Assembly: GCA_964500985.1 (NCBI GenBank) | Contig: CAZCRB010000002.1 | Coordinates: 36-64,035, forward strand | DNA: 64,000 bases | Source: an uncultured Eubacteriales bacterium | Lineage (GTDB): Bacteria; Actinomycetota; Coriobacteriia; Anaerosomatales; PHET01 | Direction: 5' to 3' | Shown: positions 1 to 64,000 of the stretch, in pieces | Position numbering within the stretch: the first letter of the stretch is position 1 | How the letters are laid out: the number at the start of each line of letters is the position of its first letter | Position numbers and translations under genes: made by a program | The notes under the pieces: model-generated | Database searches by the model: none | Seen by the model: only the letters and a program-made list of their open reading frames with translations | Told to the model about the DNA's origin: nothing

Positions 1-105
1 CCTGCGGGAGTTCGGGCATGAGTCATCCTCCTCATTCGAATGCGGGGTATCGCCCCGACCATCGAGGCACCTGCGATTGTAGACGATACCCTGCCCTGCG
101 CCGCG

Positions 106-1104
106 TCAGGCGGTCTGACGGATTTGACGTGAGCCCGCACACAACGACTCGGACACGTGCCCCGTGAACGCACGAGGTGCGTAGAGCGGTCGTCGAAACG
201 GATTCCCGGCGTCGGTCCAGGGCTCATCGAGCAGATACGCCCCGGTCAGCGCGGAGACGAACCCCGCCGCCTCGGCATCCATGTTGTCGCAGTTGTGGAG
301 CAGCAGAGCCTCGATCGTGCTCGGCCGCCGCGGTGATCCGAACTCCGTCTCGCCGTGATGGGAGGCGATGGCGTGCTCGAGGAGCGCTTGGGCGTGCGCA
401 CGCATCCGGGCCTGGGCCGCGGCGCATCCCACTCGCCGCAACCCGAGCACCACGTGCCCGAGCAGCCGCCCCTCGTCGGTGCAGCCGATTCCCGGGCCGA
501 CACACAGTTCTTCGACCTTGCCGACGTCGTGAAGCAGTGCCGCGGCGACGAGGAGGTCCCGGTCCACGCCCGAATACGCATCGGCGGCGGACACGCACAG
601 TCTCGCGACCGACAGGGTGTGCTCCAAAAGGCCACCGCGATAGACGTGATGGCGGGACTGCGAGCCCGGACATGCGCAGAAGCGCTCGAAGAACACGGGC
701 TCCCCGAAGACGGACCTCAGAACCCGGCGCAACTGCGTGTCAGAGACGGTGCCGACGATCGACTTGAGCTCGGCGACCATCTCGTCGTTCGAACGGGGCG
801 AGCGCGCGAGCAGCTCGTCCGCATCGTAGGCGTCTGCGGGCGCCAGGGAATCGACGCTGAGGCGCTTGGACCCCCGGAACGTCGACACCGTCCCGCACAC
901 GCGGACCGCCGCCCCACTGGGGACCGCAGCCGCCGCGGCCGAAGGGCGAAAGTGGACCGCGGGTATCGATCCGGTGCGATCCGACAGCTCAAGGGCCAGG
1001 TAGGCGTCTCCCGTCCGGGCAGCTCGCATGTCCCGCGACCGCACCACGAACACCGCATCGACGCGGGCGCCTTCGGTCATCTCGTTCACGTAGCGTGCCC
1101 TCAT
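106..1104 (-). CDS. YhaM/CBF1-like 3'-5' exoribonuclease (OB-fold + HD domain)
   Basis: N-terminal OB-like segment (GDAYLALELSDRTGSI) and HD motifs (HHVYRGGLLEHT, LLHDVGK, HHG, D). Start placed at MRARYV. Confidence 0.85.
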   Translation of the reverse strand: MRARYVNEMTEGARVDAVFVVRSRDMRAARTGDAYLALELSDRTGSIPAVHFRPSAAAAAVPSGAAVRVCGTVSTFRGSKRLSVDSLAPADAYDADELLARSPRSNDEMVAELKSIVGTVSDTQLRRVLRSVFGEPVFFERFCACPGSQSRHHVYRGGLLEHTLSVARLCVSAADAYSGVDRDLLVAAALLHDVGKVEELCVGPGIGCTDEGRLLGHVVLGLRRVGCAAAQARMRAHAQALLEHAIASHHGETEFGSPRRPSTIEALLLHNCDNMDAEAAGFVSALTGAYLLDEPWTDAGNPFRRPLYAPRAFTGHVSESLCAGSRQIRQTA

Positions 1105-1167
1105 GCCAACGCCTCTCGCTTCGCCGCCAACCTGGCTGCAACGTAGCAAGGGGGTCTGACATCGGTC

Positions 1168-1983
1168 CTACAGCGTGCGCAACCTGACGGCCGCGCCCGG
1201 CTGGACCCCGTAGCGGTCGGCGGCGCTGTCGAGATTCAGCGCAAGAGTCAGCCAACCCGAGGAGTCAACCAACACCACCGGCTCGCCTTCGTCGACGTCG
1301 GAGAAGGTGCGCCCCAGGGGTGCGGTGACGGCGTTGTGCCCCAAGGTCACCTCGAGGCGATCGGCGACCAGCCCGAGTGACTCGATGTCCTCGCCGGGGA
1401 CGTTGAACCTGAGGGACCCGAAGCGGTCGGCCTCGAGCACCTCGCCCACGATGTAGTCACCCTCACGCGAGCAAGGGCCGAACGGTGCCGGACAGAGGCA
1501 ATCGGTGTCGACCGGGGACCCGAGCGACTCGGGCCGCACCCCGCAGGCCAATGCGGCAGCCGCGGGCGCCAGCACGTCGCGTGCATGGAACGTCGGCAGC
1601 GGGCCGCGATAGTCGATCTTGGTGGGATCGATGGCGATGACCTGGACGATGCCGCCGGCGCGCCACGCGGCGGGCAACAGCACGCCGTTGTCCGGACCGA
1701 CCAAACGCGTGCCGTCCGCGGTGACGATGCACAGGTCGGCCCTGCCGCCACCCACGCCGGGGTCGACGACGATGAGGTGGATCGCTTCGGGCAGCTGGTA
1801 CACGCCCGCTGCCGCAGTCGCCGCCGCCTTGCGAACGTCGAACGGAGGGATCTGGTGCCCGAGGTCGACGACATGCGCGAGGGGACACGCGCGATAGATG
1901 ACGGCGTGGCACACACCGACCCACGTGTCTTCGAGCCCGAAGTCCGAGATGAAGCAGATCGTCGACTGCATGCGAACATCCAT
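1168..1983 (-). CDS. SAM hydroxide adenosyltransferase / DUF62 (SAM-dependent chlorinase/fluorinase superfamily)
   Basis: FISDFG, HLIVVDPGVG, GPDNG, TFHARD, DRFGSL and DSSGWL motifs. Confidence 0.9.
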   Translation of the reverse strand: MDVRMQSTICFISDFGLEDTWVGVCHAVIYRACPLAHVVDLGHQIPPFDVRKAAATAAAGVYQLPEAIHLIVVDPGVGGGRADLCIVTADGTRLVGPDNGVLLPAAWRAGGIVQVIAIDPTKIDYRGPLPTFHARDVLAPAAAALACGVRPESLGSPVDTDCLCPAPFGPCSREGDYIVGEVLEADRFGSLRFNVPGEDIESLGLVADRLEVTLGHNAVTAPLGRTFSDVDEGEPVVLVDSSGWLTLALNLDSAADRYGVQPGAAVRLRTL

Positions 1984-2037
1984 CCGTTCACGGTGCGCGG
2001 TTGTTACTATGGTAGTACCCGAGACTGGAGGTTGGCC

Positions 2038-2505
2038 GTGACAGGAGCCCTGAGGAACAGCGCCGCACTAGCCCTCGTCGGCGTCACACTCAGCGTCACC
2101 CTCGCACTGGCCGGCTGTGCGTCCGGACCGCAGTTCGTGGACGAGGGCGCCACCTACACCCTCGACAACGCCAGCACGGCCTTCGACAAGGCCGACACCA
2201 GTGACGTCGCGGGTCTGTCGGTCGGCGACGCGGACGAGCTGCAGCGCAAAGCGCTGTCCGGCTTGCGGTCCCAGGGGGGAGCGGCGGCCGACGCCGCCGA
2301 ACTGATCACGGCGACGTTCCCCAGTGGCGCCCGGTCCGTGCCGGTGTACGTCGAGCGCGCGACGGTCGATGGCGATCCGGCCTTGATCATCGTCGAAGTC
2401 ATCGGACCGAAGGCCGGGACCCTGCAAGATCAGCGGCTCTGGGTGATAAACGAATCCGGAGACGTGCTCTTGTCCGAGACGCGGTCCATCGACGACTCCA
2501 AGTAG
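2038..2505 (+). CDS. Putative lipoprotein
   Basis: GGAGG RBS, GTG start at 2038, hydrophobic signal peptide with lipobox LAGC. Confidence 0.65.
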   Translation: MTGALRNSAALALVGVTLSVTLALAGCASGPQFVDEGATYTLDNASTAFDKADTSDVAGLSVGDADELQRKALSGLRSQGGAAADAAELITATFPSGARSVPVYVERATVDGDPALIIVEVIGPKAGTLQDQRLWVINESGDVLLSETRSIDDSK

Positions 2506-2512
2506 GATCGTC

Positions 2513-2896
2513 TCACGCGCAGAGGCTGCCGTGGTACTCCTCCAGGACGTGCTGAGGGACCTTATCGCCCCATCCGCGCTGCAGCTCGTCCCAGATGTCC
2601 TCCGCGGGCCGACCGCAGTCGGCGAGGTCTGCGACGACGGCGGCTAGCACGAGCCGAGACGTGGCATCACACGGTTTGCGCAGGCGGCCGAGCCGACGCC
2701 GGACGACACCCCAGAAGTACGCGCTGACCCGAGACGGCGCGACCGGCCGCTCCTCGGGGCGCGCCGTGAAGCGAGCACGCGTGGCCCGCTCCGCCGCTGC
2801 GGCCACGTCCAGAGGGACTCCCCGCTCCTCCACCGCCTCGCATACCAGACTCCGGCAGTGCATCGCAACCGATGGCAGGCGTTCTGTCGAGTGCAT
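2513..2896 (-). CDS. Hypothetical protein
   Basis: 127-aa ORF with upstream GAAGGGGAG RBS; fills the gap between neighbours. Confidence 0.55.
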   Translation of the reverse strand: MHSTERLPSVAMHCRSLVCEAVEERGVPLDVAAAAERATRARFTARPEERPVAPSRVSAYFWGVVRRRLGRLRKPCDATSRLVLAAVVADLADCGRPAEDIWDELQRGWGDKVPQHVLEEYHGSLCA

Positions 2897-2954
2897 TGGT
2901 CTCCCCTTCCGAACGTTTGTTCGTAAGGAAGGTAGACCACGGGTCTGACACGCC

Positions 2955-3194
2955 CTAGTCGAGCGGGAACACCGCCGCGATACTCAAGCGGTTCACGGCC
3001 ATGTACGGAGGCCGAAAGAGCTCCTTGCCGGTGGTCGCATCGCACACGAGCGCGTCGGTCACCGCGATGAAGTCCTTGGCCTTGGAGTTCAACGAGTCGG
3101 TGAGCCGACTGTCCGCCAAGACGTGCAGATCGCCCTCGATACGCCAGTTGCCTGAGACGATCACGCACCGGACCTTGTCCTTCGACGTGTACAC
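2955..3194 (-). CDS. Small DUF6812-like hypothetical protein
   Basis: RIEGDLHV..RLTDSLN..FIAVTDA..MAVNR pattern; GAGGGG RBS before GTG at 3194. Confidence 0.6.
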   Translation of the reverse strand: MYTSKDKVRCVIVSGNWRIEGDLHVLADSRLTDSLNSKAKDFIAVTDALVCDATTGKELFRPPYMAVNRLSIAAVFPLD

Positions 3195-3284
3195 GGAGCC
3201 CCCTCGGTAGTTGTTCTCTGGACAAGAATCTAGCGCAAGCACCGCCGGAGGTGAACCCGTTCGCCCGCGGCGGCTACCGCCCGC

Positions 3285-3974
3285 TCAGGAGGACACGCCC
3301 GCCAGCGCGAACAACGCCACGCGCATCAACCCGGCAAGCCAGATCTCGACGAACGTGACCGCCAGGGCGATCGTGGCGGGCAAGATCAGCTGGCTGATGC
3401 GGTCCGCCGCACGGTCGAAGGGCGGCAGCATGCCGATGATGACGAGGTTTATCGCGGTGAAGGTGGCCAAGATGCACAGGGCTATCAGCAGCGGGTAGGC
3501 GATTCCCAGCAACGGCGCGAGCCACCACAACGCCGCCCACGTCACCGGCATCGCGACGACCCACACCGCGAGGCGCCAGGTCGGATCGAGGATCCGTGCT
3601 GACGAGGACCGCTTCCACAGTTCCTCGTTGAGCATCGGCGCCAGGATCGCGGCTGAGGCGAATCCGACGCCCAACCCTGTGATGAGTCGCAGCTCGTTGG
3701 TCGTCGTCCGCAACCCCGCATAGGACGAGAAGCCGTCGAACCCCATCCAGGCGACGAGAAGGCCGAACACGATCCAAGCTGCCGCCCCGGGGAACCCGCG
3801 GCGCCGTTCTCCCCGGTGCAGGAGCGCTACGAGCGCCAGGGACACCACGAACCCGATGTAGATCCCGGTGTCGCGCGCGCACACGGGTGCCTGGATGCCG
3901 CCCCCGAAGAAGGAGCGCTCAGGGAGCTGGTGGCACAGGCCAAAGCCCAACCACTGCAGAAACGCTGAGATCAT
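3285..3974 (-). CDS. DUF2085-family membrane protein
   Basis: CHQLPERSF..PVCARDTGIY motif and several TM helices. The upstream ORF extension is the tRNA sequence, so the start was moved to ATG 3974. Confidence 0.8.
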   Translation of the reverse strand: MISAFLQWLGFGLCHQLPERSFFGGGIQAPVCARDTGIYIGFVVSLALVALLHRGERRRGFPGAAAWIVFGLLVAWMGFDGFSSYAGLRTTTNELRLITGLGVGFASAAILAPMLNEELWKRSSSARILDPTWRLAVWVVAMPVTWAALWWLAPLLGIAYPLLIALCILATFTAINLVIIGMLPPFDRAADRISQLILPATIALAVTFVEIWLAGLMRVALFALAGVSS

Positions 3975-4032
3975 GGCCACCGTCTCGGAAAAGGTAACGG
4001 CGGGCCGCAAGCGGCCCGCCGTCAGTGCCAGA

Positions 4033-4109
<77 letters not shown>

Positions 4110-4213
4110 GCGAGGGGCTATGCTAGCACGCCCCCGCTGGCGAGCCAACCCTTTTGGGCCCAGCACTTTGAACCGGGTGCTTTTGCCGCCGCATCAACGG
4201 GTCGACAGACGCA

Positions 4214-4241
4214 GAGGAGCCCGGCATCCGCCGGGCTCCTC
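4214..4241 (-). terminator. Hairpin after the 24-heme cytochrome gene
   Basis: Perfect 12-bp stem GAGGAGCCCGGC-ATCC-GCCGGGCTCCTC, 33 nt past the stop codon. No strong U tract. Confidence 0.65.
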
Positions 4242-4274
4242 GTCACTCACTTGCGCACGTTCTCGCATGAACCC

Positions 4275-6446
4275 CTAGTTGAGCAGGCCCTTCTTCGCGA
4301 GGTTCACGTGGCAGTTCGCACAGAACGTCGGATCGTGGCACTCGAAGCACGGCTGAGCGCCGTCCTTCTTCACGATGTTCGGGTGGTAGCGCAGCCACGG
4401 CTTGTTGGCAACGGAACCCTTGTGGTGGCACGAGTCGCAGAATGCGGTGTCGTGACAGTTCGCGCACTGGGCCTTGTTGAACTGCTTCTTCGCGAAGCCG
4501 TCCTTGTGCGGGAACTTCTGGGGGTTGCCGTCGTCGATCTGGTGCGACATGTCGAGCTTGTGGCAGCCCTTGCAGAACGCGGAGTTCGGCAGCTGGGCCA
4601 CTTCGCCGGCGTGGCAGTAGGTGCAGACTTCGCCGTCGGACTTGTAGAGCTGCGTGTGTGCCGCAGGCTTCTTGTAGTCGCGAACGAAGTTCTTCGCCTT
4701 GTGCGACGCGGGTACGACCTTGCGCTTCGTGTGGCACGTCACGCAGTCGGTCTTCTTGTGGCACTTCTCGACACACCCGGCGGCGCCGTTGGCATTCACC
4801 GAACCGCCGTGGACCTGAATCCACGGAGTGGTGAACGACGAGCCGACGTGGTGGCAGTTGCTGCACAGCTCCTTCCACGTGTGGCAGTTCTCGCACGTGG
4901 CCTTGGTCTTGCGGCCGCTCACGTGGTTCGTCTTGAACTCAGCGGGGTGCGGCATCTGAAGCTTGTGGCAGCCGGCACAGAAGGGCGCGTTGGGGCCGCC
5001 ATCGCCGTGACAGATCTCGCACGACTCGATGGACTCTTCCGCCGAGAGAGCGTGCTTCGCGGACGGCTGGGCAGGCGTCTTGCCGTATACCGTCACCGTC
5101 GGGGTGGACGGCTTCGTCCAGTACTTCTGCTTGTGAGAGCCGGGAACCACCTTGCGGCTCGTGTGGCAGTCGACGCAGAACTTCTTGTCGTGGCACTTCG
5201 TGCACGACTCGATACCGGACTTGGCGACAGCCTGCGGGTGCTGCTGCGCGGTCCACGGCGACGCGGGATCGAACTCCCACTTCACGGCGGAGCCGTGATG
5301 GCAGTCGTCACAGAAGTGCGTCTTCTCGTTGGCACCGTGACACATCACGCACTTGGCCGGCTGCTGCTTCGAGATGGCCGGGTGACCCGCAGGATCCTCG
5401 GGGCTCTTGGGCTCCTTGAACGCCTCAGGGTGCGGCATCTCCATGCCGTGGCAATCGGTGCAGAACGTGCGCTTGTGGCACGTCTCGCAGTAGAAGATCG
5501 TCTCGACCTTGGGAAGCTTCTCGCCGACGCTCTCGGTGTCGCTCGCCCCGGCGGCCTTCTCCTCTTCGAGCACCTTGGCCACCGCGACCTGCGGAACCGG
5601 CGCAGCGGTACCCTCTGAAGTGGTGCCACCCTCGCGCTCGGCGGCGGACTCGGCCTCGCTGGTCTCGCCCTCGCCCTCGGCACTCAGGGACTCAGCCTTG
5701 GCCTTGGTGGCCTCGGCCTTGTACTCCTTGGCCATCTCACCGTGCGTGGCCGGAGCGAACTCAGAGGTGTTGTGGCTGGCCGGAACCAGATTGAAGCTGG
5801 CGGGGTGGCACGCGGTGCACGCACCCGGGGCCGCCGAGCCCTCTTCCTGGCCATGGCAGCGGAAGCACGCGGTCATCTTCATGAAGTCGGCGTGCTTGCG
5901 GTTGGGCTCACCGGTCTTGGGATCGGTGAGCGTCAAGTCGAAGTTCTCGACGTGCGCGACACGGTTGTGACACACCGGGCACGCCGCGTTGACCTCCGCG
6001 TGCGGCTTGTGGTCGATGATGATGCCCGCGCTCGGGGTCACCGAGCGGGTGTCCAGGTTGTGACACTGCGTGCACTGCTTGGTCTTCATCGTCAGTGACA
6101 CTTCGGATTCAGCGTTGAGCGGGAGCTCGAAGTTATCGGTGATGGTCAGATAGAGCTCGCCCAGTGCCTCGGCTTTGTGCAGGATGAAGATCACCGGATT
6201 GGCATTGACCGGCATGTGGCACGCCATGCAGTTGATCTTGTTGTGCGACGACGCCTGGTATGCCGTGATGGTGTCGTCTTGGACTTTGTGGCAGCCATTA
6301 GCACAGAACCAGTAGGTGGATGTCACCCCCAGCGCCACGATCATGACCGCGGCCAGCACCAGGACGCCGACACCCGTCCAGATGATGTAGCGCGGTCGGC
6401 GTACCGGGTCCTTGAACCCGGCCAGGGAGATCTTGGGCATACGCAT
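4275..6446 (-). CDS. Membrane-anchored NapC/NirT-type multiheme cytochrome c (~24 hemes)
   Basis: N-terminal TM followed by a NapC-like segment (STYWFCANGCH..YQASSH..CMACH). 22 CxxCH plus 2 CxxxCH motifs. Confidence 0.9.
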   Translation of the reverse strand: MRMPKISLAGFKDPVRRPRYIIWTGVGVLVLAAVMIVALGVTSTYWFCANGCHKVQDDTITAYQASSHNKINCMACHMPVNANPVIFILHKAEALGELYLTITDNFELPLNAESEVSLTMKTKQCTQCHNLDTRSVTPSAGIIIDHKPHAEVNAACPVCHNRVAHVENFDLTLTDPKTGEPNRKHADFMKMTACFRCHGQEEGSAAPGACTACHPASFNLVPASHNTSEFAPATHGEMAKEYKAEATKAKAESLSAEGEGETSEAESAAEREGGTTSEGTAAPVPQVAVAKVLEEEKAAGASDTESVGEKLPKVETIFYCETCHKRTFCTDCHGMEMPHPEAFKEPKSPEDPAGHPAISKQQPAKCVMCHGANEKTHFCDDCHHGSAVKWEFDPASPWTAQQHPQAVAKSGIESCTKCHDKKFCVDCHTSRKVVPGSHKQKYWTKPSTPTVTVYGKTPAQPSAKHALSAEESIESCEICHGDGGPNAPFCAGCHKLQMPHPAEFKTNHVSGRKTKATCENCHTWKELCSNCHHVGSSFTTPWIQVHGGSVNANGAAGCVEKCHKKTDCVTCHTKRKVVPASHKAKNFVRDYKKPAAHTQLYKSDGEVCTYCHAGEVAQLPNSAFCKGCHKLDMSHQIDDGNPQKFPHKDGFAKKQFNKAQCANCHDTAFCDSCHHKGSVANKPWLRYHPNIVKKDGAQPCFECHDPTFCANCHVNLAKKGLLN

Positions 6447-6644
6447 CTTCTCCTTGCTGTTCGGTCCCCTGAGAGCCCCTCAGGTGGGCGCTCGCCCACA
6501 CATTCATGAGAACCATATAAGAATGCCACACGAGCCACAACAAAAAGCGTTGTCTCAGGGCACGTTTCGACACGAGAAGGGTGCGTCCTGCCCGCACGCG
6601 ACAAAGAACCGACCACCGGGTCGGGTCGCAGTGCAGATGCGCTG

Positions 6645-7817
6645 CTAGCGGACGAGCAGCGTGTCCGCGAGCCGGTTGAGTTCGCTGATCGCCGACTGGA
6701 TCTGGCGTGAGCCCTCCGCGGCCTGCGTGGAGACCTGCGCCATCTCGCGCATGGAGATGACGACCTGGTCCGAGGCGGTCCGCTGCTGCTGGGTCGCGAT
6801 GGAGATCTGCTTGGCGGAGTCGGTGGTCTGCTCGACTTGGGAGACGATCTTGTCCAGCGAGTCGGCGGTACGGCGGGCAAGCATCTTGCCCTCCTCGACC
6901 TTCTTCTGCGCGCGCTCGGTCGACATGACCAGCGAACTGGCGCTGGACTGGATCTCGCGGACCACGCGGCCGATCTCGGAGGTGGACTCCGTCACCGAGT
7001 CGGCGAGCTTGCGGATCTCCTCGGCCACGACCGCGAAGCCCTTGCCCGCCTCACCGGCGCGCGCGGCCTCGATGGCCGCGTTGAGCGCGAGGATCTTGGT
7101 CTGCTCGGCGATGTCGTCGATGATGACGAGCACACGCCCGATCTCCTGGCTGCGCTCACCGAGCTGCAGGATCCGGTCGGACGCGATCTGCGTGGTCTCG
7201 CGAATCTCGTCGATGCCGCTGGCGGTGTCGGCCACCGCCTGCATGCCCTCCTCCGCAGACGCGAGCGTGCGCTCGGCGATGGCGGCGACGGACTGCGAGT
7301 TCTCTGCGATCTGCTTGGAAGTCTGCGCGAGCTCCTCGACCGTGGCGGAGGTCTCGGTGACCGCAGCGGCCTGCTGGGCGGCGCCACTGGCCTGCTGCTC
7401 CGTGGCAGCGAGAACCTCGCTCGTCAGCGCCCGCACGTCGTTGTTGACGGCCTTGGCCTGACCGAGCATCCCGGTGACCTCGCCAAAGAGCCGGATCACC
7501 TCCTGCTGCATCGCATCGCTGTCGCCGTCCATGTCGACGCGTACGCTGAACCGCTCAGTCGCGACCTCGAGAATGCTTCTGAACATCGATTCGCTCACGG
7601 AGGCGGCCACCATGGCACATACGACGCCGAGTGAGACTCCCGCGACCAGGCACAGCACCCAGAATGCGAGCCATGCGGACGGGCTCTTGGGCTCCACGAA
7701 GAACCCGACGGCCAGCGGGAACAGAATGCCGATGCCGAGACCCGCAGCTCCCATGTAGATGATGAGCTTCCTGCGCGTCGTCCCCATAGCGCCCTTTTTG
7801 GCCACGCCGTCCTCCAC
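6645..7817 (-). CDS. Methyl-accepting chemotaxis protein (2 TM, no obvious sensor domain)
   Basis: [37 protein letters not shown] signalling hairpin. Start uncertain (7817, 7805 or 7787). Confidence 0.93.
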
Positions 7818-7892
7818 TCACCGTCAGCCAGCACTCGTGCCTCGACACATACTATCAGGTGGCGGCCCGCGGCCGAAGGCGCCCAGCGGGGG

Positions 7893-7922
7893 TTGCCTGA
7901 AACATACCCCAAGGGGTATACT
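7893..7922 (+). promoter_or_regulatory. Sigma70-like promoter with overlapping CsoR/RcnR-family-type operator
   Basis: TTGCCT (7893) N18 TATACT (7917). Palindrome ATACCCC-AA-GGGGTAT at 7904-7919 lies in the spacer and overlaps the -10. Confidence 0.7.
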
Positions 7923-7970
7923 CCTGAGCGCAATGGGCCGTCGTCGTCAGCAAGTGAAAGGTACGCGAGA

Positions 7971-8174
7971 ATGACCAGTGTGCGCATCGAGAACAGTGTT
8001 TGCGACCGCTCCCCCGGGTGCCCCGCTCGGCGCGTCTGCCCCAAGGGTGCTATCGTCCCGGTCGAGGGTGGAACCTACCCGGGAGCCAACGGGTACACCA
8101 TCATCGACGAGAAATGCTCCGGCTGTGGCGTCTGCGCACGGGTGTGCGCCGGCGGAGCCGTGCGGCTGAGCTGA
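7971..8174 (+). CDS. Small 4Fe-4S ferredoxin-like protein
   Basis: CDRSPGCPARRVCP and CSGCGVCARVC motifs, 67 aa. Confidence 0.85.
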   Translation: MTSVRIENSVCDRSPGCPARRVCPKGAIVPVEGGTYPGANGYTIIDEKCSGCGVCARVCAGGAVRLS

Positions 8175-8183
8175 GGAGGATCC

Positions 8184-8528
8184 ATGAGTGACCCCATCAT
8201 CGTCGAGGTCTTCGACGTTCCCGCGACCACCGACTGCTTCTCCGGCGGATGAGGACCGTCCTGGTCTCCGGAGGAGATCACGGCAATCGTCCGCGCTGAG
8301 ATCGAGCGCCGCTACGGCGACGACGCACAGGTCCTCTACCACAACGTGGAACAGGACGAGACGCGCTCCACGCACGACAAGCTCATCACCGAGATCGAAG
8401 AGCGCGGGCTGCTCTATCCGGTGACCGTCGTCGACGGCGTGCCCGTCTACGACGGCGCGGTCAGCTACCCGGCGATCATGCGCGCGGTCAACAACAAGCT
8501 GCTGGAGCGCGAGCAGGCCCCCTCGTAG
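8184..8528 (+). CDS. Putative selenoprotein with thioredoxin-like fold (DUF1462/YuzD-like), Sec23
   Basis: GAGGAGG RBS and ATG 8184; in-frame TGA at 8250-8252 within DCFSGG-U-G; SECIS-like hairpin 8262-8280; the frame continues into ORF 8346..8528. Confidence 0.8.
8256..8283 (+). other. Bacterial SECIS-like hairpin
   Basis: TGGTCTCC-GGA-GGAGATCA stem with a G-first loop 17 nt after the UGA. Confidence 0.7.
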
Positions 8529-8545
8529 TGCGCTAGACTCGCCTC

Positions 8546-9691
8546 ATGAGCGAAGTCAGCATCGCGCGCTGCGCGGACTACCAGCTGGATCACATCGAGA
8601 GCGCACTCGACGCCGCCCTCTCCCCGCTCGGGGGGATGGCGGCGTTCGTGTCTCCCGGGGACCGCGTGTTCCTCAAGGTCAACCTGCTCTCGAAGGCATC
8701 GCCCGAGCGGGCGGTGACGACGCACCCCGAAGTCGTCCGGGCGGTCATACGCGCCGTTCGACGTGCCGGAGGGGTCCCGCGCGTCGGGGACAGCCCCGGA
8801 GGGCCCAACACCCCGGGCCAGTGGCGGCGGCTGTGCGAGGAGACCGGCATCGGCGCGGTGTGCGCCGAGGAGGACGCCGAGCTCGTGCTACTCGACGACG
8901 AGTGCACGCGCGTGGCCACGCCGTCGGGCACCCTCTACGGCGCGTTCACGGTCGGCAAGGCCGTGGTCGACGCCGACGTGCTGATCACGCTCCCCAAGTT
9001 CAAGACCCACGGCTTCATGATGTTCACCGGGGCGGTCAAGAACCTGTTCGGGTGCATCCCCGGACTCGAGAAGGCCCAGTTCCACCTCAAGGTCCCCGAC
9101 CGCAACGACTTCGGTTCGATGCTCGTGGATCTCATGCTCGCGGTGTCACCGTCGCTCGCGATCATGGACGCGATCGTCGGCATGGAGGGTGAAGGCCCGG
9201 CAGGCGGCACCCCGCGCGCGGTGGGCGCCCTCATCGCCTCTGCCGACAGCGCTTCGCTCGACGTCGTCGCGAGCGCCATGGCCGGCCTCTCGCCGATGGA
9301 GGTCTACACGAACAAGGCCGCGGCAGCGCGAGGTCTGTGCCCCGAACGCGCCGAGGACGTCGACGTGATCGGCGCCGACTGGCGCTCGCTGTCTCCGGAC
9401 GGCTTCGCGCTCCCCGCGCGCGACCTTTCCGCCATGATGCCGGCGTGGCTCGGCCGTCGCTTGGCGGGATGGACCACCGCGCGGCCGGTACTGGCGCGGC
9501 AGCAGGAGTGCACTCGCTGCGGGAAGTGTGCCGAGACGTGCCCGGTCGACGCGATCACCATCACCGACAAGGGACCGGTATTCGATCGGGATCTGTGCAT
9601 CAGGTGCTACTGCTGCCAGGAACTGTGCCCGCCGCAGGTCATCGGACTGACCGAGCCGCCGCTGGCGAAGTGGATCGGCCGGCGGCGCTGA
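8546..9691 (+). CDS. DUF362 domain protein with C-terminal 2x[4Fe-4S]
   Basis: VFLKVNLL, TTHPEVV, LPKFKTH, GAVKNLFG and DAIVGMEGEGP motifs; CTRCGKCAETCP and CIRCYCCQELCP. Confidence 0.9.
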   Translation: MSEVSIARCADYQLDHIESALDAALSPLGGMAAFVSPGDRVFLKVNLLSKASPERAVTTHPEVVRAVIRAVRRAGGVPRVGDSPGGPNTPGQWRRLCEETGIGAVCAEEDAELVLLDDECTRVATPSGTLYGAFTVGKAVVDADVLITLPKFKTHGFMMFTGAVKNLFGCIPGLEKAQFHLKVPDRNDFGSMLVDLMLAVSPSLAIMDAIVGMEGEGPAGGTPRAVGALIASADSASLDVVASAMAGLSPMEVYTNKAAAARGLCPERAEDVDVIGADWRSLSPDGFALPARDLSAMMPAWLGRRLAGWTTARPVLARQQECTRCGKCAETCPVDAITITDKGPVFDRDLCIRCYCCQELCPPQVIGLTEPPLAKWIGRRR

Positions 9692-9695
9692 CGCC

Positions 9696-10001
9696 TCAGG
9701 GCCGGCCGAAACGGTCGATGAACAGGCCGACCAGCCCAGCCTCCATGAAACGGTCCCACCCGCTCGGCGGTTCGGCGCGAAGCGTCGCGTCGTAGCGGGC
9801 CCTGCTCTCCGCGTCGCGCAGCACCGCGTACGCCTCGTTGATCCGTTGCATGCGACCCGTCGAGACGCGCCGGTCCTCCGGACGGGCGCGATCGGGATGG
9901 TGCTTCATCGAGAGCGCCTTGTAGGCGCGCTCGATCACCTCGGGTTCCGCGTCACGGGTGACTTGGAGCGCGCGATAGTGGTCAACCCTCGCGTGGCTCA
10001 T
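9696..10001 (-). CDS. DnaJ (J-domain) protein
   Basis: HYRALQV..AYKALSMKHHPD..INEAYAVL..RARYD. Confidence 0.88.
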   Translation of the reverse strand: MSHARVDHYRALQVTRDAEPEVIERAYKALSMKHHPDRARPEDRRVSTGRMQRINEAYAVLRDAESRARYDATLRAEPPSGWDRFMEAGLVGLFIDRFGRP

Positions 10002-11992
10002 CAGTGGACCTCACACGAATGCTTGGGGACCCGGGACGGATCGAGGTATATCTCGACCGGGTCGGGGCAGCGCGGATTGGCGAGCTGCATGGACTCTGGG
10101 CAGACGCGCACAACCACCTGGCCGGAGACGTCGGAGTCCGCGGTCGCGGCCTGCGGTGTGCCCAGTGCCATCGCGCCCTTCATGAACTGGGCCCATATCT
10201 TGGCGGGATAGCTGCCACCGGTGACCTTGATCCCGTGCACGTTGGTCATGTCGATCTGTCCCTGCGGGTACCCGACCCACACGGCCGTGCTGATGTCGCC
10301 GGCCCAGCCGACGAACCAGGCGTCCCGATACGACTGCGTGGTCCCCGTCTTGCCCGCGGCCCACGTTCCGATTCGTGCCGCGGAACCCGTTCCGTGCTCG
10401 ACGACGTCGTGGAGCATGAGCGAAGACTCGGCCGCGATGGCCTCGTCGAGCACGCGCTGGCGCGAAAGCTCGGGCTCGTACACCACGGCGCCCGTGTCGG
10501 TCGTGACCTTCTCGATGCCGGAGGGCGCGACATAGACGCCACCGTTGGCGATCGTCCCGTACGCCGACGCCATCTCAAGCGGCGAGACGCCGGTGGTGAG
10601 CCCGCCGAGCGCGATCGCAGGATCCGCATTGACCGGCGAGAGGATGCCGAGCCTTCGGGCCGTCTTGGCGACCTTGTCGGGGCCGACCTTGGTGATCAAC
10701 CGCGCATACACCGCGTTGACGGACCAGCTGGTCGCGGCCTGAAGGGTCATCGAGCCGTGGGTCACCGTGTTCTCGTAGTTCTCCACGTTCCACACGCCGT
10801 CTTTGACCGGGACCGAGAACGGGGCGGCGCTGTAGACGTCCTGCGGACGCACGCCCTGCTCGAGGGCGGTGACGAGCACGAACGGCTTGAACGCCGAACC
10901 GGGCTGCCGGCGGCCCTGCGCGGCGAGGTTGAACTGGTTGCTGGCGAAGTCGCGGCCGCCCACCATCGCGATGACCCGACCGGTGCTGTGGCGAATGGCC
11001 ACGACCGCCGCCTCGGGATCGTCACGCTGGAGCTGACCGGCGGCTTGCTCGGCCATCTTCTGCGCGGGGAGCTCGAGTGAGGTGTAGACCCTCAAGCCGC
11101 CGTTGTACACCCGGTCCGCACCGAGCCGGTCGATGAGGTCCTGCTTGACGTACTCGACGAAGTACGGCGCGACCGGGGGCACGTCGGTCGGCGGCGCGAG
11201 CGCGACGTCGGATGCTTGCGCCTCGTGCGCGGCATCTTGTGAGATGTAGCCCTGTTCCGCCATCAATGACAGCACGAGGTTGCGACGCTTCTTCGCCTCG
11301 ACGGGAGCGCGGAACGGGTCATAGCCGACCGGCGACCGGATCACGCCGGCGAGCATCGCCGCCTCAGGCAGCGTGAGCGTTGATGCCCCCTTGCCAAAGT
11401 AGTGCCGCGCCGCGCTCTCGACGCCGTATGCTCCGTTCCCGAAGTAGACGGTGTTCAGGTACGTCTCGAGCACCTGGTCTTTGTCGGCCTTGGTCTCGAA
11501 CTCGAAAGCGAGAAGCGCCTCGCGGACCTTGCGGGTGAGGGTGCGGTCGCCGTCGGTGAACAGGATCTTGACGAGCTGCTGGGTGATGGTCGACCCGCCC
11601 TCGCGCACCTTCCCCGCCGTCGCGTTGGCCCTGAGCGCTCGTCCTATCGCCTCGATGTCGACGCCGTTGTGCTCGTAGAAGCGGCGGTCCTCGACGGCGA
11701 CGACGGCATCGCGCAGGAACTCCGGCGTGGTGTCCAGCGCGACCACCGTGCGGTCCTGGTCGCCGTGCCACTGCGCGATCGGCGTCCCATCGGCCGCATA
11801 GACGACCGACGTCCTGGGCGTGCGCAACTGGGCGCCGTCGACCCTCAGGTCGGGCAGCGTCTGCGAAAGACTGAAGAGGTAGATGCTGAGCGCCGCAAGC
11901 GCCACCACGACCACGCCGAGGATGCCGGCGACGATCTGGAGTACGGTACGGACGCGCTTGTTCAGCGTCACCGACGTCTCCTCAGGGGCCAT
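10001..11992 (-). CDS. Class A penicillin-binding protein (PBP1A, transglycosylase + transpeptidase)
   Basis: AVEDRRFYEHNG, GGSTITQQL, YLNTVYFG, GSAFKPF, SVN and KTGT motifs; N-terminal TM. Confidence 0.95.
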   Translation of the reverse strand: MAPEETSVTLNKRVRTVLQIVAGILGVVVVALAALSIYLFSLSQTLPDLRVDGAQLRTPRTSVVYAADGTPIAQWHGDQDRTVVALDTTPEFLRDAVVAVEDRRFYEHNGVDIEAIGRALRANATAGKVREGGSTITQQLVKILFTDGDRTLTRKVREALLAFEFETKADKDQVLETYLNTVYFGNGAYGVESAARHYFGKGASTLTLPEAAMLAGVIRSPVGYDPFRAPVEAKKRRNLVLSLMAEQGYISQDAAHEAQASDVALAPPTDVPPVAPYFVEYVKQDLIDRLGADRVYNGGLRVYTSLELPAQKMAEQAAGQLQRDDPEAAVVAIRHSTGRVIAMVGGRDFASNQFNLAAQGRRQPGSAFKPFVLVTALEQGVRPQDVYSAAPFSVPVKDGVWNVENYENTVTHGSMTLQAATSWSVNAVYARLITKVGPDKVAKTARRLGILSPVNADPAIALGGLTTGVSPLEMASAYGTIANGGVYVAPSGIEKVTTDTGAVVYEPELSRQRVLDEAIAAESSLMLHDVVEHGTGSAARIGTWAAGKTGTTQSYRDAWFVGWAGDISTAVWVGYPQGQIDMTNVHGIKVTGGSYPAKIWAQFMKGAMALGTPQAATADSDVSGQVVVRVCPESMQLANPRCPDPVEIYLDPSRVPKHSCEVH

Positions 11993-12081
11993 AGGTCGAG
12001 TACACTTGCTGCCAACCGCCTGAAGCGGGCGGCACGCGGCGCAGCAGCGCCGCCGAGGGAGCGCATGGAGCGACGCACGAC

Positions 12082-12681
12082 ATGGTAGCACGCAAACAAG
12101 GTGCCGACTCTGCCGTCACGGGCACCGTTCAGGCACTCTTCCATGCGTGGCGCGGACTGCTGACGATCGTGGCAGAGGAGCTCTGGGGCGCCGTCCGCTC
12201 CACCCACCAGGGCCTCACCGCGCTCGCCCAAGGTGACGCGCAGGCCCTGACGGGCGGCGTCGCGGTCGCGGGCGGCGTCGCGTTCTTGGGCATCGGTGCC
12301 GCTCTGTCGATCGGGCTCGCTCCGGCAGGCCCCCCGCGAGCCTCCGCCGCGATCGGCGCTGCCGCGACCGTGCTGTGGTCGCTCGCCCGCCTCGCGCTGC
12401 TCCACATCGCCGCCGGCGGCAAGGCCGTGAGACCGGGCACGATCACCGGGGCATGGGCCGCGGGACTGATTCCGTACGCTCTGGCGGTGACGGCTTGGAT
12501 GCACCCGGTCGCGTGGGCGGCCTCCGGACTGCTGACGCTCCTGACCCTGTCGGCGCTGGGCACCGAGGCGCAGGTGGCGAGACGAGCGGTCCTGACCGCG
12601 TGGTCGGTCCAGGCGGCGGCGGTGGTCCTCGGCCGCATCGCAGCCAGCGCGTGGGTCGCCGTCCTGCTCGGCGGCGCCTAG
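12082..12681 (+). CDS. Hypothetical multi-pass membrane protein
   Basis: About 5 hydrophobic segments; fills the gap and converges on the DMT gene. Confidence 0.55.
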   Translation: MVARKQGADSAVTGTVQALFHAWRGLLTIVAEELWGAVRSTHQGLTALAQGDAQALTGGVAVAGGVAFLGIGAALSIGLAPAGPPRASAAIGAAATVLWSLARLALLHIAAGGKAVRPGTITGAWAAGLIPYALAVTAWMHPVAWAASGLLTLLTLSALGTEAQVARRAVLTAWSVQAAAVVLGRIAASAWVAVLLGGA

Positions 12682-13604
12682 AACACCGGCGACTCAGGCG
12701 GGCGCGGTGCCCCCTGCGCGATGCGCGCGGACAACTCCGCACCGACGACTCCGGCGAGAACCAACCCGGCACCCACCATCTGAAGCCCGGTCAGCCGCTC
12801 CCCGAGCACCCACCAGGCCAGCACGATGGTGAACAGCGGCTCGACGGTCGAGACCACGGCGGCCTGCGATGCGCCAAGACCGCGGATCCCTTCCAGGTAG
12901 AGCACGATCGCAAGAAACGTCGGCACCAGCACGATGATGCCGAGCATCACCCATGCCTGCGACTCCCAAGCGGCCGGCGAGAGCGCGCCGACACCGCCGG
13001 CCACCAGCGCTCCCACGGCCGGCAGGAGCATCGCGATGCCGAACGTGTAGGCCATCATCGTCAGTCGCGAGCGCCCGGGCAGCCAGCGATGCGAGAGCAG
13101 ATTGAACAGCGTGTAGCCCACCGCCGCCCCCAAGCCCAGGGCGATGCCCTGCCACTGCGCGTGCACGTCGCTGCTGCCGAGGCCGACGACCAGCGCGCAT
13201 CCCAGGAAGGTCGTGAGCACGGCCAGCCCCTGCTGCCACGTCGCCCGCTCCCCCAAGAACAGCCAGCCCGCGATCGTGACGAGCGCCGGATAGGCGTAGA
13301 GCAGCACGGCGACCACCGATGCGTCGGCGAAGGTGAGCGCGTAGAAGAAGCAGACCGAAGCGGCCCCGTAGCCGGTCAGCGCGAGAATCGCATAGCGCCC
13401 GAGATCCGCCCGCGGCACCAGGAGCGCCCGCGGCGACCGAAGCGATGCGAGGACACCGAGCAGCAACGCCGAGAACGCGAAGCGCCATGCGAGAAGCGGG
13501 AGCGGCTCGGCCCCGGCGTCGTAGGCCAGGGGGGTCAGTACGGCCAGCGTTCCAAAACAGGCTGCCGAGGCGATGACGGCGGCAAGCGCCCACTGTCGCT
13601 TCAC
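12678..13604 (-). CDS. DMT/EamA family transporter
   Basis: About 10 TM; FYALTFADASVVAVLLYAYP and VVSTVEPLF motifs; GAAGGAG RBS before GTG 13604. Confidence 0.9.
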   Translation of the reverse strand: MKRQWALAAVIASAACFGTLAVLTPLAYDAGAEPLPLLAWRFAFSALLLGVLASLRSPRALLVPRADLGRYAILALTGYGAASVCFFYALTFADASVVAVLLYAYPALVTIAGWLFLGERATWQQGLAVLTTFLGCALVVGLGSSDVHAQWQGIALGLGAAVGYTLFNLLSHRWLPGRSRLTMMAYTFGIAMLLPAVGALVAGGVGALSPAAWESQAWVMLGIIVLVPTFLAIVLYLEGIRGLGASQAAVVSTVEPLFTIVLAWWVLGERLTGLQMVGAGLVLAGVVGAELSARIAQGAPRPPESPVF

Positions 13605-13706
13605 GCGCTCTCCTTCTCGAAGTCGGGTGACGCCTACCCTCGCACCGAGCCCGGGTAGCGTCAACCCGCATGATAGACTCGGCGCCGACCTACCCGAGGA
13701 GCCCCG

Positions 13707-14096
13707 TTGACGACGCCTGTGACATCACGAATCCTGCGCTGGATACCCGCTGCCCTGTGGGCCGGCGCCATCTTCGCCGTCTCTTCGGTACCGGGCTCGA
13801 ACATCCCCGGACACTACGGCACGCAGGCACACTTCACCGAGTACGCGATCTTGGCCGCACTCGTCTTCTTCGCACTGCGAGCGACTCGGCCCGCCGCCAC
13901 CGCTGCGATCATCGCGCTGGCCGTGGCATCGGCCTACGGGGTGACCGACGAGTTCCACCAGAGCTTCGTCCCGTTGCGGACACCGGATGTCGTGGACTGG
14001 CTCGTCGACACCGCGGGTGCCGCGTTCGGCGTCGGCGCCGCGCTTGTCATCGACGCTATGGTCTCGCGACGGCGCTCGCGCCGGGCTAGACCCTAG
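13707..14096 (+). CDS. VanZ family membrane protein
   Basis: AHFTEYAIL..YGVTDEFHQSFVPLRTPDVVDWLVDTAG. Confidence 0.88.
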   Translation: MTTPVTSRILRWIPAALWAGAIFAVSSVPGSNIPGHYGTQAHFTEYAILAALVFFALRATRPAATAAIIALAVASAYGVTDEFHQSFVPLRTPDVVDWLVDTAGAAFGVGAALVIDAMVSRRRSRRARP

Positions 14097-15196
14097 TAGA
14101 CCCCGCTCGCTGCGGCGGCGTTGGGGTCGATCCCCAGCTGACGCACCTTGATCTTGAAGTCGTGCGCGTTGTGGGCCATCGCGATCGCGTCATCCAGCGT
14201 GATCTGGCGCTGCTGGTACAGGTTCAGCAGTGACTGGTCGAACGTCTGCATCCCGTAGTACGAGCCCTCTTCCATGGCGTCCCTGATCAGGTACGTCTTG
14301 TCCGGATCGTTGATGTACTCGCGAATCGTGCCCGTCATCACGAGCACCTCGACCGCGGGGACCAGGCCGCCTTGGATCGAGGGGACCAGCCGCAGGCACA
14401 CGATCCCCCGCAGCGTGGACGCGAGCATCAGCCGGACCTGCTTCTGCTGGTAAGGCGGGAAGAAGTCGATGACGCGCGTGATCGTCTCGGTCGCGTCGAT
14501 GGTGTGCAGGGTGGAGAGGACGAGGTTGCCGATCTCGGCCGCGGTCAACGCCGCCGAGACGGTCTCGTGGTCGCGCATCTCGCCGATGAGCACCACGTCC
14601 GGGTCCTGGCGCACGACATGGCGCAGTGCATCGGCGTAGCTATCGGTGTCGATACCGATCTCGCGCTGGTTCACGATGCACTTCACGTCCTGGTGAAGCA
14701 CCTCGATGGGGTCCTCGATGGTGACGATGTGGCCCTCGCGGGTGTGGTTGATGTGATCGATCATCGCCGCGAGCGTCGTGGTCTTGCCCGAGCCCGCCGT
14801 ACCCGTGACCAGGATGAGGCCACGCGGCTCGTCGGCGAGGCGGCGGATCACGGGCGGCAGGCCGAGGTCCTCGATGCTCGCACGGTCGGTGGCGACGCGC
14901 CGCAGGGTCATACCCACGCTGCCGCGCTGGTGGAACACGTTGATGCGAAAGCGGCCCACGCCGGGCAGCGAGTAGGCGAAGTCAGCCTCGCGGTGGTTCT
15001 CGAACGAGCGGAGCTGACGCTCGTCCATCATGCCCACCGCGAGCGTGTGGGTCTGCTCCGACGTCAGCGGGGGCAGCTCATGCAGCAGCACAAGCTTGCC
15101 GTTGAGGCGGATCGCCGGCGGGCTGCCGACCTTGACGTGCAGGTCCGAGCTGCCCCGTTCGCTCATGATCTTCAGCAGTCCGTCGATTTCCGCCAT
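14093..15196 (-). CDS. pilT: Type IV pilus twitching-motility ATPase (PilT/PilU family)
   Basis: GTAGSGKTTT Walker A, TIEDPIE, RQDPDVVLIGEMRD, STLHT and GMQTFDQSL motifs. Confidence 0.93.
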   Translation of the reverse strand: MAEIDGLLKIMSERGSSDLHVKVGSPPAIRLNGKLVLLHELPPLTSEQTHTLAVGMMDERQLRSFENHREADFAYSLPGVGRFRINVFHQRGSVGMTLRRVATDRASIEDLGLPPVIRRLADEPRGLILVTGTAGSGKTTTLAAMIDHINHTREGHIVTIEDPIEVLHQDVKCIVNQREIGIDTDSYADALRHVVRQDPDVVLIGEMRDHETVSAALTAAEIGNLVLSTLHTIDATETITRVIDFFPPYQQKQVRLMLASTLRGIVCLRLVPSIQGGLVPAVEVLVMTGTIREYINDPDKTYLIRDAMEEGSYYGMQTFDQSLLNLYQQRQITLDDAIAMAHNAHDFKIKVRQLGIDPNAAAASGVY

Positions 15197-15326
15197 CGCG
15201 AGTCATCTCCAAGTTCGAACGCGTGTTGGGCCCTAGTCTATCGCACGGCAAGGAGCGCCGGACGCGAAGCGCCCCCTCCGAAATCTATCGTCGTAAGGGG
15301 GCGCCGCCTGAAGTATGAGGTGGAGA

Positions 15327-16349
15327 CTAGGGCCTGCAGGCACCCGCGTAGTCGCCGCGGTCGAGCGCGGAGATCTTCACCACGTCGCCGGTATGCGGAG
15401 CGTGGATGTACATGCCGCCGCCCACGTAGATGCCGACGTGATGGATCGGCGACCCGAAGAACACGAGGTCCCCGGGCGCGAGGTCGCTGCGCGAGACCCG
15501 CTGGCCGCACCCGATCTGGGCGCGCGAGCTGTGCGGAAGCGACACGCCGACCTGTCGATACACGAACATCGTGAAGCCGGAGCAGTCGAACGAGTTGGGA
15601 CCGGCTGCGCCCCAGACATACGGCGCGCCGAGGTAGCGCTTCGCGATGCTGACGACCTCGCTGCGAGCCGCACGGGTCGGCGGCGGGAACTTCTTGCCGC
15701 CCCCGTTGCTCCTGACGAACCGGGGGGCGCGCGCAGCGCGAGCCCGCTCCTCCGCGGCCTCGAGTGCCGCGATCTGTGCCTCGAGTCCGGAGAGCTTGGC
15801 CTTGCGCTGCGCGAGCTGCGCCTGGATGGACTCCTTGTTCTTCTTCATCACCGCGACCTGGACCGCGGCCGCACGTTCCTTTGCCGCGAGGTCCTTGTGC
15901 GCGGCCCGCACCTCGGCGCGCAACTGCTTGAGCTCGGAGACGGACGCCGCGTCGCTCTGGTTGAGCCCCTTGAGCAGGTCCCACGTCGTGGCGAACTCCT
16001 CGAAGGACTGTGCACCGAGAAGCACGTCGAGGAACCCGGTGGGGCCCTGGCGGTACATGTTGTTCGCCCGCGTGCTCAGGTGCGTCTGCACGACATCCAT
16101 GCGCGCTTGGGTCTTCTTGAGCTTCTTCGCCGCGCTGTTCTTCTCGGCGATGAGCTTGTTGTGTTTGGCTTTCGCCTCGTTGTAGCGCTCGGCGGCCACC
16201 TCGACCTTCTTGTCGAGGCGGTCGATCTCCGCCTTCACCGATCGCGCCTGATCGAGTGTCGCGCCAGGCACCGCGTATGCGGGCACGGCGGCGAACACGA
16301 TCACGGCGGCTAGCGCCAATGAGACGAGTGTCCTCGTTCGGCCGGTCAG
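15327..16349 (-). CDS. Secreted coiled-coil + NlpC/P60 peptidoglycan endopeptidase
   Basis: Signal peptide, long coiled coil, PYVWGAAGPNSFDCSGF..HVGIY. Best RBS (GGAGG) precedes a CTG at 16349. Confidence 0.9.
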   Translation of the reverse strand: MTGRTRTLVSLALAAVIVFAAVPAYAVPGATLDQARSVKAEIDRLDKKVEVAAERYNEAKAKHNKLIAEKNSAAKKLKKTQARMDVVQTHLSTRANNMYRQGPTGFLDVLLGAQSFEEFATTWDLLKGLNQSDAASVSELKQLRAEVRAAHKDLAAKERAAAVQVAVMKKNKESIQAQLAQRKAKLSGLEAQIAALEAAEERARAARAPRFVRSNGGGKKFPPPTRAARSEVVSIAKRYLGAPYVWGAAGPNSFDCSGFTMFVYRQVGVSLPHSSRAQIGCGQRVSRSDLAPGDLVFFGSPIHHVGIYVGGGMYIHAPHTGDVVKISALDRGDYAGACRP

Positions 16350-16413
16350 ATCGTTTCCTCCCTGGCATACCGGGGGCTGGGCACTCCGCAGGATTCTACC
16401 ACGAAGCACCCTG

Positions 16414-17307
16414 TCACCCGAAGGCGAAGCACACCGCATCCAGCAGGATGACGGCTGCTCGCTGGTCGTTTCGTTCGTCGGTCGTACCGGATCCGCCCAC
16501 TTCCACGACGACTTGCGGGCAGTCGCCACGGTACGCGGCGACTGCCGTGAGCATCCGCGCCGAGACCGTCTCAGCGTCTTGAAGCCGGACCACGGGCCTT
16601 CCTGCAACAGCAGATGCCATGCCGACGCCGCAGACGAGCAACGCGATGTCCGCGGCACACTCCGACACCTGGTCTGCCGCCACGACGGTGACCCGCGCGT
16701 CGGCGGTGGTGGCCTGAGCGAGGTTGGCCATCCGGTTCGCGACCGCCTCACCGGAGGCGTCGAGCCCCGCCAGGGCGATGCTGACGCGCGACAGCACTTC
16801 GGCCGCGCGCGCCGGCGACCCGTGAGCGGCGGAATGGGACCGCGGCTCCTTGCCCTCCCAGACGTGCCGGAGCGACCTGATGACGCGCACGGTCTCCGGG
16901 CCGACGATCCCGTCGGCGGGAAGACCGGCGTTGCGCTGGAACTCACGCACCGCGCGCTCCGTGAACGCACCGAAGATCGCATCGGGTGCCCCGCACGCAA
17001 ACCCCAGCGCGTTCAGCGCCTGCTGCAACACCGCGACGTCGTGCCCGTGAAAGAACGGCACCCGCAGGTAGAGCATGCGGTCCCCGAGCGTGAAGGTCGC
17101 GTCGACCAGCGCCGACCAGGTCTCATCGCCAACGAGGCCGTCTTCGGACAGACCGTGCTGCAGCTGAAACGCCCTCACGGCGTCGAACGTGCGTCCATAG
17201 AAGACACCATCGACCCCGGTGGGACCGAGCTCGTGACCGAGCACGAGAAGCCGTCGCTGGATGTCTTCGACAGCCGGGCCTCTGTCGCCCGACCGAACAG
17301 GTTTCAT
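16414..17307 (-). CDS. Peptidoglycan-binding domain protein (two PG_binding_1 repeats, CwlM N-terminus-like)
   Basis: DGVFYGRTFDAVRAFQ..DGLVG and DAIFGAFTERAVREFQ..DGIVG repeats. Confidence 0.85.
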   Translation of the reverse strand: MKPVRSGDRGPAVEDIQRRLLVLGHELGPTGVDGVFYGRTFDAVRAFQLQHGLSEDGLVGDETWSALVDATFTLGDRMLYLRVPFFHGHDVAVLQQALNALGFACGAPDAIFGAFTERAVREFQRNAGLPADGIVGPETVRVIRSLRHVWEGKEPRSHSAAHGSPARAAEVLSRVSIALAGLDASGEAVANRMANLAQATTADARVTVVAADQVSECAADIALLVCGVGMASAVAGRPVVRLQDAETVSARMLTAVAAYRGDCPQVVVEVGGSGTTDERNDQRAAVILLDAVCFAFG

Positions 17308-17328
17308 CGGAGCCGTTCCTCCCTACGA

Positions 17329-17676
17329 TCAGCGGTCGCCGCTGTAGCGGTTCCTGAACCGCTCGGCACCCTTTCGCAGGTGCGCCTGGGCGCCGCCGGT
17401 GCGCAAGTACCGCTCGACTTCGAGTGCGAGCACCGGCTCGGGCGCGAAGCGGCAGGGCCTGAGGCGCGGGTCGCCGTCGCAGGATACCACGCGGGCGCGC
17501 GACAGGGCCGACAACACGGGCTCGACGCGAGCCGCCGACATGCCGGTGGCGCGACCGATGCGCTCGACGTCGACAGCCTCGGCGCGGTGCATCTCGAAGT
17601 ACGCGACGACCTCGCGCACGGTCGCCGCGGTCTCCCGGTCGTCGGGCAGGGCCTCCAGCGCCCTGCGCAGACTCAT
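17329..17676 (-). CDS. Hypothetical protein, possibly winged helix
   Basis: 115-aa ORF with GGAGG RBS, in line with the operon. Confidence 0.55.
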   Translation of the reverse strand: MSLRRALEALPDDRETAATVREVVAYFEMHRAEAVDVERIGRATGMSAARVEPVLSALSRARVVSCDGDPRLRPCRFAPEPVLALEVERYLRTGGAQAHLRKGAERFRNRYSGDR

Positions 17677-17712
17677 CTCGAACGCCTCCCTTGGGTGGTG
17701 GAGGGACCGGGC

Positions 17713-19212
17713 TCAGCAGCCGGTGACCTCCACGCGGTTCTTACCCGCGCGCTTCGCCCGGTACATGGCCGCATCGGCCAGCTCGAGCAGCCGCGCGGCA
17801 CTGGACGCATCGCGCGGGAACGAGGCCACACCGACGGACACCGTCCGCTTCACCGGGCCGCTCCCGCCGGTGTCCCAACTCAGATCACCCACGTCGGCAC
17901 GGATCCGGTCCGCCACCGCACTCGCCCCTTCGCAGTCGGTCTCCGGCAGCACCACGACGAACTCCTCGCCGCCGTAGCGCGCAGCGATGTCCATCTCCCG
18001 CAGGTTGCTGCGGATGATTCCCGAGACCGCCTTGAGCACCTTGTCTCCCTGGGGGTGTCCGTAGGCGTCGTTGAACTCCTTGAAGTTGTCGATGTCGAGC
18101 ATGATCAGCGACAGCGGGTGCCCAAAGCGCGCAGAGCGCTTGAACTCCTCCTCGAGGCGCTGCTGGAAGTAGCCGTGGTTGTACAGCTCGGTGAGACGGT
18201 CGGTGACCGACAGGCGCTCGAGCTCACCGTGCAGCAACGCGTTCTGGAGCGAGAGTGAGCTCTGGTTCCCCAGCACCTGCAACCGCTCCATCTCCTGGGG
18301 GGAGAGTTCGCGACGCGTCGCCGAGGCCATGACCATGACCCCGAAGACGTTCTCGCCCGCGCGCAGGGGGACCGCAGCCTGGCTCACGACGTCGCCGCGG
18401 TCCAGCACCCACGCATTCGACGAGACGTCCCGGTCCACGTCGGCCTCTTGCAGCGATCCCTCACGAAACGCGTACCCGAGGATCGTCTCGGATACGGGGA
18501 CGACGTGGCGAAAGGCCGTCTCGGGACGCCCCTGACTGGCCGCCAGCTTGAGCGTCCAGTCATCTCGGCTGAACAGGTAGACGCAGCTGATCTCGGCACC
18601 GAGGATGCCGTTGCACCCGTCGACGATCAACGAGCAGACGTCATCGACGGACGTGAAGTTCGTCAGCGCCTTGAAGAACTCGTGGGTGAAGAAGATCTCC
18701 GCGAGCCGGCTCTCCAGCTCCTCGTTCGCGCGCTCGAGGGCCTCTTTCGAGGTCTGCAGCCGGCGCTCGTGACTCCTGATCTTGTCGTAGGCGACCTGCA
18801 GCTCGACGAAGAGCCGTCCCTGCTCCTCGCCACGCTTCTTGGCGACGAGAAGGTCCCAGACCAGCTCCGAACCGCTCGCTCCGACGAGAGCGACCTGTGC
18901 CGGCTTCTGCGCCTCGAGCTGAGGGTAGATCCGCGGATCGTCGCTGATGTCGATGATCAGATCGAGGTCGGGAACCTGGAACACCTCGACGAGCTGGTCG
19001 GTCACGAACACGCCGAGGTCTTCGCCAAGGCGCACGGAGGGCGACGAGAGGTGCGGGGCGCAGACGGCCACGACGCGCGCGCCCTCCACGTCGTTCATGA
19101 GGCGCAACAGCGACGCGGCGCGGGTACCACCGCCCACGATGGCGAGCGTGATCGGCCCGCGGCTGGAACCGCGGAACTCGCCTGCCCGTTCTATCTCGTC
19201 CATCAGCGTCAT
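17713..19212 (-). CDS. Diguanylate cyclase (Rossmann-like domain, coiled coil, GAF, GGDEF)
   Basis: TDRLTELYN, DIDNFKEFNDAYGHPQGD and RYGGEEF motifs; GAF region; N-terminal AIVGGGTRA. Confidence 0.93.
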   Translation of the reverse strand: MTLMDEIERAGEFRGSSRGPITLAIVGGGTRAASLLRLMNDVEGARVVAVCAPHLSSPSVRLGEDLGVFVTDQLVEVFQVPDLDLIIDISDDPRIYPQLEAQKPAQVALVGASGSELVWDLLVAKKRGEEQGRLFVELQVAYDKIRSHERRLQTSKEALERANEELESRLAEIFFTHEFFKALTNFTSVDDVCSLIVDGCNGILGAEISCVYLFSRDDWTLKLAASQGRPETAFRHVVPVSETILGYAFREGSLQEADVDRDVSSNAWVLDRGDVVSQAAVPLRAGENVFGVMVMASATRRELSPQEMERLQVLGNQSSLSLQNALLHGELERLSVTDRLTELYNHGYFQQRLEEEFKRSARFGHPLSLIMLDIDNFKEFNDAYGHPQGDKVLKAVSGIIRSNLREMDIAARYGGEEFVVVLPETDCEGASAVADRIRADVGDLSWDTGGSGPVKRTVSVGVASFPRDASSAARLLELADAAMYRAKRAGKNRVEVTGC

Positions 19213-19227
19213 CAGTGCCCCACGTCG

Positions 19228-19746
19228 CTACAGCTGCTTCATGCCGAACTGGTAGCTGCGCACCACGACCAGCCCCGTGTCGAGGACGAACTCGACCGTT
19301 CGGGCATGCGCCTCACCTGTATCTTCGGCCACAAGCGGGATCGACATGAGCGCAAGTTGCCGCCTGACCTCGGCGATGTTGCGTTCGCCTATGCCCGCCG
19401 CCTGCGCATCGCCGTGGAACATCGCGGCGCCTCCGACGATCTTGGCCTGCAGCCGACGCCGCACGGAGCCGGCCGCGGCGAGGCGCTCCACGAGCTCCGG
19501 TACCGCCCAGTCGGCGAACCGCGCGCTGCGGCCGTCGACGCTGTCAGACGAGGGGCACGGCAGCATCACGTGCGCGAGTCCGCCGCGGCGCGCGAACGCG
19601 TCGTAGAGCGCGACCCCCACGCACGAGCCGAGAGCGGGCGTCATCAGACGCTCGGGGGCCTCGCCCACGACGATCTCGCCGATGCCCACCTCGATGAGTT
19701 CGATGTCGGTCGAGAAGATGCTGGAGCTGTCGACCTCTTCAGGCAC
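19228..19746 (-). CDS. cheD: Chemoreceptor glutamine deamidase CheD
   Basis: LGSCVGVALYD..GGLAHVMLP..AKIVGGAAMF..IGERN..EDTG. Confidence 0.93.
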   Translation of the reverse strand: MPEEVDSSSIFSTDIELIEVGIGEIVVGEAPERLMTPALGSCVGVALYDAFARRGGLAHVMLPCPSSDSVDGRSARFADWAVPELVERLAAAGSVRRRLQAKIVGGAAMFHGDAQAAGIGERNIAEVRRQLALMSIPLVAEDTGEAHARTVEFVLDTGLVVVRSYQFGMKQL

Positions 19747-19749
19747 CGG

Positions 19750-20361
19750 TCACGCCACCCCGAGACGGCCGAGGATGACCTCGAGGCTGTCGGGGTCGGG
19801 CACGAAGAACAGCGCGGCCTCGACGATCGACCCCTCGTCGATGAAGGAGGTCCGCACGAGCACCGCCTCGTCACCGCCCATCTCGACCTCCGAGACGACG
19901 GCCTCCAGCAGCGCCCCGGCCATGTCGAAAGACAGCGACGGCGCGGAGGGGAGCACGTCGAGGTCGGCCATGCGCGCGATCGCCGCCAAGTATGCGGAGA
20001 TGAGGATCGAGGCGGTGTGCCTGAGCAGCGCCTCCTCCTCGTGGCCGAGCGACTGCGCGGTGCCCACCGGGCGACCGTGCAGCAGGTCGGTCAGCGCCAA
20101 CGCACCGTGTCGATCGGTCATGAACAGCACGCCACCCGAGATGTCACCGAGCAGACGAGAGTAGACGGCGCCAACCAGTCGCTCGGGCCCGCCGAACACG
20201 TAGGGCACACGAGAGAACTCGAGCACTTCGATGCGGGGCACCTCGAGCGCGATCGGCCTGTCCACCAACTGCGACAGCGCGGTGGCGGCGTGGCCCGCGC
20301 CGATCCCGCCGACCTCGCGCAACGCGTCGAGCTGAAGCGCGCTCAGGGCATCGAGCCTCAT
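19750..20361 (-). CDS. cheC: CheY-P phosphatase CheC
   Basis: DALREVGGIGAGHAATALSQL; ATGA overlap with the cheA stop. Confidence 0.9.
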   Translation of the reverse strand: MRLDALSALQLDALREVGGIGAGHAATALSQLVDRPIALEVPRIEVLEFSRVPYVFGGPERLVGAVYSRLLGDISGGVLFMTDRHGALALTDLLHGRPVGTAQSLGHEEEALLRHTASILISAYLAAIARMADLDVLPSAPSLSFDMAGALLEAVVSEVEMGGDEAVLVRTSFIDEGSIVEAALFFVPDPDSLEVILGRLGVA

Positions 20362-22349
20362 ACGATCCACTCCTCGGAAGAGAAGATGGTGCGCGGGTCC
20401 AGGATCAGCATCACGCGGCCGTCCCCAAGGATCGTGGCGCCGCTGAAGCCGCGCGTATCGCGCAGGAGATTGGAGAGCGGCTTGACGACGATCTCGCTGC
20501 GTCCGAGCAGCGCGTCGACGTGCAGGGACTGGATCTCGCCCCCGGACTCGATCAACACGATGCTCGAGCGCGGGTCGGGCAGGGCGTGCGGATCGCTCCC
20601 GAACAACAACGCATCAAGCCGCCTGAGCGGCACGACGGCCCCATCGCGCAGAATCAGCACCAGCGCGCCGTCGACGGTGTCGATCACCGCCTCGGACGCG
20701 AGGAACACCTCGTCGACCGCGGACAGCGGCAGCGCGAACGTCTGGCCGCAGGACTCGACGAGGAGTGCCTGGACGATGGCCAGCGTGAGTGGGAGGCGCA
20801 AGATGAAGTCGGTTCCCTGCCCGAGTCGTGACCGGATCTGGAGGGTGCCGCCGAGGTGCTCGATCTTGCCCTTCACGACATCCATCCCGACGCCACGACC
20901 GGACACCTTCGTGGTGACCTCCGCCGTCGAGAACCCGGGGACGCACGTGAACAACAGGATGTCGCCGTCGTCGTAGTCGGGCCGGTCCCCCGCCTCGACC
21001 AGACCGGTCTTGACGGCTTTGGCCCACACCTTGTCGATATCGATGCCGCGCCCGTCGTCGCTCACGACGATGGCCACGTGATCGCGTTCGCGATTCGCGG
21101 ACAGCAAGATGCGCCCTGCGGGAGGCTTGCCGTGGGCCGCGCGATCATCGGCGGGCTCGATGCCGTGATCGATACTGTTGCGCAGGAGGTGCACGAGCGG
21201 ATCACCGATCTCGTCGAGTACCGTCCTGTCGAGCTCGATGTCGAGCCCGCGCATCTCGAACTCGACCTGTTTGCCCAGATCGAGGGCGAGGTCCCTGACC
21301 ATGCGGGGGAACCGGTTGAAGATGTTGCCGACCGGCACCATGCGGGTCTGCATGACCTCGTACTGCAGGTCCGTCGATATCCGGTGAAGATCGTCGACCG
21401 TCTCGGACAGCTGGGGGTCGGAGCGCTCGTCTGCGATGCGGTTGAGCCTTGAGCGCAGGATGACCAACTCGCCGACCAGGTCGACGAGCGTGTCGAGATG
21501 GCCGATGGCCACGCGCACCGTCTGCGTCTGGGAAAGCTTGGGCAGGTCACGCGTGCGCCGCGCCGGCAGGCGGCGCTGCGAGGAGTCCTCATCTCCCGCT
21601 TCTTGGTCGGAGGCGCTGCGCTTGACGATCGCGACCTCGACGCTTTCGACTTCGCTGACGTGTGCGGCCGCCTCCCGGACAGCCTCGACCGACGAGGCCG
21701 TGTCCAAGACCACCTCGAAGTCGCGACCGAACTGCTCGTCCTCGATCTCCTGTGCGGATGGCCGGGTCTCCACGACCCGCCCGAGGAAGGCCAGCCTCTT
21801 GAGAACCATGTAGGCGCGCACGGACTTCAGGACCGACGCCTCCTCTATGGTCACCTTGAGGAGCATGCGGTCCGACCCGTCGCTGAGCTCGGGCTCGTCC
21901 TCGGTGGTCGCATCGGACGGCACCGACAGCGGTGCGTCGACCGCAGGATCCGCGACGGGCGACGTGCCGGCGTCCGCGCCGAACGACTCCAGCGCGCCGA
22001 TCATCTCCGACGGGTCGATGTCGTTTCGCGCGTTGGACTCGTCGTCGATCAGGTCACGCACGAGGTCGACGGCGACGAGCATCAGCTCCACGGCCTCGCG
22101 CGACGCGGCGAGTTCGCCACGCCGGACGCGATCCATGAACGTCTCCATCTTGTGCGTCAGATCGGCGCTGCGCTCGTAGCCCATCGCCGCCGACATCCCC
22201 TTGAGGGAGTGCGCGCCGCGAAACACCGCTTCGACTGGGGCGGCGTCTCCCGGCTCCGACTCGAGCGCGAGCAGCGCGTCGGTGATCTGCTGAAGGTAAT
22301 CGCCGCTCTCGGCGAGGAAGACGTCGCGGTAGGCGTCCATCTCTCCCAT
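20358..22349 (-). CDS. cheA: Chemotaxis histidine kinase CheA
   Basis: FRGAHSLKGMS Hpt, P2 domain, LVHLLRNSIDHGIE, GRGVGMDVV, CheW-like C-terminus. Confidence 0.96.
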   Translation of the reverse strand: MGEMDAYRDVFLAESGDYLQQITDALLALESEPGDAAPVEAVFRGAHSLKGMSAAMGYERSADLTHKMETFMDRVRRGELAASREAVELMLVAVDLVRDLIDDESNARNDIDPSEMIGALESFGADAGTSPVADPAVDAPLSVPSDATTEDEPELSDGSDRMLLKVTIEEASVLKSVRAYMVLKRLAFLGRVVETRPSAQEIEDEQFGRDFEVVLDTASSVEAVREAAAHVSEVESVEVAIVKRSASDQEAGDEDSSQRRLPARRTRDLPKLSQTQTVRVAIGHLDTLVDLVGELVILRSRLNRIADERSDPQLSETVDDLHRISTDLQYEVMQTRMVPVGNIFNRFPRMVRDLALDLGKQVEFEMRGLDIELDRTVLDEIGDPLVHLLRNSIDHGIEPADDRAAHGKPPAGRILLSANRERDHVAIVVSDDGRGIDIDKVWAKAVKTGLVEAGDRPDYDDGDILLFTCVPGFSTAEVTTKVSGRGVGMDVVKGKIEHLGGTLQIRSRLGQGTDFILRLPLTLAIVQALLVESCGQTFALPLSAVDEVFLASEAVIDTVDGALVLILRDGAVVPLRRLDALLFGSDPHALPDPRSSIVLIESGGEIQSLHVDALLGRSEIVVKPLSNLLRDTRGFSGATILGDGRVMLILDPRTIFSSEEWIV

Positions 22350-23431
22350 CAGGATCCGCCTCCCGACTCGGTCTTTGCGCGAACGGAGCGCCGTATCTCG
22401 GCGGCGACGAGTCCGACCGAGACAACACGCGAAGCCGCGCCGAGTCGCATCGCCGTGCCCGGCATGCCCCACACCACACTGGTCTTCTCGTCCTGGACCA
22501 CCGTGTCCCCGCCGGCCAGCCTGATCGCCTGTGCCCCACGGGCCCCGTCGCAACCCATGCCGGTCAACACGACGCCCACCGATGAGGCCGCGCACGTCTC
22601 GGCGACGCTCTCGAACAGCAGGTCGGCCGCCGGCTTGACGCCGTGCATCGAGGGCTCGTCGCTGAACGCGATCTTGAGCGCGGTGCCGTGACGCTCCACG
22701 CGCATGTGCCGGCCGTGGGGCGCGATGTAGGCGTGCCCGGCACGGACCACCTCTCCGGCCGTCGCCTCGACGACCCGGATCTCGGATTCCGCGTCGATGC
22801 GCTTGGCCAACGATGCCGAAAAGCCCGCTGGCAGGTGCTGAACGACCAGGTACGCCGCCGACATGGAAGCGGGCAGTCCCGCGAACACCCGCTCGAGCGC
22901 AGGCGGGCCGCCCGTCGAGGCGGCGATGGCCACGATCACCGCAGGGGGCCCCTCCGGCGCCGCATCCGCCGTCAGTGACGGAAGCGCGTCGCGCCCGGTC
23001 GGACCCTGCTCTTGCATCGAGGCGAGCCGCTCGGGCGTGATGCGGTTGGCGGTCTTGATCTTCTTGAGCAACACGTCGGTGAGCTCGGTGATCGACCCGG
23101 CCATGCCGGCATGGGGCTTGGGAAGGAAGTCGACCGCGCCCAGCGCCAACGCGCGATACGTCGTGTCGGGGTCGTCGAGCGAGGAGAGCATCACGACACG
23201 CGCGTGAGAATGCTTCCGAATGTGTGGCAACGCCTCGAGCCCGCTGAGTTCGGGCATCTCGATGTCGAGCGTGATGACGTCGGGCTCCAGGTCCCGGGCC
23301 TTCTCGATCGCCTCAACGCCGGTCTTGCCGGTGCCCACGACCATGATGCGCGGGTCCATCGACAGGGCGCGCGTCAGCATCTGCCGTATCAGGGCAGAGT
23401 CGTCGACCACAAGCACCCGGATCTCGCGCAC
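22349..23431 (-). CDS. cheB: Chemotaxis methylesterase CheB (REC + esterase)
   Basis: VLVVDDS, DVITLDIEMP, AASTGGP, QHLP and VVLTGMGCDGA motifs. Confidence 0.95.
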   Translation of the reverse strand: MREIRVLVVDDSALIRQMLTRALSMDPRIMVVGTGKTGVEAIEKARDLEPDVITLDIEMPELSGLEALPHIRKHSHARVVMLSSLDDPDTTYRALALGAVDFLPKPHAGMAGSITELTDVLLKKIKTANRITPERLASMQEQGPTGRDALPSLTADAAPEGPPAVIVAIAASTGGPPALERVFAGLPASMSAAYLVVQHLPAGFSASLAKRIDAESEIRVVEATAGEVVRAGHAYIAPHGRHMRVERHGTALKIAFSDEPSMHGVKPAADLLFESVAETCAASSVGVVLTGMGCDGARGAQAIRLAGGDTVVQDEKTSVVWGMPGTAMRLGAASRVVSVGLVAAEIRRSVRAKTESGGGS

Positions 23432-23442
23432 GCGGCCCTCCG

Positions 23443-23814
23443 TCACCCGGCGTTGGCCTGGAGGCACTTCTTCACGGTCTCGAGCACCTTCGTCGGCTGG
23501 AACGGCTTGACGAGGAAGTCGAGTGCACCCGCCTCGAGCGCCTCGACGATCATCTTCTGCTGGCCCATGGCGCTCACCATGAGAACCCGCGCCTCGGTGT
23601 CCGCGTCGCGGATGGCGCGCAGGGCGGTGATGCCGTCCATCTCGGGCATGGTTATGTCCATGGTGACCAGGTCGGGCTGCAGCTCCGAGTACTTCTCGAC
23701 GGCATCCCGGCCGTTGACGGCCTCGTGGATGACGTAGCCCTCACGGGCGAGAATGTCGCGGATCATCATGCGCATGAAGGCTGCGTCGTCGACGACGAGG
23801 ATCGTCTTAGACAT
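23443..23814 (-). CDS. cheY: Response regulator CheY
   Basis: ILVVDDAAFMRMMIRDIL..MDITMPEMDG..FLVKPF. Confidence 0.95.
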   Translation of the reverse strand: MSKTILVVDDAAFMRMMIRDILAREGYVIHEAVNGRDAVEKYSELQPDLVTMDITMPEMDGITALRAIRDADTEARVLMVSAMGQQKMIVEALEAGALDFLVKPFQPTKVLETVKKCLQANAG

Positions 23815-24298
23815 CCAAGGCCCCTTCCTCGCTGGCATCGGTCGATAGTGCGGGGGCGTACTCGCGGCGCGGGACCGCCTCGTCAAGGTCGAGAAGTATC
23901 ACGAGGTCACCATCGCGCTCCACGACGCCGGTGAACGCGCGCGCCGTCTCGCCGGAGAGCACACCCTCTGGGACAGGCCGAACGGAGTCGATCGGGAACT
24001 CGGCGACCTCGCTCGCGGAGTCGACCGCGAGCCCCACCGGCCCCGCCTGCCCCTCGGCGACGACGATCCGTGACATGGGGCCGGGCTCGAACGCGGCGCG
24101 CGTGAAGCGCTTGCGCAGGTCGACGATCGGGATGACGCGGCCCCTCAGATTCACCACGCCAAGGACCGCCTCCGGGGAGCGCGGCACGGGCGTGGCCTCC
24201 TCGTAGCGGATGATTCCGCTGACGGTCGCCACGGGAAGGCCGTACTCTTCATCTCCGAGCCGGAACAGGACGTAGCTCGCCGAGACGCGGTCGCTCAC
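23807..24298 (-). CDS. cheW: Coupling protein CheW
   Basis: FRLGDEEYGL..GVVNLRGRVIPIVDL. Confidence 0.95.
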   Translation of the reverse strand: MSDRVSASYVLFRLGDEEYGLPVATVSGIIRYEEATPVPRSPEAVLGVVNLRGRVIPIVDLRKRFTRAAFEPGPMSRIVVAEGQAGPVGLAVDSASEVAEFPIDSVRPVPEGVLSGETARAFTGVVERDGDLVILLDLDEAVPRREYAPALSTDASEEGALDV

Positions 24299-24307
24299 GA
24301 CACCCTC

Positions 24308-25624
24308 CTACTCGACCTTGAATCGGTGAACGGTGTCGTCGAGTCGCTGCGCCATGTCCGCCAGGTCCTGAGCCGACGCGGTGATCTCCTGCATGCACGC
24401 CGTCTGCTCTTCGGCCGCGGCGGCCGTCTCCTCGGCCGAGGCCGCGTTCTGCTCGACCACGGCTGCGATCTCGTGCATCGCGCGGTCCACTTCGAAGGTG
24501 CGCTGGGCCTGCTGGCCCATCGAGTTCGCGATCGTCGCGGCGAGTGCCGAGGTGCGCGAGACCGCGTCGGTGATGGCCCGCAACGACTCGTTGGTGCGGC
24601 CCACGACCTCGCTTCCGACCTCAACCTCACGCGTTCCGATCTCCATGTAGCGCACGGCCTTGGCGGTCTCGGCCTGGACCTCCTTGATGAGCTCGCCGAT
24701 CTGCTCGGCGGCACGTCCCGAGCCCTCGGCGAGCTTGCGGACCTCTTCAGCGACGACCGAGAACCCGCGTCCCGACTCGCCGGCGCGCGCGGCCTCGATC
24801 GCGGCGTTGAGGGACAGCAGGTTCGTCTGGTCGGCGATCTGGGTGATCACGTCGACGATCCCACCGATCTGCTCGCTGCGCTTCCCGAGCACCTCGACCG
24901 ACTCGGCGAGCGTCTCGATGGCCTGCTGGACCTCGCCGATCTTGACGATGGCCTGCTCGGTGGCCTCCTCGCCCCTGCGTGCGAGCGAGCCAGCCTCCTC
25001 GGTGGTCTTGACCGCCTCGCTGGCCTGCACCGCCACTTGCTCGGTCGTCGCCGCGATCAGCGCCATCGAGCGGCTCGTGTCGTCTACCTTGCGCGACTGC
25101 AGCTCGGCTCCATGCGCGATCTGTTGGACCGAAGAGGAAATCTCGATCGTTGAGGAATTGATCTCCTCGGACGAAGCGCTCAGCTCGGACGCGGCCGCCG
25201 AGACGGACTCGGCGGACCGACGCACCGACGACGCGATGTCGGAGAGGGACGAGATAAGGGCGTTGCATTCGGTCGCCAGCGCGCCGATCTCGTCGTTGTG
25301 GTGAACCTCGGCGCGGACCATGAGGTCGCCCTGCCCGGCCTCGACCATGACGCCGCCGAGGTCACGCAGCGGCCGCAGGATCCGCTTCTTGAACTGCACG
25401 CGCCACAGCCACGTGCCGACCGGCGCCATGAGGAGCATGGCTACAGCCCCGAACGCGATGACCGGCAACATCTCGGACCACGAAAGCTTCAGGTACCACT
25501 CAGCGAAGAACGCCGTGACGACCAGACCGAACATCACGGCGGGTCCGATCGCAACCCACGTGAGCACCGTGAAGATGAACGACAAGCCACCTCGCATTGA
25601 GCTGTGACGATGCTCCTGAGCCAT
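24308..25624 (-). CDS. Methyl-accepting chemotaxis protein (2 TM + HAMP)
   Basis: HAMP (RPLRDL..DEIGALA) and [21 protein letters not shown] hairpin. Confidence 0.95.
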
Positions 25625-25666
25625 CGAACGACGCTCCTTCCTTGCGTTTCGCTCGACCGGACGGCG

Positions 25667-26512
25667 CTACGGCCGCACGGGCTTTCGGTATATCCGTTCC
25701 TTGCCGTCGATCGCCTCGAATGCGATCGCCGCTTCCGGCGACAGCTTCTCGCTGCGCCCCAACACCAAGTAGCCACCGCGGTTCAGTGACCGGTAGAAGT
25801 TGTCAAGAACGCGCGCCTGCTGCGCGCGATCGAAGTAGATGAACACGTTGCGGCACATCACGAGGTCGATCACGCGCAGAGGGGCCTCGTCGAACAGGCT
25901 CCTCTGCTGGAAGCGCACGAGCTTCCTGACCTCGGGAACGATCTCGAATGTGCCGGGTCCCGCCATCCGAGTGAATCGTACCTGATAACCGGGTGCGATG
26001 CGCTTGAGCATGGCCGAGTCGTACACGCCCCGTTCGGCCTTGGCGAGCGCCTCCGGGTCGAGGTCGGTCGCCGTGACCGAGATGAGGAAGCGTGGGGCCT
26101 CCGGGCCGAGGGCATCGAGCAGCGCCATGGCGATCGAGTACGGCTCCTCGCCGGTCGCACAGCCGGCCGACCATATCCTGATGGTGCGGTTGCGCCCGGT
26201 GCGCTTGGCCTCGATCAGCGGCGGCAGCACGTTGCGCTTGATCTGGTCCCAGACGACCTTGTCCCTGAAGAACTCGGTCACGTTGATGGTGAGCGTGTCG
26301 AGCAGCTGTGCGTACTCGCCACTGTCCTGATCCAGCCGATCGGCGTACTGCCGGTACGAATGGAGCTCCAGCACGCGCATGCGAGCGGCGATTCGGCGCT
26401 CAAGGTAGGCGCGCCGATAGAGGCCGAGATCGATGCCGCGCGCGTCGTTGACCCGCGAGATCAGCTTATCGATGTTGCCGCGATACAGCTGCGAGCCAGA
26501 CGCGTCCGGCAA
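25667..26512 (-). CDS. cheR: Chemotaxis methyltransferase CheR
   Basis: TINVTEFFRD, IWSAGCATGEEPYS and CRNVFIYF motifs; TTG start after a purine-rich RBS. Confidence 0.95.
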   Translation of the reverse strand: MPDASGSQLYRGNIDKLISRVNDARGIDLGLYRRAYLERRIAARMRVLELHSYRQYADRLDQDSGEYAQLLDTLTINVTEFFRDKVVWDQIKRNVLPPLIEAKRTGRNRTIRIWSAGCATGEEPYSIAMALLDALGPEAPRFLISVTATDLDPEALAKAERGVYDSAMLKRIAPGYQVRFTRMAGPGTFEIVPEVRKLVRFQQRSLFDEAPLRVIDLVMCRNVFIYFDRAQQARVLDNFYRSLNRGGYLVLGRSEKLSPEAAIAFEAIDGKERIYRKPVRP

Positions 26513-26624
26513 TCCCTCTCCCCCTGTCAGAGCCAGCACGCCGACCCGAGCGGGTGACGAGCGCACTTCAGTCTATATAATAGTACGCAGAGCGTCGTTG
26601 CGAGCACCCCTCGGAGGTACGCAA

Positions 26625-27680
26625 GTGAGTTCATCCACAGTGACCCGTACCGCGCTCTCCGTGGTCTTGGCGGTCGCGTTGCTCGCTGCCTCCGCCACGA
26701 TGGCGTGGGCCGCGGCCTTCGACTTCCAGGCACGCTCGACGGTGCCCGCCGGCGTCACCATCGCCGGCACCGACCTCTCAGGCATGTCCGAGGCTCAGGC
26801 GCGCAGCGCCATCGAGTCCGCGGTCTCCTCGCCGGTCATGCGCCCCGTCGCCGTCACGGCAGACGGGAAGCAGTTCACGTTCGACCCGCGAGGCGCCGTG
26901 ACCGTCGACGTCGACGCCATGCTCGGCGAGGCGTTCGCGCCGCGGCGCAAGGCAGCCCTCGTCGCGCGCCTGCGCAGCGACGTGGCCGGTACGCCGCTCA
27001 CCACCGAGGTCGAGCCCCGCTACAGCGTCGACGCGACCGCACTGGCCGAGTGGCTGTCCGGCGTCGCCAAACAAGTCGACCGGCGCGCGGTCAACGCGTC
27101 GCTGACCGTCGAGAACAGCGCGGTGCGCATCGTTCCCGAAGCGTCGGGGCGCAAGACCGACCCGGATGGCGCGGCCAAGGCGCTCGCCGCCGCGTTCGCA
27201 GGTCAGGCGGCGCTTGCCGATACGACGCGCACCGTCGTGTTGCCCGTAGCGGAAGTCGCGCCCAAGGTGAAAGCGTCGAGCTTCGGCAAGACCATCGTCG
27301 TGGACCTCTCCGAGCGCAAGATCCGGCTCTTCAACGGTGCCACCCTCGAGAAGACCTACCGGTGCGCAATCGGAACACCCGATCACCCCACCCCGGCCGG
27401 GCACTTCGAGATCGTCCAGAAGCGCTACATGCCGACATGGATGAACCCGGGCAGCGAGTGGGCCAAGAGCATGCCCAAGTCCATCCCGCCGGGGCCGACG
27501 AACCCGCTGGGCACGCGGGCGCTCAACCTGAGCGCGTCGGGGATACGGTTCCACGGCACGACGAACATCGGGTCGGTCGGAACGGCCGCGAGCCACGGCT
27601 GCATGCGCATGGTGCGCGGCGACATCGAGGACCTCTACGATCGCGTCGAGGTCGGGACGCAGGTCTACATCGTCAGGTAG
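26625..27680 (+). CDS. L,D-transpeptidase (YkuD) with PG_binding_4-type domain
   Basis: Signal peptide; GIRFHGT..ASHGCMRM catalytic motif; GGAGG RBS before GTG 26625. Confidence 0.92.
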   Translation: MSSSTVTRTALSVVLAVALLAASATMAWAAAFDFQARSTVPAGVTIAGTDLSGMSEAQARSAIESAVSSPVMRPVAVTADGKQFTFDPRGAVTVDVDAMLGEAFAPRRKAALVARLRSDVAGTPLTTEVEPRYSVDATALAEWLSGVAKQVDRRAVNASLTVENSAVRIVPEASGRKTDPDGAAKALAAAFAGQAALADTTRTVVLPVAEVAPKVKASSFGKTIVVDLSERKIRLFNGATLEKTYRCAIGTPDHPTPAGHFEIVQKRYMPTWMNPGSEWAKSMPKSIPPGPTNPLGTRALNLSASGIRFHGTTNIGSVGTAASHGCMRMVRGDIEDLYDRVEVGTQVYIVR

Positions 27681-27694
27681 ACCGTCATGGTCGG

Positions 27695-29275
27695 CTAGCG
27701 CGCGACGACGGTCCGATCGAGGGCCGCGCTGACGTTGCCGAGCGCATCGGCGAACGAACCCGCAGGTGCCTGCACGCGGACCTGACGCCCCGTGACCAGC
27801 TTGCTGGTACGCAACCGGACGGTCGTGCCGTCCGTGCTGAGCGAGACACCCCTGAGCAGCGCTCCCTTGACCACGAAGTCACCGGCGGTGACGGTGCCGG
27901 CGCTCAGGGCCTCAGAGAACCTCACGTCGATGGCGTATGCACTGACTTGGCGGATGTGGATGGCTGAGGGGCCCTTGGTGTCGAGGGTGAACGAACGCGT
28001 GGCGGCCTGGCTCGAGTTGCCCGCCGCATCCCGCGTGATCGCGCTGACGGTGACCGGGGAGAGCTCACCCTTCGGCGTGACCCAGGAGTACGACCACGTG
28101 GCGAGCGTCGGACTCGCGCCAGCCGTCAGGGAAGCCACCGACGACTGCCAGGAGCTCCCGTTCCAGTACGCACCGTCCGCGTCACGGCGGACTCGAACCG
28201 TCACCGACTGGATCGCCGTTGCCGGGTCGACCGAAGCGGTGCCCGTAATCTGCACGGCACTCGGCCCGCCGACTGTCGCGGCAGCTGCCGGAGCGGTCAC
28301 CGCCGCAGTCGGCTGAGTGAGCCGAGCGGGCACCGACGCAGACGTCACCTCGACGGCTCGCCCGTACCCGGTCGTGGCGTCCCACACCTGCACCGCGTAG
28401 CGATACGCGGTGCCGCCCGGAGCCGTGGTGTCGACGAACGACACCGTCGCGGCCTGGTCGACGATCCTGGCCGGGGTGATCTCGGACCAAGTGGAGGTGC
28501 CTTGCGGCGCGCGGTACACGCGGTAGCCGATGGTGCGCTCCTCCATCACGGTGCTCGCCACGGCGCGGTAAGGCCGCAGCCACGACACCGTGACGTCACT
28601 GCCGGAGACCGCCGTCGCGAGCGAGCGCACGGGCCCGTACTTCCAGCCCTGTATCGCGACGTCGTCGAGCGTGACCCCCTCGCCCTCCGTCGGCGAGCCG
28701 AAGTTCTCGTACTGGTCGAACCACTTGAACACGACGTCACCGGCGGTCCGGGACAGCGACGAGAAGCGCGGGTCTGCGGTGAGGTCGTACTCGAGCCGGC
28801 TCCAGCCGTTGAGGGTGGTCAGCGGGAGCCCGCTGATCGTGGAGCTCGTCGGAACGCTCTTGGCCGACCACTCGACGCCAAAGGAGTTCGCGTCGGATAC
28901 GCCGAGGCTCGGCATCGTGTAGTAGAACACCAGCGAGGACTCGTAGTAGTCGGCGGCCTGCGACAGGTCGAACGTCGCATAGCCCTTCGAGTCGGCTGCG
29001 TAGTAGGGCCAAGTGGTGCCGTTGGTACCCGAACACCACAGGCCGTTGAGCCCTGAGCGCTTGCGCTTGGCGGAAGGCGCCCACCACGCCGTGCTCGCCG
29101 GGATGCCGCCGATGGGTGACGTGAAGTACGTGGGTGTCGTGCCCGACTCGAAGCCCTCACTGATGAAGGTGGCCGGGGAGGTCGTGGGGCCGGCCGCGAA
29201 AGCCGGTGTCACGCCCAGTGAGACGACGAGTACGGTGGCGACCGCGGTCCTGAGGATCCGATGCATCTCGCTCAA
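27695..29275 (-). CDS. Secreted multidomain surface protein (jelly-roll/MAM-like, FN3, Ig-like, SbsA-Ig-like)
   Basis: Signal peptide; EGFESG..LDDVAI jelly-roll; FN3 (VTVSW..GYRVYR..YRYAVQ); TLDTKGP Ig boundary; Thr/Ala-rich. Confidence 0.7.
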   Translation of the reverse strand: MSEMHRILRTAVATVLVVSLGVTPAFAAGPTTSPATFISEGFESGTTPTYFTSPIGGIPASTAWWAPSAKRKRSGLNGLWCSGTNGTTWPYYAADSKGYATFDLSQAADYYESSLVFYYTMPSLGVSDANSFGVEWSAKSVPTSSTISGLPLTTLNGWSRLEYDLTADPRFSSLSRTAGDVVFKWFDQYENFGSPTEGEGVTLDDVAIQGWKYGPVRSLATAVSGSDVTVSWLRPYRAVASTVMEERTIGYRVYRAPQGTSTWSEITPARIVDQAATVSFVDTTAPGGTAYRYAVQVWDATTGYGRAVEVTSASVPARLTQPTAAVTAPAAAATVGGPSAVQITGTASVDPATAIQSVTVRVRRDADGAYWNGSSWQSSVASLTAGASPTLATWSYSWVTPKGELSPVTVSAITRDAAGNSSQAATRSFTLDTKGPSAIHIRQVSAYAIDVRFSEALSAGTVTAGDFVVKGALLRGVSLSTDGTTVRLRTSKLVTGRQVRVQAPAGSFADALGNVSAALDRTVVAR

Positions 29276-29279
29276 CTCC

Positions 29280-30074
29280 CTAGCGCGCGGCTGGCAAGGT
29301 GGCCGCCACGTCGAGGGCGTGCTGTTTCAGTTCGGCCGCGGAGACGCCCGGCTGAGCGGTCGCAATCACTTCGAACGCATACCGGCCGCGCGAGAACGCC
29401 ACGACGGCGACGCGAACACCGTCGGTGCCGAAGTACGCGTCCGGCACGACCCCCACAGCGACTTTCGCGCCGTCTTGCGCGTATGCCTCGCCGTCCACCT
29501 TGGTCACGAACTCCTTGGCGGCGGCGGCAGAACCCCGGTCGTGGGCGTTCACGATCACGCGAACGACCTGCCGAGAAGGCGCCGTCCGCGCCTCGGGCTC
29601 GAAGGTCACCAGCGCGTCTTTACCCTCGACGACCACGCTACCCGCCGACCAGCCCGTGATGGCGGCAGGCAGGAGAGCCGCGAGCTTGATCTCCTTGAGA
29701 TAGGCATCCTGCGAAGGCTGCGTACTGGGCTTCGCCGGCGGCTTGGCGCCTGCGTCGGCGTTCGCCTTCTCGGCCTCGTCGATCCGGTCGAGCACCGTGC
29801 GCGCCGCAGCGTTGGCCGCGTCGAGCTTGAGTGCCTGCTGGGCAAGCTGGCGGGCAGCGGCGGTGTCCTCACGCGAGGCGGCCGCCTGTGCGTCGGCAGC
29901 CAGCCCCTGCGCCTGCAGCTCAGCCGACTGCGCTGTGTTCTGAGCGGGCTCGTCGGCCGACTTTGGCGACGAGACGGCCGCCACGACGAAGATGACCACT
30001 GCGAGAGCGACGACCGCGGCGGTGAGCCACAGGACCCGCTTCACGCCCGGGGTCAAAACGGTGCCCTTACCCAT
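29280..30074 (-). CDS. Membrane-anchored hypothetical protein (TPR-like helix, Pro/Lys linker, conserved C-terminal domain)
   Basis: N-terminal TM; C-terminal YFGTDGVRVAVVAF shared with 42767..43603. Confidence 0.75.
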   Translation of the reverse strand: MGKGTVLTPGVKRVLWLTAAVVALAVVIFVVAAVSSPKSADEPAQNTAQSAELQAQGLAADAQAAASREDTAAARQLAQQALKLDAANAAARTVLDRIDEAEKANADAGAKPPAKPSTQPSQDAYLKEIKLAALLPAAITGWSAGSVVVEGKDALVTFEPEARTAPSRQVVRVIVNAHDRGSAAAAKEFVTKVDGEAYAQDGAKVAVGVVPDAYFGTDGVRVAVVAFSRGRYAFEVIATAQPGVSAAELKQHALDVAATLPAAR

Positions 30075-30129
30075 GTCCTACCTCCATACCATGCCCGCGT
30101 GTGGTGTTCCGGCCACCCGCGCGCATCGT

Positions 30130-33100
30130 CTATCGGCTATACGATTTCGCCACCAGCGGTAGCGTGTGGCAGTCCGCGGTGCACGAGCCGCCCGTGCCGC
30201 TCGGTGTCCAGGTGAACGGGCCGCTGCCGGCCCAGTATCGGAGCAGATGTTCCTGCTGAGGTACGCCGTGGCTCGCATGGCACGCCTCGCAGGCGACGCC
30301 GAACGATGCGTGCCGCGCGTGCAGCGGGGTGCCGGGCGAACCCGACGCATAGAAGCCGCTACGGTCGCCGGCCACGCCGTCATCGGCGCCGGTGCCGTAC
30401 ACCGATTCCTTGTGGCACCGGTAGCACAGCATGCCGCTGTCGGCAGAGGTCGCCCCACGATACGGGCGCTGCAGCAGCGGAGCGTCCGGCGAGCGATGCG
30501 GTCCGCTCGGGCCGGAAGCCGATGAGGTCCCATGACACGAACCGCACCGGATCGTGCCACCGACCGCCGCCGCGGTCGTCATGGTCGAGCCGGTGGCGTT
30601 CGTCGACGTGTCCAGCGATCCCTCGATCGGATGGTACGAGGCGCCCAGCGTGTTGACCTGTGAAGCGATGCGGGTACGCGCGGGGGCCGCGGGATCCCAC
30701 TTCGAGTGGCAGAAGAAGCACGCCTCGTACTCCGCGGCTGCGCGGACGGGACCCGTCAGGGTCAGCGTGGTTGCCGTCGAGTTCTCGACCGCGACGCCAC
30801 GGGCACCGATCAACTCGCCGGGCAGGGCCGCCGTGTCGGCGGCGCCCGACTTGGCCAGATGCGAGTCATGGCAGTCGGCGCACTCGACATGGCGCGAGGC
30901 AGGGCTCGACTCGGTCGAGACGTGCGATGCGACCGCCGCACCCACCGGGTGCCGCGACGGCCCCACAGCGCCGAGGTCGGCCACGAGCACGGTCGCCGCG
31001 GTGCCGCCGACCTCCGCGCCACCGGCCGTCAACGCGAAGGCGGGGGTGACGTCGGTACCGGACCCGTTGGGCGTGTAGACAGCGATACGCGGCTCGACCG
31101 CGGTGGACGTACGAGTGAAGGCGCCGGCGAGCGCAACGAGCAGGTCTTTGTCGCCATCGCCGTCAGCGTCGCCAAACGCCAATGACGCGGCGTTGGTCCG
31201 CGTCCCGGTTGAGTGGTTGACCGCCGACCCGAACCCGCCACCGGCCGCCTGCTCGATGACGCGCACGCCGCTCGCGCCGTTCGAATCGGCATAGGCGAGC
31301 GCCACTTCGGCCCCGGACGTTCCCGCGGGCGTCACCCCATCGAGTATGTCGGCCGCAAGGATCGCGGTCGGCACGGTGCCCGCCGGCAACGGTCCGCCGC
31401 CATCGGCATAACGGGCGCCGGAGCCGTCGAAGAACGAGACCGTCTCGGAAGGAACCGCCGAGCTCACGCTGGCCACCGCGATCTCGCGCTTCGCGGAATC
31501 GCCGTCGAGGTCCGCGACCGCCACGGCGACCGGCTGGTCGTTGGTCGGATACGTGCCGCTCTCGACGGGCGTACCCGTCACGGCGGAGTAGATGCTCAGC
31601 TCGTCAGTGGCCTCAAAGGTGAGCACCAGCTCGGACTGCACTCCGGCGGCGATGTCGCCCGCCGCGATGGCGGAGGGCACCCGGGACAGCGGCAGCGAAC
31701 CGACGGCGTCGAGTGAGCCGCCACTGAGCCTCAAGACCCTGAGGACATCGTCCGCGGTCACGACGATGACCTCGGGCAGGCCGCTCGGATCCGCTTCCAC
31801 GTCGGCGACGGCAAGCAGCCTGACCACGGAACCGCCGGGCACCGAGAGCAACCGCGAACCGATGCCGCCCGCCTCGGCGTCCCGCTCAACGAGCGCGAGC
31901 TGGGCTGCGGCGGCGTCGGCGACGAGCAGCTCCTTGACGCCGTCCCCATCGATGTCGCCGGCTGCGGCGGCACCGACCGCCGAGACCGGCGCGACCTCAC
32001 GCGGTCCGACCGGCTCTGCGGCCGCCGTCGCGATGCGGGCGAACACCTGGACGCGCCCGTACTGCGCGCTCGCAGCCGAGCCCCAGGCGCCGATCACCTC
32101 GAGGCCCGGGGTGGTGGGCGCATAGCGCAGCGCCGCGAAGTCCGTGGATGCCGGACCGGACGAATCGTGGCAGGAGTCGCACAACGCACGGCCCTGCGCC
32201 TGGAGCATGTCGGGAACCACGGAACCGGACGCATCGGTGGCACCCATGACCGCGTGACAGGCCTGGCATTCGCCGACGCGGCGCGACATTGGCGCGTCCA
32301 CCCACTCGCCCGCAACGGTCACCGTCGCCGTCGAGGAGGCGTGGGACGAGCCCGGATACGTCGCCGCACCGGACCAAGTCCCGAGCGAGGCTCCGTGACA
32401 GCCGAAGCACTGGGTGCGGTCGTTGGCGGTCACGGTGGCCGGCACCGAGGCCGACGGGGTCGTCAGGCGCGTCCTCAGCGAGGGTGCCACCGGCGATCCG
32501 TGGGGGTCGTGACACGCCGAGCAGACGATCGCCGTGCCGCCGGCCGCCGTCGGGATGCGCGAGTGCGGGGTCTGCTGCCAGACGGCGAGTCCGGGAAACG
32601 CGCTGCCCGGGCGCACGCCGTGGCAGGTACCGCAGACGGCATCACCCGAGAAGACCAGCGTGCCGGTCGCCGTCGCCGTCCGCAACAGTGCCGCATACGG
32701 GGTACCACTGGCGTTTCGTGCCGCGCCGTGGGTGTCGTGGCACGTGCTGCACTGCTTGGAGGGCCCAAAGGCCGAGGCCGACGGCTCAAGCGAGTGACCG
32801 GACGCCGTTGAGAACGCGCTTTCGACGTCGGAACCGGAGCCCAGAGCATCGACCCCATGACACGAGAAGCACAGCCCCGTGTCGCCAAGGCCCCCCGAAC
32901 CCACGAGCAGCGCGTTGCGCGACGGGGAGTCGGAAGTGGGCTTGAACGCGGTGGCGTCATTGAACGACGTGTGGCCCCGATGACACATGGCGCAGGTGTC
33001 GGTGTCGGCCGATGTCGACACGTGTGGCGGGGCGACGGTGCCGGCGGTCGCAGCACTCGGGAACGCGATCGCGCATGCGACCGCAAACACGGCGAAGGCC

Positions 33101-33153
33101 GCGAGGGCTGAACCCCCGCGGCCTAGAGCGTATGTCCGAGTGCGTGGCGTCAC
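30130..33153 (-). CDS. Secreted multiheme cytochrome c with central FG-GAP/VCBS beta-propeller (~14 hemes)
   Basis: Signal peptide; 8 CxxCH, then repeats (GDIDGDGVKELLV, ADLDGDSAKREIAV, GDADGDGDKDLLV), then 5 CxxCH and 1 CxxxCH. Confidence 0.88.
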   Translation of the reverse strand: MTPRTRTYALGRGGSALAAFAVFAVACAIAFPSAATAGTVAPPHVSTSADTDTCAMCHRGHTSFNDATAFKPTSDSPSRNALLVGSGGLGDTGLCFSCHGVDALGSGSDVESAFSTASGHSLEPSASAFGPSKQCSTCHDTHGAARNASGTPYAALLRTATATGTLVFSGDAVCGTCHGVRPGSAFPGLAVWQQTPHSRIPTAAGGTAIVCSACHDPHGSPVAPSLRTRLTTPSASVPATVTANDRTQCFGCHGASLGTWSGAATYPGSSHASSTATVTVAGEWVDAPMSRRVGECQACHAVMGATDASGSVVPDMLQAQGRALCDSCHDSSGPASTDFAALRYAPTTPGLEVIGAWGSAASAQYGRVQVFARIATAAAEPVGPREVAPVSAVGAAAAGDIDGDGVKELLVADAAAAQLALVERDAEAGGIGSRLLSVPGGSVVRLLAVADVEADPSGLPEVIVVTADDVLRVLRLSGGSLDAVGSLPLSRVPSAIAAGDIAAGVQSELVLTFEATDELSIYSAVTGTPVESGTYPTNDQPVAVAVADLDGDSAKREIAVASVSSAVPSETVSFFDGSGARYADGGGPLPAGTVPTAILAADILDGVTPAGTSGAEVALAYADSNGASGVRVIEQAAGGGFGSAVNHSTGTRTNAASLAFGDADGDGDKDLLVALAGAFTRTSTAVEPRIAVYTPNGSGTDVTPAFALTAGGAEVGGTAATVLVADLGAVGPSRHPVGAAVASHVSTESSPASRHVECADCHDSHLAKSGAADTAALPGELIGARGVAVENSTATTLTLTGPVRAAAEYEACFFCHSKWDPAAPARTRIASQVNTLGASYHPIEGSLDTSTNATGSTMTTAAAVGGTIRCGSCHGTSSASGPSGPHRSPDAPLLQRPYRGATSADSGMLCYRCHKESVYGTGADDGVAGDRSGFYASGSPGTPLHARHASFGVACEACHASHGVPQQEHLLRYWAGSGPFTWTPSGTGGSCTADCHTLPLVAKSYSR

Positions 33154-34535
33154 GCGCCAGCGCCCTCCTTCTCGGCGCCAAGCGCCGTTTCGACATCTGT
33201 CGGGTCAGGGACTCGTCCCTGCTCGGCGGCAACATCCACCGCTCTCATAAGCGCGGCATATGCCAACTGCGGCTCAGTGTCCTCAGGAATCGCACTCGCG
33301 ATACGGTCGGCCCACGAAGGCGCGGCGCCATCGAGCGATGCGCGCATGAGCCAGGCCACCGCCGCAGCGGCGCTATAGGGCGAATCAGCCATGCCGACGT
33401 CGTTGAGTTCGGTGAACTCCCACGACACCTTCAGGCCGGACGCGAACGCCTCTTCGACCTCCGGAGCGACCCCCGGCGGAATCAGCAGAACGAGGATCGC
33501 GACGCCCTTGAGGGCCCAGCGAAGCTCCATGAGCGTGCTGGCGATCTTGGCACGCAGGTCGGCGGGGGCGCCGGTGAACATGTCGAACCGGTCGAGGATG
33601 ATCGCGGTCGCACGATAGCGGGCCTGCGCGTAACGGAGGATGGCGGCGAGGGTCTTTGTCGGGGCCTTGGAGATCTTGAGCTCCTCGGCCATCGAACCGG
33701 TGCCCTGGGCGACGTAAGCGCGGATACCGCGGGCCACGACCGGCGACAGCGACTCCTCGGTTGCAGCCACGACGTAGTCGCGCACGAGCGCATCGACGTC
33801 GACCGTCTCGCCCGGCGGCAGCTCCCGCTCGCGCACCTCACCGAGGGGCGTGACGAACGCATCGGCCATCGGGTCGTCGAGCGCGGCCTCGTCATCGGGG
33901 ACGGCACCGTCCTCGCCGGGGTCCGAGTCGAGGCGGTCGAGGCGGGCGGTGGCCACCCGCATGAGCACTTCCGTGTCCTCCGCGCCCTCGCGGGTCATCT
34001 CGGGCGCGCCGAACACGCGTGCGACGAAGGCGGCAGGATCGGCGTCCAGCTCTGCGATCAGCGCAGTGACGTCCGCGTCCACGAGAAGCGCCGACCACTG
34101 GTCCAGCGACGAGACCGGTTCCACGAGCATCTTGCGAGTCCAAGCGGCCAGCATCAGGTCGCACCCACCGCCGCTGACGCGCTCCGCAGCCGCGGAGAGC
34201 ACCGCACGGACGCGACCCACGCGCATCATGTCCAGCGGCACGTAGACTCCGAGAACGCCCTCGACCGGGTCCTGCTCGGCGAGGGACTTCATGACCTGGG
34301 CAAGGGCGGCGACCGGATAGAACGGCGGCACCTTGTCGGTCTTGGCAACGGCGATCGGCCGCATCTCTGCCTCGTCGGCGGTGCGGTCGATTGCCGCGAG
34401 AACGCCGAGCGCGGCGGAGCGGACGCTCAGCCGATTACCCATGGGATCGTACTCGCCGGCCTCGGTCGGCGTGAAGGGATTCGCGACGAGTCCGAGCGAA
34501 CGAGGGCCGCCCGTGGCGGCATCGAGTTCAGGCAC
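33150..34535 (-). CDS. Hypothetical protein, possibly degenerate AAA/ExeA-like ATPase
   Basis: GLVANPF N-terminus and Walker-B-like IILDRFD, but no Walker A; GTGA overlap with the next gene. Confidence 0.6.
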   Translation of the reverse strand: MPELDAATGGPRSLGLVANPFTPTEAGEYDPMGNRLSVRSAALGVLAAIDRTADEAEMRPIAVAKTDKVPPFYPVAALAQVMKSLAEQDPVEGVLGVYVPLDMMRVGRVRAVLSAAAERVSGGGCDLMLAAWTRKMLVEPVSSLDQWSALLVDADVTALIAELDADPAAFVARVFGAPEMTREGAEDTEVLMRVATARLDRLDSDPGEDGAVPDDEAALDDPMADAFVTPLGEVRERELPPGETVDVDALVRDYVVAATEESLSPVVARGIRAYVAQGTGSMAEELKISKAPTKTLAAILRYAQARYRATAIILDRFDMFTGAPADLRAKIASTLMELRWALKGVAILVLLIPPGVAPEVEEAFASGLKVSWEFTELNDVGMADSPYSAAAAVAWLMRASLDGAAPSWADRIASAIPEDTEPQLAYAALMRAVDVAAEQGRVPDPTDVETALGAEKEGAGA

Positions 34536-34620
34536 GCGTATGCACTTCCTTACCTCTGGGGCTCTGGGACGAATCGGCCGGATTCCTGCGCCCGTCGGGC
34601 GCTACCCCGTAGTGTCTTAG

Positions 34621-34626
34621 ATTATA
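34621..34626 (-). promoter_or_regulatory. -10 box (TATAAT) for the 34535..27695 operon
   Basis: Perfect TATAAT 86 nt upstream of the start. -35 region is non-consensus; a half-site of the island palindrome lies at 34654-34660. Confidence 0.5.
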
Positions 34627-34699
34627 GGCTTTCAGCAAAGTTTGTGCACCGTTGTTACAAGCCAGACGCGCAGGTGATGAGCACGCCGCAGAGCCGCGA

Positions 34700-34732
34700 G
34701 AGGGCCCCGGACGAATGTCGTCCGGGGCCCTC
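34700..34732 (-). terminator. Hairpin after OmcS-like gene 1
   Basis: Perfect 15-bp stem GAGGGCCCCGGACGA-ATG-TCGTCCGGGGCCCTC. Confidence 0.7.
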
Positions 34733-34769
34733 CGTTGCACGCCCCTGGGCGTGGGTGCCTGGTTGCGCG

Positions 34770-36062
34770 CTACTTGTTGTGGCAGCGCTCGCACACGCCG
34801 CGGTTGTCGGTGCGCAGAAGCGCGCTCGACACGTTCGGGGTGACGCCGGCCTTGCCACCAACGAGCGTGGTGGTGGGCTCGACGGTCCACGTAACGACTG
34901 CGGTCGGGTGATTCACGAGGCGGGCATTGGCCCAACCGCTCATCTGAGCAGCGGTGCCGTGCGCACGGTGGCACGTCAGGCAACCGAGGTTGTCCTGAAG
35001 CTCGTACTCACCGCGAGCGGCCGTGCTGTTGGGACGGCGCTCGAGCGGCAGAACGCTCGAGGTGACCGCGTCGCTACCCCAGCCGTTGAGCTGGGTCACC
35101 GTGACCGGGGCCACGTTGACAGGGTGGCGGTGGCGAGCACGCGCGCCGACCGAAGCGGTCCCGCCGGTCACGCTGAGCGTGCCGTTGGCATCGCGAGCGA
35201 CCGTGCCGTTGGACTCGAACTGGCCGTAGTCCAGCGTGCCGGTGCGATCGTCGTACTGGGTGTGGCAAGCCGCACACCAGGTCGACATCGAACGATAGGC
35301 GGTACCCGAGTAGCCAGCCGGGAACTTGAACGCGTACTCCGCGGTCGTGTAGTTCGGGCGATACGACGCCATCTGGGTCGCGCCGGGGTTGTGCTTGAGC
35401 CAGCCGCCGTTGATCGCCGAGGCGTTCGAGTTGACGGGGTAGCCCTGCTCAGCCGAGAAGACGAACGGCTGGGGGGTGTCGCCGTTGTAACCACCGACGG
35501 TGACACCGTTGACCGTGTCCTTCAGCAGGCGGTAGTTCGACGAACCGTGCGGATCGTGGCAACCGGTGCAGGTGAGGTTCGTGCCGCCGGAAGCGGAGGA
35601 ACCCGAGCCCCACATCGGATCGGTGGCCGCACCCTTGTCCATGTCGTGCATGGAGGTCGAGATGCCGGTGTTGAACGCACCACCGTTCAGGCCGCCGAGG
35701 AACGCGGAGTTGGTCTCATACATGATCGAGCCGCCCGCGGTCTGAGTCGCAGACCCGGAAGGGCCGGAGTCGAAGAGGCCCATCTCTACGTTGGTCGAAG
35801 CGCCCGGAGCACCGTCGCCGTGGCAGGCGTAGCAGAACTCCTCCATCGTCTGCGCAGATGACACGAGCAGAGCGCTGTGGTCATTGCCCGCAACGTCTTC
35901 CCATGACAGGTTCGAGAACGAGGTGTGAGCGCGGTGACAGCCGGCGCACGCGTCGGTGTCCAGTGCATAGCCGCCGTGCGGTCCGAAGTTGGCGAACGCA
36001 GAACCGGCGGTCGCGAAGAGCGCTACAACGCTGATCGCGAGGATGATTGCTAGTTTCTTCAC
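34770..36062 (-). CDS. Secreted OmcS-like hexaheme cytochrome c (hydrogenase module)
   Basis: Sec signal peptide; 6 CxxCH in 430 aa; HGG..CAGCHRAH, CHDPHG..YRLL, MSTWCAACH, RHP, CLTCHRAH; C-terminal CERCHNK. Confidence 0.82.
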   Translation of the reverse strand: MKKLAIILAISVVALFATAGSAFANFGPHGGYALDTDACAGCHRAHTSFSNLSWEDVAGNDHSALLVSSAQTMEEFCYACHGDGAPGASTNVEMGLFDSGPSGSATQTAGGSIMYETNSAFLGGLNGGAFNTGISTSMHDMDKGAATDPMWGSGSSASGGTNLTCTGCHDPHGSSNYRLLKDTVNGVTVGGYNGDTPQPFVFSAEQGYPVNSNASAINGGWLKHNPGATQMASYRPNYTTAEYAFKFPAGYSGTAYRSMSTWCAACHTQYDDRTGTLDYGQFESNGTVARDANGTLSVTGGTASVGARARHRHPVNVAPVTVTQLNGWGSDAVTSSVLPLERRPNSTAARGEYELQDNLGCLTCHRAHGTAAQMSGWANARLVNHPTAVVTWTVEPTTTLVGGKAGVTPNVSSALLRTDNRGVCERCHNK

Positions 36063-36079
36063 TCAGTTCACCCCCTTCT

Positions 36080-38236
36080 CTAGTGGACCGCGCACGCGAT
36101 GCACGGATCGAAGGACTGGGCAACACGCAGGGCCTCAACGCCACCACCGGCACCGCCGGCGATCGGGGCACCAGCACCACCCTTGGCCGCAGTCTTGGTC
36201 AGAGAGTACTCGACGTTGAGCATCGACTGCTCCATCGGGCCCTCGACGCCGCTGTGGTCCTTGGGCGATGCGTTCCAGGTGGTCGGCACGATGCACTGGT
36301 AGCGATCGATCTTACCCGCGGTGATCGTGCACATGTGCATGAGAGCACCACGCGGAGCCTCGGTCGCACCAAAGCCCTCGGTCGTACCGGGGTTCGGGGC
36401 CATCTGGTAGTACGAGTCGGCGCCCACCGGCAGAATGCTGAGCTGCTTGAGCCAGCCCCCGTCGGCGAACGTCACGGGCAGCGCGGCGGTTGCCGGAGCT
36501 GCGACGGCGCCGATCATCTGCTGGATCAGCACGAGCGACTCGATCGCGCGGGCGCGCAGGCGGTCCATGTTGGACAGCCCGGCCTTGAGACCGAGTACCC
36601 AGTCAGCCACGGGGCCGGTGATGACCGCGTGAGCGTGCTGGTAGGCCGTGACGATCGTGGCCTTGTCGAGACCGGAGATGACCGTGTCGTCGACCACGAG
36701 GTCGGGGCCGCCACCCGCGAGGCCGCCGACAACCGTCAGCGTGGCCACGCCGGAACGGACACACGCGACCGCGAGGTCGGGGTGGATCAGCTTGGGCTCG
36801 AGGCCGGTGACCGCACCGTCGACCTTCTTGTACGCGGCGTAGCCGGTGATCCCGGGCGCAGCGACGGTCGAGGCCAGGGTCTGGCCGCCCTTGAAGATGC
36901 CGTTGACGGCCAGGCGCGCGAGCGGCCCGACCTCCATCGGGTTGCCGTTCCAGCGCGGGGCCTTGAGCCAGGAGTACTTGGCGTCATCGGTGCGCAGCGG
37001 AGCGGTGCGGACCTCGGTGCGGGGGTTCGTGATGTCGGTCGCCGCATCGATGACGGCGGTGCCGTCGGCGTTGAGGGCCGTGACCGAACCCTGATAGCGC
37101 GAGTACGTGATGTGCTCACGCAGGTTGTTGTGCACGTCGGTCTTCGAGATGAACGACTTGGTGCCGCCAGCCAGGTAGGTGGCCTTGAGCATGAAGCCGC
37201 GGCCGATACCCAGCGTGCCGTTGGTCTGCGGGAACGCACCCCATGCGAGGAAGTTGCCGCAGCCGCCGCCCCAGCCGGTGTTGGTAGCGTCCGGATCGCC
37301 AGCGGCGCTCTTGTTGCCAAGCGCCCACAGCGTCGGGTACGCGCCCTTCAGCAGGGTGGCGTTGTCGAGGTTGTCGTAGTTCGGGTACAGCGCGCCGAGC
37401 GCAAGGAACAGCGGCACGTACTCGCGAACGATGAAGTCACCGATCTCCGTCATCATCGAGCGGAAGCGGGTGATCTTGGTCGACAGGTCCTCGTTCTTGT
37501 TGGTGGTGACGCCACCGCCGACGAAGCACGAGGTCATCGGCATACGTCCGGCGAACATCGCGCCGGCCTCGAAGGTGAGGCGACGGATGCGCAGCGCCTT
37601 GACGTACTGCTTGATGACCGCCGACCACAGCTCCTTGGAGAAGCCCTCGACATCGACCGGCAGCGTGCCATGGGCAGCGTCAGCCGGATTGGCAGCCGCA
37701 CCGTTGCCCTGCGAGAGCAGGAGCGGGTGGTAGAAGCTGTCGTCGAAGTACGGCGTCCACGGCGGGACGTTGGGGCCCTGAACGTAGCTCGGGGCGGCAA
37801 GGTGATACATGTGCGTGATGCTCGACATGAGGAACTCGGCCGAGAGCACGAGGTTGCGGACGTGAACCGCCTTCTCCGGGATGCCCTGACCGGTCGGCAC
37901 GGGTACCGTGCTGCTGCCGTCGGTGCTCGAGAGCTGGTTGCCGCCCTTGACCCACGTCTGGAAGCAGTCGTTGTAGCCGAGGACCGAATCGACCGCGAAG
38001 GTCGAGGCCTGGCCGTGCGGTACCGGACACACACCGCAGATGCGCTGCGTGAACGTGATCGCATCGTTGATGTCGCGGCCGATGAGGAAGTTCTCAAAGC
38101 CACGCCACAGGTTGCCGTGGACGTCGGCGCCGGTTACTTTCTCGGCGTCGGTGCGACCGGCGATCGGGGCGGTGGTGAGCTTCACGCCGAGGTGACCCTC
38201 GATGCGTGAAATAGGATCGACTTCCTTGATTGCCAT
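36080..38236 (-). CDS. [NiFe] hydrogenase large subunit, group 1 (1a/Hys-like, Cys form)
   Basis: DPISRIEGH; L1 QRICGVCPVPH; EAPRGAL; L2 FDPCIACAVH followed directly by the stop codon. Confidence 0.95.
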   Translation of the reverse strand: MAIKEVDPISRIEGHLGVKLTTAPIAGRTDAEKVTGADVHGNLWRGFENFLIGRDINDAITFTQRICGVCPVPHGQASTFAVDSVLGYNDCFQTWVKGGNQLSSTDGSSTVPVPTGQGIPEKAVHVRNLVLSAEFLMSSITHMYHLAAPSYVQGPNVPPWTPYFDDSFYHPLLLSQGNGAAANPADAAHGTLPVDVEGFSKELWSAVIKQYVKALRIRRLTFEAGAMFAGRMPMTSCFVGGGVTTNKNEDLSTKITRFRSMMTEIGDFIVREYVPLFLALGALYPNYDNLDNATLLKGAYPTLWALGNKSAAGDPDATNTGWGGGCGNFLAWGAFPQTNGTLGIGRGFMLKATYLAGGTKSFISKTDVHNNLREHITYSRYQGSVTALNADGTAVIDAATDITNPRTEVRTAPLRTDDAKYSWLKAPRWNGNPMEVGPLARLAVNGIFKGGQTLASTVAAPGITGYAAYKKVDGAVTGLEPKLIHPDLAVACVRSGVATLTVVGGLAGGGPDLVVDDTVISGLDKATIVTAYQHAHAVITGPVADWVLGLKAGLSNMDRLRARAIESLVLIQQMIGAVAAPATAALPVTFADGGWLKQLSILPVGADSYYQMAPNPGTTEGFGATEAPRGALMHMCTITAGKIDRYQCIVPTTWNASPKDHSGVEGPMEQSMLNVEYSLTKTAAKGGAGAPIAGGAGGGVEALRVAQSFDPCIACAVH

Positions 38237-38260
38237 CTAACGTTTCCCTCCTTCCATCAC

Positions 38261-39685
38261 TTAGAGGATCACGAACGGCAGGAAGGCGTCCGGATAGCCC
38301 TTTTCCGTGCAAGCCATGCACGGGTGGCCACCGGCGACGCAGTTGCCGCCCTTGTTTCCGTTGGTTCCACCGACTCCGTAGTCGAGCGTGGAGTCGTTGC
38401 GCGGGTTCTGGCCGTTCCAGCCGTGAGGACCACAGAGAGTCATGGTCTGCGGGCCCTTGCAGCCGATGAGCTGCAGGCAGCCCGGCTCGCCCGGCTTGGT
38501 CGCGAACACGCCGTTGAGGGCGTCCTGGTAGCGCTTGCAGTACGGACCGTGCAGCGGCACACCGTAGACAGCCTTGAGGCGGCGCTGCTTGTCGACCGCG
38601 CTCGCGTTGATCGACACGTTCAGTCCGGCGCCATTGCGGTGCAGGATCTTGAGCGGGCCGTCAGCGCCGACTGCGGACTGGGTGAAGTCCACGAGCCACG
38701 CAACGACTGTCAGCACGAACCACCACGGGTTGGTCGGGCAACCGGGGACCGCGACGACCTTGTCGGCGGCAGCGATACCCGCCGCGCCGCACTTGGTCCG
38801 CAGGAACTCCTCGGTGCCAAGAGCACCGGTCTGGCCCTCGCCCAGGATCGGCGAGACACATGCCGGGTATCCACCGAAGCACGCACACTGGCCGATCGGG
38901 ATGATCGCGGCGCACTTGGGGTGGGTGGCGAGATCCTTGACGGTCTCGTCAAACGAATGCTCGGCGGTGCCGGCCTCGTTCATGCCGATGGAACACCACG
39001 CGGCGCCATCGTGCAGCGCGCCGTCGCCGGCGTTCCAGTAGCCGCCCTCGTCCTTGGGCTGAATCGAGCCCTCGACGACGAGAACGAACGGGGTGGAGGC
39101 GCCGGCCGTGTCCTTGCGGAGCTGGTCGAGCCACTGGTACGCGAGGTCGCCGCCCATACCCATGACCGTCTCATGATACTGAAGGTCGATGAAGTCGATG
39201 AGCACGTCGGCGATCGTCGCGACGAAAGCGCTGTTGCCGCCATTGGTGCCGGCAGACTCGAAGTTCACGCCGGTACCCGAAAGGGCACTCGCGGCGCTGG
39301 ACTCGAAGATGGTGCGGTGACCGTACGGGTGATCCGCACCGGTCTCCTTGGTGATGCCGAGAGCGGCCGCAGTGGCCGAGCCGGCTACGTTCCCGCCGTC
39401 GCCGTTGCCACCAACGGCGTAGTCGAGAGCCTTCAGCGTAGAGATGCTGGTGCCCTCGATAGCGGTGCCTCTGACGTCTTCGAAGAGACCCAGAAGCGAG
39501 GTCGAGCAGCCCGTGCACTCCGCGCCATGAACCCAAACCACCTTGGGCTTGTCGGTCCATGCGCCCGTCCATACGGAGCCGTGAGCAAATGCTTCGGCGA
39601 CCTTTGCGAGGTCGACTTGGCTCATGCCCATGGCCGCTGCCAGGGTGCCCAACCGGGTGACAAACTGTCGCCTGGTTATCGCCAT
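38261..39685 (-). CDS. [NiFe] hydrogenase small subunit with Tat signal
   Basis: ITRRQF twin-arginine motif; HGAECTGCS, GQCACFGG, PGCP, HGPYC, GCKGP and GHPCMAC motifs. Confidence 0.95.
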   Translation of the reverse strand: MAITRRQFVTRLGTLAAAMGMSQVDLAKVAEAFAHGSVWTGAWTDKPKVVWVHGAECTGCSTSLLGLFEDVRGTAIEGTSISTLKALDYAVGGNGDGGNVAGSATAAALGITKETGADHPYGHRTIFESSAASALSGTGVNFESAGTNGGNSAFVATIADVLIDFIDLQYHETVMGMGGDLAYQWLDQLRKDTAGASTPFVLVVEGSIQPKDEGGYWNAGDGALHDGAAWCSIGMNEAGTAEHSFDETVKDLATHPKCAAIIPIGQCACFGGYPACVSPILGEGQTGALGTEEFLRTKCGAAGIAAADKVVAVPGCPTNPWWFVLTVVAWLVDFTQSAVGADGPLKILHRNGAGLNVSINASAVDKQRRLKAVYGVPLHGPYCKRYQDALNGVFATKPGEPGCLQLIGCKGPQTMTLCGPHGWNGQNPRNDSTLDYGVGGTNGNKGGNCVAGGHPCMACTEKGYPDAFLPFVIL

Positions 39686-39944
39686 GCTGTCCCTAACCTC
39701 CTTCACACACTCTGAAGTGCTGGTTTTCCGTTGCCGAGTGGAGCGGATGAAGAAAGGCCACCTCCTTTACGCGAGCCCCATCTCGGGTTCGGTCGGAGGC
39801 GGCCTTGTCATCAGGACAGCGAAGACACCGAACGAGGGACACTGCGCCCCGTGTGGGGAATGGTGTCCTGGTCTCGTTCGAGGGCCCGATTGCCGGCTCC
39901 GACCCGTCGTACGTGATATTCGGTTTTTCAAGGCGTAACACCGT

Positions 39945-40003
39945 TTGTAACGGTTGTTACATTACCTCTGGCTAATCCTATCGCGCCCGTCCGAGGCGGT
40001 CAA
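39945..40003 (-). promoter_or_regulatory. Hydrogenase operon promoter with palindromic operator
   Basis: TTGACC (40003-39998) N17 TAGGAT (39980-39975); operator TTGTAACGGTTGTTACAT at 39945-39962. Confidence 0.75.
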
Positions 40004-40041
40004 CGATAAGTTCGCTAATTCTCGACAGAATCTTCACGTTC

Positions 40042-41559
40042 TCAGCTGGTCGGCGGCTGGTCACCGGCGCGATCCGCGTACTTCTTGGAGAGCGGTGTCC
40101 GCGCGATGAACTCCTCGCTGTCGACCACGGGTGCCTCAAGGACACGTGCGATACGACGCAGCTCGGCGTCCTCGGTGCAGAAGAGCTTCGCGCGCTGTGC
40201 GACCGCCATGATGCCCGCGTCTCGCCAACTCAGCTCATAGCGCTCCTGCAGTGCGCGTGCATCCGACTCGGAGAACTCGACGGGATTCAGCAGTTCGGCG
40301 AGCGAGATGCCGTCCTGGGCGAGGCCCTTGAGGTCCTCGTAGTCCTCCGTCATGACCTCCCAGCGCACGCGGCGGATGTCCATGCGCGCGATCTCGCCTG
40401 CGGCGAACAGCGCGTACACGAAGTCAGGCGTGGCGAAGTAGCGGCGGCGGCGCAGCAACAGCAGCAGCGGCAGGAGCAGCAGCGGCGAGAGGCACAGCAG
40501 CCACCCGGTCGGCGTTGTGGGCGTCGGAATCGGGTTGGCGGCCGCCGGCCAGCCCCACACCTGGATGCGCCCGTTGGCGGTGTCGGCGATGAATATGCGG
40601 CGGCGGGCGTCGACCGACGTGTCGTTGGGGTAGCTGAACTGCCCCTCCAGCACGCCATGCTCGCCGAAGGAGACGACCTTCTCGGCCTTGCGAGCGTCCC
40701 AGATGGTGCCGTCGTGGGCGAGCGTGTCGATGACCACCAGACGGCGCGGCTCTTCCTTCTTGAGCTTGGGCAGGAAGTCGAACCCGCGCGGGAGTCCCTG
40801 CGTGATGACCATCCGCTTGTACTCGCCCGCCCGGTCGAAGACCTGGATGCGGCGGTTGTTGGAATCGGCGACCCAGACCTCGTTACCGATGACCTTGATC
40901 GAGTTGGGGAACTGGAAGACCCCGGGGCCCTCCGACGCCTCGTTGACGAGGCCGGCGGTGCCCACGCTACGACGGAACGTGCCGTCGGGCGCGAAGATGA
41001 GCATGCGGTGGCCGTTGAGTATCTCGGTCACGTAGAGGGTGCCGTCGGGCGCAAAGTCCAAGGCGACGGGCGCCCACTGGAAGCCCTGCGTATCGAACTT
41101 GGGAAGCTGGTCGGCGGGCAGCTTGGGATCGAACTGCTTCTTGAACTTGCCGTCCTTCGAGAAGATGAACACGCCCTTCTTGCGGCGGTCCGTCACGTAG
41201 TAGTCCCCCGTCTTGGGGTGCTGCGCGACGTAGAGCGGGACGAGCAGATTGCCCTTGCCCCAAGTCGCGATGTGCGTGCCGCGAGGCGTGAACACCTCGA
41301 TGGCGCCCTTGCGCGAATCGGTCACGAGGACCTTGTTGTCGGCGGAGAGCACCCCGAGCGGCCTGACCAGCTGGCTCTGCCCGGCACCCGAGAAGGAGTA
41401 CAGGTACTGCGGGGCGGGCAGCAGCTCGGCTTGGTTGAAGTCGATCTGCACACCGATCGTCCGCGTGTTGCGGTAGTTGACGTACGCGGCGCCGATGAGC
41501 GCCAGCAAGACGATGAGCGCGACTATCGCGATGATCTGACGGATTCGCCTGCGAGACAT
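40042..41559 (-). CDS. NHL-repeat beta-propeller protein with two TM anchors and a PIN-like C-terminal tail (copy 1)
   Basis: NHL repeats (FQFPNSI..VADSNNRRIQVF; FSYPND..IADTANGRIQV); TM at both ends; tail RDAGIMAVA..CTEDAELRR. Confidence 0.85.
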   Translation of the reverse strand: MSRRRIRQIIAIVALIVLLALIGAAYVNYRNTRTIGVQIDFNQAELLPAPQYLYSFSGAGQSQLVRPLGVLSADNKVLVTDSRKGAIEVFTPRGTHIATWGKGNLLVPLYVAQHPKTGDYYVTDRRKKGVFIFSKDGKFKKQFDPKLPADQLPKFDTQGFQWAPVALDFAPDGTLYVTEILNGHRMLIFAPDGTFRRSVGTAGLVNEASEGPGVFQFPNSIKVIGNEVWVADSNNRRIQVFDRAGEYKRMVITQGLPRGFDFLPKLKKEEPRRLVVIDTLAHDGTIWDARKAEKVVSFGEHGVLEGQFSYPNDTSVDARRRIFIADTANGRIQVWGWPAAANPIPTPTTPTGWLLCLSPLLLLPLLLLLRRRRYFATPDFVYALFAAGEIARMDIRRVRWEVMTEDYEDLKGLAQDGISLAELLNPVEFSESDARALQERYELSWRDAGIMAVAQRAKLFCTEDAELRRIARVLEAPVVDSEEFIARTPLSKKYADRAGDQPPTS

Positions 41560-41601
41560 GCTTGCGCTGTCCTCTCCGTGAAGGGAACTTCGGGATCGCT
41601 T

Positions 41602-42636
41602 CTACTTGCCGAGTGACGCCTGGAGCTGCGCGATCTCTTTGTTGCTCGTGTCGAGCTTCGCGGCCTCGGTGAGGACCTGCTTCGCGCCCTTCTTGTCGCC
41701 CTTGGCGATGAGGATCTTGGCGTGAAGTATCGCAGCATCGACATCGCTCGGCTCGAGCGCGCGTGCGAGCAGGACCGCCTCGACCGCCTCGTCCAAGCGC
41801 TTGTCGGCGTAGGCGGCCTGGGCCTGCTTCAGCGCGTCTTCGCCGCTACCGAGCTTCTCGAGGGCCTTGCGCGGCAGGTCGGCCTCGGGGGCGAGGTCCG
41901 CGGCTTTGCGCAGGTGCACGGCCGAGTTGATCTTGTCGTTGCGCGCCAGGAGGATGATCCCGTAAAGGTAGTGGGCCTCAGCGTAGTTCGGATCGAAGGC
42001 GAGGGCGGCATCAAGCTGCTCGAGGGCGGCGTCATCGTCCTCGAGCCCGTGGAGGGACTGCGCGAGGAGGTAGTAGGTGTCGGACGCGTCCTTGCGGATG
42101 CGCAACGACGCCTTGAAGAAGCCGGCGGCATCCTCGTAGCGCTTGTCGTCGAGGGCGATCTCGCCCAGATGGAACAGCGCGGTCTCGCGGCGCTGGTTGA
42201 TGTTCTCCATCGTCTGGCCCTCGGTCAGCTCGACGACCTTGGTGAAGTAGCGCTCTGCGTTGGCGGTGTCCTTGGTCTCCATGGCGACGAGGCCGAGGTC
42301 GAGGTACGCGCCCGTGTGCTTGTTGTCTAGCTTGATGGCGGCCTTGAACTGCTCGGTGGCATCACGGTAGACGCCGGCCGAAGCGAGCGCCTCACCGTAG
42401 CGAACGCGGGCCGCCGCGCTGTTGGGGTTCTTCTTGACGAAGTTGCGGAGCTCGACCAGCGCGCGCTGGGCCGGGGTGGCCGTCGCCTCGACGCGAGTGC
42501 TCTGCCAGATGGTGTAGCCGAACAGCGCGGCAAGGCCGAGGACTCCGGCGACGAGCGCGATGATGACGTAGCGAAGAAGCGAATCGGTCCGGTCGGAACG
42601 GACGTCGGGCGTGGCGCCCGATGCGTGTTCTGTCAT
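41602..42636 (-). CDS. Membrane-anchored TPR protein (copy 1)
   Basis: N-terminal TM; multiple TPR repeats (ALAFDPNYAEAHYLYG). Confidence 0.88.
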   Translation of the reverse strand: MTEHASGATPDVRSDRTDSLLRYVIIALVAGVLGLAALFGYTIWQSTRVEATATPAQRALVELRNFVKKNPNSAAARVRYGEALASAGVYRDATEQFKAAIKLDNKHTGAYLDLGLVAMETKDTANAERYFTKVVELTEGQTMENINQRRETALFHLGEIALDDKRYEDAAGFFKASLRIRKDASDTYYLLAQSLHGLEDDDAALEQLDAALAFDPNYAEAHYLYGIILLARNDKINSAVHLRKAADLAPEADLPRKALEKLGSGEDALKQAQAAYADKRLDEAVEAVLLARALEPSDVDAAILHAKILIAKGDKKGAKQVLTEAAKLDTSNKEIAQLQASLGK

Positions 42637-42694
42637 GCGAGTCCCTTACCTTGTCTGATCGCGTGCCGGAGGCCTGCCGGGGCCTGAATCCAGC

Positions 42695-42741
42695 TTGTAA
42701 CTGTTGTTACGAACGATACTCGGCGCCCACAGGAGCGTCAA
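42695..42741 (-). promoter_or_regulatory. TPR-NHL (copy 1) promoter with palindromic operator
   Basis: TTGACG (42741-42736) N17 TATCGT (42718-42713); operator TTGTAACTGTTGTTACGA at 42695-42712. Confidence 0.75.
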
Positions 42742-42766
42742 CCGCGCCCCCACGTGGCGCCGCATG

Positions 42767-43603
42767 CTAGGGAAGCTGCTTGACCACCTCGGTGATCGCG
42801 CTCTTGAGCGAGTCCGGCGAACCGCTCTTGACCGCCGCCATCTCCACGGCCACCATCACCGAGGCGTCCGTGAAGCCTACGACCGCGAAACGACGGCCAT
42901 CGGTACCGAAGTACACGTCGTGCCCGTTGACCTTGAAGGTCGCGGCGTCCTTGGGATAGCGCTGCTTGACCTGACTGGTCAGCGCCTTCTGCGCATCCGC
43001 GCCGGTCCGGAACTGCTCCGCCGAGATCACGAGCTGGACGACATCGGCGTTGCCGGCCGGCAGGTACTGACGCGTGACGGACAAGGCATCGTTGGCTGCC
43101 TTTCGCGCGGTGTAGCCCGTGATCGCATCGGGAACCCACGCCGCCAACGCACCATTGGGCGTGACCCCCGGATCCGGCGTGGACGTGGGATTCTTGGTCC
43201 CACCCGAGCCCGACGACCCCTTGTCGGATGTCGGCGACTTGCCGGCGTTGATCGCGTCGAGCTGGGATGCGGCGCTCTTGAAGCCGGCGTCCCCGGCGAC
43301 AACCGCGGCGAGCTTCTCTTTGGCGGTGGTCAGATCGCCCGCCGCGAGCGCGCTCTGTGCCTGTGCATAGAGGGCCTCGAGCTTGCGATGCTTGTCGCAC
43401 ACGATCGTCTTCTCCTTGACGCGGTACTTGGCCGCGTCCTTCGAAGGTACCTCGATGGTGCGCACGCTGTCGGAGACCTCGTGCCCGTAGGTGCACATGA
43501 CGCGCTCGCCGGTCTGAACCTCGACTTTGCGCTGACACCCGGCGAGCGAACCCGCGCTCAGCGCGAGAACGAGTGCGAGCACCGCGAGCAGTGGTCTTCT
43601 CAT
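42767..43603 (-). CDS. Lipoprotein, paralog of 29280..30074
   Basis: Lipobox LAGC after ATG 43603 (ATGA overlap with the upstream gene); C-terminal YFGTDGRRFAVVGF. Confidence 0.8.
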   Translation of the reverse strand: MRRPLLAVLALVLALSAGSLAGCQRKVEVQTGERVMCTYGHEVSDSVRTIEVPSKDAAKYRVKEKTIVCDKHRKLEALYAQAQSALAAGDLTTAKEKLAAVVAGDAGFKSAASQLDAINAGKSPTSDKGSSGSGGTKNPTSTPDPGVTPNGALAAWVPDAITGYTARKAANDALSVTRQYLPAGNADVVQLVISAEQFRTGADAQKALTSQVKQRYPKDAATFKVNGHDVYFGTDGRRFAVVGFTDASVMVAVEMAAVKSGSPDSLKSAITEVVKQLP

Positions 43604-45045
43604 CCCTGGTCCTTCCGCGGCCCGCGCGCGAGCAGCGCGAGCGCAATCGAGAACACCGCGGCGGCCGCACCGACCACGCACGACACGAGTGCGACGGGCG
43701 CGGCCACGGGTTCGAGAACAAGAGCAGCATACTCCGTGCCGTAAGCCTGCTGAACCTCGGCCGGCACAAACGAACTCCACGTCTGAAGCGTGACGGCAGT
43801 GAGCATCGGGTACGCGGCAGCGCACGCCAACGACGCGATTCCCGCCGAGACGACCGCGCCGGTCGAGCGCTCAGGCAGCGCGAGGGCAGCGGTCAGCGCA
43901 AGCGCGCACGCTGCGAAGACCAGCCATCCGCCCGCCGACGCGTACCCCGGCTGCAGCCACGTTCCGCTGAAGAACGCCTCGCCGGTCCCCCGCCCCTCGG
44001 CTGTGGCGCGGATCGCCGGCAGGAACAGGGCCACAGACGAGCCGACGAAGGCCACGGACGCGATGGCGATGGCGATGGCTGCAAGGTTGCGTCGGCCACG
44101 GCCGATCTTGTCGACTGACCGGGATGGCGCCTGCGCGAACCAGACCGCCGCCGCGGAGGCGAGCACCGCCGCAGCTCCGGACAACGCGCCGGCCCACGAA
44201 ACGGGATCGGGACCGAAAGACGCCGTCGCCTTCTCCAGCAGGGTCAGCGCGCTGACCGCGACCGGAGCGACGAGCAGGGCCGTTGAGGCGCGCGCTACAC
44301 CCTGCGCGCCGACGGACCGGACCCACCCCATGGCGAACACCGCGACCGCCAACCCCAGCGCGATGAGTCCTGGCCAGGCGCGCTCAAGGGACGTGGACTG
44401 CCCTGCGACCGCAGGGAGCGCCCAGAGCAGTGCCGGAACCGCCGCGCCGATGACCGCCAGAGCGACGGTGCGACGTGCGCCGATTCTGAGCGCCACCACC
44501 CGCAGAGAGATCGACGCGACCGCAAACGCCGCACCCGCGGCGAGCATGACCAGCTCGGGCACTGGGAACTTGATGAAGGGCGAGAACGAACTCGGGCGCT
44601 CCCAATTGGCGAGCAGCGCCGCTGAGCCCGCCAGTGCGCCGACGGCACCCGCAATCCCCGAGAGTGCCGTGCGAGGCTTGTGGGCGAAGAACGCCAGCGC
44701 CACGCACAGAGCGCCCCACGCCACCGTGGTGAAGAACAGGACCTCGGAGCCGGACGGCGCATCGCTGGACCGCTGGGCAAGGGCGATGAGGGGGGCGGCC
44801 CAGAACGCGGTGGCGCCCGCCACTACGGCGAGGACGAGCTCGGAACGGCTTTGCGCCCAGAGCGACCGCATCGGCACGAGGCCCTCAGCGATCAGGACCA
44901 CGACCAGAGCCACTCCCAGAGACGCCCCCAGTATCAGGGCGTCCGGAAGACCTTCCATGAGGACCGTCGTGATGACGAATGTCGCCGCCGCCCCGACGAG
45001 GGACGAAGCGATTGCCAGAAGGTGTTTGGGGGCGAATCGGGCCAC
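43600..45045 (-). CDS. Polytopic membrane protein, EamA/DMT-like with C-terminal extension
   Basis: About 13-14 hydrophobic segments; GVARASTALLVAPV DMT-like motif. Confidence 0.65.
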   Translation of the reverse strand: MARFAPKHLLAIASSLVGAAATFVITTVLMEGLPDALILGASLGVALVVVLIAEGLVPMRSLWAQSRSELVLAVVAGATAFWAAPLIALAQRSSDAPSGSEVLFFTTVAWGALCVALAFFAHKPRTALSGIAGAVGALAGSAALLANWERPSSFSPFIKFPVPELVMLAAGAAFAVASISLRVVALRIGARRTVALAVIGAAVPALLWALPAVAGQSTSLERAWPGLIALGLAVAVFAMGWVRSVGAQGVARASTALLVAPVAVSALTLLEKATASFGPDPVSWAGALSGAAAVLASAAAVWFAQAPSRSVDKIGRGRRNLAAIAIAIASVAFVGSSVALFLPAIRATAEGRGTGEAFFSGTWLQPGYASAGGWLVFAACALALTAALALPERSTGAVVSAGIASLACAAAYPMLTAVTLQTWSSFVPAEVQQAYGTEYAALVLEPVAAPVALVSCVVGAAAAVFSIALALLARGPRKDQG

Positions 45046-45074
45046 GGTCCTCCTTGCATGCCGTTCTCATCCGA

Positions 45075-45112
45075 CGGAAAGGGCCGGGGTCGCGTGCCCC
45101 CCGGCCCTTCCG
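45075..45112 (-). terminator. Hairpin after OmcS-like gene 2
   Basis: Inverted repeat GGAAAGGGCCGGGG..CCCCGGCCCTTCC. Confidence 0.65.
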
Positions 45113-45141
45113 ACGGTATCAGATTGTGATGCGAGAACCGG

Positions 45142-46446
45142 CTACTTGTTGTGGCAGGACTCGCACACGCCCCGGTTGTCCAGGCGCAACAGCGCGCTGG
45201 GGCTGGCCGGGAACTGGTTGCGGGCGACGCCGTCAGTGTCGACGACGAGGGTGCCCGTGGCCGCGTAGCCCGTCATCGCTGCCGCAGTACCGTGGGCACG
45301 GTGGCAGGTCAGGCACTCGATCCAGTCACTGTCCGTCTTGGCGGGTGCGCCGACGGTCGAGGACTCGTTGAGCGAGTTGGCAAGCGGGATCGGCAGCGCA
45401 CCGATCACCATGGACGACTTGTCAGGACCGTTGTAGGTGCTGAGCTCGACGTTCATGGGGTGGCGGTGGCGCAGACGGTAGTTGCCGCCGTCGCCAGCGT
45501 CGTACATGGTCGCGGAGGCCGCGTACGTAGTGCCATCGGAGCGCGTGATCACGCGAACCGGCTGCAGGTACGTGCTGTGGCACCCGGTGCACCAACCGCT
45601 CATGCCCTTGGTCGGGTCCTCGACGAGGTTGCCTGCGGCAGCCTGCTTCATGTCGTAGCCCTTGGCGTAGCGCGGCGTGGTGTAGTCAGGCTGGTAGCTC
45701 GGGTAGGCCGTGTGCAGGCGGAAGCCGCCGGCGGGCCAGCCGCGCTCAGTCGACGAGACGAAGCCGTCGGGATCCGGGTTCACCGAGCTGTTGGTGTTGT
45801 CGTAACCACCCACGCGGTTGCCGTTGACCATCGACTTCAGGATGCGGTAGTTGGCGCTGCCGTGCGGGTCGTGGCAGGTCGCACAGTCCATCTTGACTGC
45901 GGTCGACTCACCCTTGTCGCGCGGCTTGCCGTTGGTCGGATCGGTACCAGGCGAACCATCAGTGGTCGCGTCGGTGGCCGACTTGCCGTAGTAGCCACCG
46001 CCGTACGCACCCCACGACGCACCCTGGTACATGTGCACCGAGGAGACCGGCACGGTGACCGTGGCCCCGAGCGAGGTGTCGTACTTCTGCATGGTGCTGA
46101 AACCGCCGCCGTTGAGGACACCGTTCTGGACACCGTAGAGCGTGCCCTCGTAGATGCCGTTCTCGACGTTGGTGTCGGCGCCCTGCGCGCTGCCGTCGTG
46201 GCAGGCGTAGCAGAACTGGTACATCTCGGTCGCGGTGCTCACGAGCAGTGCGCTGTGGTCGTTCGCGCCAGCGTCCTGCCACGTGATCGAGCTGACGGAG
46301 GTGTGCGCCCGGTGACAACCGGCACATGCGTCGGTATCGGCCACGTAGTTGCCGTGGATCGCGAAGTTGGCGTTCGCGGCGACAGGGACCATGAGCGCCA
46401 CGAGGGCGGCCAGGGCGAATGCGAGTGCGAATCTCTTGGTAGTCAT
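45142..46446 (-). CDS. Secreted OmcS-like hexaheme cytochrome c (formate dehydrogenase module)
   Basis: Signal peptide; 6 CxxCH in 434 aa; HGN..CAGCHRAH, CHDPHG..YRIL, MSGWCTGCH, RHP, CLTCHRAH; C-terminal CESCHNK. Confidence 0.82.
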   Translation of the reverse strand: MTTKRFALAFALAALVALMVPVAANANFAIHGNYVADTDACAGCHRAHTSVSSITWQDAGANDHSALLVSTATEMYQFCYACHDGSAQGADTNVENGIYEGTLYGVQNGVLNGGGFSTMQKYDTSLGATVTVPVSSVHMYQGASWGAYGGGYYGKSATDATTDGSPGTDPTNGKPRDKGESTAVKMDCATCHDPHGSANYRILKSMVNGNRVGGYDNTNSSVNPDPDGFVSSTERGWPAGGFRLHTAYPSYQPDYTTPRYAKGYDMKQAAAGNLVEDPTKGMSGWCTGCHSTYLQPVRVITRSDGTTYAASATMYDAGDGGNYRLRHRHPMNVELSTYNGPDKSSMVIGALPIPLANSLNESSTVGAPAKTDSDWIECLTCHRAHGTAAAMTGYAATGTLVVDTDGVARNQFPASPSALLRLDNRGVCESCHNK

Positions 46447-46449
46447 GCC

Positions 46450-47388
46450 CTACACCTCCCCACCGGTCAGCGCTTCGGACTCGTTCTTGGTCCGGCGGGC
46501 GGAAAGCGCCGCAAGACCGCCGACGACGAGCGTCGGCAGGAGAAGCTTAGCACCAGTGCCCGACAGCATGCTCGACGCCATCGGAGCGACGTGATCCTCG
46601 ATGAACGGATCAGCCTTGGGCGGCGCGAGCAGGAAGTTCTTGCTCGCCCAGAACATCGAACCGCTACCGATCCAGTTCTTGGTGCCGGCGGCGGGACCCG
46701 AGGTGAGGGTGTAGCCGTTGGCCGGATCCTCGAGGTACTTGATGATGTTGTCGCGGGCGTCCCACTTCATCGCCTTGGCCGGGCAGCTCGACACGCACGC
46801 CGGCTCATGAGCGAGCTCGGGCACGATCGGCACCGGCAGCGCGCCGGTGCTCAGAGTGATGCTGCTGACCCAGTTGCCCGAGGCGTCCTTCACGGCACGC
46901 GTGGGCAGGGCGGTCGCGGGATCGACCACGCCATCGGCGCCGGCGCGACCGTTGCACAGGGTGCACTTGTTCATCTTGACGTCGGTGGTGTCCTCGTAAG
47001 CGACGCCGACCTTGGGATAGCCGCCGCGCTGACAGCCGAACTCACACGGCTTGGGACCCGGGCCCACTTTGCAGACGTTGGGCTTGCACAGCGCCTTGTC
47101 GACGCTGACCGCACCGGTTGCCTCTTTCTTCATGGCACCGAGCGGGCAGGCCTTGACGCAGGGCGGGTCGTAACAGTGCCAGCAGGTGTAGCGCATGAAC
47201 GCGCCCATATCCGAACGCTTGAGGCTCTTGATCGCCAGCCGCTGACGCGGGTTGACGACGGAGCGCTGCGGGATCACCTGGGCGATGTTGTCGGGGTTCT
47301 TGAGACCCCACTCGCGCTTACAGGCGATGACACAGCCGTTGCAGCGCATGCACTTATCGACATCCTGGAATACTGCCATCACAGTCAT
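46450..47388 (-). CDS. fdhB: Formate dehydrogenase iron-sulfur (beta) subunit with C-terminal TM
   Basis: CMRCNGCVIAC, CWHCYDPPCVKACP and KCTLC..PACVSSCP motifs; C-terminal hydrophobic helix as in FdnH. Confidence 0.85.
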   Translation of the reverse strand: MTVMAVFQDVDKCMRCNGCVIACKREWGLKNPDNIAQVIPQRSVVNPRQRLAIKSLKRSDMGAFMRYTCWHCYDPPCVKACPLGAMKKEATGAVSVDKALCKPNVCKVGPGPKPCEFGCQRGGYPKVGVAYEDTTDVKMNKCTLCNGRAGADGVVDPATALPTRAVKDASGNWVSSITLSTGALPVPIVPELAHEPACVSSCPAKAMKWDARDNIIKYLEDPANGYTLTSGPAAGTKNWIGSGSMFWASKNFLLAPPKADPFIEDHVAPMASSMLSGTGAKLLLPTLVVGGLAALSARRTKNESEALTGGEV

Positions 47389-47401
47389 CGGTCACACCTC
47401 C

Positions 47402-50400
47402 CTACATCTTCTCGAGTCGGCAGAGACAGGCCTTGAACTCAGGGATCGTCGTGTTCGCGTCCATCGCGTCGATGGTCAGGTCGTTCGCCCGCGAACCGGT
47501 CGACAGACCCTGCTCGCCCCAGTGCCACGGAATTGCCACGACACCCTGGGCCACACGCTGGTTGGACTGGATTCCCACGCCGACACGGGCGACGAAGCCC
47601 TTGCCGTAGTTGTCGAGCGCGTTGACGACGCCCTGGGCGTTGGTGTTGCCGTCGGTGCGGGCGGTGACGACCTTGACGTAGTCGCCATCCGCGATGCCGA
47701 GCAGGCGTGCGTCGACGTTGTTGAGCTCGATCCACGGCTCCGGCTCGGCCTCGACGTTCCACCAGTTGTTACGGGTGATGGGGCCGCCCTGGAAGTGCTC
47801 GACGCACCGGATGGTGGTCAGCACCAGCGGGTACTTGCTCGGCTTACCGATGGTCGTGCCGTCGTAGATCAGGTTCAGAGGACCGGCAGCCTGGATAGCG
47901 GTGCTATCGGCGCTGTTGTAGCCCCAGACCAGATCGCCGAGGTCATCGGCGCGCGGAGTCTCGTACGGCTCGGTGTGCGCCGGGAAGCGACCGGGCTCGA
48001 CGTGGATCGCCGGAGCGGTCCCGTTTGCGAGATACGGCTTGTCGGCGAGCACGTGCGAAGTCGGCGCAAGGATCGTGCGGTACCAACGCGAGTAGTTGTA
48101 GATCGTCGTGCCGGTGGGAGCCCACGCGCTCTGGCCCTTCGGGGAGAAGAGGCGCACGCACGAGTCCGGACCCATGAAGAAGTCCGACTGGTCACCGACG
48201 ACTTCGGCGTTGTTGTACAGCACGCGGCGGTTGACGAGCCACGAGTAGCCCCACTTGTGGGAAGCGAGGGTGCCGTACGGATCCTGGCGGTCACGGCTCT
48301 TGGAGCGGTTCGAGACTTCCCAGGTGCTGTAGGCGCCGTAGAGGCGACCCATGCCCTTGGCGGTGTCGTAGCCCTCCGTGTAGATCCAGATCGTACCGCC
48401 GGCAGAGACGCTGCTCGTGTACTCGCGGAACACCATCTCAGCGACGAACTCGGAGCCCTGGACCTTGGTTGAGGTCGCGGGGTTGAGCGCGGCGTAGGTG
48501 GTGCCGGCGCCGGTCCACGCACCAGGCGTGGCGTAGTCGATCGTCAGGCCGGTCGTGTCGCTGCCTGCCGCGGTGAACGCAACCGCGCCACCGGGAGTCC
48601 AACCGTACGGCGTGCCGTAGAGGTTGGCGTAGGCGGCCTTGGAAGCCCAGCCCTGGACGGACTCGATGTGAGCGAAGCAGTCAGCGTCGTTGAGCGCCTT
48701 GGCGAACCGGAGCAAGAGCTCGTTGTCGTCCTTGCTGTTGCCCTTGGGGTCAACGGCCTTGTAGCGCCACTGCAGGGTACGACCGGAGTTCGTGGCCGCG
48801 CCCGCCTTCTCGACGTGGGCCGCCGACGGGATCAGGTACGTGACACCCGTGCACTTGCGGGACACCGCAGCGGTCTCGTTCATGAACATGTCGACGCAGA
48901 CGAGCGTGTCGAGGTTGTAGAGCCCCTCGCGGACCTTCGCCTGGTTCGGCTCGGTGACGGCGGGGTTCTGTCCCCACACGACGAGCGACTGGATGCGGGT
49001 CGCGTCGGTGTGCGTCATGTACCTGAACATCTTGATGTGGTTGAAGCCGTTGCCCTTGGGCCACAACGAGTACGCCTTGTCCACGATGGCGCGCCGTGCG
49101 GCGAGCGTGGTGGCGCTGGTCGCAGCGGAGTATCCGCCGAACCACTTGAGCGTCATGTTGTAGAACCCGCGCTGTTGCAGCTGCATGGCGCCCGTGTTGT
49201 AGGCGTCGTCGTAGCTGTTGTCCATCTTGGAACGCACGGTGCCGCTGAAGTCAGTGGTCCCGGTGGTTCCGGACAGAGGCAGGCCCCACAGCCCGTCCAT
49301 GTACTTGCCGAACGCCTTGTTGGTGTCCGTACCGTCCACGGCCGTGACCTGGGTGCCCGGGTTGCCCGAGTAGCCGGGGATGTTGCCGTAGAGCAGGCCC
49401 ATGTCCGTCGAACCCTGGACATTGTGGATGCCGCGCAGCGCGTTGATGCCGCCGCCGGCGCGTCCCGTGTTGCCCATCATCGACTGCAGGTTGGCCATTG
49501 CCTTGACGTTCTGCGCACCGTAGGTGTGCTGCGTCAGACCCATGGCGTACAGGATCGTCGTGGCGCGGTAGCCGGCCTGCGGTGCCTGGTCGGTATCGAC
49601 CGTGTAGGTGACGAGAACCTTGTCGCCTGCGTTGATGCCGCCCGCGACGGCGACGCGCTTGAGCGTGCCGAGCGAACGCGAGTTGGTACCGGCGACCACG
49701 GTGTAATGCGTACCGGCCGTGTAGGTGGTCAGACCATCAAGGCTCTTGACCGAGGCAACGGACAGGTTCCAGCCCCACATCGGCACCGCGTCAGGAACGC
49801 CGGCGGTGTCGGTCAGGCGCACCACGCGGTCGGTGAACGTGACGTTCGACGACACGGAGGAGCAGCGGCTGTTCTGGATGATCGCGTCACCGACGAGCGC
49901 GATGTCGGCGACCGTGCAGCCGCAGATGTCGGCAACGACGGTGTCACTGTAGGCGGCAAGGTGCTGCTTCATGCGCGAGAACACCGTGCCGGCGGCGTCA
50001 CACGCGGCGGCCTTCTTGGGGAAGTTCGAGATCAGCAGGTTGTTGGTCTCGGTGCCCAAGGGGGTTCCGCCGGTGGTGGTGACGGTACCGCGATCGTAGT
50101 CCGTGCCGTTGAGCATGAACCGCGCGTCGGTGTACTTGGAGCTGCCCGCCACGGTGGCGACCTGCGTGCTCGCGTGCGTTGCGTCGCCGTCCGTGAAGAA
50201 CGTGCCGTTGCCGCTCTGGTTCAGGTACGCCCAGTACTCGGTCTTCGTGGCGGCGGGGATCTCGGTGCCGTCAGCGAAGTACGTCGTCTGGTCGGTCCGC
50301 ATCTTCTCGATGATGTAGGCCATCACGCCGTTGGCCAACGCGATGTCGGTTCCGGGACGGATGCGGACGTAGTCATCGGCCTGCAGCGCGGTGCGCGTCT

Positions 50401-51283
50401 TGCGGGGGTCGATGACGATGAAGCGCGCAGGCTTCTTGTTGGCACGGTCACCCGAGAAGTACTGCTTGGGGAAGCGTGCGCGGTTGACGTGCGCCATGCA
50501 CGCCGGGTGGTTCTCAGTGGGGTTGGCACCCCACGCGATAACGAGCGAAGCATTGGCGATGTCCGCCCAATGGTTCGTCATCGCGCCTCGTCCGAATGCG
50601 GCGGCCAGACCGGCCACCGTGGACGAGTGTCATATACGGGCCTGATGCTCGACGTTGCTGGTACCGAAGTTCGCGATGATCTTGCGGTACAGGTAGTTCG
50701 ACTCGTTGTTCATGTGCGAACTACCGAGGAACGCAACGGTCTTGCTGTTGTACTTCATCGAGCCCGGCACCCAGTTGGTGGCGTCGGCGTCACGCGCCGT
50801 CTTGAGGCGAGTGGCGATATCGGCCAGCGCGGTGTCGATCGGCACGGCGGACCAAGGGCCATCGCCGGTGCGCTTGTACGCGATCGGGTTGCTGGTGCCG
50901 TCGGCCGCGAACACGTTGTCGACCGGGTGCGTGCCCGTGAACGCGCCGATACGGCGCGGGTTGTTCACGAGCTGGAGCGCCCCTGCGCCCTTGGCACACA
51001 GGCCGCCCGAGTTCATGGGCGACTCGAAGTCACCGTAGACGTCTACAACGACCGTCGGGTCGGATTTCTTGACGACGACGCGCTGCCCGCAGCTTGCGGA
51101 GCAGTACGGGCACGTCGTCGTGGTGATCTGGTAGTCAGCTGAGTTCTCGTACGCGGACGCCTTTTCAGGATCGTACGCGAACTCGAGGCCGCAACCGACC
51201 ACCGCGGTGGCAGCTGCGGCGGTTTTGATGAAGTCACGCCTGGTGACCCCACCAACCGGCTGCCCGGTGTCCCTAGTTGCCAT
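47402..51283 (-). CDS. fdhA: Selenocysteine-containing Mo/W formate dehydrogenase alpha subunit (Tat-exported, 1293 aa, Sec218)
   Basis: ORFs 50630..51283 and 47402..50617 are in frame across TGA 50632-50630 in EHQARI-U-HSSTVAGLAAAFGRGAMTNHW. Tat motif TRRDF; CPYC..C..LCAKG; ALRGIHNVQG; EFKACLCRLEK. Confidence 0.95.
50587..50627 (-). other. SECIS element of fdhA
   Basis: CTCGTCC-A-CGGTGGCC-GGTCT-GGCCGCCG-CATTC-GGACGAG directly after the UGA; GGUCU loop as in the fdhF-type SECIS. Confidence 0.88.
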
Positions 51284-51426
51284 ACCTCGTTCCCTTCCGA
51301 GTCATGGACATGGCATGTATGGCTTGCGAGAAAACTGAGCTCCCACCCCTCACCGGGGCGTTGCTCGGCGCCGGCCTGAGCCAGCCCTCCTTTCCGTGCA
51401 GTGTGGTGCCGTGCCTGCGGGAGCGG

Positions 51427-51480
51427 ACAACAAAAAGACCGGCATCCGAGACAGCCGTAGGCCGTACCCATGCTCCGGTC
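51427..51480 (-). terminator. Leader (attenuator) terminator upstream of fdhA
   Basis: GACCGG..CCGGTC stem followed by TTTTTGTTGT, about 145 nt upstream of the start codon. Confidence 0.6.
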
Positions 51481-51599
51481 GAAGAACACATATGCGGACG
51501 AGCCTCCCTTACCCTGGGTCGTAGCGCGACAACGAGCGGGCCATTGCCGGTGGCTTCCACTCAGGACTCCCCGTTTGCCGGCGAGAAGCCCGTCGCGCC

Positions 51600-51698
51600 G
51601 ATTCTCTTTCCAAGGCGGGAGGCGCCACCGTTTCCAGTGACACCCTATCGGCCCGAGTACCGTGGCAAGACGCGGTAGGTCGCGGGGGCTCGAGAATC
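51600..51698 (-). ncRNA. Molybdenum/tungsten cofactor (Moco/Tuco) riboswitch, P3-less type
   Basis: P1 GATTCTC/GAGAATC; AGGG, P4 with GAAA loop (GTCACTG-GAAA-CGGTGGC), GCCTCCC, TGGAAAG; located in the leader of a molybdopterin enzyme. Confidence 0.82.
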
Positions 51699-51754
51699 GT
51701 CCATATCCTGTTGTATCAAGCGGTCGCACTGCTCGTCGAAGAGACTTCTGTGCC

Positions 51755-51815
51755 TTGTAACACGAGTTACAAGTACCGCACGTTCACCTTACTCTCGGGC
51801 GCAACCCCGCGTCAA
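51755..51815 (-). promoter_or_regulatory. FDH operon promoter with palindromic operator
   Basis: TTGACG (51815-51810) N18 TAAGGT (51791-51786); perfect-arm operator TTGTAACACGAGTTACAA at 51755-51772. Confidence 0.75.
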
Positions 51816-51842
51816 TGGGAGAACACTCACGATTTCTCCACA

Positions 51843-53402
51843 TTACGAGGGGGACGGCTTGGCCCCTTTACCGCTGCCGAGGTACATCGACTTGAACTCC
51901 TCGACGTCGACCACGCGCACGTCGGCGAGCACGCCGATCCTGCGCAGGTCGCGGTCCTCGGTGCCGAGTGCGCGTGCGCGCTGGGCCATGGAGACCACGA
52001 TAGCCTCACGCTGGGCCACATCGAGACGATCGACGAGCGCACGGGCGTCGGACTCGGAGTACTGCTCGAACTCTATGAGCTCGGTCAGCGTGACACCGTC
52101 GACCACCTTGCCCTCGTAGGCCGCGAGGTCCTCTTCCGGTGCCACCAGGCGCAGTCTGCGGCGATCAGCGACCGCGCGGATCTCGCCGGCTGCGGCGAGT
52201 GAGTCGACGAAGTCGGGCGTCACGACGATGCGGACACGGCGGCGCAGGAGCAGCAGCGGGAGGAGGAGCAACGGCGACAGGCACAGCAGCCAGCCGAGCG
52301 GCGTGGTGGGGGCGGCGACCGCAGGCGGCTGCGCGACCGGCCAGCCCCAGACCTGGACCTGGTTGTTGTCGCGGTCGGTCACGTAGATGCGCGCCCCGCT
52401 CACGGCGACGTCGTTGGGATAGTTGAACTGCCCGGGGCCGAAGCCCTGGCTGCCGAACTGCGTGAGCCGCTTGCCGTCGAGGTCGTAGACGTCGACGGTG
52501 TGCGCGACGGCATCGACCGCGTAGAGACGCTGCTTGGCATCGATGGCGATACCGCGCGGTATGCCCGAGGTGTCGACGAAGCGCTTGAACTCGCCCTTCT
52601 CGTCGAACACCTGGACCCGGCGGTTGTCACCGTCGGAGACGAAGATCTCCCCGCGTCGCGAGACGGCCAGGCCGTTGGGGAAGTAGAAGCCGCCGGGAGA
52701 CTCCTCGGCAGACTTGACCTGTACGGTCTTGCCGACGGTCGCCGTGCGGCTGCCGTCTTCACTGAAGATCATCAGCTGGTGCTTGCTGGTGTTGTCCACG
52801 TCGGTGACGCGCAGCGCGCCGGCGCTGTCGAACGTGAGTGCGAGCGGCGTCCAGTCGAGCGTCTCGTTCTTGGGCTCGAACATCTTCTTGAACGCGCCCT
52901 GCGTGCTGAAGATGACGATGTTGCGAAGTCTGCGGTCGGTGACCCACACCTCGTCGCCCTTGACGGCGAGATGCACGGGGCTCTGCAGGTTGCCGTCGGC
53001 CGTCTTGGCGAACGAGCGCACGTAGCGGCCGTTACGGGTGAACGCGCTGATGCGGTTGTGGCCGAAGTCCGCGACGAACACGGTCTGCCCGTCGGTGGAC
53101 ACGCCCACCCCGATCGGGCGATCGAGCGCGCTTGCTCCCTGCCCGGTGATCGAGAAGAGGTACTGCGGCGGGTCGATCATCGCCTCAGGTGCGGCTATGT
53201 CGACGCTGGGCAGTCTGCGGTTCTGGATGAAGTAGTAGGTGGAGTACGCGAGCAACGCCAGGAGCACGACGAGCAGCGACAGCAGCAGGATGCGCTTGCG
53301 CACCTCACGCTTGGTCAACTTCGGCCTCCCCTGTGTGCGGGGAGCCTCCGGCTGCGGCGGAACCTGTGGTGCGTTCGTGGCGGACATCTCGTCAGGAGCC
53401 AT
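51843..53402 (-). CDS. NHL-repeat beta-propeller protein with two TM anchors and a PIN-like tail (copy 2)
   Basis: Same architecture as 40042..41559, including GWLLCLSPLLLLPLLLL and SESDARAL..TEDRDLRR. Confidence 0.85.
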   Translation of the reverse strand: MAPDEMSATNAPQVPPQPEAPRTQGRPKLTKREVRKRILLLSLLVVLLALLAYSTYYFIQNRRLPSVDIAAPEAMIDPPQYLFSITGQGASALDRPIGVGVSTDGQTVFVADFGHNRISAFTRNGRYVRSFAKTADGNLQSPVHLAVKGDEVWVTDRRLRNIVIFSTQGAFKKMFEPKNETLDWTPLALTFDSAGALRVTDVDNTSKHQLMIFSEDGSRTATVGKTVQVKSAEESPGGFYFPNGLAVSRRGEIFVSDGDNRRVQVFDEKGEFKRFVDTSGIPRGIAIDAKQRLYAVDAVAHTVDVYDLDGKRLTQFGSQGFGPGQFNYPNDVAVSGARIYVTDRDNNQVQVWGWPVAQPPAVAAPTTPLGWLLCLSPLLLLPLLLLRRRVRIVVTPDFVDSLAAAGEIRAVADRRRLRLVAPEEDLAAYEGKVVDGVTLTELIEFEQYSESDARALVDRLDVAQREAIVVSMAQRARALGTEDRDLRRIGVLADVRVVDVEEFKSMYLGSGKGAKPSPS

Positions 53403-54396
53403 CGGTCACCCGTTTCAGTCCCGCTTCTGCGTCCTTGTTGCCCGGGTCCGCCGCCAACGCGCGACGGTACGCGAGCGCTGCCGCGTTCAGGTTCTTGCTC
53501 TGTTCGTAGAGCTGGCCCACCGCGAGCAGCGCAGGCGCCGACGCCGGATCGAGCGCTGCGGCGACGCGAGCCTCTACCAGCGCGGCCTTGGGGTCACTCG
53601 CTTTGAGGCTCTGCGCCTTGGCCAGACGCGCGCTGACGGTTCCCAGCTTCGCGAGCGCCTCAGCCGGCTTCTCGGCCTTGGGCGCCGAGTCCGCGGAGGT
53701 GCGGAAGTGCTCGGCTGCGCCCGCGACGTCACCGTCGGCGAGAAGCACGTTGCCGTAGTCGTAGTTGGCCTCGGGCATCTTGGGGTCGAACAGCAGCGTC
53801 GCCTCGAGCTCCTCGCGGTACTCGTCTTCGCTGCCGAGCTCGCGGAAGCAGACGGCGAGCGCGTAGTGGGAGTCGGACGCGTCACGGCGGATGCGGATGG
53901 CCTCCTTGAAGTTGCGCGCGGCCTCCTCGTACTCCTTCTGCTCCATCAACGCGGTGCCCAGATAGAAGTACGCGGTCTCCAGCTCGGCGTTCTGCCGGGT
54001 CATGTCCGTGCCCTGGAGCAGGTCGACGACCTTCTGGAAGTAGTTCTCACCGACCTTGTACTGCTTCTGCTTCAGCGCGATGAACCCGAGACCGGACAGC
54101 GCCGGCGCGTAGTCCTTGCGCACCTTGAGGATCTGCTCGTACTGCGTGGCGGCCTCGCGGTCGCGCCCGGCGACCGAGTAGGTCTGGGCGAGGCGCATAC
54201 GCGTGTCGATATCGTTGGGATTGGCGCGTACCTGCGCGATGAGCCCGCCGATGGCTCGAGCCGCCGGCGTGGAAGCCTCCACCGTGCGATTGCTCTGCCA
54301 TACCGAGTAGCCGAGAAAGACGCCGAGCCCCAGAACGAGGACGGCGACGACCGCGATGGCGGCATCGAGAGGACGTACCGACTTCAGGTCGGGCAC
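53392..54396 (-). CDS. Membrane-anchored TPR protein (copy 2)
   Basis: N-terminal TM; TPR repeats (LLFDPKMPEANYDYG); AAGGAG RBS before GTG 54396. Confidence 0.88.
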   Translation of the reverse strand: MPDLKSVRPLDAAIAVVAVLVLGLGVFLGYSVWQSNRTVEASTPAARAIGGLIAQVRANPNDIDTRMRLAQTYSVAGRDREAATQYEQILKVRKDYAPALSGLGFIALKQKQYKVGENYFQKVVDLLQGTDMTRQNAELETAYFYLGTALMEQKEYEEAARNFKEAIRIRRDASDSHYALAVCFRELGSEDEYREELEATLLFDPKMPEANYDYGNVLLADGDVAGAAEHFRTSADSAPKAEKPAEALAKLGTVSARLAKAQSLKASDPKAALVEARVAAALDPASAPALLAVGQLYEQSKNLNAAALAYRRALAADPGNKDAEAGLKRVTDGS

Positions 54397-54466
54397 GCGA
54401 AGCACTCCTTACCCTGTGAGCGCCGGGCCTGCCGGGGCCCGTGCGGCGCGCATCGTTTCGAGATCG

Positions 54467-54504
54467 AATCTAGCGACGCGCCAACATTGTGTCAATTGTT
54501 ACGA
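54467..54504 (-). promoter_or_regulatory. TPR-NHL (copy 2) promoter with palindromic operator
   Basis: TTGACA (54495-54490) N17 TAGATT (54472-54467); operator TTGTGTCAATTGTTACGA at 54487-54504 covers the -35. Confidence 0.7.
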
Positions 54505-54550
54505 AGTCGCACCGCGACCCCGCGCTTGCCGAACCGAGATCAGTGCCGGA

Positions 54551-56167
54551 TCAGATGTTCAGATCCGAGTGGCACTGGATGCACAGCTCGGCTCCCGGAT
54601 ACGGGGCGATCACCTGGTTCTGGTAGTCGACCGCTCCGTGGCAGCCGTAGCACAAGCGAACATCGTGCCCCGCGTCGGGAAGCCCACCGGTACTGGTCTG
54701 ACCTTCATGCTGCTTGGACGCCCCTGACGTGGTGAACCCGATGTGGCAGTCGTCGCAGGTGTAGGGCTTGCCCTTCTTCTTCGCGACATTGAAATGCACC
54801 GCGTGCTCGGCGAAGCCCTTGTTCTTGAGCTTGGTGGGCTGATTGGTCTTCATCTGCGGATGGCACGGCGTGCAGTTCTCCTTGACGAGCTCGGCTCGCG
54901 ACACCGACGCGTGGTGGCACTTCTGACACGAATCGCGATTCGTGTGGCACACATTGCAGTCCTCGTTGGGAACGCCCGGCGCGGGTTTGTGGTTCTCGAT
55001 CCAGCCGACCGGGTGCGGCATGACCGTCTTGTGGCAGCGCTTGCACGACTTGTCCGTGTGGCACGAACCGCAGGCGCCCTTGCCGTCGAGGAACTTGCCC
55101 CCGTGCTTGGCGCGCCAGTCAGCGCGCTTGTGGTCGGTGGGGATGACCGCGACGCCCGGCGCATTGGGGCTCGTCTTCTTGCCGGTATGGCAGCCGACAC
55201 AGAAGGCCGAAGGGTGACACATGGCGCAGTAGGCGGGGTCCTGGTTTGCGATGACCTTGTGCGTGCCCTTGATGAACCGCTTGGTGTGGTTCGCGGGCGT
55301 CAGGTCGAACTCCTTGGGGTGACACGCTTCGCACTTCTCGGTGGCCACCTGGCCCTGGCCGTTGTGCTGCAGGCCGTGACAGCGGTAGCACGACTGCATG
55401 TCGGGAACGACGACCCGCTCCTCTTTGTGCGCGAAGGTCGGGTGGCACGCCTCGCACGAGTAGTTGCGCTGCAGGTGCGTCGCGTGCGCGAAGATCAGGC
55501 GGCCGGGCGTGATCGCGTCGAGGTCCGGGTGGCAGTAGACGCACTGTGACATCGTGACCGGGCCGTCAGGATAGATCAGGATCGACGGGCCCTTGGGGCG
55601 CTCGCCCACGGTGGGATGATAGATGTTGGGGATCGCCGGGACCGGCGGCACCGACTTGGCGTGGCACTCGTTGCAGTCCTTGGGCGCGTCGTGACACATC
55701 ATGCAGCGGTTCACGCCACCGCGCTTGGCGGCATCCGCGTGCGGGACCTTGGCCCAGTCCTTCGAGTGGGTGGTCGGACGCAGCTCGAACGACGGCGTGT
55801 GGCAGTCTTCGCACTTGCCGGTCGCGAGCTCCCCCTGGGGACCGTGCTGGACGCCGTGGCAGGCGAAGCACACGTCCATGGGAACGCGCTCGGTCACCCC
55901 GTCGCGGTGGGGCATGCGCGAATGGCAGCCGTCGCAACTGATGAGCAGGTGGTTACCGTGGCTGAACGTCAGCCCGGGGACGTTGACGTCGCCCAGATCG
56001 AGATGGCACGGCGCACACTGCGAAGGCGAGATGGGCGCGCCGGTGTCGATGGGCTGATCGGTCGTGGCCGCATCGGTGAAAGCCGCGGGCGCAAGCAGGA
56101 AGGCGGCCGCGAGCACTATCGCGGCCACCCCCCAGAGCACTATCCGTATGTCGTGGCGGCGAATCAC
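54551..56167 (-). CDS. 20-heme cytochrome c
   Basis: N-terminal signal/TM; 20 CxxCH; internal duplication of a six-heme unit. Confidence 0.92.
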   Translation of the reverse strand: MIRRHDIRIVLWGVAAIVLAAAFLLAPAAFTDAATTDQPIDTGAPISPSQCAPCHLDLGDVNVPGLTFSHGNHLLISCDGCHSRMPHRDGVTERVPMDVCFACHGVQHGPQGELATGKCEDCHTPSFELRPTTHSKDWAKVPHADAAKRGGVNRCMMCHDAPKDCNECHAKSVPPVPAIPNIYHPTVGERPKGPSILIYPDGPVTMSQCVYCHPDLDAITPGRLIFAHATHLQRNYSCEACHPTFAHKEERVVVPDMQSCYRCHGLQHNGQGQVATEKCEACHPKEFDLTPANHTKRFIKGTHKVIANQDPAYCAMCHPSAFCVGCHTGKKTSPNAPGVAVIPTDHKRADWRAKHGGKFLDGKGACGSCHTDKSCKRCHKTVMPHPVGWIENHKPAPGVPNEDCNVCHTNRDSCQKCHHASVSRAELVKENCTPCHPQMKTNQPTKLKNKGFAEHAVHFNVAKKKGKPYTCDDCHIGFTTSGASKQHEGQTSTGGLPDAGHDVRLCYGCHGAVDYQNQVIAPYPGAELCIQCHSDLNI

Positions 56168-56192
56168 GAAGTCTGCCGCAGCTCCTTTGTCG

Positions 56193-57488
56193 TCACTGAC
56201 CGCGTATGCGGTTGATCACCTGCATCAGCGGATTCTCCTCGGCGGCCGACTGCTTCTGGTGGATCAGAGCGGCCGCGTCCGCACCGAACTGCTCGTCCGA
56301 ACCGCTGTGGCAACCTTCCTGACCACAGGTGGTTCCGACGTTCTTCGCGTTGACCGAGGACTCGGGGTCGGCCGAGGGCAGGACCTCGTGGGCCTCGTGG
56401 CACTGCCAGCAGGCAGGAGCATCCGGCGCGCCGGCCTTGTAGGCCTTGCCGTGATAGTAGTCGTCGTAGGTGTCGTAGTCATCACCGTGCTGCTTGCAGC
56501 GTGCGCAGGTGCGATAGGCGGCCGAGTGCATCCGGGCCTTGGCGGCCTCGGTGTTCGACTTGTTGATGAAGTGGCCACCGTGGCACGAGGCACAGGTCGC
56601 GGCATCGAAGTTGCCCTCGTTGACCTGCTTGCCGTGGATCGACTTCTCCCACTCGGGCACCGGGGCAGACAGCGAGGTCTCCTCGGACGCGCGGTGGCAG
56701 TCAGCGCAGGCGTAGCCGGCGTTGACGTTCCACAGCGGGGTGCGCGAGGGCTTGTCGTCATAGCGGTAGTCCACGTGGCACTGCTGGCAGCTCAGGTCGC
56801 GGTGCGCCGAGAGCTCGAGACCCGAGACCTGGAACGACTTGCTGCCGCTCATGGACTGCTTGAGGAGCTGCGACTGCTCGTGGCAGCTCATGCAGCCGTC
56901 GCCCGCGTCGTAGTCCCAGCTCTTGGGCGCCCACTCCACGAGCTCGCGATCGTGGCAGTCGGTGCAGGTCTCAGGGGTGTGGCACATCGCGCACCGGGTG
57001 TTGAACGCCTCCTCGGCGGGCTTCACGTGCGGCTCGCCCTTCCACCCGAACGTGTGGAACGCGGGGCGCAGGCGCTCGCGCGGGGTGACGTGGCAGTCCT
57101 CGCACTTGCCCGTGGCGAGGATGCCCATGGAGCCGTGCCGCAGCCCGTGGCAGTCGAAGCAGCCCTTCATCGTGGGGCGCTCGGTACCCTCGGGACGGTG
57201 CGGGAAACGCGAGTGGCACGAGGAGCACTGCAGCACGATGTGGTTACCGTGGCTGAAGATCACCTCGGACGAGTAGTTCTTGGTCTTGGCGATGTTGCCG
57301 TGGCACGCGCGACACGTCTGCTCGACGACCGGGGCACCGAGGTCGATGACCACGCTGTTCCCACTGTCGAGCGGCGTCGATACGTCAGCCGCGAACGCGG
57401 CACCCGCCCCCAGAACGGCGAAGAACGCCGATGCGGCGAGCGCGAGGGCGAGCAGCCTGCCGGGGCGTGCTCGGAACCGAAGCGCCAT
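56193..57488 (-). CDS. Multiheme cytochrome c (11 CxxCH + 2 atypical)
   Basis: Signal peptide from ATG 57488; atypical CARCKQH and CGQEGCH motifs. Confidence 0.9.
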   Translation of the reverse strand: MALRFRARPGRLLALALAASAFFAVLGAGAAFAADVSTPLDSGNSVVIDLGAPVVEQTCRACHGNIAKTKNYSSEVIFSHGNHIVLQCSSCHSRFPHRPEGTERPTMKGCFDCHGLRHGSMGILATGKCEDCHVTPRERLRPAFHTFGWKGEPHVKPAEEAFNTRCAMCHTPETCTDCHDRELVEWAPKSWDYDAGDGCMSCHEQSQLLKQSMSGSKSFQVSGLELSAHRDLSCQQCHVDYRYDDKPSRTPLWNVNAGYACADCHRASEETSLSAPVPEWEKSIHGKQVNEGNFDAATCASCHGGHFINKSNTEAAKARMHSAAYRTCARCKQHGDDYDTYDDYYHGKAYKAGAPDAPACWQCHEAHEVLPSADPESSVNAKNVGTTCGQEGCHSGSDEQFGADAAALIHQKQSAAEENPLMQVINRIRGQ

Positions 57489-57538
57489 GTTGTCCCTTAC
57501 CTTTCGCGTTGGGGTCCCCGCGAAGCGCGGACCCATCC

Positions 57539-58465
57539 TTACCCCTGTCCGGTGATCCACGAGCCGATCTGCTGGACCGCTCCGCCGATGGCGTTTCTGG
57601 CGGCATCGATGGCCGACCAGAACGGAATCGATGCGTAGACGTCCTCTTTGCTGTGAACAAGCTGGCCGTACTCGACAAACGCCTCATCGGTGTTGATGTG
57701 GCACTTGTCCTCCATGCTGCACGTCTCGGGCAGCCTCACGGGGTTGACCATCGAGTTGCGGTTCTTGGCCGGCAGGATTTCGTGGGTGCCGTGGCAGTCC
57801 CAGCATGCCGGCGAATCGTAGGCGCCGCGCTGGTAGGCGGCGCCGTGGTAGTAGTCCATGTAGGTGGTCGCGAACTCCTCGTGGCACTGCCCGCAGACGT
57901 CGAGCGCCGAGGAGTGATAGACGGCCTGGGCCGCCGTATCCTCTTTGCTCGGGATCCCGTGGCCGCCGTGGCAGTCGCCGCACAGCGGCACGCGGGCGGG
58001 CTTGCCGGCCGCGACGCGCGCCGCGGCCGTGGCACTGGCGTCCTCGCCCGGCTTACCGGCCGGCGAGTGGGCACTCGAGGCGTAGGCCGAGAAGGCTTCG
58101 GCGTGGCAGTTCTTGCACGCCAGTTTGGCGACCGCACGCCAGTCCTCGCCGTTGACGACGTTGTCGTGCGGCGTCTTGTAGGCGAAGTCGATGTGGCAAC
58201 CGGTGCACGCGACGTCTTTGTGAGCCGACTCGTTGAGGATCTCGGTGTTCACATAGATCGACGTGGTCGAGTCAACGGTCGTCTTCACGAGGTTGGGATC
58301 GGAGTGGCAGACCGTGCAGCCCGACTTGCCCTCCGTGGGGAGCGTGAAGTCGAGGTTGTAGGTCTGGGTCGCGGGTACGGCCGGCTTGGCCGCCGCCCCC
58401 GCGACAGCGGGAACCGCAAGCAGGACCGCGAGGGCCGCGACTGCTATGAGGGTCCGAAAGCGCAC
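57539..58465 (-). CDS. Multiheme cytochrome c (6 CxxCH + 1 atypical), CbcL-heme-domain-like
   Basis: Signal peptide from GTG 58465; SAH..CTGCH, CGDCHGGH, YHG..ACWDCHGTH motifs. Confidence 0.88.
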   Translation of the reverse strand: MRFRTLIAVAALAVLLAVPAVAGAAAKPAVPATQTYNLDFTLPTEGKSGCTVCHSDPNLVKTTVDSTTSIYVNTEILNESAHKDVACTGCHIDFAYKTPHDNVVNGEDWRAVAKLACKNCHAEAFSAYASSAHSPAGKPGEDASATAAARVAAGKPARVPLCGDCHGGHGIPSKEDTAAQAVYHSSALDVCGQCHEEFATTYMDYYHGAAYQRGAYDSPACWDCHGTHEILPAKNRNSMVNPVRLPETCSMEDKCHINTDEAFVEYGQLVHSKEDVYASIPFWSAIDAARNAIGGAVQQIGSWITGQG

Positions 58466-58490
58466 GTGCGGGTCTCCGATGCCGGGTGTG

Positions 58491-59345
58491 CTAGACGTGC
58501 TCGGCCGTGGCGTAGGCCGGGACCGTCTCGGGTGCGTGAACGTCGTCCTCGCCGTGGCCGTCATGATCGCCGTGGCCGTCGTCCTCGTGGCCCGCATTGC
58601 GGTCGAGGGCACCCAGGCCGAAGAAGTCGAGGAAGGCCGGGAAGTCCTCGGTGACCGACAGGTACACGTGGATGGTGGTCAGGATGATGAACAGCCAGTT
58701 GATCACATAGTGGGCGGTACGCACCCACCACACGTTGGTCGCGCCGATGAGCGTGGCGACCAGCTGCTGGAAGCTCATGTCGATCAGCGGGAACTGGAAG
58801 CGCCACAGCATCAGGCCGGTGATGGCCTGCAGGATCAGCAGCGGCACGAACAGGATGTAGGTGCCCTTCTGCATCACGTTGTACTTGCCGAGGTGCGGCT
58901 TGGAAGGCTTCACGAAGATGTAGTAGAGGATGACCTTGGGCGCGGTCGTGATGTCACGCTTGGTGACCGCGAACTCCTTGTAGTCACGCTGGCGCGACGC
59001 GAAGGCGTACCAGAGGCGCACGACGAGGTTGATGATGACGATGATCATCGCGATGTAGTGCACCCAGCGCATCCCGGTCCGCCCGTAGTTGAAGAACGGG
59101 AAGCGGATGTACATGCCGGAGATCGCCAGAGCGATCATCGCCGCCACGTGCTGGAAGTGCAGGACCTTGGGCAGCGCGGGCGGATGGCTGTCATGGTGCG
59201 GCCATGCCCACTCCTTGCCGAACCTGCGCTTGGCGCGACCCGTCAGGATGTTACCGACGAAGTGCGCGGATAGGCCGAGCAGCACCACCGTGTACAGCGA
59301 TGTGAACACGACGTCGAGCCAGACATTCAGTTGCGTCAGTCCCAC
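58491..59345 (-). CDS. Cytochrome b subunit (HyaC/FdnI-like di-heme b, quinone-interacting)
   Basis: TM histidines (HFQH, WVHY, TAHY, TIHVY) and GKYNVMQK motif; His-rich C-terminal tail. Confidence 0.88.
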   Translation of the reverse strand: MGLTQLNVWLDVVFTSLYTVVLLGLSAHFVGNILTGRAKRRFGKEWAWPHHDSHPPALPKVLHFQHVAAMIALAISGMYIRFPFFNYGRTGMRWVHYIAMIIVIINLVVRLWYAFASRQRDYKEFAVTKRDITTAPKVILYYIFVKPSKPHLGKYNVMQKGTYILFVPLLILQAITGLMLWRFQFPLIDMSFQQLVATLIGATNVWWVRTAHYVINWLFIILTTIHVYLSVTEDFPAFLDFFGLGALDRNAGHEDDGHGDHDGHGEDDVHAPETVPAYATAEHV

Positions 59346-59466
59346 GAACTGACACCCCCTACTCCCTATGAGTCACCCGGACGCCGGGCGGTCCACTTCC
59401 CAGTCCGCTGCCCGAGAGGGCCACCGGCCCGCGTTGTCCGGACGCGTGCGGCACGATCTGGAAAGC

Positions 59467-59515
59467 TTGTAACAGCAGTTACGAGCAGAATAGGCACGGC
59501 GAGCGCGAGTGTCAA
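59467..59515 (-). promoter_or_regulatory. Cytochrome b/multiheme operon promoter with palindromic operator
   Basis: TTGACA (59515-59510) N17 TATTCT (59492-59487); operator TTGTAACAGCAGTTACGA at 59467-59484. Confidence 0.8.
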
Positions 59516-59538
59516 CGAAGCGAGCGCCTCTCGGACAC

Positions 59539-59784
59539 TCACCGATCGGTGATCTCGGCACGCACGGCCACCGCGATCTGGGCGTTGGAAAGGTAGCGCT
59601 CGGCCCTCTCGGCGTCCGCTACCTCGACGCGCAACGCGATACCGCAGGTGGCAGAGACCGAGGCCGGGGCGGGGATGGGCACGACGTCGATTCCCATGTC
59701 GTCGAGAAGCGCCTCGGCATCGAGCGCGTCATGGGTGGACGCGAAGCCGTAGACGATGAAGGGCCGCTCGCCGGCGGCGCTCAC
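59539..59784 (-). CDS. DUF3343 family protein (putative Se/S carrier-like)
   Basis: FASTHDALDAE..VVPIPAP..SATCGIALR pattern. Confidence 0.8.
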   Translation of the reverse strand: MSAAGERPFIVYGFASTHDALDAEALLDDMGIDVVPIPAPASVSATCGIALRVEVADAERAERYLSNAQIAVAVRAEITDR

Positions 59785-60962
59785 GAGAGCTCACCGACCA
59801 GCTCGCGCAACGCGGACAGTGCCGCAGCGACGTCGTAGCGCGTGTTGCCGTAACCCAGCCCGAACCGCAGGGCCCCGCCACCGAGCGTGCCGAGCGTCTC
59901 GTGCGCCCAGGGAGCACAGTGCAGTCCGGCGCGCACCGCGATGCCGAACCGGCGGTCGAGCGCGAAGGCGAGACGGTCGGCATCGATCGCGGGGTGGACG
60001 GCCGAGACGACCGGCACACGGGGCTCGCCAGGCTCGGGACCGAGAACGCGGAACCCCAGCTCGAGCAGCCCGACGAGCAGGTCCTGTGTGAGGCGGGCCT
60101 CGGCCGTGCGCTGTTCGGCGGCGTGCTCGGCCAGCCAGCGCACGGACGCGCCGAGACCGAGGATGCCGGGGGTGTTGGGCGTTCCCGCCTCGTAGCGGTC
60201 GGGACGCGCCGTGGGCTGGAGCGGCTCCTCGCTTCCGCCGGAACCGGTGCCGCCGGTGACGAGCGGGTCGGCGTCGACGTGACCCGCGAGGTAGAGCACG
60301 CCGATGCCCTGCGGACCGAGCAGGCCCTTGTGGCCCGAGCAGGCCCAGGCATCGACACCCAGGGCGGCCAGGTCGACCGGCAGGTGCCCGCCGGCCTGGG
60401 CGCCGTCGACCACGAGCAGCGCATCGTGCGCGTGCGCGACGTCGGCGAGATCAGCGATGGGCTGGATCGCCCCGGTCACGTTGCCGGCGTGCTGGGCGAT
60501 GACGGCGCGGGTGGGGGCGGCGCGGACCGCGGACTCGAGCTCGTCGGCATCGACGACGCCGGCCTCATCGGTCTGGACGACGACGACCTCGACACCGCGC
60601 GCGACCAGCGTGTTGAGCGGGCGTGCGACGGCGTTGTGCTCGACCGACGTCGTCACCACGCGGTCACCGGGTCGGACCAGCCCGAGGATCGCGAGGTTGG
60701 TGGCGTAGGTGCAGCCGGGCTGGAACAGCAGGTCGTGGGTATCGGGCACCCCGAGGAAGGCGGCGATGTCGCGGCGGGCCGCATGGATGGCGCGCGTCGT
60801 CTGCAGCGCGAGGCGGTAGGCACCGCGCCCGGGGTTGCCGCCGTAGGTCACCACGGAGCCGGCGAGCGCCTCTGCGACGCCCGGCGGCTTGGGCCACGAG
60901 GTGGCGCCGTGATCGAGGTAGATGACCTCGCGCGTGTCCGGGCCGGCGGCGTCCGACGACAT
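59781..60962 (-). CDS. Class V PLP aminotransferase; cysteine desulfurase/selenocysteine lyase-like
   Basis: YLDHGATSWPKP, VEHNAV, VDGAQ, SGHKGLLGPQG, EAGTPN and RAGLHCAP motifs. Confidence 0.9.
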   Translation of the reverse strand: MSSDAAGPDTREVIYLDHGATSWPKPPGVAEALAGSVVTYGGNPGRGAYRLALQTTRAIHAARRDIAAFLGVPDTHDLLFQPGCTYATNLAILGLVRPGDRVVTTSVEHNAVARPLNTLVARGVEVVVVQTDEAGVVDADELESAVRAAPTRAVIAQHAGNVTGAIQPIADLADVAHAHDALLVVDGAQAGGHLPVDLAALGVDAWACSGHKGLLGPQGIGVLYLAGHVDADPLVTGGTGSGGSEEPLQPTARPDRYEAGTPNTPGILGLGASVRWLAEHAAEQRTAEARLTQDLLVGLLELGFRVLGPEPGEPRVPVVSAVHPAIDADRLAFALDRRFGIAVRAGLHCAPWAHETLGTLGGGALRFGLGYGNTRYDVAAALSALRELVGELS

Positions 60963-61448
60963 CTAGGCGTGCCCGCCGCCCGCCATCATCTCGACGGCGT
61001 GCTCAAGCTGATCGGCGACGAAGGCGAACGACTCGCGCGCGGCCTTCTCGGAACCGGGGAAGTTGATGATGAGGGTGCGCCCGCGCAGGGCGGACACGGC
61101 GCGCGAGAGCATCGCGCGGCCGGTGATCTCGAGCGAACGCTGGCGCAGGTAGTCCGCGATCCCGGGAACCATGCGTTCCGCGACGTCCGCGGTCGCCTCG
61201 GGCGTGTTGTCGCGGGGACCGAGGCCGGTGCCCCCGCACGTGAAGACGACGTCGGCCTCCTCCACGTCGGCCATGTCCATCAGCGACGCGGTGATGCATT
61301 CGCGGTCGTCCGGGCAGACGTGGTAGGCGACCACGAGCCACCCGCGCTCCTCGGCCAACTCGATCAGGGCACGGCCGGCGGTGTCGTCGGCCTCGCCGCG
61401 CGAGCGGGTGTCCGAGCATGTCAGCACGCCGATTCTCAGTTCAGCCAC
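60963..61448 (-). CDS. mog: Molybdopterin adenylyltransferase (MogA/MoaB family)
   Basis: LTCSD, TCGGTGLGPRDNTPEA, MLSRA and INFPGS motifs. Confidence 0.9.
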   Translation of the reverse strand: MAELRIGVLTCSDTRSRGEADDTAGRALIELAEERGWLVVAYHVCPDDRECITASLMDMADVEEADVVFTCGGTGLGPRDNTPEATADVAERMVPGIADYLRQRSLEITGRAMLSRAVSALRGRTLIINFPGSEKAARESFAFVADQLEHAVEMMAGGGHA

Positions 61449-61495
61449 GCCGCTCTCCCCTGGCCGGACCGGCGGCATCGGCCGCCGGCGCGTGT

Positions 61496-62050
61496 CTACT
61501 CAGATGCTATCTTGCGACATTCGTTGGCCGCGCGCACCTCTGCGGATGCCGCGAGCGAGTCTTCCGGCGAGCGATCGCACGTCCCGTCACCGATCTCGGT
61601 GACCTCGACCACGTCGCCAACGACGACGTCACCGGGCACCCGAACGACCGCGAAGATGCCCTCGCGCGGCATGACGCAGTCGCCGGCCTGGTAGTAGATC
61701 GCGCACTTGGTGTGGCAGACCTTCCCGACCTGCGAGAGCTCGAGCACGGCGGTCTCGCCGACGCGGATGATGGTGCCCACAGGCAGCGTCATCAGATCCA
61801 CGCCCTGCGTGGTGATGTTCTCGGCGAAGTCGCCGGGGCCGACGTCGAGCCCCTTGGCCCGCATCGAGTCGATGGACTCGCCGGCCAGCAGCGAGACCTG
61901 GCGATGCCAGTCGCCGGCGTGCGCGTCACCCTCGAAGCCGCGGTCGAGCACGAGCGTGCCGCGCTCGAACCGCTGCTTGCGGACGGTCTTTTTCTCCGAC
62001 AGGTTCACCGAGACGACGCGTCCGGTGCGCCCGAGCGTGGTTTCACTCAT
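61496..62050 (-). CDS. MOSC domain protein
   Basis: [37 protein letters not shown]. Confidence 0.88.
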
Positions 62051-62547
62051 CGCGACTCCTCCTTGCGGGTCCAGGTGCCGGACTTGCCGCCCTCTTTGAG
62101 CACGAGTCGCACCTCGCCGATCTCCATGCCGCGGTCGACGGCCTTGCACATGTCGTAGAGCGTGAGCGCGGCGACAGCGGCCGCCGTGAGCGCCTCCATC
62201 TCGACGCCGGTCTTGCCGTCGGTCTCGGCGGTCGCGGTGACGTGGACGCCGTGCCGGGACTGGTGCTCGGGCTCGAGCTCGACGCTGACTCGCGTCAGCG
62301 ACAGCGGGTGGCACAACGGTATCAGCTCGCTCGTGCGCTTCGCAGCCATGATGCCGGCTATGCGTGCGGTCGCGAGCACGTCGCCTTTGGGTGCGCGGCC
62401 CTCGACGATCATGTTGAGCGTGGCGTGCTCCATGGCGATGAACGCCTCGGCCACCGCGCGGCGGTGCGTGACCGCCTTGTCGGCGACGTCGACCATGTGG
62501 GCGTTGCCGCTCGCGTCGAGATGCGTGAGTCGGGCTTCGTCGGCCAT
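62047..62547 (-). CDS. moaC: Cyclic pyranopterin monophosphate synthase MoaC
   Basis: [32 protein letters not shown] and KEGGKSG motifs. Confidence 0.95.
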
Positions 62548-62549
62548 GC

Positions 62550-63584
62550 TCACCCTCCTATCTGGCTCATGCGCCGCTCGGTACCGACGCGCATGTTGTG
62601 GCTCTCGGGCTTGTCGTTCAAGGCGCGCTTCACTGCGGCGCGGACGTCCTCGTCGGTGCCCGTGCGCAAGACCGTGCGAACGTCGAGCTCGTGGTCGGAG
62701 AACAGGCACGGGCGCAGCCGGCCGTCGGCGGTCAGCCGCAGGCGGTTGCACTCTGCACAGAAGTGGTGGGACAGCGGCGAGATGACTCCCACCGTGCCGC
62801 GCGCGCCCTCGAAGCGGTAGTAGCGGGCGGGGCCCCAGCCGCCGGGGGCCGCCTCGCGCGCGACCGGCAGAAGCTCGCCGAGCCCTGCAGCGGCAGCTTC
62901 GGAGGCGATACGCTCGAGCACCTCGTCACTGGGCACGGAGTCCTCGCGGGTCCAGCCGGCCTCATCGGAGGTGCCATCGGTGTGACAGCCGGTCCCCTCC
63001 TCGGCATCGCCGAGCGGCATGTACTCGATGAAGCGGACGTGCAGCGGCCGCTCGAGCGTCAGGCGTGCGAATCCGAGCAGGTCCTGGTGCAGCGAACGGA
63101 CGACGACGACGTTGAGCTTGACCGGGTCGAAACCGGCATCGAACGCGGCGTCGAGCCCGGCCAGCGCGCCGGCAAGCGAGCCGCCGCGCGTGATCTGCTC
63201 GTAGACCGCCGGGTCGAGCGAGTCGAGCGACACGTTGACCCGCGACAGGCCGGCCTCGCGCAACTCGGCGGCGTAGCGCGGCAGCAGCGTGGCGTTGGTG
63301 GTCAGCGCGACCGAGTCGAGCCCGGGCAGCGCGAGGAGCTCGCGCACCAGGTCCGGGACACCGCGGCGCACGAGCGGCTCTCCGCCGGTCAGGCGCACCT
63401 TGCTGATGCCCTCCTCGGCCGCGATGCGCGCGAGCCTGACGATCTCCTCGAAGGTCAGGATCTCCTCGTGGGGCTTGAAGGCGACACCGTCGGCAGGCAT
63501 GCAGTAGCGGCAGCGCAGGTTGCAGCGGTCGGTGATGCTGATCCGCAGGTAGTCGATGCGGCGGCCGTGCGCGTCAGTCGCCAT
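62550..63584 (-). CDS. moaA: GTP 3',8-cyclase MoaA (radical SAM)
   Basis: [32 protein letters not shown] motifs; C-terminal MSQIGG. Confidence 0.96.
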
Positions 63585-64000
63585 CTGCAGCACCCGCCAG
63601 GAACTTGTCGACGATGAGGTCCGCCACTCCGGCGGCATCATCGAGCGCGAAACGTGGCACGCCGTCGCACGCGACGGCGCTGTTGTCCGTCACGAGCGCC
63701 AACATCTCGGACGGATCGCAGACGATCTCGTCGGAGCGGGCGAGGCGCGAGACCTCGATGCGGTTGACGCCCTCGCGCTTGAACCCCTCGGTGAGCAGGA
63801 TGTCGCACCCGGAGTCCGCCGCGACGCGCGCGAGCATCGGCAGCGTCATCTCGGAGGCGACCTGGCTGATCAGCGCGAACTTGTCCGGGCTCGAGACCAT
63901 CGTGGTGACCGCGCCCGCGCGGGCGTGGCGCCACGAGTCCTTGCCGGGCGTGTCGATGTCGTAGTCGTGGACGTGGTGCTTGACGGTGGCGACGCGCCAT
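63574..64000 (-). CDS. mobB: Molybdopterin-guanine dinucleotide biosynthesis protein MobB (5' end outside the window)
   Basis: VATVKHHVHDYDIDTPGKDSWRHARAGA and LLTEGFKRE motifs. Confidence 0.9.
   Translation of the reverse strand, partial: WRVATVKHHVHDYDIDTPGKDSWRHARAGAVTTMVSSPDKFALISQVASEMTLPMLARVAADSGCDILLTEGFKREGVNRIEVSRLARSDEIVCDPSEMLALVTDNSAVACDGVPRFALDDAAGVADLIVDKFLAGAADGD

What the first reader, a model, noticed from the sequence alone, without database searches (positions are those of the whole stretch)
4275..6446. NapC/NirT quinol dehydrogenase fused to a ~18-heme extension
A TM anchor and NapC-like multiheme head are followed by an acidic, low-complexity linker (AESLSAEGEGETSEAESAAE...). 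After it comes a long run of paired-heme repeats (CxxCH-x4/5-CxxCH..PxxH). Total: 22 CxxCH plus 2 CxxxCH. Typical NapC/CymA proteins have 4 hemes. Inference: a single-chain conduit from the quinone pool across a thick cell wall. I found no island palindrome in its upstream region, so it may be regulated separately, for example as the outward branch.
Basis: partly seen in the sequence, partly recalled or inferred. Interest (0 to 1): 0.7.

Follow-up and report, generated by a model that had tools for sequence, protein, structure and literature searches.

The report
Membrane-anchored 24-heme cytochrome wire
This gene encodes a membrane-anchored, NapC-type quinone-pool cytochrome carrying a built-in chain of 18 extra hemes made of three repeated six-heme units; it is a conserved but unstudied protein of uncultured Coriobacteriia, and the matching gene in a related bacterium is strongly switched on when that bacterium lives on a current-delivering electrode.

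Summary
ORF 4275-6446 (-) encodes 723 aa with 22 CxxCH and 2 CxxxCH motifs. All 48 cysteines lie in these motifs, and all 24 motifs are invariant in 57 relatives.

The head is a NapC/NirT homolog. hhalign against E. coli NapC gives 94.6% probability and aligns all four NapC hemes. The head has six hemes, not four. This copy misses the Pfam PF03264 threshold, although 42 of 57 relatives match.

The tail is three tandem hexaheme modules (33-40% identical to each other) behind a length-variable acidic tether. It has no Pfam home and no solved structural analog.

Paralogs with one module (12 hemes) coexist in the same genomes. Two-module (18-heme) forms also exist.

The gene is a syntenic core gene of Coriobacteriia MAGs (MCP - cytochrome - tRNA-Pro - DUF2085). 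It lacks the window's respiratory-cluster palindrome.

The EMTCatB1 ortholog (1d0898) was about 17-fold higher on a poised biocathode (PMC7943316).

Best reading: a reversible menaquinone-pool-to-distal-partner electron wire. Whether it is rod-shaped or spans the cell wall could not be tested. Verdict: a new variant of a known kind, of moderate-to-high interest.

The parts
4275..6446 (-). Complete CDS of the 24-heme cytochrome (723 aa; stop codon 4275-4277; alternative start at M3, position 6440)
   Evidence: ORF list and GC3 0.88. 22 CxxCH + 2 CxxxCH. More than 445 full-length homologs.
6390..6446 (-). Cytoplasmic N-terminus, residues 1-19, basic (6 K/R against 1 D/E)
   Evidence: Composition. 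Positive-inside rule (established knowledge) gives N-in, C-out topology.
6312..6389 (-). Single transmembrane signal-anchor helix, residues 20-45
   Evidence: Uncharged stretch, GRAVY 1.92. AF2 helix 17-42.
5742..6311 (-). Six-heme head, residues 46-235. Residues 43-166 are the NapC/NirT-type tetraheme core (motifs C48 [CxxxCH], C73, C125, C156). Two extra hemes (C194, C210) form a c7-like unit with heme 4.
   Evidence: hhalign to E. coli NapC, probability 94.6%. TIGR03153 over residues 26-165. PF14522 over residues 144-214, 42 bits. PF03264 in 42 of 57 relatives.
5502..5741 (-). Acidic low-complexity tether, residues 236-315 (pI 4.4), of variable length across the family
   Evidence: Composition. 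Heme 6 to heme 7 spacing is 69-141 residues (median 84), while all other spacings are nearly fixed. AF2 pLDDT below 50 at residues 261-278.
5127..5501 (-). Hexaheme module 1, residues 316-440 (motifs 320/329, 366/379, 415/424)
   Evidence: Self-alignment of the modules, 33-40% identity, E 1e-21 to 1e-27. Six invariant non-motif His.
5031..5126 (-). Connector 1, residues 441-472, Pro/Thr-rich, containing invariant H465
4692..5030 (-). Hexaheme module 2, residues 473-585 (motifs 476/490, 518/528, 558 [CxxxCH]/568)
4632..4691 (-). Connector 2, residues 586-605, containing invariant H597
4278..4631 (-). Hexaheme module 3, residues 606-723 (motifs 608/625, 661/670, 700/709). It ends without the 'RKVVPxSH...H' segment of modules 1 and 2, so the last heme pair lacks two of the usual conserved His.
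   Evidence: The single module of the 12-heme paralogs has the same ending.
6447..6644 (-). Own upstream region. It holds a terminator-like hairpin of the preceding MCP gene (6609-6624), a conserved motif GCAGGAC-N13-GTCGAA (6566-6591), a promoter-like TTGTTG-N18-TATATG (6514-6543) and an SD AAGGAG (6450-6455). There is no TTGTAAC-N4-GTTACAA palindrome.
6645..7817 (-). Conserved upstream neighbour: a methyl-accepting chemotaxis protein without a recognisable sensor domain
   Evidence: PF00015, E 3.6e-40. Found in 58 of about 66 orthologous loci.
4033..4109 (-). tRNA-Pro (CGG) immediately downstream; it marks the end of the transcription unit
   Evidence: ARAGORN.
3285..3974 (-). Conserved downstream neighbour: a DUF2085 membrane protein
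   Evidence: PF09858, E 9e-26. Found in 65 of about 66 orthologous loci.

Best explanation
The gene encodes a type-II (N-in, C-out) membrane-anchored multiheme c-type cytochrome. I propose it links the menaquinone pool to redox partners that lie away from the membrane.

How I think it works, step by step:
1. A NapC/NirT-type head sits on the outer face of the cytoplasmic membrane and exchanges electrons with menaquinol/menaquinone at the membrane-proximal heme 1. The homology is shown; the activity is inferred.
2. Electrons pass through the four NapC-core hemes and two extra c7-like hemes.
3. They then enter an 18-heme chain built from three tandemly duplicated hexaheme modules. This chain hangs on an acidic tether of variable length. 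Almost every heme has a conserved second histidine (23 invariant non-motif His for 24 hemes) and there is no catalytic-site signature, so the tail is a wire rather than an enzyme (inferred).
4. The distal end, whose last heme pair lacks the usual conserved His ligands, hands electrons to, or takes them from, cell-wall or surface cytochromes, extracytoplasmic dehydrogenase cytochromes, minerals or electrodes.

The direction is probably reversible. The only expression data, from the EMTCatB1 ortholog, show induction during cathodic electron uptake. The module number (1, 2 or 3, giving 12, 18 or 24 hemes) sets the reach of the wire.
For: - Motifs and their invariance.
- NapC homology with all four hemes in register, including the helix KAEALGELY against KLKASKELY and its lysine. 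PF03264 in 42 of 57 relatives and above threshold in the 12-heme paralog (48.1 bits against a cut-off of 24.1). NrfH model at E 1.2e-11.
- Topology: basic N-terminus followed by one hydrophobic helix.
- Three modules, 33-40% identical to each other.
- 12-, 18- and 24-heme architectures in public data, with 12- and 24-heme paralogs in the same genomes.
- Variable acidic tether against fixed heme spacings elsewhere.
- High heme density in the tail, 22.7 residues per heme.
- The 12-heme paralog lies next to ResB/CcsA cytochrome maturation genes and a ubiE menaquinone methyltransferase.
- The window encodes further multiheme cytochromes (6, 11 and 20 CxxCH) and hexaheme-cytochrome-linked NiFe hydrogenase and Sec-FDH-like enzymes, all possible partners.
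- EMTCatB1 gene 1d0898 was identified as the ortholog by gene order: mrcB, dnaJ, MCP, cytochrome, membrane protein. It reads 2347 TPM on a cathode poised at -0.5 V, against 137 TPM (BrES) and 130 TPM (open circuit). The authors named it a candidate for direct electron uptake (PMC7943316).
Against: - There is no biochemical or genetic evidence for any member of the family.
- The target sequence itself does not reach the PF03264 threshold, and the first heme motif is an atypical CxxxCH.
- An 80-residue heme-free tether separates head and tail. Electron transfer between them therefore needs docking, which was not shown.
- The shape and length of the tail could not be measured because no coordinates were returned. 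pTM is 0.49 for the whole protein and 0.59 for the tail, and Foldseek gave nothing.
- The gene sits among housekeeping genes with no redox partner beside it.
- The ortholog assignment in EMTCatB1 rests on synteny and annotation names, not on a sequence match to the published gene ID. That experiment had only two replicates per condition.
Confidence: 0.6

Rival explanations
1. Single-chain trans-wall conduit. The 24-heme chain is a rigid rod of roughly 15-20 nm. By itself it bridges the cytoplasmic membrane and the outer surface of the Gram-positive wall, and it reduces extracellular Fe(III), sulfur or electrodes directly.
For: - The tail's heme density of 22.7 residues per heme is in the range of known linear multiheme 'nanowire' cytochromes such as GSU1996 (from memory).
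- Wire length varies in hexaheme steps, giving 12, 18 or 24 hemes.
- Named relatives come almost only from monoderm lineages: Coriobacteriia, Ca. Aquicultor, Chloroflexi and Firmicutes.
- The ortholog is induced on an electrode.
Against: - The shape was not measurable here.
- The same genomes keep many additional multiheme cytochromes with TPR/NHL partners, which look like dedicated wall or surface components (PMC9686372). A relay is therefore as likely as a single span.
- There is no cell-wall anchoring or surface-display signal at the C-terminus.
- The flexible tether argues against a fixed rod.
Confidence: 0.25
2. Periplasm-side electron hub or menaquinone reductase. The tail does not reach outward. 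Instead it acts as a tethered collector, distributor and capacitor. It couples the menaquinone pool to the extracytoplasmic NiFe hydrogenase and Sec-formate-dehydrogenase-like enzymes, which carry their own hexaheme cytochrome subunits instead of a cytochrome b anchor.
For: - In the window, both the hydrogenase genes (36080-39706) and the Mo/Sec enzyme genes (47402-51283) are followed by a 6-CxxCH cytochrome gene (34770-36062 and 45142-46446), and no cytochrome b domain was detected.
- In EMTCatB1 the hydrogenase, the formate dehydrogenase with its multiheme subunit, and 1d0898 are all highly expressed together under closed circuit.
- NapC/CymA-type proteins are known to serve several partners (established knowledge).
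- 24 hemes give large charge storage.
Against: - The 12-heme paralog, or a tetraheme, would suffice for a hub. The reason for 18 extra hemes is not explained.
- The gene is not co-located or co-regulated with those clusters in this window. It lacks their palindrome.
- No interaction was tested.
Confidence: 0.3
3. Processed or polymerising cytochrome. The acidic tether is cleaved so that an 18-heme soluble cytochrome is released. Alternatively, tails of neighbouring molecules join end to end, with the His-poor terminal heme pair ligated by a partner, forming a longer filament.
For: - The low-complexity tether has low model confidence at residues 261-278.
- Module 3 lacks two of the conserved distal His present after modules 1 and 2. 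Inter-subunit His ligation is known from OmcS filaments (from memory).
Against: - No cleavage motif is conserved.
- The tether is conserved as a feature across more than 100 homologs.
- Nothing indicates filament formation, and there is no structural match to OmcS, OmcE or OmcZ.
Confidence: 0.07
4. Terminal reductase enzyme. One or more hemes form a catalytic site (for example nitrite, sulfite or hydroxylamine reduction) and the rest feed it.
For: - At most one heme (23 invariant extra His for 24 hemes) and the terminal pair could have an open or unusual sixth ligand.
- The EMTCatB1 genome is said to encode nitrite respiration.
Against: - There is no CxxCK motif and no long CX(n)CH catalytic motif.
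- There is no similarity to NrfA, HAO, OTR or MccA families in Pfam, NCBIfam or PDB searches.
- Nearly all hemes have a conserved second His.
Confidence: 0.05

Closest known systems
NapC/NirT family quinol dehydrogenases (E. coli NapC, Shewanella CymA, Desulfovibrio/Wolinella NrfH; Pfam PF03264)
   Same: Both have an N-terminal single TM anchor. The first heme lies directly after the helix. Four heme motifs are in register with NapC, together with the conserved amphipathic helix and its lysine. Relatives hit PF03264.
   Different: There are 24 hemes instead of 4 (5 in TorC). The first motif is CxxxCH. Two extra c7-like hemes are present in the head. The acidic tether and 18-heme tail are absent from all characterised members. 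The target itself scores below the PF03264 threshold, and far below the NrfH equivalog cut-off (44.8 bits against 134).
12-heme 'head + one hexaheme module' paralogs, annotated 'NapC/NirT family cytochrome c' in MAGs of Coriobacteriia, Ca. Aquicultor, Chloroflexi and Firmicutes
   Same: They share the same head, tether and module (51-55% identity over residues 3-439). They occur in the same genomes.
   Different: They have one module instead of three. They sit in an operon-like cluster with a 14-heme doubled-CXXCH cytochrome, ResB/CcsA and ubiE. The 24-heme gene stands alone between an MCP gene and a tRNA.
EMTCatB1 gene 1d0898 (Kobayashi et al. 2021, PMC7943316)
   Same: It is the ortholog: 50% identity over the full length, 24 motifs and identical gene neighbourhood. 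It is the only family member with expression data, being up about 17-fold on a working biocathode.
   Different: [quoted passage not shown] Its NapC head, tether and modular tail were not described in the text I could read. The organism is a thermophile from an electrode biofilm, not from sludge.
Gram-positive EET chain of Thermincola potens/ferriacetica (ImdcA, PdcA, CwcA, OcwA) and Carboxydothermus ferrireducens
   Same: This is the same functional problem: carrying electrons from the membrane through a thick wall using multiheme cytochromes in a monoderm.
   Different: There the path is divided among several 6- to 11-heme proteins. Here one polypeptide combines the quinol-pool module with an 18-heme chain.
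Modular 'nanowire' cytochromes (Geobacter GSU1996 dodecaheme of four c7-type domains; Desulfovibrio 16-heme HmcA of c3-like domains)
   Same: The chain is built by tandem repetition of a small multiheme domain, with high heme density.
   Different: Those proteins are soluble, periplasmic and made of tri- or tetraheme units. This one is membrane-anchored, fused to a quinol-dehydrogenase head, and built from hexaheme units of three close CxxCH pairs. There is no detectable sequence or fold match.
Doubled CXXCH motif domain (Pfam PF09699 / Paired_CXXCH_1)
   Same: Close pairs of CxxCH motifs. Module 3 alone scores 23.9 bits, against a cut-off of 20.6.
   Different: The whole protein scores 18.1 bits, below the cut-off. 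Only 23 of 57 relatives match at E <= 0.01. A true PF09699 protein in related loci scores 245 bits. The hexaheme module is therefore a distinct, unnamed unit.

Membership tests
NapC/NirT cytochrome c family (PF03264) | Single N-terminal transmembrane anchor, with the heme domain outside the cytoplasm | tested here: met
   Basic residues 1-19, an uncharged hydrophobic stretch at 20-45, and AF2 helix 17-42. Topology is inferred from the positive-inside rule.
NapC/NirT cytochrome c family (PF03264) | Tetraheme core whose four heme motifs align with those of a bona fide member | tested here: met
   hhalign of family profile A1 against E. coli NapC gives probability 94.6% and E 6.4e-8. Query residues 43-166 align with NapC 52-189. 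Motifs C48, C73, C125 and C156 pair with the four NapC motifs. The first is CxxxCH rather than CxxCH.
NapC/NirT cytochrome c family (PF03264) | Score above the Pfam gathering threshold for PF03264 | tested here: not met
   PF03264 is not reported for the target, even at E <= 10. It is met by relatives: 42 of 57 family members (best E 9.5e-16), and the 12-heme paralog at 48.1 bits against a cut-off of 24.1. The target is therefore a divergent member of a clade that belongs to the family.
NapC/NirT cytochrome c family (PF03264) | Conserved lysine on the helix next to heme 1, implicated in quinol binding (NrfH K82 and CymA K91, from memory) | tested here: inconclusive
   Invariant K91 aligns with a lysine of E. 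coli NapC in the KAEALGELY / KLKASKELY helix.
NapC/NirT cytochrome c family (PF03264) | Menaquinol/ubiquinol dehydrogenase activity | not testable with these tools
   This needs biochemistry.
NrfH (TIGR03153 equivalog) | Score above the curated equivalog cut-off, and partnership with NrfA | tested here: not met
   44.8 bits against a cut-off of 134.2. No nrfA-like gene is adjacent.
Doubled CXXCH domain (PF09699) | Score above the gathering threshold | tested here: inconclusive
   The whole protein scores 18.1 bits, below 20.6. Module 3 alone scores 23.9 bits. 23 of 57 relatives match at E <= 0.01.
Cytochrome c7 / c3-type triheme unit (PF14522) | Score above threshold over a three-heme stretch | tested here: met
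   42 bits against 24.8, covering residues 144-214 (hemes 4-6 of the head). All 57 relatives match.
MtrC/MtrF-type outer-surface decaheme cytochromes (PF22113 domains II/IV) | Pentaheme domains II/IV flanked by beta-barrel domains I/III; lipoprotein or secreted | tested here: not met
   The PF22113 match (46.8 bits) covers only head residues 50-201, which overlaps the NapC core. No OmcA/MtrC N-terminal or beta-barrel domain was found, and the protein has a TM anchor instead of a lipobox.
Catalytic multiheme reductases (NrfA, HAO/OTR, MccA) | Special active-site heme motif (CxxCK, CX15CH, Tyr cross-link) and family HMM match | tested here: not met
   There is no CxxCK motif. The only CX(11-17)CH hits are overlaps of adjacent standard motifs. 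No such family appears in Pfam, NCBIfam or PDB searches.

The most novel reading that the evidence does not exclude
The hexaheme module is a previously unrecognised building block used as a 'molecular ruler'. By adding modules (12, 18 or 24 hemes) to a quinone-pool anchor on a flexible acidic tether, monoderm bacteria tune the reach of a single-polypeptide wire to the thickness of their envelope. The 24-heme form would be a one-protein, bidirectional conduit from the menaquinone pool to the cell surface or an electrode. Its His-deficient terminal heme pair would be the contact or exchange site, possibly completed by a ligand from a partner.
Probability: 0.2. Interest if true: 0.85.

Novelty: new variant of a known kind. 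Interest (0 to 1): 0.6.

Why it matters
How Gram-positive (monoderm) bacteria move respiratory electrons across a thick, non-conductive wall is still known only from a few Firmicutes. In those, several separate cytochromes are thought to form a relay. For Actinomycetota there is no characterised quinone-pool entry point at all: a 2018 survey found no CymA homologs in the phylum (PMC6295460).

This family offers a concrete, testable candidate:
- It has a NapC-type anchor with a built-in 18-heme chain.
- It is conserved as a core gene across uncultured Coriobacteriia from sludge, sediments, aquifers and electrode biofilms.
- One ortholog is already known to respond strongly to a poised cathode.

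If it works as proposed, it would be relevant to electromethanogenesis and biocathodes, to subsurface iron cycling, and to the design of compact synthetic electron conduits. The hexaheme module also has no Pfam model and no solved structure, so it is a good target for structural work.

Tried and rejected
- PDB sequence searches with the protein and with the 57-sequence profile found no multiheme structure at E <= 10, apart from chance hits.
- Foldseek against the PDB found nothing below E = 3, both for the full AF2 model (pLDDT 80.8) and for the tail-only model (pLDDT 84.4). Apo models of heme-packed proteins are probably poor Foldseek queries, so this is weak negative evidence.
The 'rod or globule' test therefore remains undone.
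- PF03264 on the isolated head at E <= 10 gave no hit. The question was resolved instead by hhalign against E. coli NapC and by family-level Pfam counts.
- I checked whether the extra modules derive from the 14-heme partner of the 12-heme paralog. There is no significant similarity to the target, so tandem duplication of the protein's own module is the better explanation.
- I looked for the source contig by exact protein match; it is not on record.
- RNA runs: only low-depth contigs, some near-identical, in soil and sediment metatranscriptomes. This is too thin to claim in-situ expression of this exact gene.
- Literature searches for a description of this architecture found none. The Anaerosomatales paper lists multihemes only in general terms.
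- A third homolog search, seeded with the EMTCatB1 ortholog, found no named cultured organism.
- I considered a functional MCP-cytochrome operon. It is judged unlikely because of the terminator-like hairpin, the promoter-like element conserved in the closest relatives, and the 16-fold transcript difference in EMTCatB1. The adjacency is, however, conserved in 58 loci.
Full report
**1. Observation**

The window is high-GC DNA (64-72% GC). The ORF at 4275-6446 on the minus strand encodes 723 aa, has the codon bias of a real gene (GC3 0.88), and is preceded by AAGGAG (6450-6455). It contains 22 CxxCH and 2 CxxxCH motifs. Every one of its 48 cysteines lies in such a motif, whereas shuffled sequences give 0.2 CxxCH on average. 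In an alignment of 57 homologs (50-70% identical), all 24 motifs are invariant. So are 23 further histidines: 7 in the head and 16 in the tail.

Three corrections apply. The head has six motifs (48, 73, 125, 156, 194, 210). The intra-pair gap is 4-5 residues in only six of the nine tail pairs. The database version of the protein starts at M3, giving 721 aa.

**2. Anatomy**

- Residues 1-19 are basic, and residues 20-45 form one uncharged hydrophobic helix. By the positive-inside rule this gives an N-in, C-out signal anchor.
- Residues 46-235 form the six-heme head.
- Residues 236-315 form an acidic low-complexity tether (pI 4.4). The spacing it creates between heme 6 and heme 7 varies from 69 to 141 residues among 103 homologs, while every other heme-to-heme spacing is nearly fixed.
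- The tail (316-723, pI 8.6, 22.7 residues per heme) is three tandem hexaheme modules: 316-440, 473-585 and 606-723. They are 33-40% identical pairwise (BLASTP E 1e-21 to 1e-27). Weaker off-register matches show that each module is itself three diheme units.
- Modules 1 and 2 are each followed by an invariant 'RKVVPxSH ... H' segment in the connector. Module 3 ends without it, so the last heme pair lacks two of the conserved histidines.

**3. Is the head NapC/NirT?**

For this sequence Pfam reports only generic multiheme families (PF22113, PF14522) and not PF03264, even at E <= 10 on the isolated head. However:
- 42 of 57 relatives hit PF03264, with a best E of 9.5e-16.
- The 12-heme paralog passes the threshold at 48.1 bits against 24.1.
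- The NCBIfam NrfH model covers residues 26-165 end to end at E 1.2e-11, far below its equivalog cut-off.
- A profile of the family aligned to E. coli NapC (fetched) gives 94.6% probability and E 6.4e-8. All four NapC heme motifs pair with C48, C73, C125 and C156. The helix KAEALGELY pairs with KLKASKELY, including invariant K91.

The head is thus a divergent NapC/NirT homolog with an atypical CxxxCH first heme and two additional hemes that, with heme 4, score as a c7-type unit (residues 144-214).

**4. The tail**

No Pfam or NCBIfam family describes the module. PF09699 is marginal: 18.1 bits for the whole protein and 23.9 bits for module 3 alone. A genuine PF09699 protein in related loci scores 245 bits. 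PDB sequence and profile searches found nothing. AlphaFold2 gave confident local structure: pLDDT 80.8 and pTM 0.49 for the whole protein, and pLDDT 84.4 and pTM 0.59 for the tail alone. Foldseek found no solved analog. Coordinates were not returned, so the rod-or-globule question could not be answered.

**5. Distribution and evolution**

More than 445 full-length homologs exist, nearly all unnamed or called 'NapC/NirT family cytochrome c' in Coriobacteriia or Actinomycetota MAGs. A scan of one genome per species found 161 relatives. About 66 of the 80 retained loci carry the 24-heme form. Fourteen carry a paralog of 390-410 aa with 12 hemes: head, tether and one module, 51-55% identical over residues 3-439. 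At least eight of these come from genomes that also have the long form.

A profile of the module searched against 1.84 billion cluster representatives found 981 clusters at E <= 1e-3 and 260 at E <= 1e-10. The architectures were head plus 1, 2 or 3 modules (12, 18 or 24 hemes), along with other proteins of up to about 32 hemes. The 12-heme form also occurs in MAGs named Ca. Aquicultor, Chloroflexi/Anaerolineae and Firmicutes. The long form is therefore best explained by tandem duplication of the protein's own module. It is not a fusion with the 14-heme neighbour of the short paralog, which shows no similarity to it.

**6. Genomic context**

The order PBP1 - DnaJ - (DUF362) - MCP - 24-heme gene - tRNA-Pro - DUF2085 - DUF6812 - SAM hydroxide adenosyltransferase - HD protein is conserved down to 46% cytochrome identity. 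The MCP is present in 58 loci and DUF2085 in 65. This is a vertically inherited core locus, not part of the window's respiratory island.

A terminator-like hairpin follows the MCP stop codon (6609-6624). Two upstream elements are conserved among relatives:
- a promoter-like element, which reads TTGTTG-N18-TATATG in the window (6514-6543); a related pattern, GTTGT-N15-20-TnTA[TG]A, is present in 9 of 68 loci, the closest relatives;
- a GCAGGR-N8-16-GTCGAA motif (6566-6591), present in 29 of 68 loci against 1 of 340 control pieces.

It occurs five times (0.11 expected), upstream of the hydrogenase, TPR/NHL, Sec-FDH-like and cytochrome clusters, and not upstream of this gene.

By contrast, the 12-heme paralog lies beside a 14-heme doubled-CXXCH cytochrome, ResB and CcsA (system II cytochrome c maturation), a ubiE methyltransferase, a B12-radical-SAM protein and an amidohydrolase.

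**7. Expression evidence from the literature**

One of the 24-heme loci (L028) is from Coriobacteriaceae sp. EMTCatB1, the dominant bacterium of a thermophilic electromethanogenic biocathode. In Table S5 of Kobayashi et al. 2021 (PMC7943316), the consecutive genes are 1d0895 (mrcB), 1d0896 (dnaJ), 1d0897 (tar/frzCD), 1d0898 (multiheme cytochrome c domain protein) and 1d0899 (predicted membrane protein). This reproduces the gene order of L028, so 1d0898 is the ortholog: 689 aa, 21 + 3 motifs, 50% identity.

Its TPM is 2347 under closed circuit (cathode at -0.5 V vs SHE), against 137 with BrES and 130 at open circuit. The neighbouring MCP reads only 143/40/51. [quoted passage not shown]

Cultured relatives of the order Anaerosomatales reduce Fe(III) or sulfur compounds and encode 17-18 multihemes, but this protein is not singled out (PMC9686372). 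A 2018 survey found no CymA homologs in Actinobacteria (PMC6295460). In soil and sediment metatranscriptomes only thin contigs, some near-identical, map to the gene.

**8. Mechanism**

Shown:
- homology of the head to NapC/NirT;
- motif and histidine conservation;
- modular tail and variable tether;
- paralog series;
- independent locus;
- electrode-responsive ortholog.

Inferred:
- The head exchanges electrons with menaquinone at heme 1.
- The nearly complete set of second histidines, and the absence of any catalytic motif, make all hemes electron-transfer centres.
- The tethered tail docks on the head and carries electrons to or from distal partners.
- Direction is reversible, as known for CymA-type proteins (established knowledge).

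The rivals differ mainly in where the tail ends:
- at the cell surface (single-chain conduit, about 0.25);
- at extracytoplasmic dehydrogenases that carry hexaheme subunits (hub, about 0.3; supported by the window's hydrogenase and Sec-FDH-like clusters);
- in a processed or polymerised form (about 0.07);
- at a catalytic heme (about 0.05).

**9. Novelty and verdict**

The sequences are already in public databases under a generic name, and one ortholog has been flagged as a multiheme cytochrome of interest. I found no description of the architecture: a six-heme NapC-type head, an acidic tether and three hexaheme modules, with 12- and 18-heme siblings. It is a new variant of a known kind (NapC/NirT quinol dehydrogenases, multiheme wires), not a new category.

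Interest is 0.6. A specialist would find a 24-heme CymA-like protein in Actinomycetota notable, and it makes the Gram-positive electron-conduit question directly testable. However, function, shape and partners remain unproven.

Noticed in passing
window 39945-39962, 42695-42712, 51755-51772, 54487-54504, 59467-59484: The palindrome TTGTAAC-N4-GTTACAA occurs five times (0.11 expected by shuffling). All copies lie in intergenic DNA upstream of the NiFe hydrogenase, TPR/NHL, Sec-formate-dehydrogenase-like and multiheme cytochrome clusters. It resembles a Rex-type operator (from memory) and probably defines a redox regulon that excludes the 24-heme gene.
   Followed up: partly
window 47402-51283 (-): The two ORFs 50630-51283 (TAT signal plus Mo Fe4S4 domain) and 47402-50617 (molybdopterin oxidoreductase) form one 1293-codon frame. 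It is interrupted by a single TGA inside '...VEHQARI*HSSTVAGL...'. This is the hallmark of a selenocysteine formate-dehydrogenase-type catalytic subunit. It is followed by a 4Fe-4S subunit and a 6-CxxCH cytochrome instead of a cytochrome b.
   Followed up: partly
window 34770-39706 (-): The NiFe hydrogenase small subunit (481 aa) and an unusually long large subunit (718 aa) are followed by a 6-CxxCH doubled-CXXCH cytochrome (34770-36062). This suggests hydrogenase-to-cytochrome c coupling rather than a cytochrome b anchor.
   Followed up: no
window 40042-42636 and 51843-54405 (-): There are two copies of a TPR-protein plus NHL-repeat beta-propeller gene pair, each next to a cytochrome or oxidoreductase cluster. 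Next to 54551-58612 lie three multiheme cytochromes with 20, 11 and 6 CxxCH.
   Followed up: no
window 6566-6591 (-); loci L001-L077 upstream of the ortholog: The motif GCAGGR-N8-16-GTCGAA lies about 131 nt upstream of the start codon in 29 of 68 orthologous loci, against 1 of 340 control pieces. It may be a regulator site or an alternative-sigma promoter. Its function is unknown.
   Followed up: partly
L067-L080 (e.g. L068:4478-7236): The 12-heme paralog (head plus one module) is always preceded by a TM-anchored cytochrome of about 490 aa with 14 CxxCH (PF09699, 245 bits). It lies near ResB/CcsA, ubiE, a B12-radical-SAM gene and an amidohydrolase, which looks like a cytochrome maturation and menaquinone neighbourhood.
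   Followed up: partly
window 6645-7817 (-): An MCP with two N-terminal TM segments and no recognisable sensor or HAMP domain lies immediately upstream of the cytochrome gene in 58 of about 66 loci. In EMTCatB1 it is about 3-fold up under closed circuit. A role in energy or redox taxis is possible but untested.
   Followed up: partly
window 3285-4166 (-) and 4033-4109 (-): The longest ORF for the DUF2085 gene runs through tRNA-Pro(CGG). The real DUF2085 start is probably the internal Met near 3974.
   Followed up: no
P0134, P0135, P0142, P0144 (representative proteins): Distant relatives carrying the same module type reach 26-32 heme motifs in 630-725 aa (about 22 residues per heme), some with the NapC-like head. 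Their taxonomy is unknown because the library holds no names.
   Followed up: no

What the first reader, a model, noticed from the sequence alone, without database searches (positions are those of the whole stretch)
8184..8528. Unannotated small selenoprotein hidden by an in-frame UGA
The ORF track shows only the C-terminal 60 aa. A strong RBS and ATG at 8184 give MSDPIIVEVFDVPATTDCFSGG-TGA-GPSWSPEE..., a continuous 114-aa protein. A hairpin with a G-first loop lies 17 nt after the TGA, and the same window proves Sec use through fdhA. The C-terminal pattern (RRYG..V.YHNV..EIEERGLLYPVTVVDG..YDG) resembles thioredoxin-like DUF1462/YuzD proteins, but the redox motif would be an unusual C-x4-U rather than CxxU.
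Basis: partly seen in the sequence, partly recalled or inferred. Interest (0 to 1): 0.85.

Follow-up and report, generated by a model that had tools for sequence, protein, structure and literature searches.

The report
Hidden selenoprotein gene, YuzD/ArsD-like
A small thioredoxin-fold protein gene that databases annotate only as a truncated fragment is really a 114-residue selenoprotein, read through an in-frame UGA; the same UGA is kept in more than 80 related species, and the family is missing from current selenoprotein catalogues.

Summary
Window 8184-8528 (+) is one reading frame: ATG with a GGAGG ribosome-binding site, 22 codons, TGA at 8250-8252, 91 more codons, then TAG.

- **Conservation.** All 80 related species-level loci, all Coriobacteriia/Actinomycetota MAGs, carry TGA at the same column. 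Coding sequence is conserved on both sides (C-[FWY]-S-G-G-TGA-G-P-S-W-S-P-E-E-I-T), and about 74 of 81 have an SD plus start codon 22-25 codons upstream.
- **SECIS.** Codons +4 to +9 (UGGUCUCCGGAGGAGAUC) are frozen at synonymous sites, while neighbouring invariant residues vary freely. This segment forms a hairpin that meets the published bacterial SECIS model.
- **More distant homologues.** Four from other lineages keep the TGA and the hairpin, one with a compensatory change. Cys homologues place Cys at the Sec column.
- **Sec use.** The window's fdhA has UGA at the canonical Sec196 position, and TGA is otherwise an ordinary stop.
- **Protein.** It is a divergent DUF1462/YuzD member with ArsD-like C-x4-U spacing and an invariant cis-Pro position. 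It is co-transcribed with a clade-specific 7-Cys ferredoxin.

The likely function, inferred only, is a ferredoxin-linked selenol/thiol redox protein. The family is absent from the 2026 catalogue of 119 families and from NCBIfam. It is a new family of a known kind.

The parts
7893..7922 (+). Promoter-like site (TTGCCT-18-TATACT) upstream of the ferredoxin gene; possible operon promoter
   Evidence: Consensus scan only: 1 site found against 0.2 expected. Not evidence of function on its own.
7968..8174 (+). Small 7-Cys ferredoxin-like gene (68 aa; C-x5-C-x5-CP ... CxxCxxCxxxC[A/P]), partner of the selenoprotein
   Evidence: Matches Pfam Fer4_7/Fer4. It lies directly upstream on the same strand in 76-77 of 80 loci. 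The same arrangement is seen beside the Cys homologues P0121 and P0137. The family is small and clade-restricted: 47 clusters of mostly 60-69 aa (two are longer, 86 and 99 aa).
8173..8179 (+). Shine-Dalgarno GAGGAGG, overlapping the ferredoxin stop codon (suggests translational coupling)
   Evidence: Read directly from the sequence. An SD-like motif plus ATG/GTG lies 22-25 codons upstream of the TGA in about 74 of 81 loci.
8184..8528 (+). Selenoprotein coding sequence, 114 aa (M1...C18...U23...P79...S114, then TAG)
   Evidence: Translation is. Pfam DUF1462 scores 34.5 bits against a gathering score of 25. Conservation across 80 loci is shown. The AlphaFold2 model has a thioredoxin fold and its top PDB match is 1XG8.
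8235..8237 (+). Codon for Cys18, the invariant partner of Sec23
   Evidence: Invariant in 81 of 81 sequences (TGC 68, TGT 13). Also invariant across the wider family alignment A4.
8250..8252 (+). In-frame TGA, proposed Sec23
   Evidence: TGA in 81 of 81 sequences and in the distant homologues L081, L082, L084, L085 and L094. Cys occupies this column in the Cys homologues.
8262..8280 (+). bSECIS-like hairpin: 5' arm 8262-8268, loop CGGAG 8269-8273, 3' arm 8274-8280
   Evidence: Third-position entropy is about 0 for codons +4 to +9, against 1.6-1.7 bits in the flanking invariant residues. Pairing holds in 98.2% of cells, against 30-67% in the slid controls, with one compensatory G-C to A-U change. 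Energy is -9.3 kcal/mol. It fits the published bSECIS constraints.
8418..8420 (+). Codon for Pro79, at the position of the thioredoxin-fold cis-proline
   Evidence: Invariant across alignment A4, including the distant Cys homologues. That it is a cis-Pro is inferred from the fold, not measured.
8546..9691 (+). DUF362 plus C-terminal 2x[4Fe-4S] domain gene, 18 nt downstream; variable third member of the operon
   Evidence: Pfam DUF362 E 6.7e-59, plus Fer4. Present downstream in 32 of 80 loci and beside the Cys homologue P0121.
47402..51283 (-). fdhA (formate dehydrogenase alpha subunit) with Sec-UGA at 50630-50632 and its own SECIS hairpin; evidence that this organism decodes UGA as Sec
   Evidence: Translation reads ...HQARI*HSSTVAG. 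The part after the TGA starts at TIGR01553 position 196. The hairpin CGGUGGCC-GGUCU-GGCCGCCG has -15.4 kcal/mol and a loop 18 nt after the UGA.

Best explanation
Window 8184-8528 encodes a 114-residue selenoprotein.

**Translation.** It starts at ATG 8184, whose SD overlaps the stop of the upstream ferredoxin gene. UGA at codon 23 is decoded as selenocysteine, directed by the hairpin at 8262-8280 (apical GG 17-18 nt downstream). In bacteria this hairpin is the binding site for SelB·GTP·Sec-tRNASec. Translation ends at TAG 8526-8528.

**Protein.** It is a thioredoxin-fold member of the DUF1462/YuzD lineage. Its active-site pair, Cys18-x4-Sec23, lies in the loop between strand 1 and helix 1. Pro79 is invariant at the cis-proline position.

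**Function (inferred, not shown).** The C18/U23 pair cycles between selenol/thiol and selenenylsulfide. The protein would then be a low-potential redox carrier or reductase, working with the co-transcribed, clade-specific 7-Cys ferredoxin. In a subset of genomes it may also work with the downstream DUF362 Fe-S protein.

**Shown versus inferred.** Shown: the gene structure, the conserved UGA, the nucleotide-level constraint on the hairpin, the Sec/Cys pairing in homologues, the family and fold assignment, and the conserved gene pairing. Inferred: actual Se incorporation, the redox chemistry and the ferredoxin as electron partner.
For: **Gene structure and conservation**
- TGA is at the same column in 81 of 81 sequences from 80 species-level genomes.
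- The 22 upstream codons evolve like coding sequence: third-position entropy far exceeds first and second. V-14, D-12, P-10, C-5, G-2 and G-1 are invariant or nearly so (98-100%; only C-5, G-2 and G-1 are identical in all 81). About 74 of 81 loci have an SD plus start codon.

**Hairpin**
- Codons +4 to +9 are frozen at synonymous sites (TCT 79/81, CCG 77/81, GAG 81/81 twice, ATC 79/81). Adjacent invariant Gly, Pro, Ser and Thr codons use all synonymous codons.
- The hairpin pairs in 98.2% of cells against 30-67% in slid controls. There is one G-C to A-U double change, and four one-sided changes keep pairing.
- It meets all four published bSECIS constraints.
- It has the same geometry as the fdhA SECIS in this window.

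**Homologues**
- Distant homologues from low-GC lineages keep both the TGA and the hairpin.
- Proteins that gene callers report with W at this column do not translate under table 11. For four of the five (P0127, P0132, P0134, P0138) the codon was read and is TGA. For P0001 it is inferred from the failed table-11 translation alone.
- Cys homologues align Cys to Sec.

**Sec use in this organism**
- fdhA has UGA at the Sec196 position.
- TGA ends about half of the high-GC3 genes, including the ferredoxin just upstream, so it is not reassigned.

**Family, fold and context**
- Pfam DUF1462 is above its gathering score, and 26 of 29 family members match it.
- The family profile matches 1XG8 with E 8e-9, aligning C18/U23 to its CxxC.
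- Foldseek's top hit is 1XG8, followed by thioredoxins and ArsD.
- The ferredoxin is adjacent in 76-77 of 80 loci and beside the Cys homologues P0121 and P0137.
- The distant Cys homologues P0141 and P0150 are followed by a thioredoxin-reductase-like gene. In P0141 a thioredoxin gene also lies upstream, giving thioredoxin - X - reductase.
Against: - There is no direct evidence of selenium incorporation.
- selA/selB/selC/selD are not in the 64-kb window, where only tRNA-Pro is found. Sec competence rests on fdhA.
- The hairpin's folding energy is not significant against shuffles on its own (z -1.3 to -1.7).
- Covariation is thin because the stem hardly varies, with one compensatory pair.
- Two loci (L054, L079) carry a U-to-A change that breaks one pair.
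- The N-terminal part of the structure model has only moderate confidence (pLDDT 57-75), because its alignment is shallow.
- The functional role is inferred from fold and neighbours only. One distant Cys homologue lies in an ars operon instead.
Confidence: 0.88

Rival explanations
1. The protein is a selenoprotein, but it acts as a soft metal or metalloid chaperone like ArsD, not as a redox carrier. C18 and U23 would bind As(III), Sb(III) or a similar species and hand it to a partner.
For: - C18 and U23 align with ArsD Cys13 and Cys18, and the VFD.P...C..G.(C/U)G motif resembles the ArsD N-terminus.
- 13 of 29 family members give weak ArsD Pfam hits.
- The distant Cys homologue P0143 lies in an arsR-arsD-arsA-X operon.
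- The distant Sec homologue in L081 lies next to a CsoR-type metal-sensing repressor.
Against: - ArsD HMM scores are below the cut-offs (19.9 against 27; 16.7 against 90).
- The third ArsD cysteine (Cys12) is not conserved; position 17 is D, A, E, S and others.
- None of the window genes scanned against Pfam or NCBIfam is an ars gene, but that scan was partial. In the 80 loci only six of the window's own neighbouring genes were traced, and ars genes were not looked for.
- The conserved neighbour is a ferredoxin.
- Other distant homologues are linked to thioredoxin reductase.
Confidence: 0.2
2. The UGA is an ordinary stop. A 22-residue peptide is made, and the DUF1462 domain is translated separately from an internal start, as current annotations assume.
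For: Gene callers, and the NCBI annotation, report 72-86-aa products that start after the TGA. TGA is a normal stop elsewhere in this genome.
Against: - The called internal starts differ between orthologues (MTAIVR, MERRYG, VRAEIE).
- Those starts cut off the segment GPSWSPEEIT, which is invariant at the protein level. It has no in-frame start codon before it and no SD.
- The invariant Cys and the whole first strand would be lost.
- Cys homologues are continuous through this column.
- 81 of 81 conservation of a stop at one column, with coding constraint on both sides, is not expected for two separate genes.
Confidence: 0.04
3. The UGA is read through as Trp, Gly or Cys by code reassignment or near-cognate suppression, not as selenocysteine.
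For: Some metagenome gene callers translate this codon as W (P0001, P0127, P0132, P0134, P0138).
Against: - Those W calls do not translate under table 11, which points to alternative-code gene calls on short contigs.
- TGA ends about half of the high-GC3 genes in the window.
- The same organism has UGA at the canonical Sec site of fdhA.
- The homologous column holds Cys, never Trp encoded by TGG.
- A conserved SECIS-type hairpin sits at the correct distance.
Confidence: 0.03

Closest known systems
DUF1462 / YuzD family (Pfam PF07315; structure 1XG8, S. aureus SA0798; B. subtilis YuzD, annotated 'putative disulfide oxidoreductase')
   Same: - The Pfam match is above the gathering score, and 26 of 29 family members match.
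- The family profile matches 1XG8 with E 8e-9, and 1XG8 is also the best Foldseek hit.
- Size, thioredoxin fold and the conserved YP(V/L) proline are shared.
- The redox pair is at the same place, after strand 1.
   Different: - The motif is C-x4-U instead of CxxC, a two-residue insertion.
- It has Sec instead of Cys.
- It comes from Coriobacteriia-type Actinomycetota rather than Bacillota.
- It is paired with a dedicated 7-Cys ferredoxin.
- Sequence identity to 1XG8 is only about 17%.
ArsD arsenic metallochaperone (Pfam PF06953; structures 3KTB, 3KGK, 3MWH)
   Same: Both have a thioredoxin fold without CxxC. The N-terminal motif (V/I)FDP..C..G.CG has the same C-x4-C spacing as ArsD Cys13/Cys18. 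One distant Cys homologue lies in an ars operon.
   Different: - HMM scores are below the cut-offs.
- The third cysteine (Cys12) is missing.
- No arsA or arsB was seen among the window genes that were scanned. The flanks of the 80 loci were not checked for ars genes.
- It has Sec in place of Cys18.
Catalogued thioredoxin-fold bacterial selenoproteins (Trx, Grx, SelW-like, thioredoxin-like Sec.1/Sec.2, Prx-like and others; Table 1 of PMC13188914)
   Same: It is a small thioredoxin-fold protein with Sec in the active-site loop, paired with a resolving Cys. Sec is decoded through a bSECIS immediately downstream of the UGA, and Cys homologues exist.
   Different: - None of the 119 listed families or subfamilies has the domain PF07315 or PF06953, or a C-x4-U motif.
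- No NCBIfam selenoprotein model matches the protein.
- Within the subfamily retrieved here, the Sec form is the only form seen (81 of 81). Most bacterial selenoprotein families are said to have numerous Cys homologues (PMC12013277).

Membership tests
Bacterial selenoprotein gene (UGA recoded through bSECIS/SelB) | In-frame UGA inside a reading frame that is conserved as coding sequence on both sides | tested here: met
   TGA in 81 of 81 sequences. The codon-position entropy pattern and invariant residues are seen on both sides of the TGA.
Bacterial selenoprotein gene (UGA recoded through bSECIS/SelB) | Hairpin meeting the bSECIS model: 3-9 nt loop, 4-16 bp stem, G in the first two loop positions, 16-37 nt from the UGA, energy at or below -7.5 kcal/mol | tested here: met
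   The stem is 7-8 bp and the loop is CGGAG (or GGA), beginning 17 nt after the UGA. Energy is -9.3 kcal/mol. The segment is frozen at synonymous sites, and pairing holds in 98.2% of cells against 30-67% in slid controls.
Bacterial selenoprotein gene (UGA recoded through bSECIS/SelB) | Cys-containing homologues with Cys aligned to the UGA column | tested here: met
   P0121, P0128, P0137, P0141, P0143, P0150 and P0151 all have Cys at that column.
Bacterial selenoprotein gene (UGA recoded through bSECIS/SelB) | UGA-containing orthologues in other organisms | tested here: met
   80 species-level genomes carry it. So do four distant metagenomic homologues with 41-61% GC.
Bacterial selenoprotein gene (UGA recoded through bSECIS/SelB) | Genome encodes selA, selB, selC (tRNA-Sec) and selD | not testable with these tools
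   None was found in the 64-kb window, although the window was only partly scanned. The only tRNA is tRNA-Pro. Indirect support comes from fdhA with UGA at the Sec196 position. A SclA-like desulfurase next to a Se/S-carrier gene lies at 59539-60962.
Bacterial selenoprotein gene (UGA recoded through bSECIS/SelB) | Selenium physically present in the protein | not testable with these tools
   This needs 75Se labelling or mass spectrometry.
DUF1462 / YuzD (PF07315) | Match to the family HMM above the gathering score | tested here: met
   34.5 bits against 25. 26 of 29 members of alignment A4 match.
DUF1462 / YuzD (PF07315) | Fold like the solved member 1XG8 | tested here: met
   1XG8 is the top Foldseek hit (E 2.2e-4, TM 0.55/0.64) for a model with pLDDT 75.7. 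The family profile matches it with E 8.3e-9.
DUF1462 / YuzD (PF07315) | CxxC motif after strand 1 | tested here: not met
   The motif here is C-x4-U. The alignment to 1XG8 needs a two-residue gap (aClsggCG against IC--ASC). This is a divergent branch, not a typical member.
ArsD (PF06953 / NF033727) | Match to the family HMM above the cut-off | tested here: not met
   Pfam gives 19.9 bits against 27. NCBIfam gives 16.7 bits against 90.
ArsD (PF06953 / NF033727) | Cys12-Cys13-Cys18 metalloid-binding triad (feature recalled from the ArsD literature) | tested here: not met
   Only the equivalents of Cys13 (C18) and Cys18 (U23) are present. The Cys12 position is D, A, E, S, G, N or Q.
ArsD (PF06953 / NF033727) | Genetic linkage to arsA or an ars operon | tested here: inconclusive
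   The immediate neighbours in the window are a ferredoxin and a DUF362 gene, and no ars family appeared among the window genes scanned, a scan that was only partial. In the 80 loci only six of the window's own neighbour genes were traced, and ars genes were not searched for. One distant Cys homologue, P0143, lies in an ars operon.
Thioredoxin-fold thiol:disulfide oxidoreductases | Thioredoxin fold with a redox pair before helix 1 and a conserved cis-proline before strand 3 | tested here: inconclusive
   The fold and the placement of the pair are supported by the model and by alignments. P79 is invariant at the expected position. Neither the cis conformation nor redox activity can be tested here.

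The most novel reading that the evidence does not exclude
The selenoprotein and its 7-Cys ferredoxin may form a dedicated two-protein redox machine. The ferredoxin's first cluster has only three Cys ligands (C-x5-C-x5-CP). It would be a site-differentiated Fe-S cluster that reacts directly with the Sec23/Cys18 selenenylsulfide, breaking it in one-electron steps. This is the chemistry used by ferredoxin:thioredoxin reductase and heterodisulfide reductase, but here split over two small proteins and dependent on Sec. In that reading the family is a Sec-obligate, ferredoxin-driven reductant for anaerobic Actinomycetota that have many multihaem cytochromes.
Probability: 0.12. Interest if true: 0.8.

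Novelty: new member of a known kind. Interest (0 to 1): 0.62.

Why it matters
- **Annotation.** More than 80 species-level genomes, and several hundred metagenomic gene calls, carry this gene as a truncated 'DUF1462 family protein' or 'YuzD' fragment that lacks its active site. Correcting this adds a selenoprotein family to a group, environmental Coriobacteriia/Anaerosomatales-type Actinomycetota, that the 2026 selenoproteome review does not mention by name.
- **Function of DUF1462/YuzD.** The family gives a first functional handle on this group, whose role is unknown. The invariant residues are exactly the C/U pair and the cis-Pro position. Neighbours are a ferredoxin or the thioredoxin system.
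- **SECIS example.** The element is unusually clear. It is overlaid on an invariant peptide (W-S-P-E-E-I), and the synonymous-site signal alone defines it.
- **Gene-calling artefact.** Selenoproteins can surface in metagenome protein sets as proteins with 'W' at the Sec position, produced by alternative-code gene calls. That could be exploited to find more of them.

Tried and rejected
- **Rfam.** Scans of the whole window at gathering thresholds and of 8150-8400 at E up to 10 found no SECIS family. In the local scan no SECIS-type family scored at all, so this says little either way.
- **Folding energy.** Energy against shuffles was not significant for the 42-71 nt segments. It was not used as evidence; synonymous-site conservation was used instead.
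- The full-length homologue P0001, whose UGA had been called as W, was used instead.
- **Scan for other interrupted frames.** A crude scan of the window for other TGA-interrupted coding frames gave only antisense artefacts and the cheC/cheD junction, and it missed the two true cases. It was discarded.
- **[NiFe] hydrogenase.** The large subunit scores best against NiFeSe models, but it has Cys (DPCIACAVH) and is not a selenoprotein.
- **Literature.** Searches for DUF1462, YuzD or ArsD together with selenoprotein, and for Cx4U motifs, found nothing relevant. The BSepDB supplementary family list is not held.
- **Ferredoxin fusions.** A search for fusions of the ferredoxin partner with a DUF1462 domain found none among 47 clusters.
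- **DUF362.** The literature gives only clan membership with LarA.
Full report
**1. The observation**

GAGGAGG lies at 8173-8179 and overlaps the TGA stop (8172-8174) of an upstream gene. ATG is at 8184 and is followed by 22 sense codons. TGA is at 8250-8252, followed by 91 sense codons and TAG at 8526-8528. The read-through product is MSDPIIVEVFDVPATTDCFSGG-U-GPSWSPEEITAIV...EREQAPS, 114 residues. The mechanical ORF list shows only a 60-aa GTG ORF in this frame.

A hairpin (UGGUCUC-CGGAG-GAGAUCA, or 8 bp with a GGA loop) lies at 8262-8280. Its loop starts 17 nt after the UGA. Folded alone it has -9.3 kcal/mol.

**2. The UGA is conserved with coding sequence on both sides**

A protein search with the U-to-C sequence gave 370 hits. 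Nearly all were 72-86 aa and covered only the part after the UGA. One full-length protein had W at the UGA column.

A scan of one genome per species returned 80 loci, all Coriobacteriia/Actinomycetota MAGs. All 80, plus the window, have TGA at the same column, inside C-[FWY]-S-G-G-TGA-G-P-S-W-S-P-E-E-I-T.

Upstream of the TGA, codon positions 1 and 2 are constrained and position 3 is free. V-14, D-12, P-10, C-5, G-2 and G-1 are invariant or nearly so (98-100%; only C-5, G-2 and G-1 are identical in all 81). About 74 of 81 loci have an ATG or GTG 22-25 codons upstream of the TGA, preceded by a GGAG-type SD.

The internal starts chosen by gene callers differ between orthologues and cut off the invariant GPSWSPEEIT segment.

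**3. The hairpin is under nucleotide-level constraint**

Third-position entropy is 1.6-1.7 bits for the invariant residues G+1, P+2, S+3 and T+10. It is about 0 for codons +4 to +9:

| Codon | Count |
|---|---|
| TGG | 81/81 |
| TCT | 79/81 |
| CCG | 77/81 |
| GAG | 81/81 |
| GAG | 81/81 |
| ATC | 79/81 |

This is exactly the hairpin.

On 32 distinct sequences, including four distant homologues, 98.2% of cells pair, against 30-67% when the 3' arm is slid. There is one compensatory G-C to A-U change, four one-sided changes keep pairing, and four cells are unpaired.

The element satisfies the published bSECIS model: loop 3-9 nt, stem 4-16 bp, G in the first two loop positions with the N1-G-G-N-N2 pattern, 16-37 nt from the UGA, and energy at or below -7.5 kcal/mol (PMC13188914). 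It has the same geometry as the fdhA SECIS of this window, where the loop GGUCU begins 18 nt after the UGA.

Folding energy against shuffles is not significant on its own. Rfam found no matching SECIS family here.

**4. This organism uses Sec and has not reassigned TGA**

The window's fdhA (47402-51283, minus strand) has TGA at 50630-50632 in HQARI-U-HSSTVAG. The sequence after it aligns from position 196 of TIGR01553. TGA ends about half of the high-GC3 genes, including the ferredoxin just upstream.

The window also holds a SclA-like cysteine desulfurase next to a Se/S-carrier (DUF3343) gene. No tRNA-Sec or sel gene lies in the window, so the machinery itself could not be checked.

**5. Sec/Cys pairs and wider distribution**

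An exhaustive search with the full-length homologue P0001 found 32 clusters.

- Seven full-length members have Cys at the Sec column:
  - P0121: ACCSSGCCGPAWS, 51% identity
  - P0137: CDAVDCGP
  - P0143: CGPGGCGP
  - P0128
  - P0141, P0150 and P0151: Cx3C
- Four members have W there: P0127, P0132, P0134 and P0138. Their contigs show TGA, not TGG, so these are alternative-code gene calls.
- P0001 likewise fails to translate under table 11. Its codon was not read directly.

These four distant Sec forms come from contigs of 41-61% GC and keep the hairpin. L084 has CAAUCUC-AGGAA-GAGAUUA, with G-C changed to A-U. L085 has GGUCUUC-GGA-GGAGACC.

In the family alignment the invariant columns are C18, U/C23, P79 and G91.

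**6. What the protein is**

Pfam DUF1462 scores 34.5 bits against a gathering score of 25. ArsD is a weak second at 19.9 bits against 27. 26 of 29 family members match DUF1462 and 13 of 29 match ArsD. NCBIfam offers only a sub-threshold ArsD hit and no selenoprotein model.

The family profile finds 1XG8 (S. aureus SA0798, YuzD-like) with E 8.3e-9. It aligns C18 and U23 to that protein's CxxC with a two-residue gap. It finds ArsD 3KTB with E 6.5e-3, aligning C18 and U23 to the ArsD Cys13 and Cys18 positions.

An AlphaFold2 model of the homologue P0001 (pLDDT 75.7) has a thioredoxin-type strand-helix order. The C/U pair lies in the loop between strand 1 and helix 1. Foldseek ranks 1XG8 first, then thioredoxins and ArsD.

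**7. Context**

A 68-aa ferredoxin-like gene (7968-8174) lies directly upstream in 76-77 of 80 loci. It has seven conserved Cys: C-x5-C-x5-CP ... CxxCxxCxxxC[A/P]. It also lies beside the Cys homologues P0121 and P0137. Its family is small and restricted to this clade.

A promoter-like site lies at 7893-7922, and no terminator-like site was found between the genes on the plus strand.

The DUF362/Fe-S gene downstream (8546-9691) is present in 32 of 80 loci and beside P0121. DUF362 is known only as a clan relative of LarA.

More distant Cys homologues have other neighbours:

| Homologue | Context |
|---|---|
| P0141 | thioredoxin - X - thioredoxin-reductase-like operon |
| P0150 | X followed by a thioredoxin-reductase-like gene (short contig, no upstream gene visible) |
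| P0143 | arsR-arsD-arsA-X operon |
| L081 (Sec form) | beside a CsoR-type repressor |

**8. Mechanism**

Shown: the gene, the recoding signal and the fold.

Inferred: Sec23 and Cys18 form a redox-active selenol/thiol pair opposite the invariant proline, as in thioredoxin-fold oxidoreductases. The translationally coupled ferredoxin would be its electron partner.

The main functional rival is an ArsD-like metalloid or metal chaperone. It is supported by the motif spacing and by one ars-operon homologue. It is weakened by the missing third Cys, by sub-threshold ArsD scores, and by immediate neighbours that are Fe-S proteins rather than ars genes.

**9. Novelty**

The 2026 inventory of 119 prokaryotic selenoprotein families and subfamilies lists no PF07315 or PF06953 family and no C-x4-U motif. 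The deep-Sep paper does not mention this family. BSepDB's main text was searched only for general terms and its family list is not held. Full-text searches for DUF1462, YuzD or ArsD with selenoprotein found nothing. GenBank annotates the orthologues as truncated 'DUF1462 family protein'.

This is a new selenoprotein family of a well-known kind: a thioredoxin-fold protein decoded through a bSECIS. It has three unusual traits. The spacing is C-x4-U. The Sec form is the only one seen among the 80 genomes retrieved. It has a dedicated ferredoxin partner.

One caveat: the DNA patterns used for the genome scan would miss the Cys form P0121. 'Only Sec' therefore applies only to the subfamily retrieved.

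Noticed in passing
window 47402-51283 (-), TGA at 50630-50632; riboswitch at 51587-51707 (-): A Sec-containing formate dehydrogenase alpha subunit (HQARI-U-HSSTV) has its own SECIS hairpin. A Moco/Wco riboswitch lies about 300 nt upstream of it (Rfam RF01055, 57.6 bits). An Fe-S subunit (46450-47388) and a multihaem cytochrome (45142-46446) follow.
   Followed up: partly
window 59539-60962 (-) and 60963-63900 (-): A SclA/TIGR01977-like cysteine desulfurase or selenocysteine lyase (59781-60962) lies next to a DUF3343 'Se/S carrier' gene (59539-59784). Moco biosynthesis genes follow (MoCF_biosynth, MoaC, MoaA, MobB). This may be a selenium-handling module.
   Followed up: partly
window 4275-6446, 30130-33153, 34770-36062, 45142-46446, 54551-58612 (all -): The window is unusually rich in large multihaem c-type cytochromes for an actinobacterial genome. 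Some have MtrC/MtrF-like domains, and a cytochrome b gene lies at 58491-59345. This suggests extracellular or periplasmic-type electron transfer.
   Followed up: no
window 36080-39706 (-): The [NiFe] hydrogenase large and small subunits score best against NiFeSe-type models. The large subunit ends DPCIACAVH, so it is a Cys-type enzyme in a Sec-using organism.
   Followed up: yes
window 7968-8174 (+) and loci L001-L080: The partner ferredoxin has only three Cys in its first motif (C-D-R-S-P-G-C-P-x-R-R-x-C-P) and a complete second motif. One cluster should therefore be [3Fe-4S], or a [4Fe-4S] with a non-Cys or external ligand.
   Followed up: partly
proteins P0001, P0127, P0132, P0134, P0138 (loci L094, L081, L082, L084, L085): Metagenome gene callers translated the Sec-UGA as Trp on short contigs, producing full-length 'GGWGP' proteins. 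Such W-for-U calls in public protein sets could be mined as a signal for unrecognised selenoproteins.
   Followed up: partly
locus L087 (P0143) and locus L090 (P0141): Distant Cys homologues of the family lie in an arsR-arsD-arsA-X operon (L087) and in a thioredoxin-X-thioredoxin-reductase operon (L090). The wider family seems to have been recruited to different thiol-based systems.
   Followed up: partly
locus L081, 6-179 and 771-1028: A distant Sec-form homologue is flanked by an FmdB-type zinc-ribbon gene and a CsoR/RcnR-type metal-sensing repressor. The FmdB family itself has known Sec-containing members according to PMC13188914.
   Followed up: no
window 19228-26566 (-) and 6645-7817 (-): A complete chemotaxis operon is present: CheD, CheC, CheA, CheB, CheY, CheW, an MCP and CheR. 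A separate MCP gene is divergently oriented from the ferredoxin-selenoprotein operon, and this arrangement is conserved in 62 of 80 loci.
   Followed up: no

What the first reader, a model, noticed from the sequence alone, without database searches (positions are those of the whole stretch)
34770..54504. Twin dehydrogenase / OmcS-like cytochrome modules: candidate enzyme-coupled nanowire system
Seen in sequence: the same gene order occurs twice. Each copy runs operator-TPR-NHL, then operator-Tat-exported dehydrogenase-secreted hexaheme cytochrome-terminator. One copy uses Sec-FDH alpha/beta (51283-46450) and the other uses [NiFe] hydrogenase small/large (39685-36080). Each hexaheme gene follows its enzyme with a gap of only 3 or 17 nt. 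Neither operon has the usual cytochrome b third subunit; the hexaheme sits in that slot. Established: OmcS-type hexahemes polymerise into conductive filaments in Geobacter, where they are treated as an electron-exit route. Inference: here an OmcS-type protein is a dedicated partner of H2- and formate-oxidising enzymes in a probable monoderm. It may form an enzyme-decorated filament linking surface donor oxidation to the membrane or to external acceptors or partner cells, with TPR/NHL as module-specific assembly factors. I do not know of a described system with this arrangement.
Basis: partly seen in the sequence, partly recalled or inferred. Interest (0 to 1): 0.95.

Follow-up and report, generated by a model that had tools for sequence, protein, structure and literature searches.

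The report
OmcS-type cytochromes wired to hydrogenase and formate dehydrogenase
A Gram-positive-type actinobacterium carries two sister gene cassettes, each pairing an exported enzyme (a hydrogenase or a formate dehydrogenase) with its own six-heme cytochrome of the Geobacter "nanowire" (OmcS) family; the pairing is conserved in dozens of related genomes and probably shows how these bacteria connect H2 and formate chemistry to minerals, electrodes or their membrane.

Summary
Two paralogous cassettes lie on the minus strand. Each runs operator, TPR, NHL, operator, Tat-exported enzyme, secreted hexaheme, hairpin. One enzyme is a [NiFe] hydrogenase. The other is a selenocysteine formate dehydrogenase.

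The hexahemes are true OmcS-family members. A family profile hits OmcS (6EF8) end to end at E=1e-10. All six CxxCH motifs and six further histidines are conserved with 114 diderm OmcS homologues. One of these is the equivalent of OmcS His16, the inter-subunit ligand.

The enzyme-to-hexaheme junction is conserved in 69 of 79 related actinobacterial loci, with a gap of only a few nucleotides. Hexahemes split into hydrogenase-linked and FDH-linked clades. NHL-then-OmcS is also the usual gene pair in diderm OmcS loci, so the cassette looks like an OmcS unit with an enzyme inserted into it.

A HyaC/FdnI-type cytochrome b is not absent. It heads the neighbouring multiheme operon under the same operator.

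Published biocathode transcriptomes of strain EMTCatB1 show the FDH and hexaheme genes co-expressed. That paper and a Parvivirga genome paper had noticed the FDH version without recognising OmcS.

A dedicated redox partner is well supported. An enzyme-decorated filament remains untested.

The parts
59467..59484 (.). Operator palindrome (TTGTAACAGCAGTTACGA) upstream of the cytochrome b / multiheme operon
58491..59345 (-). HyaC/FdnI-type b-type cytochrome (PF01292; TIGR02125 78.9 bits, below cutoff). Probable menaquinone-coupling membrane subunit.
57539..58612 (-). Six-CxxCH multiheme cytochrome
56193..57560 (-). Multiheme cytochrome with 11 CxxCH and 1 CX4CH
54551..56167 (-). 20-CxxCH multiheme cytochrome. 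In relatives it is the first gene of the conserved module.
54487..54504 (.). Operator upstream of TPR2-NHL2 (3 mismatches)
53392..54405 (-). TPR2: N-terminal membrane anchor plus TPR domain with sub-threshold CcmH/CycH-like similarity. Overlaps the NHL2 start by 11 nt.
51843..53402 (-). NHL2: TM1, NHL beta-propeller, highly conserved TM2, then a ~130-aa C-terminal domain (PIN-like match seen for NHL1) placed in the cytoplasm by my topology reading
51755..51772 (.). Perfect operator palindrome upstream of fdhA
51587..51707 (-). Moco/Tuco riboswitch aptamer (RF01055, 57.6 bits against gathering score 36) in the fdhA leader
47402..51283 (-). FdhA: Tat-exported FDH-N-like catalytic subunit. Selenocysteine codon TGA at 50627-50629, followed by a hairpin.
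46450..47388 (-). FdhB: four-cluster Fe-S subunit with a C-terminal membrane anchor
45142..46446 (-). cyt2: secreted OmcS-family hexaheme, FDH-linked clade. Starts 3 nt after fdhB.
45060..45141 (-). Stable hairpin after cyt2 (-44 kcal/mol, z -3.9), terminator-like
43600..45045 (-). x2: polytopic membrane protein with about 14 hydrophobic segments and no family match. Follows the FDH-linked hexaheme in relatives.
42767..43603 (-). x1: putative lipoprotein (LAGC lipobox) with no family match. Its ATG overlaps the x2 stop. Conserved after x2 in relatives.
42695..42712 (.). Operator just downstream of the predicted -10 of the TPR1-NHL1 promoter
41602..42636 (-). TPR1, paralogue of TPR2 (40% identity)
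40042..41559 (-). NHL1, paralogue of NHL2 (43% identity), same TM-propeller-TM-PIN-like architecture
39945..39962 (.). Operator just downstream of the predicted -10 of the hydS promoter (40003-39975)
38261..39685 (-). HydS: Tat-exported [NiFe] hydrogenase small subunit with large insertions and no C-terminal membrane anchor
36080..38236 (-). HydL: [NiFe] large subunit (RICGVCPVPH ... DPCIACAVH-stop), 718 aa, no C-terminal protease extension. Nearest solved relatives are Desulfovibrio [NiFeSe] enzymes.
34770..36062 (-). cyt1: secreted OmcS-family hexaheme, hydrogenase-linked clade. Starts 17 nt after hydL.
34690..34769 (-). Very stable hairpin after cyt1 (-52.7 kcal/mol, z -5.9), terminator-like
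30130..34535 (-). Downstream pair behind a weaker operator-like site and promoter (~34620-34650). A 461-aa protein with no family match (33150-34535). A 1007-aa, 13-CxxCH cytochrome with an FG-GAP region (30130-33153), whose first ~200 aa are homologous to the heme 1-3 half of the OmcS-type hexahemes.

Best explanation
Proposed model. Each cassette is an ancestral OmcS unit ((TPR)-NHL-OmcS) into which a two-subunit extracytoplasmic dehydrogenase has been inserted. The OmcS-family hexaheme is made from the same mRNA as the enzyme and is translationally coupled to it. It acts as the enzyme's dedicated electron-transfer partner, in the position where classical enzymes carry a cytochrome b.

Shown:
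- Family membership of the hexahemes.
- A conserved enzyme-hexaheme junction of a few nucleotides.
- Enzyme-specific hexaheme clades.
- A shared operator.
- Co-expression with FDH in strain EMTCatB1.

Inferred:
- Electrons pass from the distal Fe-S cluster of HydS or FdhB into the hexaheme.
- From there they pass to the co-regulated multiheme cytochromes (20-heme, 12-heme, 6-heme).
- They then go either to the HyaC/FdnI-type cytochrome b and menaquinone, which conserves energy, or across the cell wall to Fe(III) minerals, electrodes or partner cells.
- The path can probably run in reverse, from a cathode to formate or H2.
- The membrane-anchored TPR and NHL proteins are low-abundance maturation, assembly or tethering factors for the cytochrome. 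HydSL and the hexahemes have no anchor of their own in a cell with no outer membrane.

Open: whether the hexaheme acts as a 1:1 subunit, a short wall-spanning stack or a long polymer.
For: OmcS membership:
- Profile against PDB hits 6EF8 at E=1.2e-10 over residues 8-406.
- In a joint alignment with 114 diderm OmcS homologues, all six CxxCH motifs share columns.
- Six non-motif His are conserved in both clades: H29, H46 = OmcS H16, H139, H172 = H147, H313 = H257, H368 = H335.

Conserved coupling:
- 37 hyd-type and 32 fdh-type loci.
- Distance from the enzyme stop codon to the first heme Cys codon is 128-143 nt in 34 of 37 hyd loci and 120-129 nt in 31 of 31 fdh loci.
- Separate hyd-linked and fdh-linked clades.
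- The reciprocal, hydrogenase-centred search agrees.

Enzyme type:
- The nearest solved hydrogenases are Desulfovibrio periplasmic [NiFeSe] enzymes. These use c-type cytochromes as acceptors (established knowledge).
- HydS has no membrane anchor.

Ancestral unit:
- An NHL ORF lies directly upstream of omcS in 42 of 70 diderm loci, none of which has a hydrogenase.
- Enzyme-less mhc20-TPR-NHL-hexaheme modules exist in Thermoleophilia.

Regulon:
- The operator is found in the window.
- In relatives there are 72 hits: 33 upstream of hydS and 26 upstream of fdhA, against 0 in shuffled sequence.
- A cytochrome b lies behind the same operator.

Expression in EMTCatB1 (locus L042), closed-circuit TPM:
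- TPR 57, NHL 85, FdhA 795/1253, FdhB 1242, hexaheme 2716, x2 135, x1 162.
- FdhA, FdhB and the hexaheme all read 3- to 15-fold lower in the other two conditions (open circuit, BrES) (PMC7943316 Table S5).
Against: - There is no biochemical evidence of electron transfer or complex formation.
- The strict conservation of the His16 equivalent argues that the protein oligomerises. A simple 1:1 subunit picture may therefore be incomplete.
- The link to the cytochrome b rests on this window's gene order and operator only. I could not test it in relatives because their flanks were too short.
- The direction of electron flow is unknown.
- Two actinobacteria-specific histidines (H224 in 83%, H311 in 88%) could alter heme ligation relative to OmcS.
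- Foldseek did not retrieve OmcS even with a confident model.
Confidence: 0.65

Rival explanations
1. The hexahemes polymerise into long OmcS-type extracellular filaments, and the hydrogenase or FDH is bound along or at the base of the filament, forming an enzyme-decorated nanowire.
For: - The His16 equivalent (H46) and the full OmcS ligand set are conserved.
- In the AF2 monomer model, the N-terminal segment 19-48 that carries H46 is the main low-confidence part. This is what would be expected if it is ordered only at an inter-subunit interface.
- HydSL and the hexahemes lack anchors, so something must retain them.
- The OmcS-like CwcA of Thermincola was insoluble and was modelled as a polymer (PMC7911101).
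- A 1007-aa cytochrome downstream carries an OmcS-type N-terminal half and could dock on such a polymer.
Against: - Tight translational coupling, and only about 2-fold more hexaheme than FDH mRNA in EMTCatB1, fit a near-stoichiometric partner better than a bulk polymer.
- Geobacter omcS loci carry no enzyme genes.
- No filament has been reported from these bacteria.
- Nothing in the sequence distinguishes a dimer or short stack from a long filament.
Confidence: 0.2
2. The hexaheme is a freely diffusing or loosely bound monomeric carrier in the wall zone. It would be the functional equivalent of Desulfovibrio type I cytochrome c3, shuttling electrons to other multiheme cytochromes without a stable complex or polymer.
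For: - The hydrogenase is closest to c3-dependent periplasmic enzymes.
- There is a Sec signal peptide and no anchor.
- Other group-1a-like loci carry small c3-like or other multiheme genes beside the hydrogenase (L215, L219, L221).
Against: - A monoderm has no outer membrane to retain a soluble carrier.
- Separate enzyme-specific clades and two dedicated paralogues in one genome argue for specific docking.
- The conserved trans-ligand histidine argues against a monomer.
Confidence: 0.1
3. The adjacency reflects co-regulation only. The hexaheme would serve Fe(III) or electrode respiration in general, and the enzymes would deliver electrons by another route, for example directly to the cytochrome b.
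For: - A HyaC/FdnI-type cytochrome b exists in the regulon.
- FdhB has its own membrane anchor.
Against: - The junction of a few nucleotides is conserved across 65 of 68 loci down to below 40% identity.
- Hexaheme clades match the enzyme type.
- HydS lacks the C-terminal helix that docks classical enzymes on cytochrome b.
Confidence: 0.05

Closest known systems
OmcS of Geobacter sulfurreducens (GSU2504; PDB 6EF8/6NEF), with its neighbouring NHL-repeat gene GSU2505
   Same: - About 400-430 aa, secreted, six collinear CxxCH motifs.
- The same six additional conserved histidines, including the His16 equivalent.
- An NHL-repeat gene beside it (PMC9070056).
   Different: - Here the organism is a monoderm actinobacterium.
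- The gene is fused into an operon with a hydrogenase or an FDH. None of 78 diderm OmcS loci has a hydrogenase.
- The NHL protein has an extra transmembrane helix and a C-terminal PIN-like domain, probably cytoplasmic.
- Polymerisation has not been shown.
CwcA (Tfer_0075) / TherJR_1122 of Thermincola: an OmcS-like hexaheme proposed to span the Gram-positive cell wall as a stacked polymer (PMC7911101)
   Same: An OmcS-like hexaheme in a monoderm, proposed to have heme 5 completed by a histidine from the next subunit. It is part of a multiheme extracellular electron transfer chain.
   Different: - CwcA is only 18% identical to OmcS and was aligned to it by hand. The proteins here match an OmcS profile at E=1e-10.
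- In what I read of PMC7911101 CwcA appears only as part of a multiheme cytochrome chain, with no linked enzyme.
Desulfovibrio periplasmic [NiFeSe]/[NiFe] hydrogenases and FdhAB, which reduce tetraheme cytochrome c3 (some operons carry a dedicated c3 gene: HynABC3, FdhABC3) and pass electrons on through Qrc to menaquinone
   Same: - A Tat-exported two-subunit enzyme without cytochrome b.
- A c-type multiheme cytochrome as the acceptor.
- Onward transfer to a membrane quinone-reducing module.
- The hydrogenase here is closest in sequence to these enzymes.
   Different: - The partner is an OmcS-family hexaheme, not a cytochrome c3.
- There is no periplasm bounded by an outer membrane.
- HydL uses Cys rather than Sec, is about 200 aa longer, and lacks the C-terminal extension.
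- Dedicated TPR and NHL genes are present.
E. coli FdnGHI and HyaABC (classical cytochrome b-anchored respiratory FDH-N and hydrogenase)
   Same: - Tat export.
- Sec in the same FdnG motif.
- A FdnH-like beta subunit with a C-terminal helix.
- A HyaC/FdnI-type cytochrome b encoded nearby.
   Different: The cytochrome b is not in the enzyme operon. It heads a separate operon with three multiheme c-type cytochromes. An OmcS-type hexaheme occupies the third-gene slot.
The same FDH module as already noticed in print: Coriobacteriaceae sp. EMTCatB1 genes 1c0412-1c0404 (PMC7943316) and Parvivirga hydrogeniphila cluster MCL4079376-90 (PMC9686372)
   Same: - L042 (EMTCatB1) has the identical order: 20-heme, TPR, NHL, FdhA, FdhB, hexaheme, x2, x1.
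- The authors listed the FDH 'with' the multiheme cytochrome and found all three genes highly expressed on a methane-producing cathode.
   Different: - Neither paper recognised the cytochrome as OmcS-family, the conservation of the module, the NHL-OmcS ancestry, or the hydrogenase version.
- Assigning the Parvivirga cluster to this module is my inference from the paper's description. I did not check it by sequence.

Membership tests
OmcS family (hexaheme 'nanowire' cytochrome) | Six CxxCH motifs collinear with those of OmcS | tested here: met
   Six motifs in cyt1 and cyt2. All six share columns with OmcS and 114 diderm homologues at 100%. In the profile alignment, hemes 1-6 pair one to one.
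OmcS family (hexaheme 'nanowire' cytochrome) | Significant full-length sequence similarity to OmcS | tested here: met
   - A profile of 36 homologues against PDB sequences gives 6EF8 as the top hit (E=1.2e-10, residues 8-406 of 407), with OmcE 7TFS second at E=1.2e-3.
- Single sequences alone do not reach OmcS.
OmcS family (hexaheme 'nanowire' cytochrome) | Bis-His ligand set, including the histidine three residues after the heme-1 motif (OmcS His16) that ligates heme 5 of the next subunit | tested here: met
   - H46 in CAGCHRAH aligns with OmcS H16 and is 100% conserved.
- Exactly six non-motif His are conserved in both clades.
- The role of His16 is taken from the literature (PMC12203936, and my own knowledge of Wang et al. 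2019).
OmcS family (hexaheme 'nanowire' cytochrome) | OmcS fold | tested here: inconclusive
   The AF2 model from 119 sequences has pLDDT 80.9 and pTM 0.83. Foldseek against PDB returned only noise and did not list 6EF8. The first, shallower model also failed. This is likely a limit of the method on loop-rich, heme-free models.
OmcS family (hexaheme 'nanowire' cytochrome) | Polymerises into conductive filaments | not testable with these tools
   Requires purification and cryo-EM, or heme-aware co-folding.
Group 1 periplasmic uptake [NiFe] hydrogenase (1a-like, cytochrome c-reducing type) | Large-subunit Ni-Fe ligand motifs (RxCGxCxxxH near the N-terminus, DPCxxCxxH at the C-terminus) and a Tat signal on the small subunit | tested here: met
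   QRICGVCPVPH and DPCIACAVH, plus RRQF in HydS. These are invariant across 25 homologues.
Group 1 periplasmic uptake [NiFe] hydrogenase (1a-like, cytochrome c-reducing type) | Scores above curated family cut-offs / assignable to a named subgroup | tested here: not met
   - Best NCBIfam hit is NiFeSe_hydrog at 304.6 bits against a cutoff of 600. The small subunit scores 139.5 against 470.
- The next relatives outside the lineage are at most 33% identical.
- This is a distinct long-subunit lineage, with Cys rather than Sec and no C-terminal extension in 27 of 32 homologues.
FDH-N-type selenocysteine formate dehydrogenase (FdnGH) | Tat signal, Sec in the conserved ARxUH motif with a downstream hairpin, and a four-cluster beta subunit with a C-terminal helix | tested here: met
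   (TAT_signal_seq 29.4 bits against cutoff 16.7).
FDH-N-type selenocysteine formate dehydrogenase (FdnGH) | Scores above the curated equivalog cut-off, and a cytochrome b gamma subunit in the operon | tested here: not met
   TIGR01553 scores 345.8 + 87.6 bits against a cutoff of 814.2. No cytochrome b lies in the operon. The nearest one is at 58491-59345.
HynABC3 / FdhABC3-type enzyme with a dedicated cytochrome c3 | The third gene encodes a tetraheme class III cytochrome c3 | tested here: not met
   The third gene encodes a 430-aa OmcS-family hexaheme. The system works like HynABC3/FdhABC3 but is not a member.
Moco/Tuco riboswitch (RF01055) | Covariance-model score above the Rfam gathering threshold | tested here: met
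   57.6 bits against 36, full-length match at 51587-51707 (-).

The most novel reading that the evidence does not exclude
OmcS-type cytochromes in these monoderms form wall-spanning or extracellular polymers. One end of the polymer is a catalytic head (hydrogenase or FDH), and its other partners dock through the same N-terminal His-to-heme-5 interface; the 1007-aa cytochrome with an OmcS-type N-terminal half is one candidate. This would be a modular 'enzyme-on-a-wire' architecture. It would let a cell oxidise H2 or formate, or make them from cathodic electrons, at a distance from the membrane.
Probability: 0.2. Interest if true: 0.9.

Novelty: new variant of a known kind. Interest (0 to 1): 0.68.

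Why it matters
Three questions in extracellular electron transfer are still open.
- How are cytochrome nanowires charged and discharged?
- How do Gram-positive cells move electrons through a thick wall?
- How do biocathode and corrosion communities turn electrons into H2 or formate?

This module genetically joins an OmcS-family protein to two defined catalysts. It is widespread in subsurface and sediment Actinomycetota: each hexaheme query matched more than 1,100 protein clusters, though these two sets probably overlap. It is expressed on a working methane-producing cathode. From the published description it also appears to be present in a cultured Fe(III) reducer that grows on H2 or formate.

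That makes the partner question directly testable, because there is a defined donor enzyme, a defined OmcS paralogue and defined accessory genes. The conserved NHL-OmcS pairing also points to a general, still uncharacterised assembly factor for OmcS-type cytochromes.

Tried and rejected
- **Single-sequence search against PDB.** No OmcS hit. cyt2 only touched OmcE at E=0.05. A family profile was needed.
- **Locus search with HydL alone.** It found only two true relatives.
- **Rex or CRP identity of the operator.** The half-site TTGTAAC differs from the Rex consensus TTGTGAA (my recollection). No regulator gene turned up among the window ORFs I scanned, though one batch of ten ORFs failed and stayed unscanned. 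The regulator is unassigned.
- **NHL C-terminal domain.** Only weak PIN matches (3 of 28 members, best E=8.5e-4). No PDB sequence match.
- **A Parvivirga protein among the cyt2 homologues.** None in the top 120, so that link stays literature-based.
- **Literature.** Searches for OmcS with Coriobacteriia, with hydrogenase or FDH in Actinobacteria, for 'OmcS-companion', and for cytochrome nanowires in Gram-positives found no description of this arrangement.
- **Rejected: [NiFeSe] hydrogenase.** The ligand is Cys.
- **Rejected: chance adjacency.** The conservation statistics rule it out.

Full report
**1. What is in the sequence**

The window has 64-72% G+C. In the region of interest every gene with coding-type GC3 lies on the minus strand. 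In the direction of transcription the order is as follows.

- An operator at 59467, then a b-type cytochrome (58491-59345).
- Three multiheme c-type cytochromes: 6 hemes (57539-58612), 11+1 hemes (56193-57560) and 20 hemes (54551-56167).
- An operator, then TPR2 and NHL2.
- An operator, a Moco riboswitch, then FdhA (with in-frame TGA), FdhB and hexaheme cyt2, followed by a hairpin.
- A polytopic membrane protein x2 and a lipoprotein x1.
- An operator, then TPR1 and NHL1.
- An operator, then HydS, HydL and hexaheme cyt1, followed by a hairpin.
- A 461-aa protein with no family match, then a 1007-aa, 13-heme cytochrome.

These assignments rest.

The two cassettes are true paralogues in their non-enzymatic parts. 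The hexahemes are 38% identical, the NHL proteins 43% and the TPR proteins 40%.

The palindrome TTGTAAC-N4-GTTACAA occurs five times with at most 3 mismatches, against 0.11 expected. Each site sits just downstream of a predicted -10 or over a -35, which is where a repressor would bind. Both hexaheme genes are followed by very stable hairpins.

**2. The hexahemes belong to the OmcS family**

Pfam and NCBIfam see only generic multiheme signatures. Single sequences do not reach OmcS in the PDB.

A profile of 36 homologues gives OmcS (6EF8) as the best hit, at E=1.2e-10. The alignment runs from OmcS residue 8 to 406 and pairs all six heme motifs. OmcE comes second.

I rebuilt the OmcS sequence from that alignment and fetched 78 diderm OmcS loci. 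I then aligned 114 diderm homologues with 77 actinobacterial hexahemes.

- The six CxxCH motifs occupy identical columns in every sequence.
- Exactly six further histidines are conserved in both clades: H29, H46, H139, H172, H313 and H368 in cyt1 numbering.
- H46, in the invariant CAGCHRAH, aligns with OmcS His16. In the OmcS filament this residue completes heme 5 of the neighbouring subunit (PMC12203936; the residue number is from my knowledge of Wang et al. 2019).
- Two more histidines, H224 and H311, are specific to the actinobacterial clade.

A deep-alignment AF2 model is confident (pLDDT 80.9, pTM 0.83). The exception is residues 19-48, the segment that carries H46. Foldseek did not retrieve OmcS with this model, so I record the fold-level test as inconclusive.

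**3. The coupling to the enzymes is conserved and specific**

A pattern-based scan of one genome per species returned 421 relatives, and the best 79 loci were kept. All are Coriobacteriia or other Actinomycetota. A tblastn map of the loci and assignment of each hexaheme's upstream gene gave these groups.

- 37 loci have HydS-HydL-hexaheme.
- 32 loci have FdhA-FdhB-hexaheme.
- Both groups are nearly always preceded by 20-heme cytochrome, TPR and NHL.
- Eight genomes (window relatives L001-L007 and the window itself) have the two cassettes in tandem.
- Several other genomes carry them at separate loci.
- L052 and L059 have HydSL-hexaheme-FdhAB around a single hexaheme.
- Three Thermoleophilia loci have 20-heme-TPR-NHL-hexaheme with no enzyme.

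The distance from the enzyme's stop codon to the first heme cysteine codon is 128-143 nt in 34 of 37 hydrogenase loci and 120-129 nt in 31 of 31 FDH loci. That leaves only a few nucleotides between the genes.

In a neighbour-joining tree rooted on OmcS, the hydrogenase-linked and FDH-linked hexahemes form separate clades.

Searching from the hydrogenase side gave the same answer. Every locus of the long-HydL actinobacterial lineage has an OmcS-family gene directly downstream. About 70 other group-1a-like loci (at most 33% identity) have none, though a few carry other multiheme genes.

The operator is conserved too. There are 72 hits in 1.24 Mb of relatives' loci and none in shuffled sequence; 33 lie upstream of hydS and 26 upstream of fdhA.

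**4. The enzymes**

HydL has the canonical Ni-Fe ligand motifs. It is about 200 aa longer than its nearest solved relatives, the Desulfovibrio periplasmic [NiFeSe] hydrogenases. It uses Cys rather than Sec. It ends exactly at the terminal His in 27 of 32 homologues, so no maturation protease cleavage is expected.

HydS has a Tat signal and no C-terminal anchor. All scores fall below the curated cut-offs, so this is a distinct lineage.

FdhA has a Tat signal and Sec in the FdnG motif, followed by a hairpin. FdhB keeps a C-terminal helix. The long fdhA leader holds a Moco riboswitch.

**5. Where the cassette came from**

In the diderm OmcS loci there is no hydrogenase, and only one weak FDH-like hit on the opposite strand.

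A profile built from the actinobacterial NHL proteins finds an NHL ORF of about 330 aa in 52 of 78 of these loci. It lies directly upstream of omcS on the same strand in 42 of 70 evaluable loci. This matches the published note that the NHL protein GSU2505 lies next to omcS and may be needed for OmcS assembly or expression (PMC9070056). TPR genes are less regular.

The simplest reading is that (TPR)-NHL-OmcS is an old unit and that in Actinomycetota the enzyme genes were inserted between NHL and the cytochrome gene. TPR and NHL therefore go with the cytochrome rather than the enzyme, and the enzyme-less modules agree with this.

The actinobacterial NHL proteins have two additions. One is a second, strikingly conserved transmembrane helix (GWLLCLSPLLLLPLLLL). 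The other is a ~130-aa C-terminal domain, probably cytoplasmic, with weak PIN similarity.

**6. The missing cytochrome b is nearby**

The gene at 58491-59345 is a HyaC/FdnI-type b cytochrome. It is the first gene of the operon that ends with the 20-heme cytochrome, and it sits behind the same operator.

I infer that the classical contact between the enzyme's alpha-beta pair and cytochrome b has been stretched by c-type cytochromes. The path would run enzyme, OmcS-type hexaheme, multiheme cytochromes, cytochrome b, menaquinone. This resembles the Desulfovibrio chain of hydrogenase or FDH, cytochrome c3, Qrc and menaquinone (established knowledge). The cytochromes would also offer a branch to external acceptors or donors.

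I could not test this in relatives because the fetched flanks stop short of the cytochrome b position.

**7. Experimental context from the literature**

Locus L042 is from Coriobacteriaceae sp. EMTCatB1, the dominant bacterium on a thermophilic methane-producing cathode. Its genes 1c0412 to 1c0404 match the FDH module gene for gene.

The authors listed the FDH (1c0408, 1c0407) 'with' the multiheme cytochrome 1c0406 among the top 10% of transcripts under closed circuit (PMC7943316). Their Table S5 gives these closed-circuit TPM values.

| Gene product | TPM |
|---|---|
| 20-heme cytochrome | 142 |
| TPR | 57 |
| NHL | 85 |
| FdhA (two ORFs) | 795 and 1253 |
| FdhB | 1242 |
| hexaheme | 2716 |
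| x2 | 135 |
| x1 | 162 |

FdhA, FdhB and the hexaheme all read 3- to 15-fold lower in the other two conditions, open circuit and BrES. This fits the promoter and hairpin layout predicted here and shows co-expression. The hexaheme mRNA is about twice the enzyme mRNA, not in vast excess. The two replicates differ widely.

Parvivirga hydrogeniphila is an obligate Fe(III) reducer that grows on H2 or formate. It has a cluster, MCL4079376-90, described as multiheme cytochromes plus a molybdopterin oxidoreductase, and proposed to underlie Fe(III) reduction (PMC9686372). Its description fits this module, but I did not confirm that by sequence.

For Thermincola, the OmcS-like hexaheme CwcA was proposed to stack through the peptidoglycan (PMC7911101).

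**8. Verdict**

The claim that an OmcS-family protein is a dedicated partner of H2- and formate-converting enzymes in a monoderm lineage is well supported, by comparative genomics and by one transcriptome.

The filament and enzyme-decoration idea is neither supported nor excluded. The conserved trans-ligand histidine favours at least oligomerisation. The near-stoichiometric co-expression favours a subunit-like role.

The system is a new variant that combines two known kinds: OmcS/CwcA-type cytochromes, and cytochrome c-coupled periplasmic dehydrogenases. The FDH version has been seen in print but not understood. I found no description of the hydrogenase version in the searchable literature.

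Noticed in passing
window 51587-51707 (-): A Moco/Tuco riboswitch aptamer lies in the 559-nt fdhA leader, between the operator and the start codon. About 130 nt further on, by eye, there is a hairpin plus T-run (…GGATGCCGGTCTTTTTGTTG…) that could be its expression platform.
   Followed up: partly
window 58491-59345 (-) and 59467-59484: A HyaC/FdnI-type cytochrome b heads a four-gene operon with 6-, 12- and 20-heme cytochromes, behind the same operator as the enzyme cassettes. This is the 'missing' gamma subunit, relocated.
   Followed up: partly
window 30130-33153 (-): A 1007-aa, 13-CxxCH cytochrome with an FG-GAP region. Its first ~200 aa are homologous to the heme 1-3 half of the OmcS-type hexahemes (hhalign probability 97.9%, E=6e-13), including the H29 and H46 equivalents. 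It is co-transcribed with a 461-aa protein that has no family match. Similar hits lie about 3 kb downstream of cyt1 in L001, L003 and L014.
   Followed up: partly
window 40042-41559 and 51843-53402 (-): Unlike the ~330-aa diderm NHL proteins next to omcS, the NHL proteins here carry a second, almost invariant transmembrane helix (GWLLCLSPLLLLPLLLL followed by RRR). They also carry a ~130-aa C-terminal domain, probably cytoplasmic, with weak PIN-like similarity and conserved T4, D6, F7, S57, D60 and R83 (domain numbering).
   Followed up: partly
window 36080-38236 (-); L001-L048: HydL ends at the terminal His of DPC[IL]ACA[VI]H in 27 of 32 homologues. The usual C-terminal peptide removed by the maturation protease is therefore absent. 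HydL and HydS also carry about 200 and 150 extra residues compared with Desulfovibrio enzymes.
   Followed up: partly
L052 and L059 (about 6800-15900): A variant cassette in two Actinomycetes MAGs has HydS-HydL-hexaheme-FdhA-FdhB, with one OmcS-type gene between the two enzymes.
   Followed up: no
L057, L058, L063: Thermoleophilia loci have 20-heme-TPR-NHL-hexaheme (two hexahemes in L063) with no enzyme genes. Their hexahemes nest inside the FDH-linked clade.
   Followed up: partly
window 42767-43603 and 29280-30074 (-): By eye, x1 and a 264-aa protein downstream of the 1007-aa cytochrome share a C-terminal domain (AITGW/Y…). x1 carries an LAGC lipobox. Neither has a family match. x1 and the polytopic x2 follow the FDH-linked hexaheme in most relatives.
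   Followed up: no
window 59781-63641 (-): Molybdenum cofactor genes lie directly upstream of the cytochrome cluster: MoaA-type radical SAM, a MoCF_biosynth-domain protein and a class V aminotransferase. This fits the FDH.
   Followed up: no
window 4275-6446, 6645-7817 and 17713-26566 (-): A further 723-aa multiheme cytochrome, an MCP, a complete chemotaxis cluster (CheA, W, R, B, C, D and an MCP) and a GAF-GGDEF protein lie in the same window. A tRNA is at 4036-4109.
   Followed up: no
L215, L219, L221 and L181-L208: Group-1a-like hydrogenase loci in other phyla carry different cytochrome neighbours. L215 has a 162-aa four-heme gene just downstream. L219 and L221 have 9-10-heme genes downstream. 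Several Planctomycetota loci have 9-heme genes upstream.
   Followed up: no
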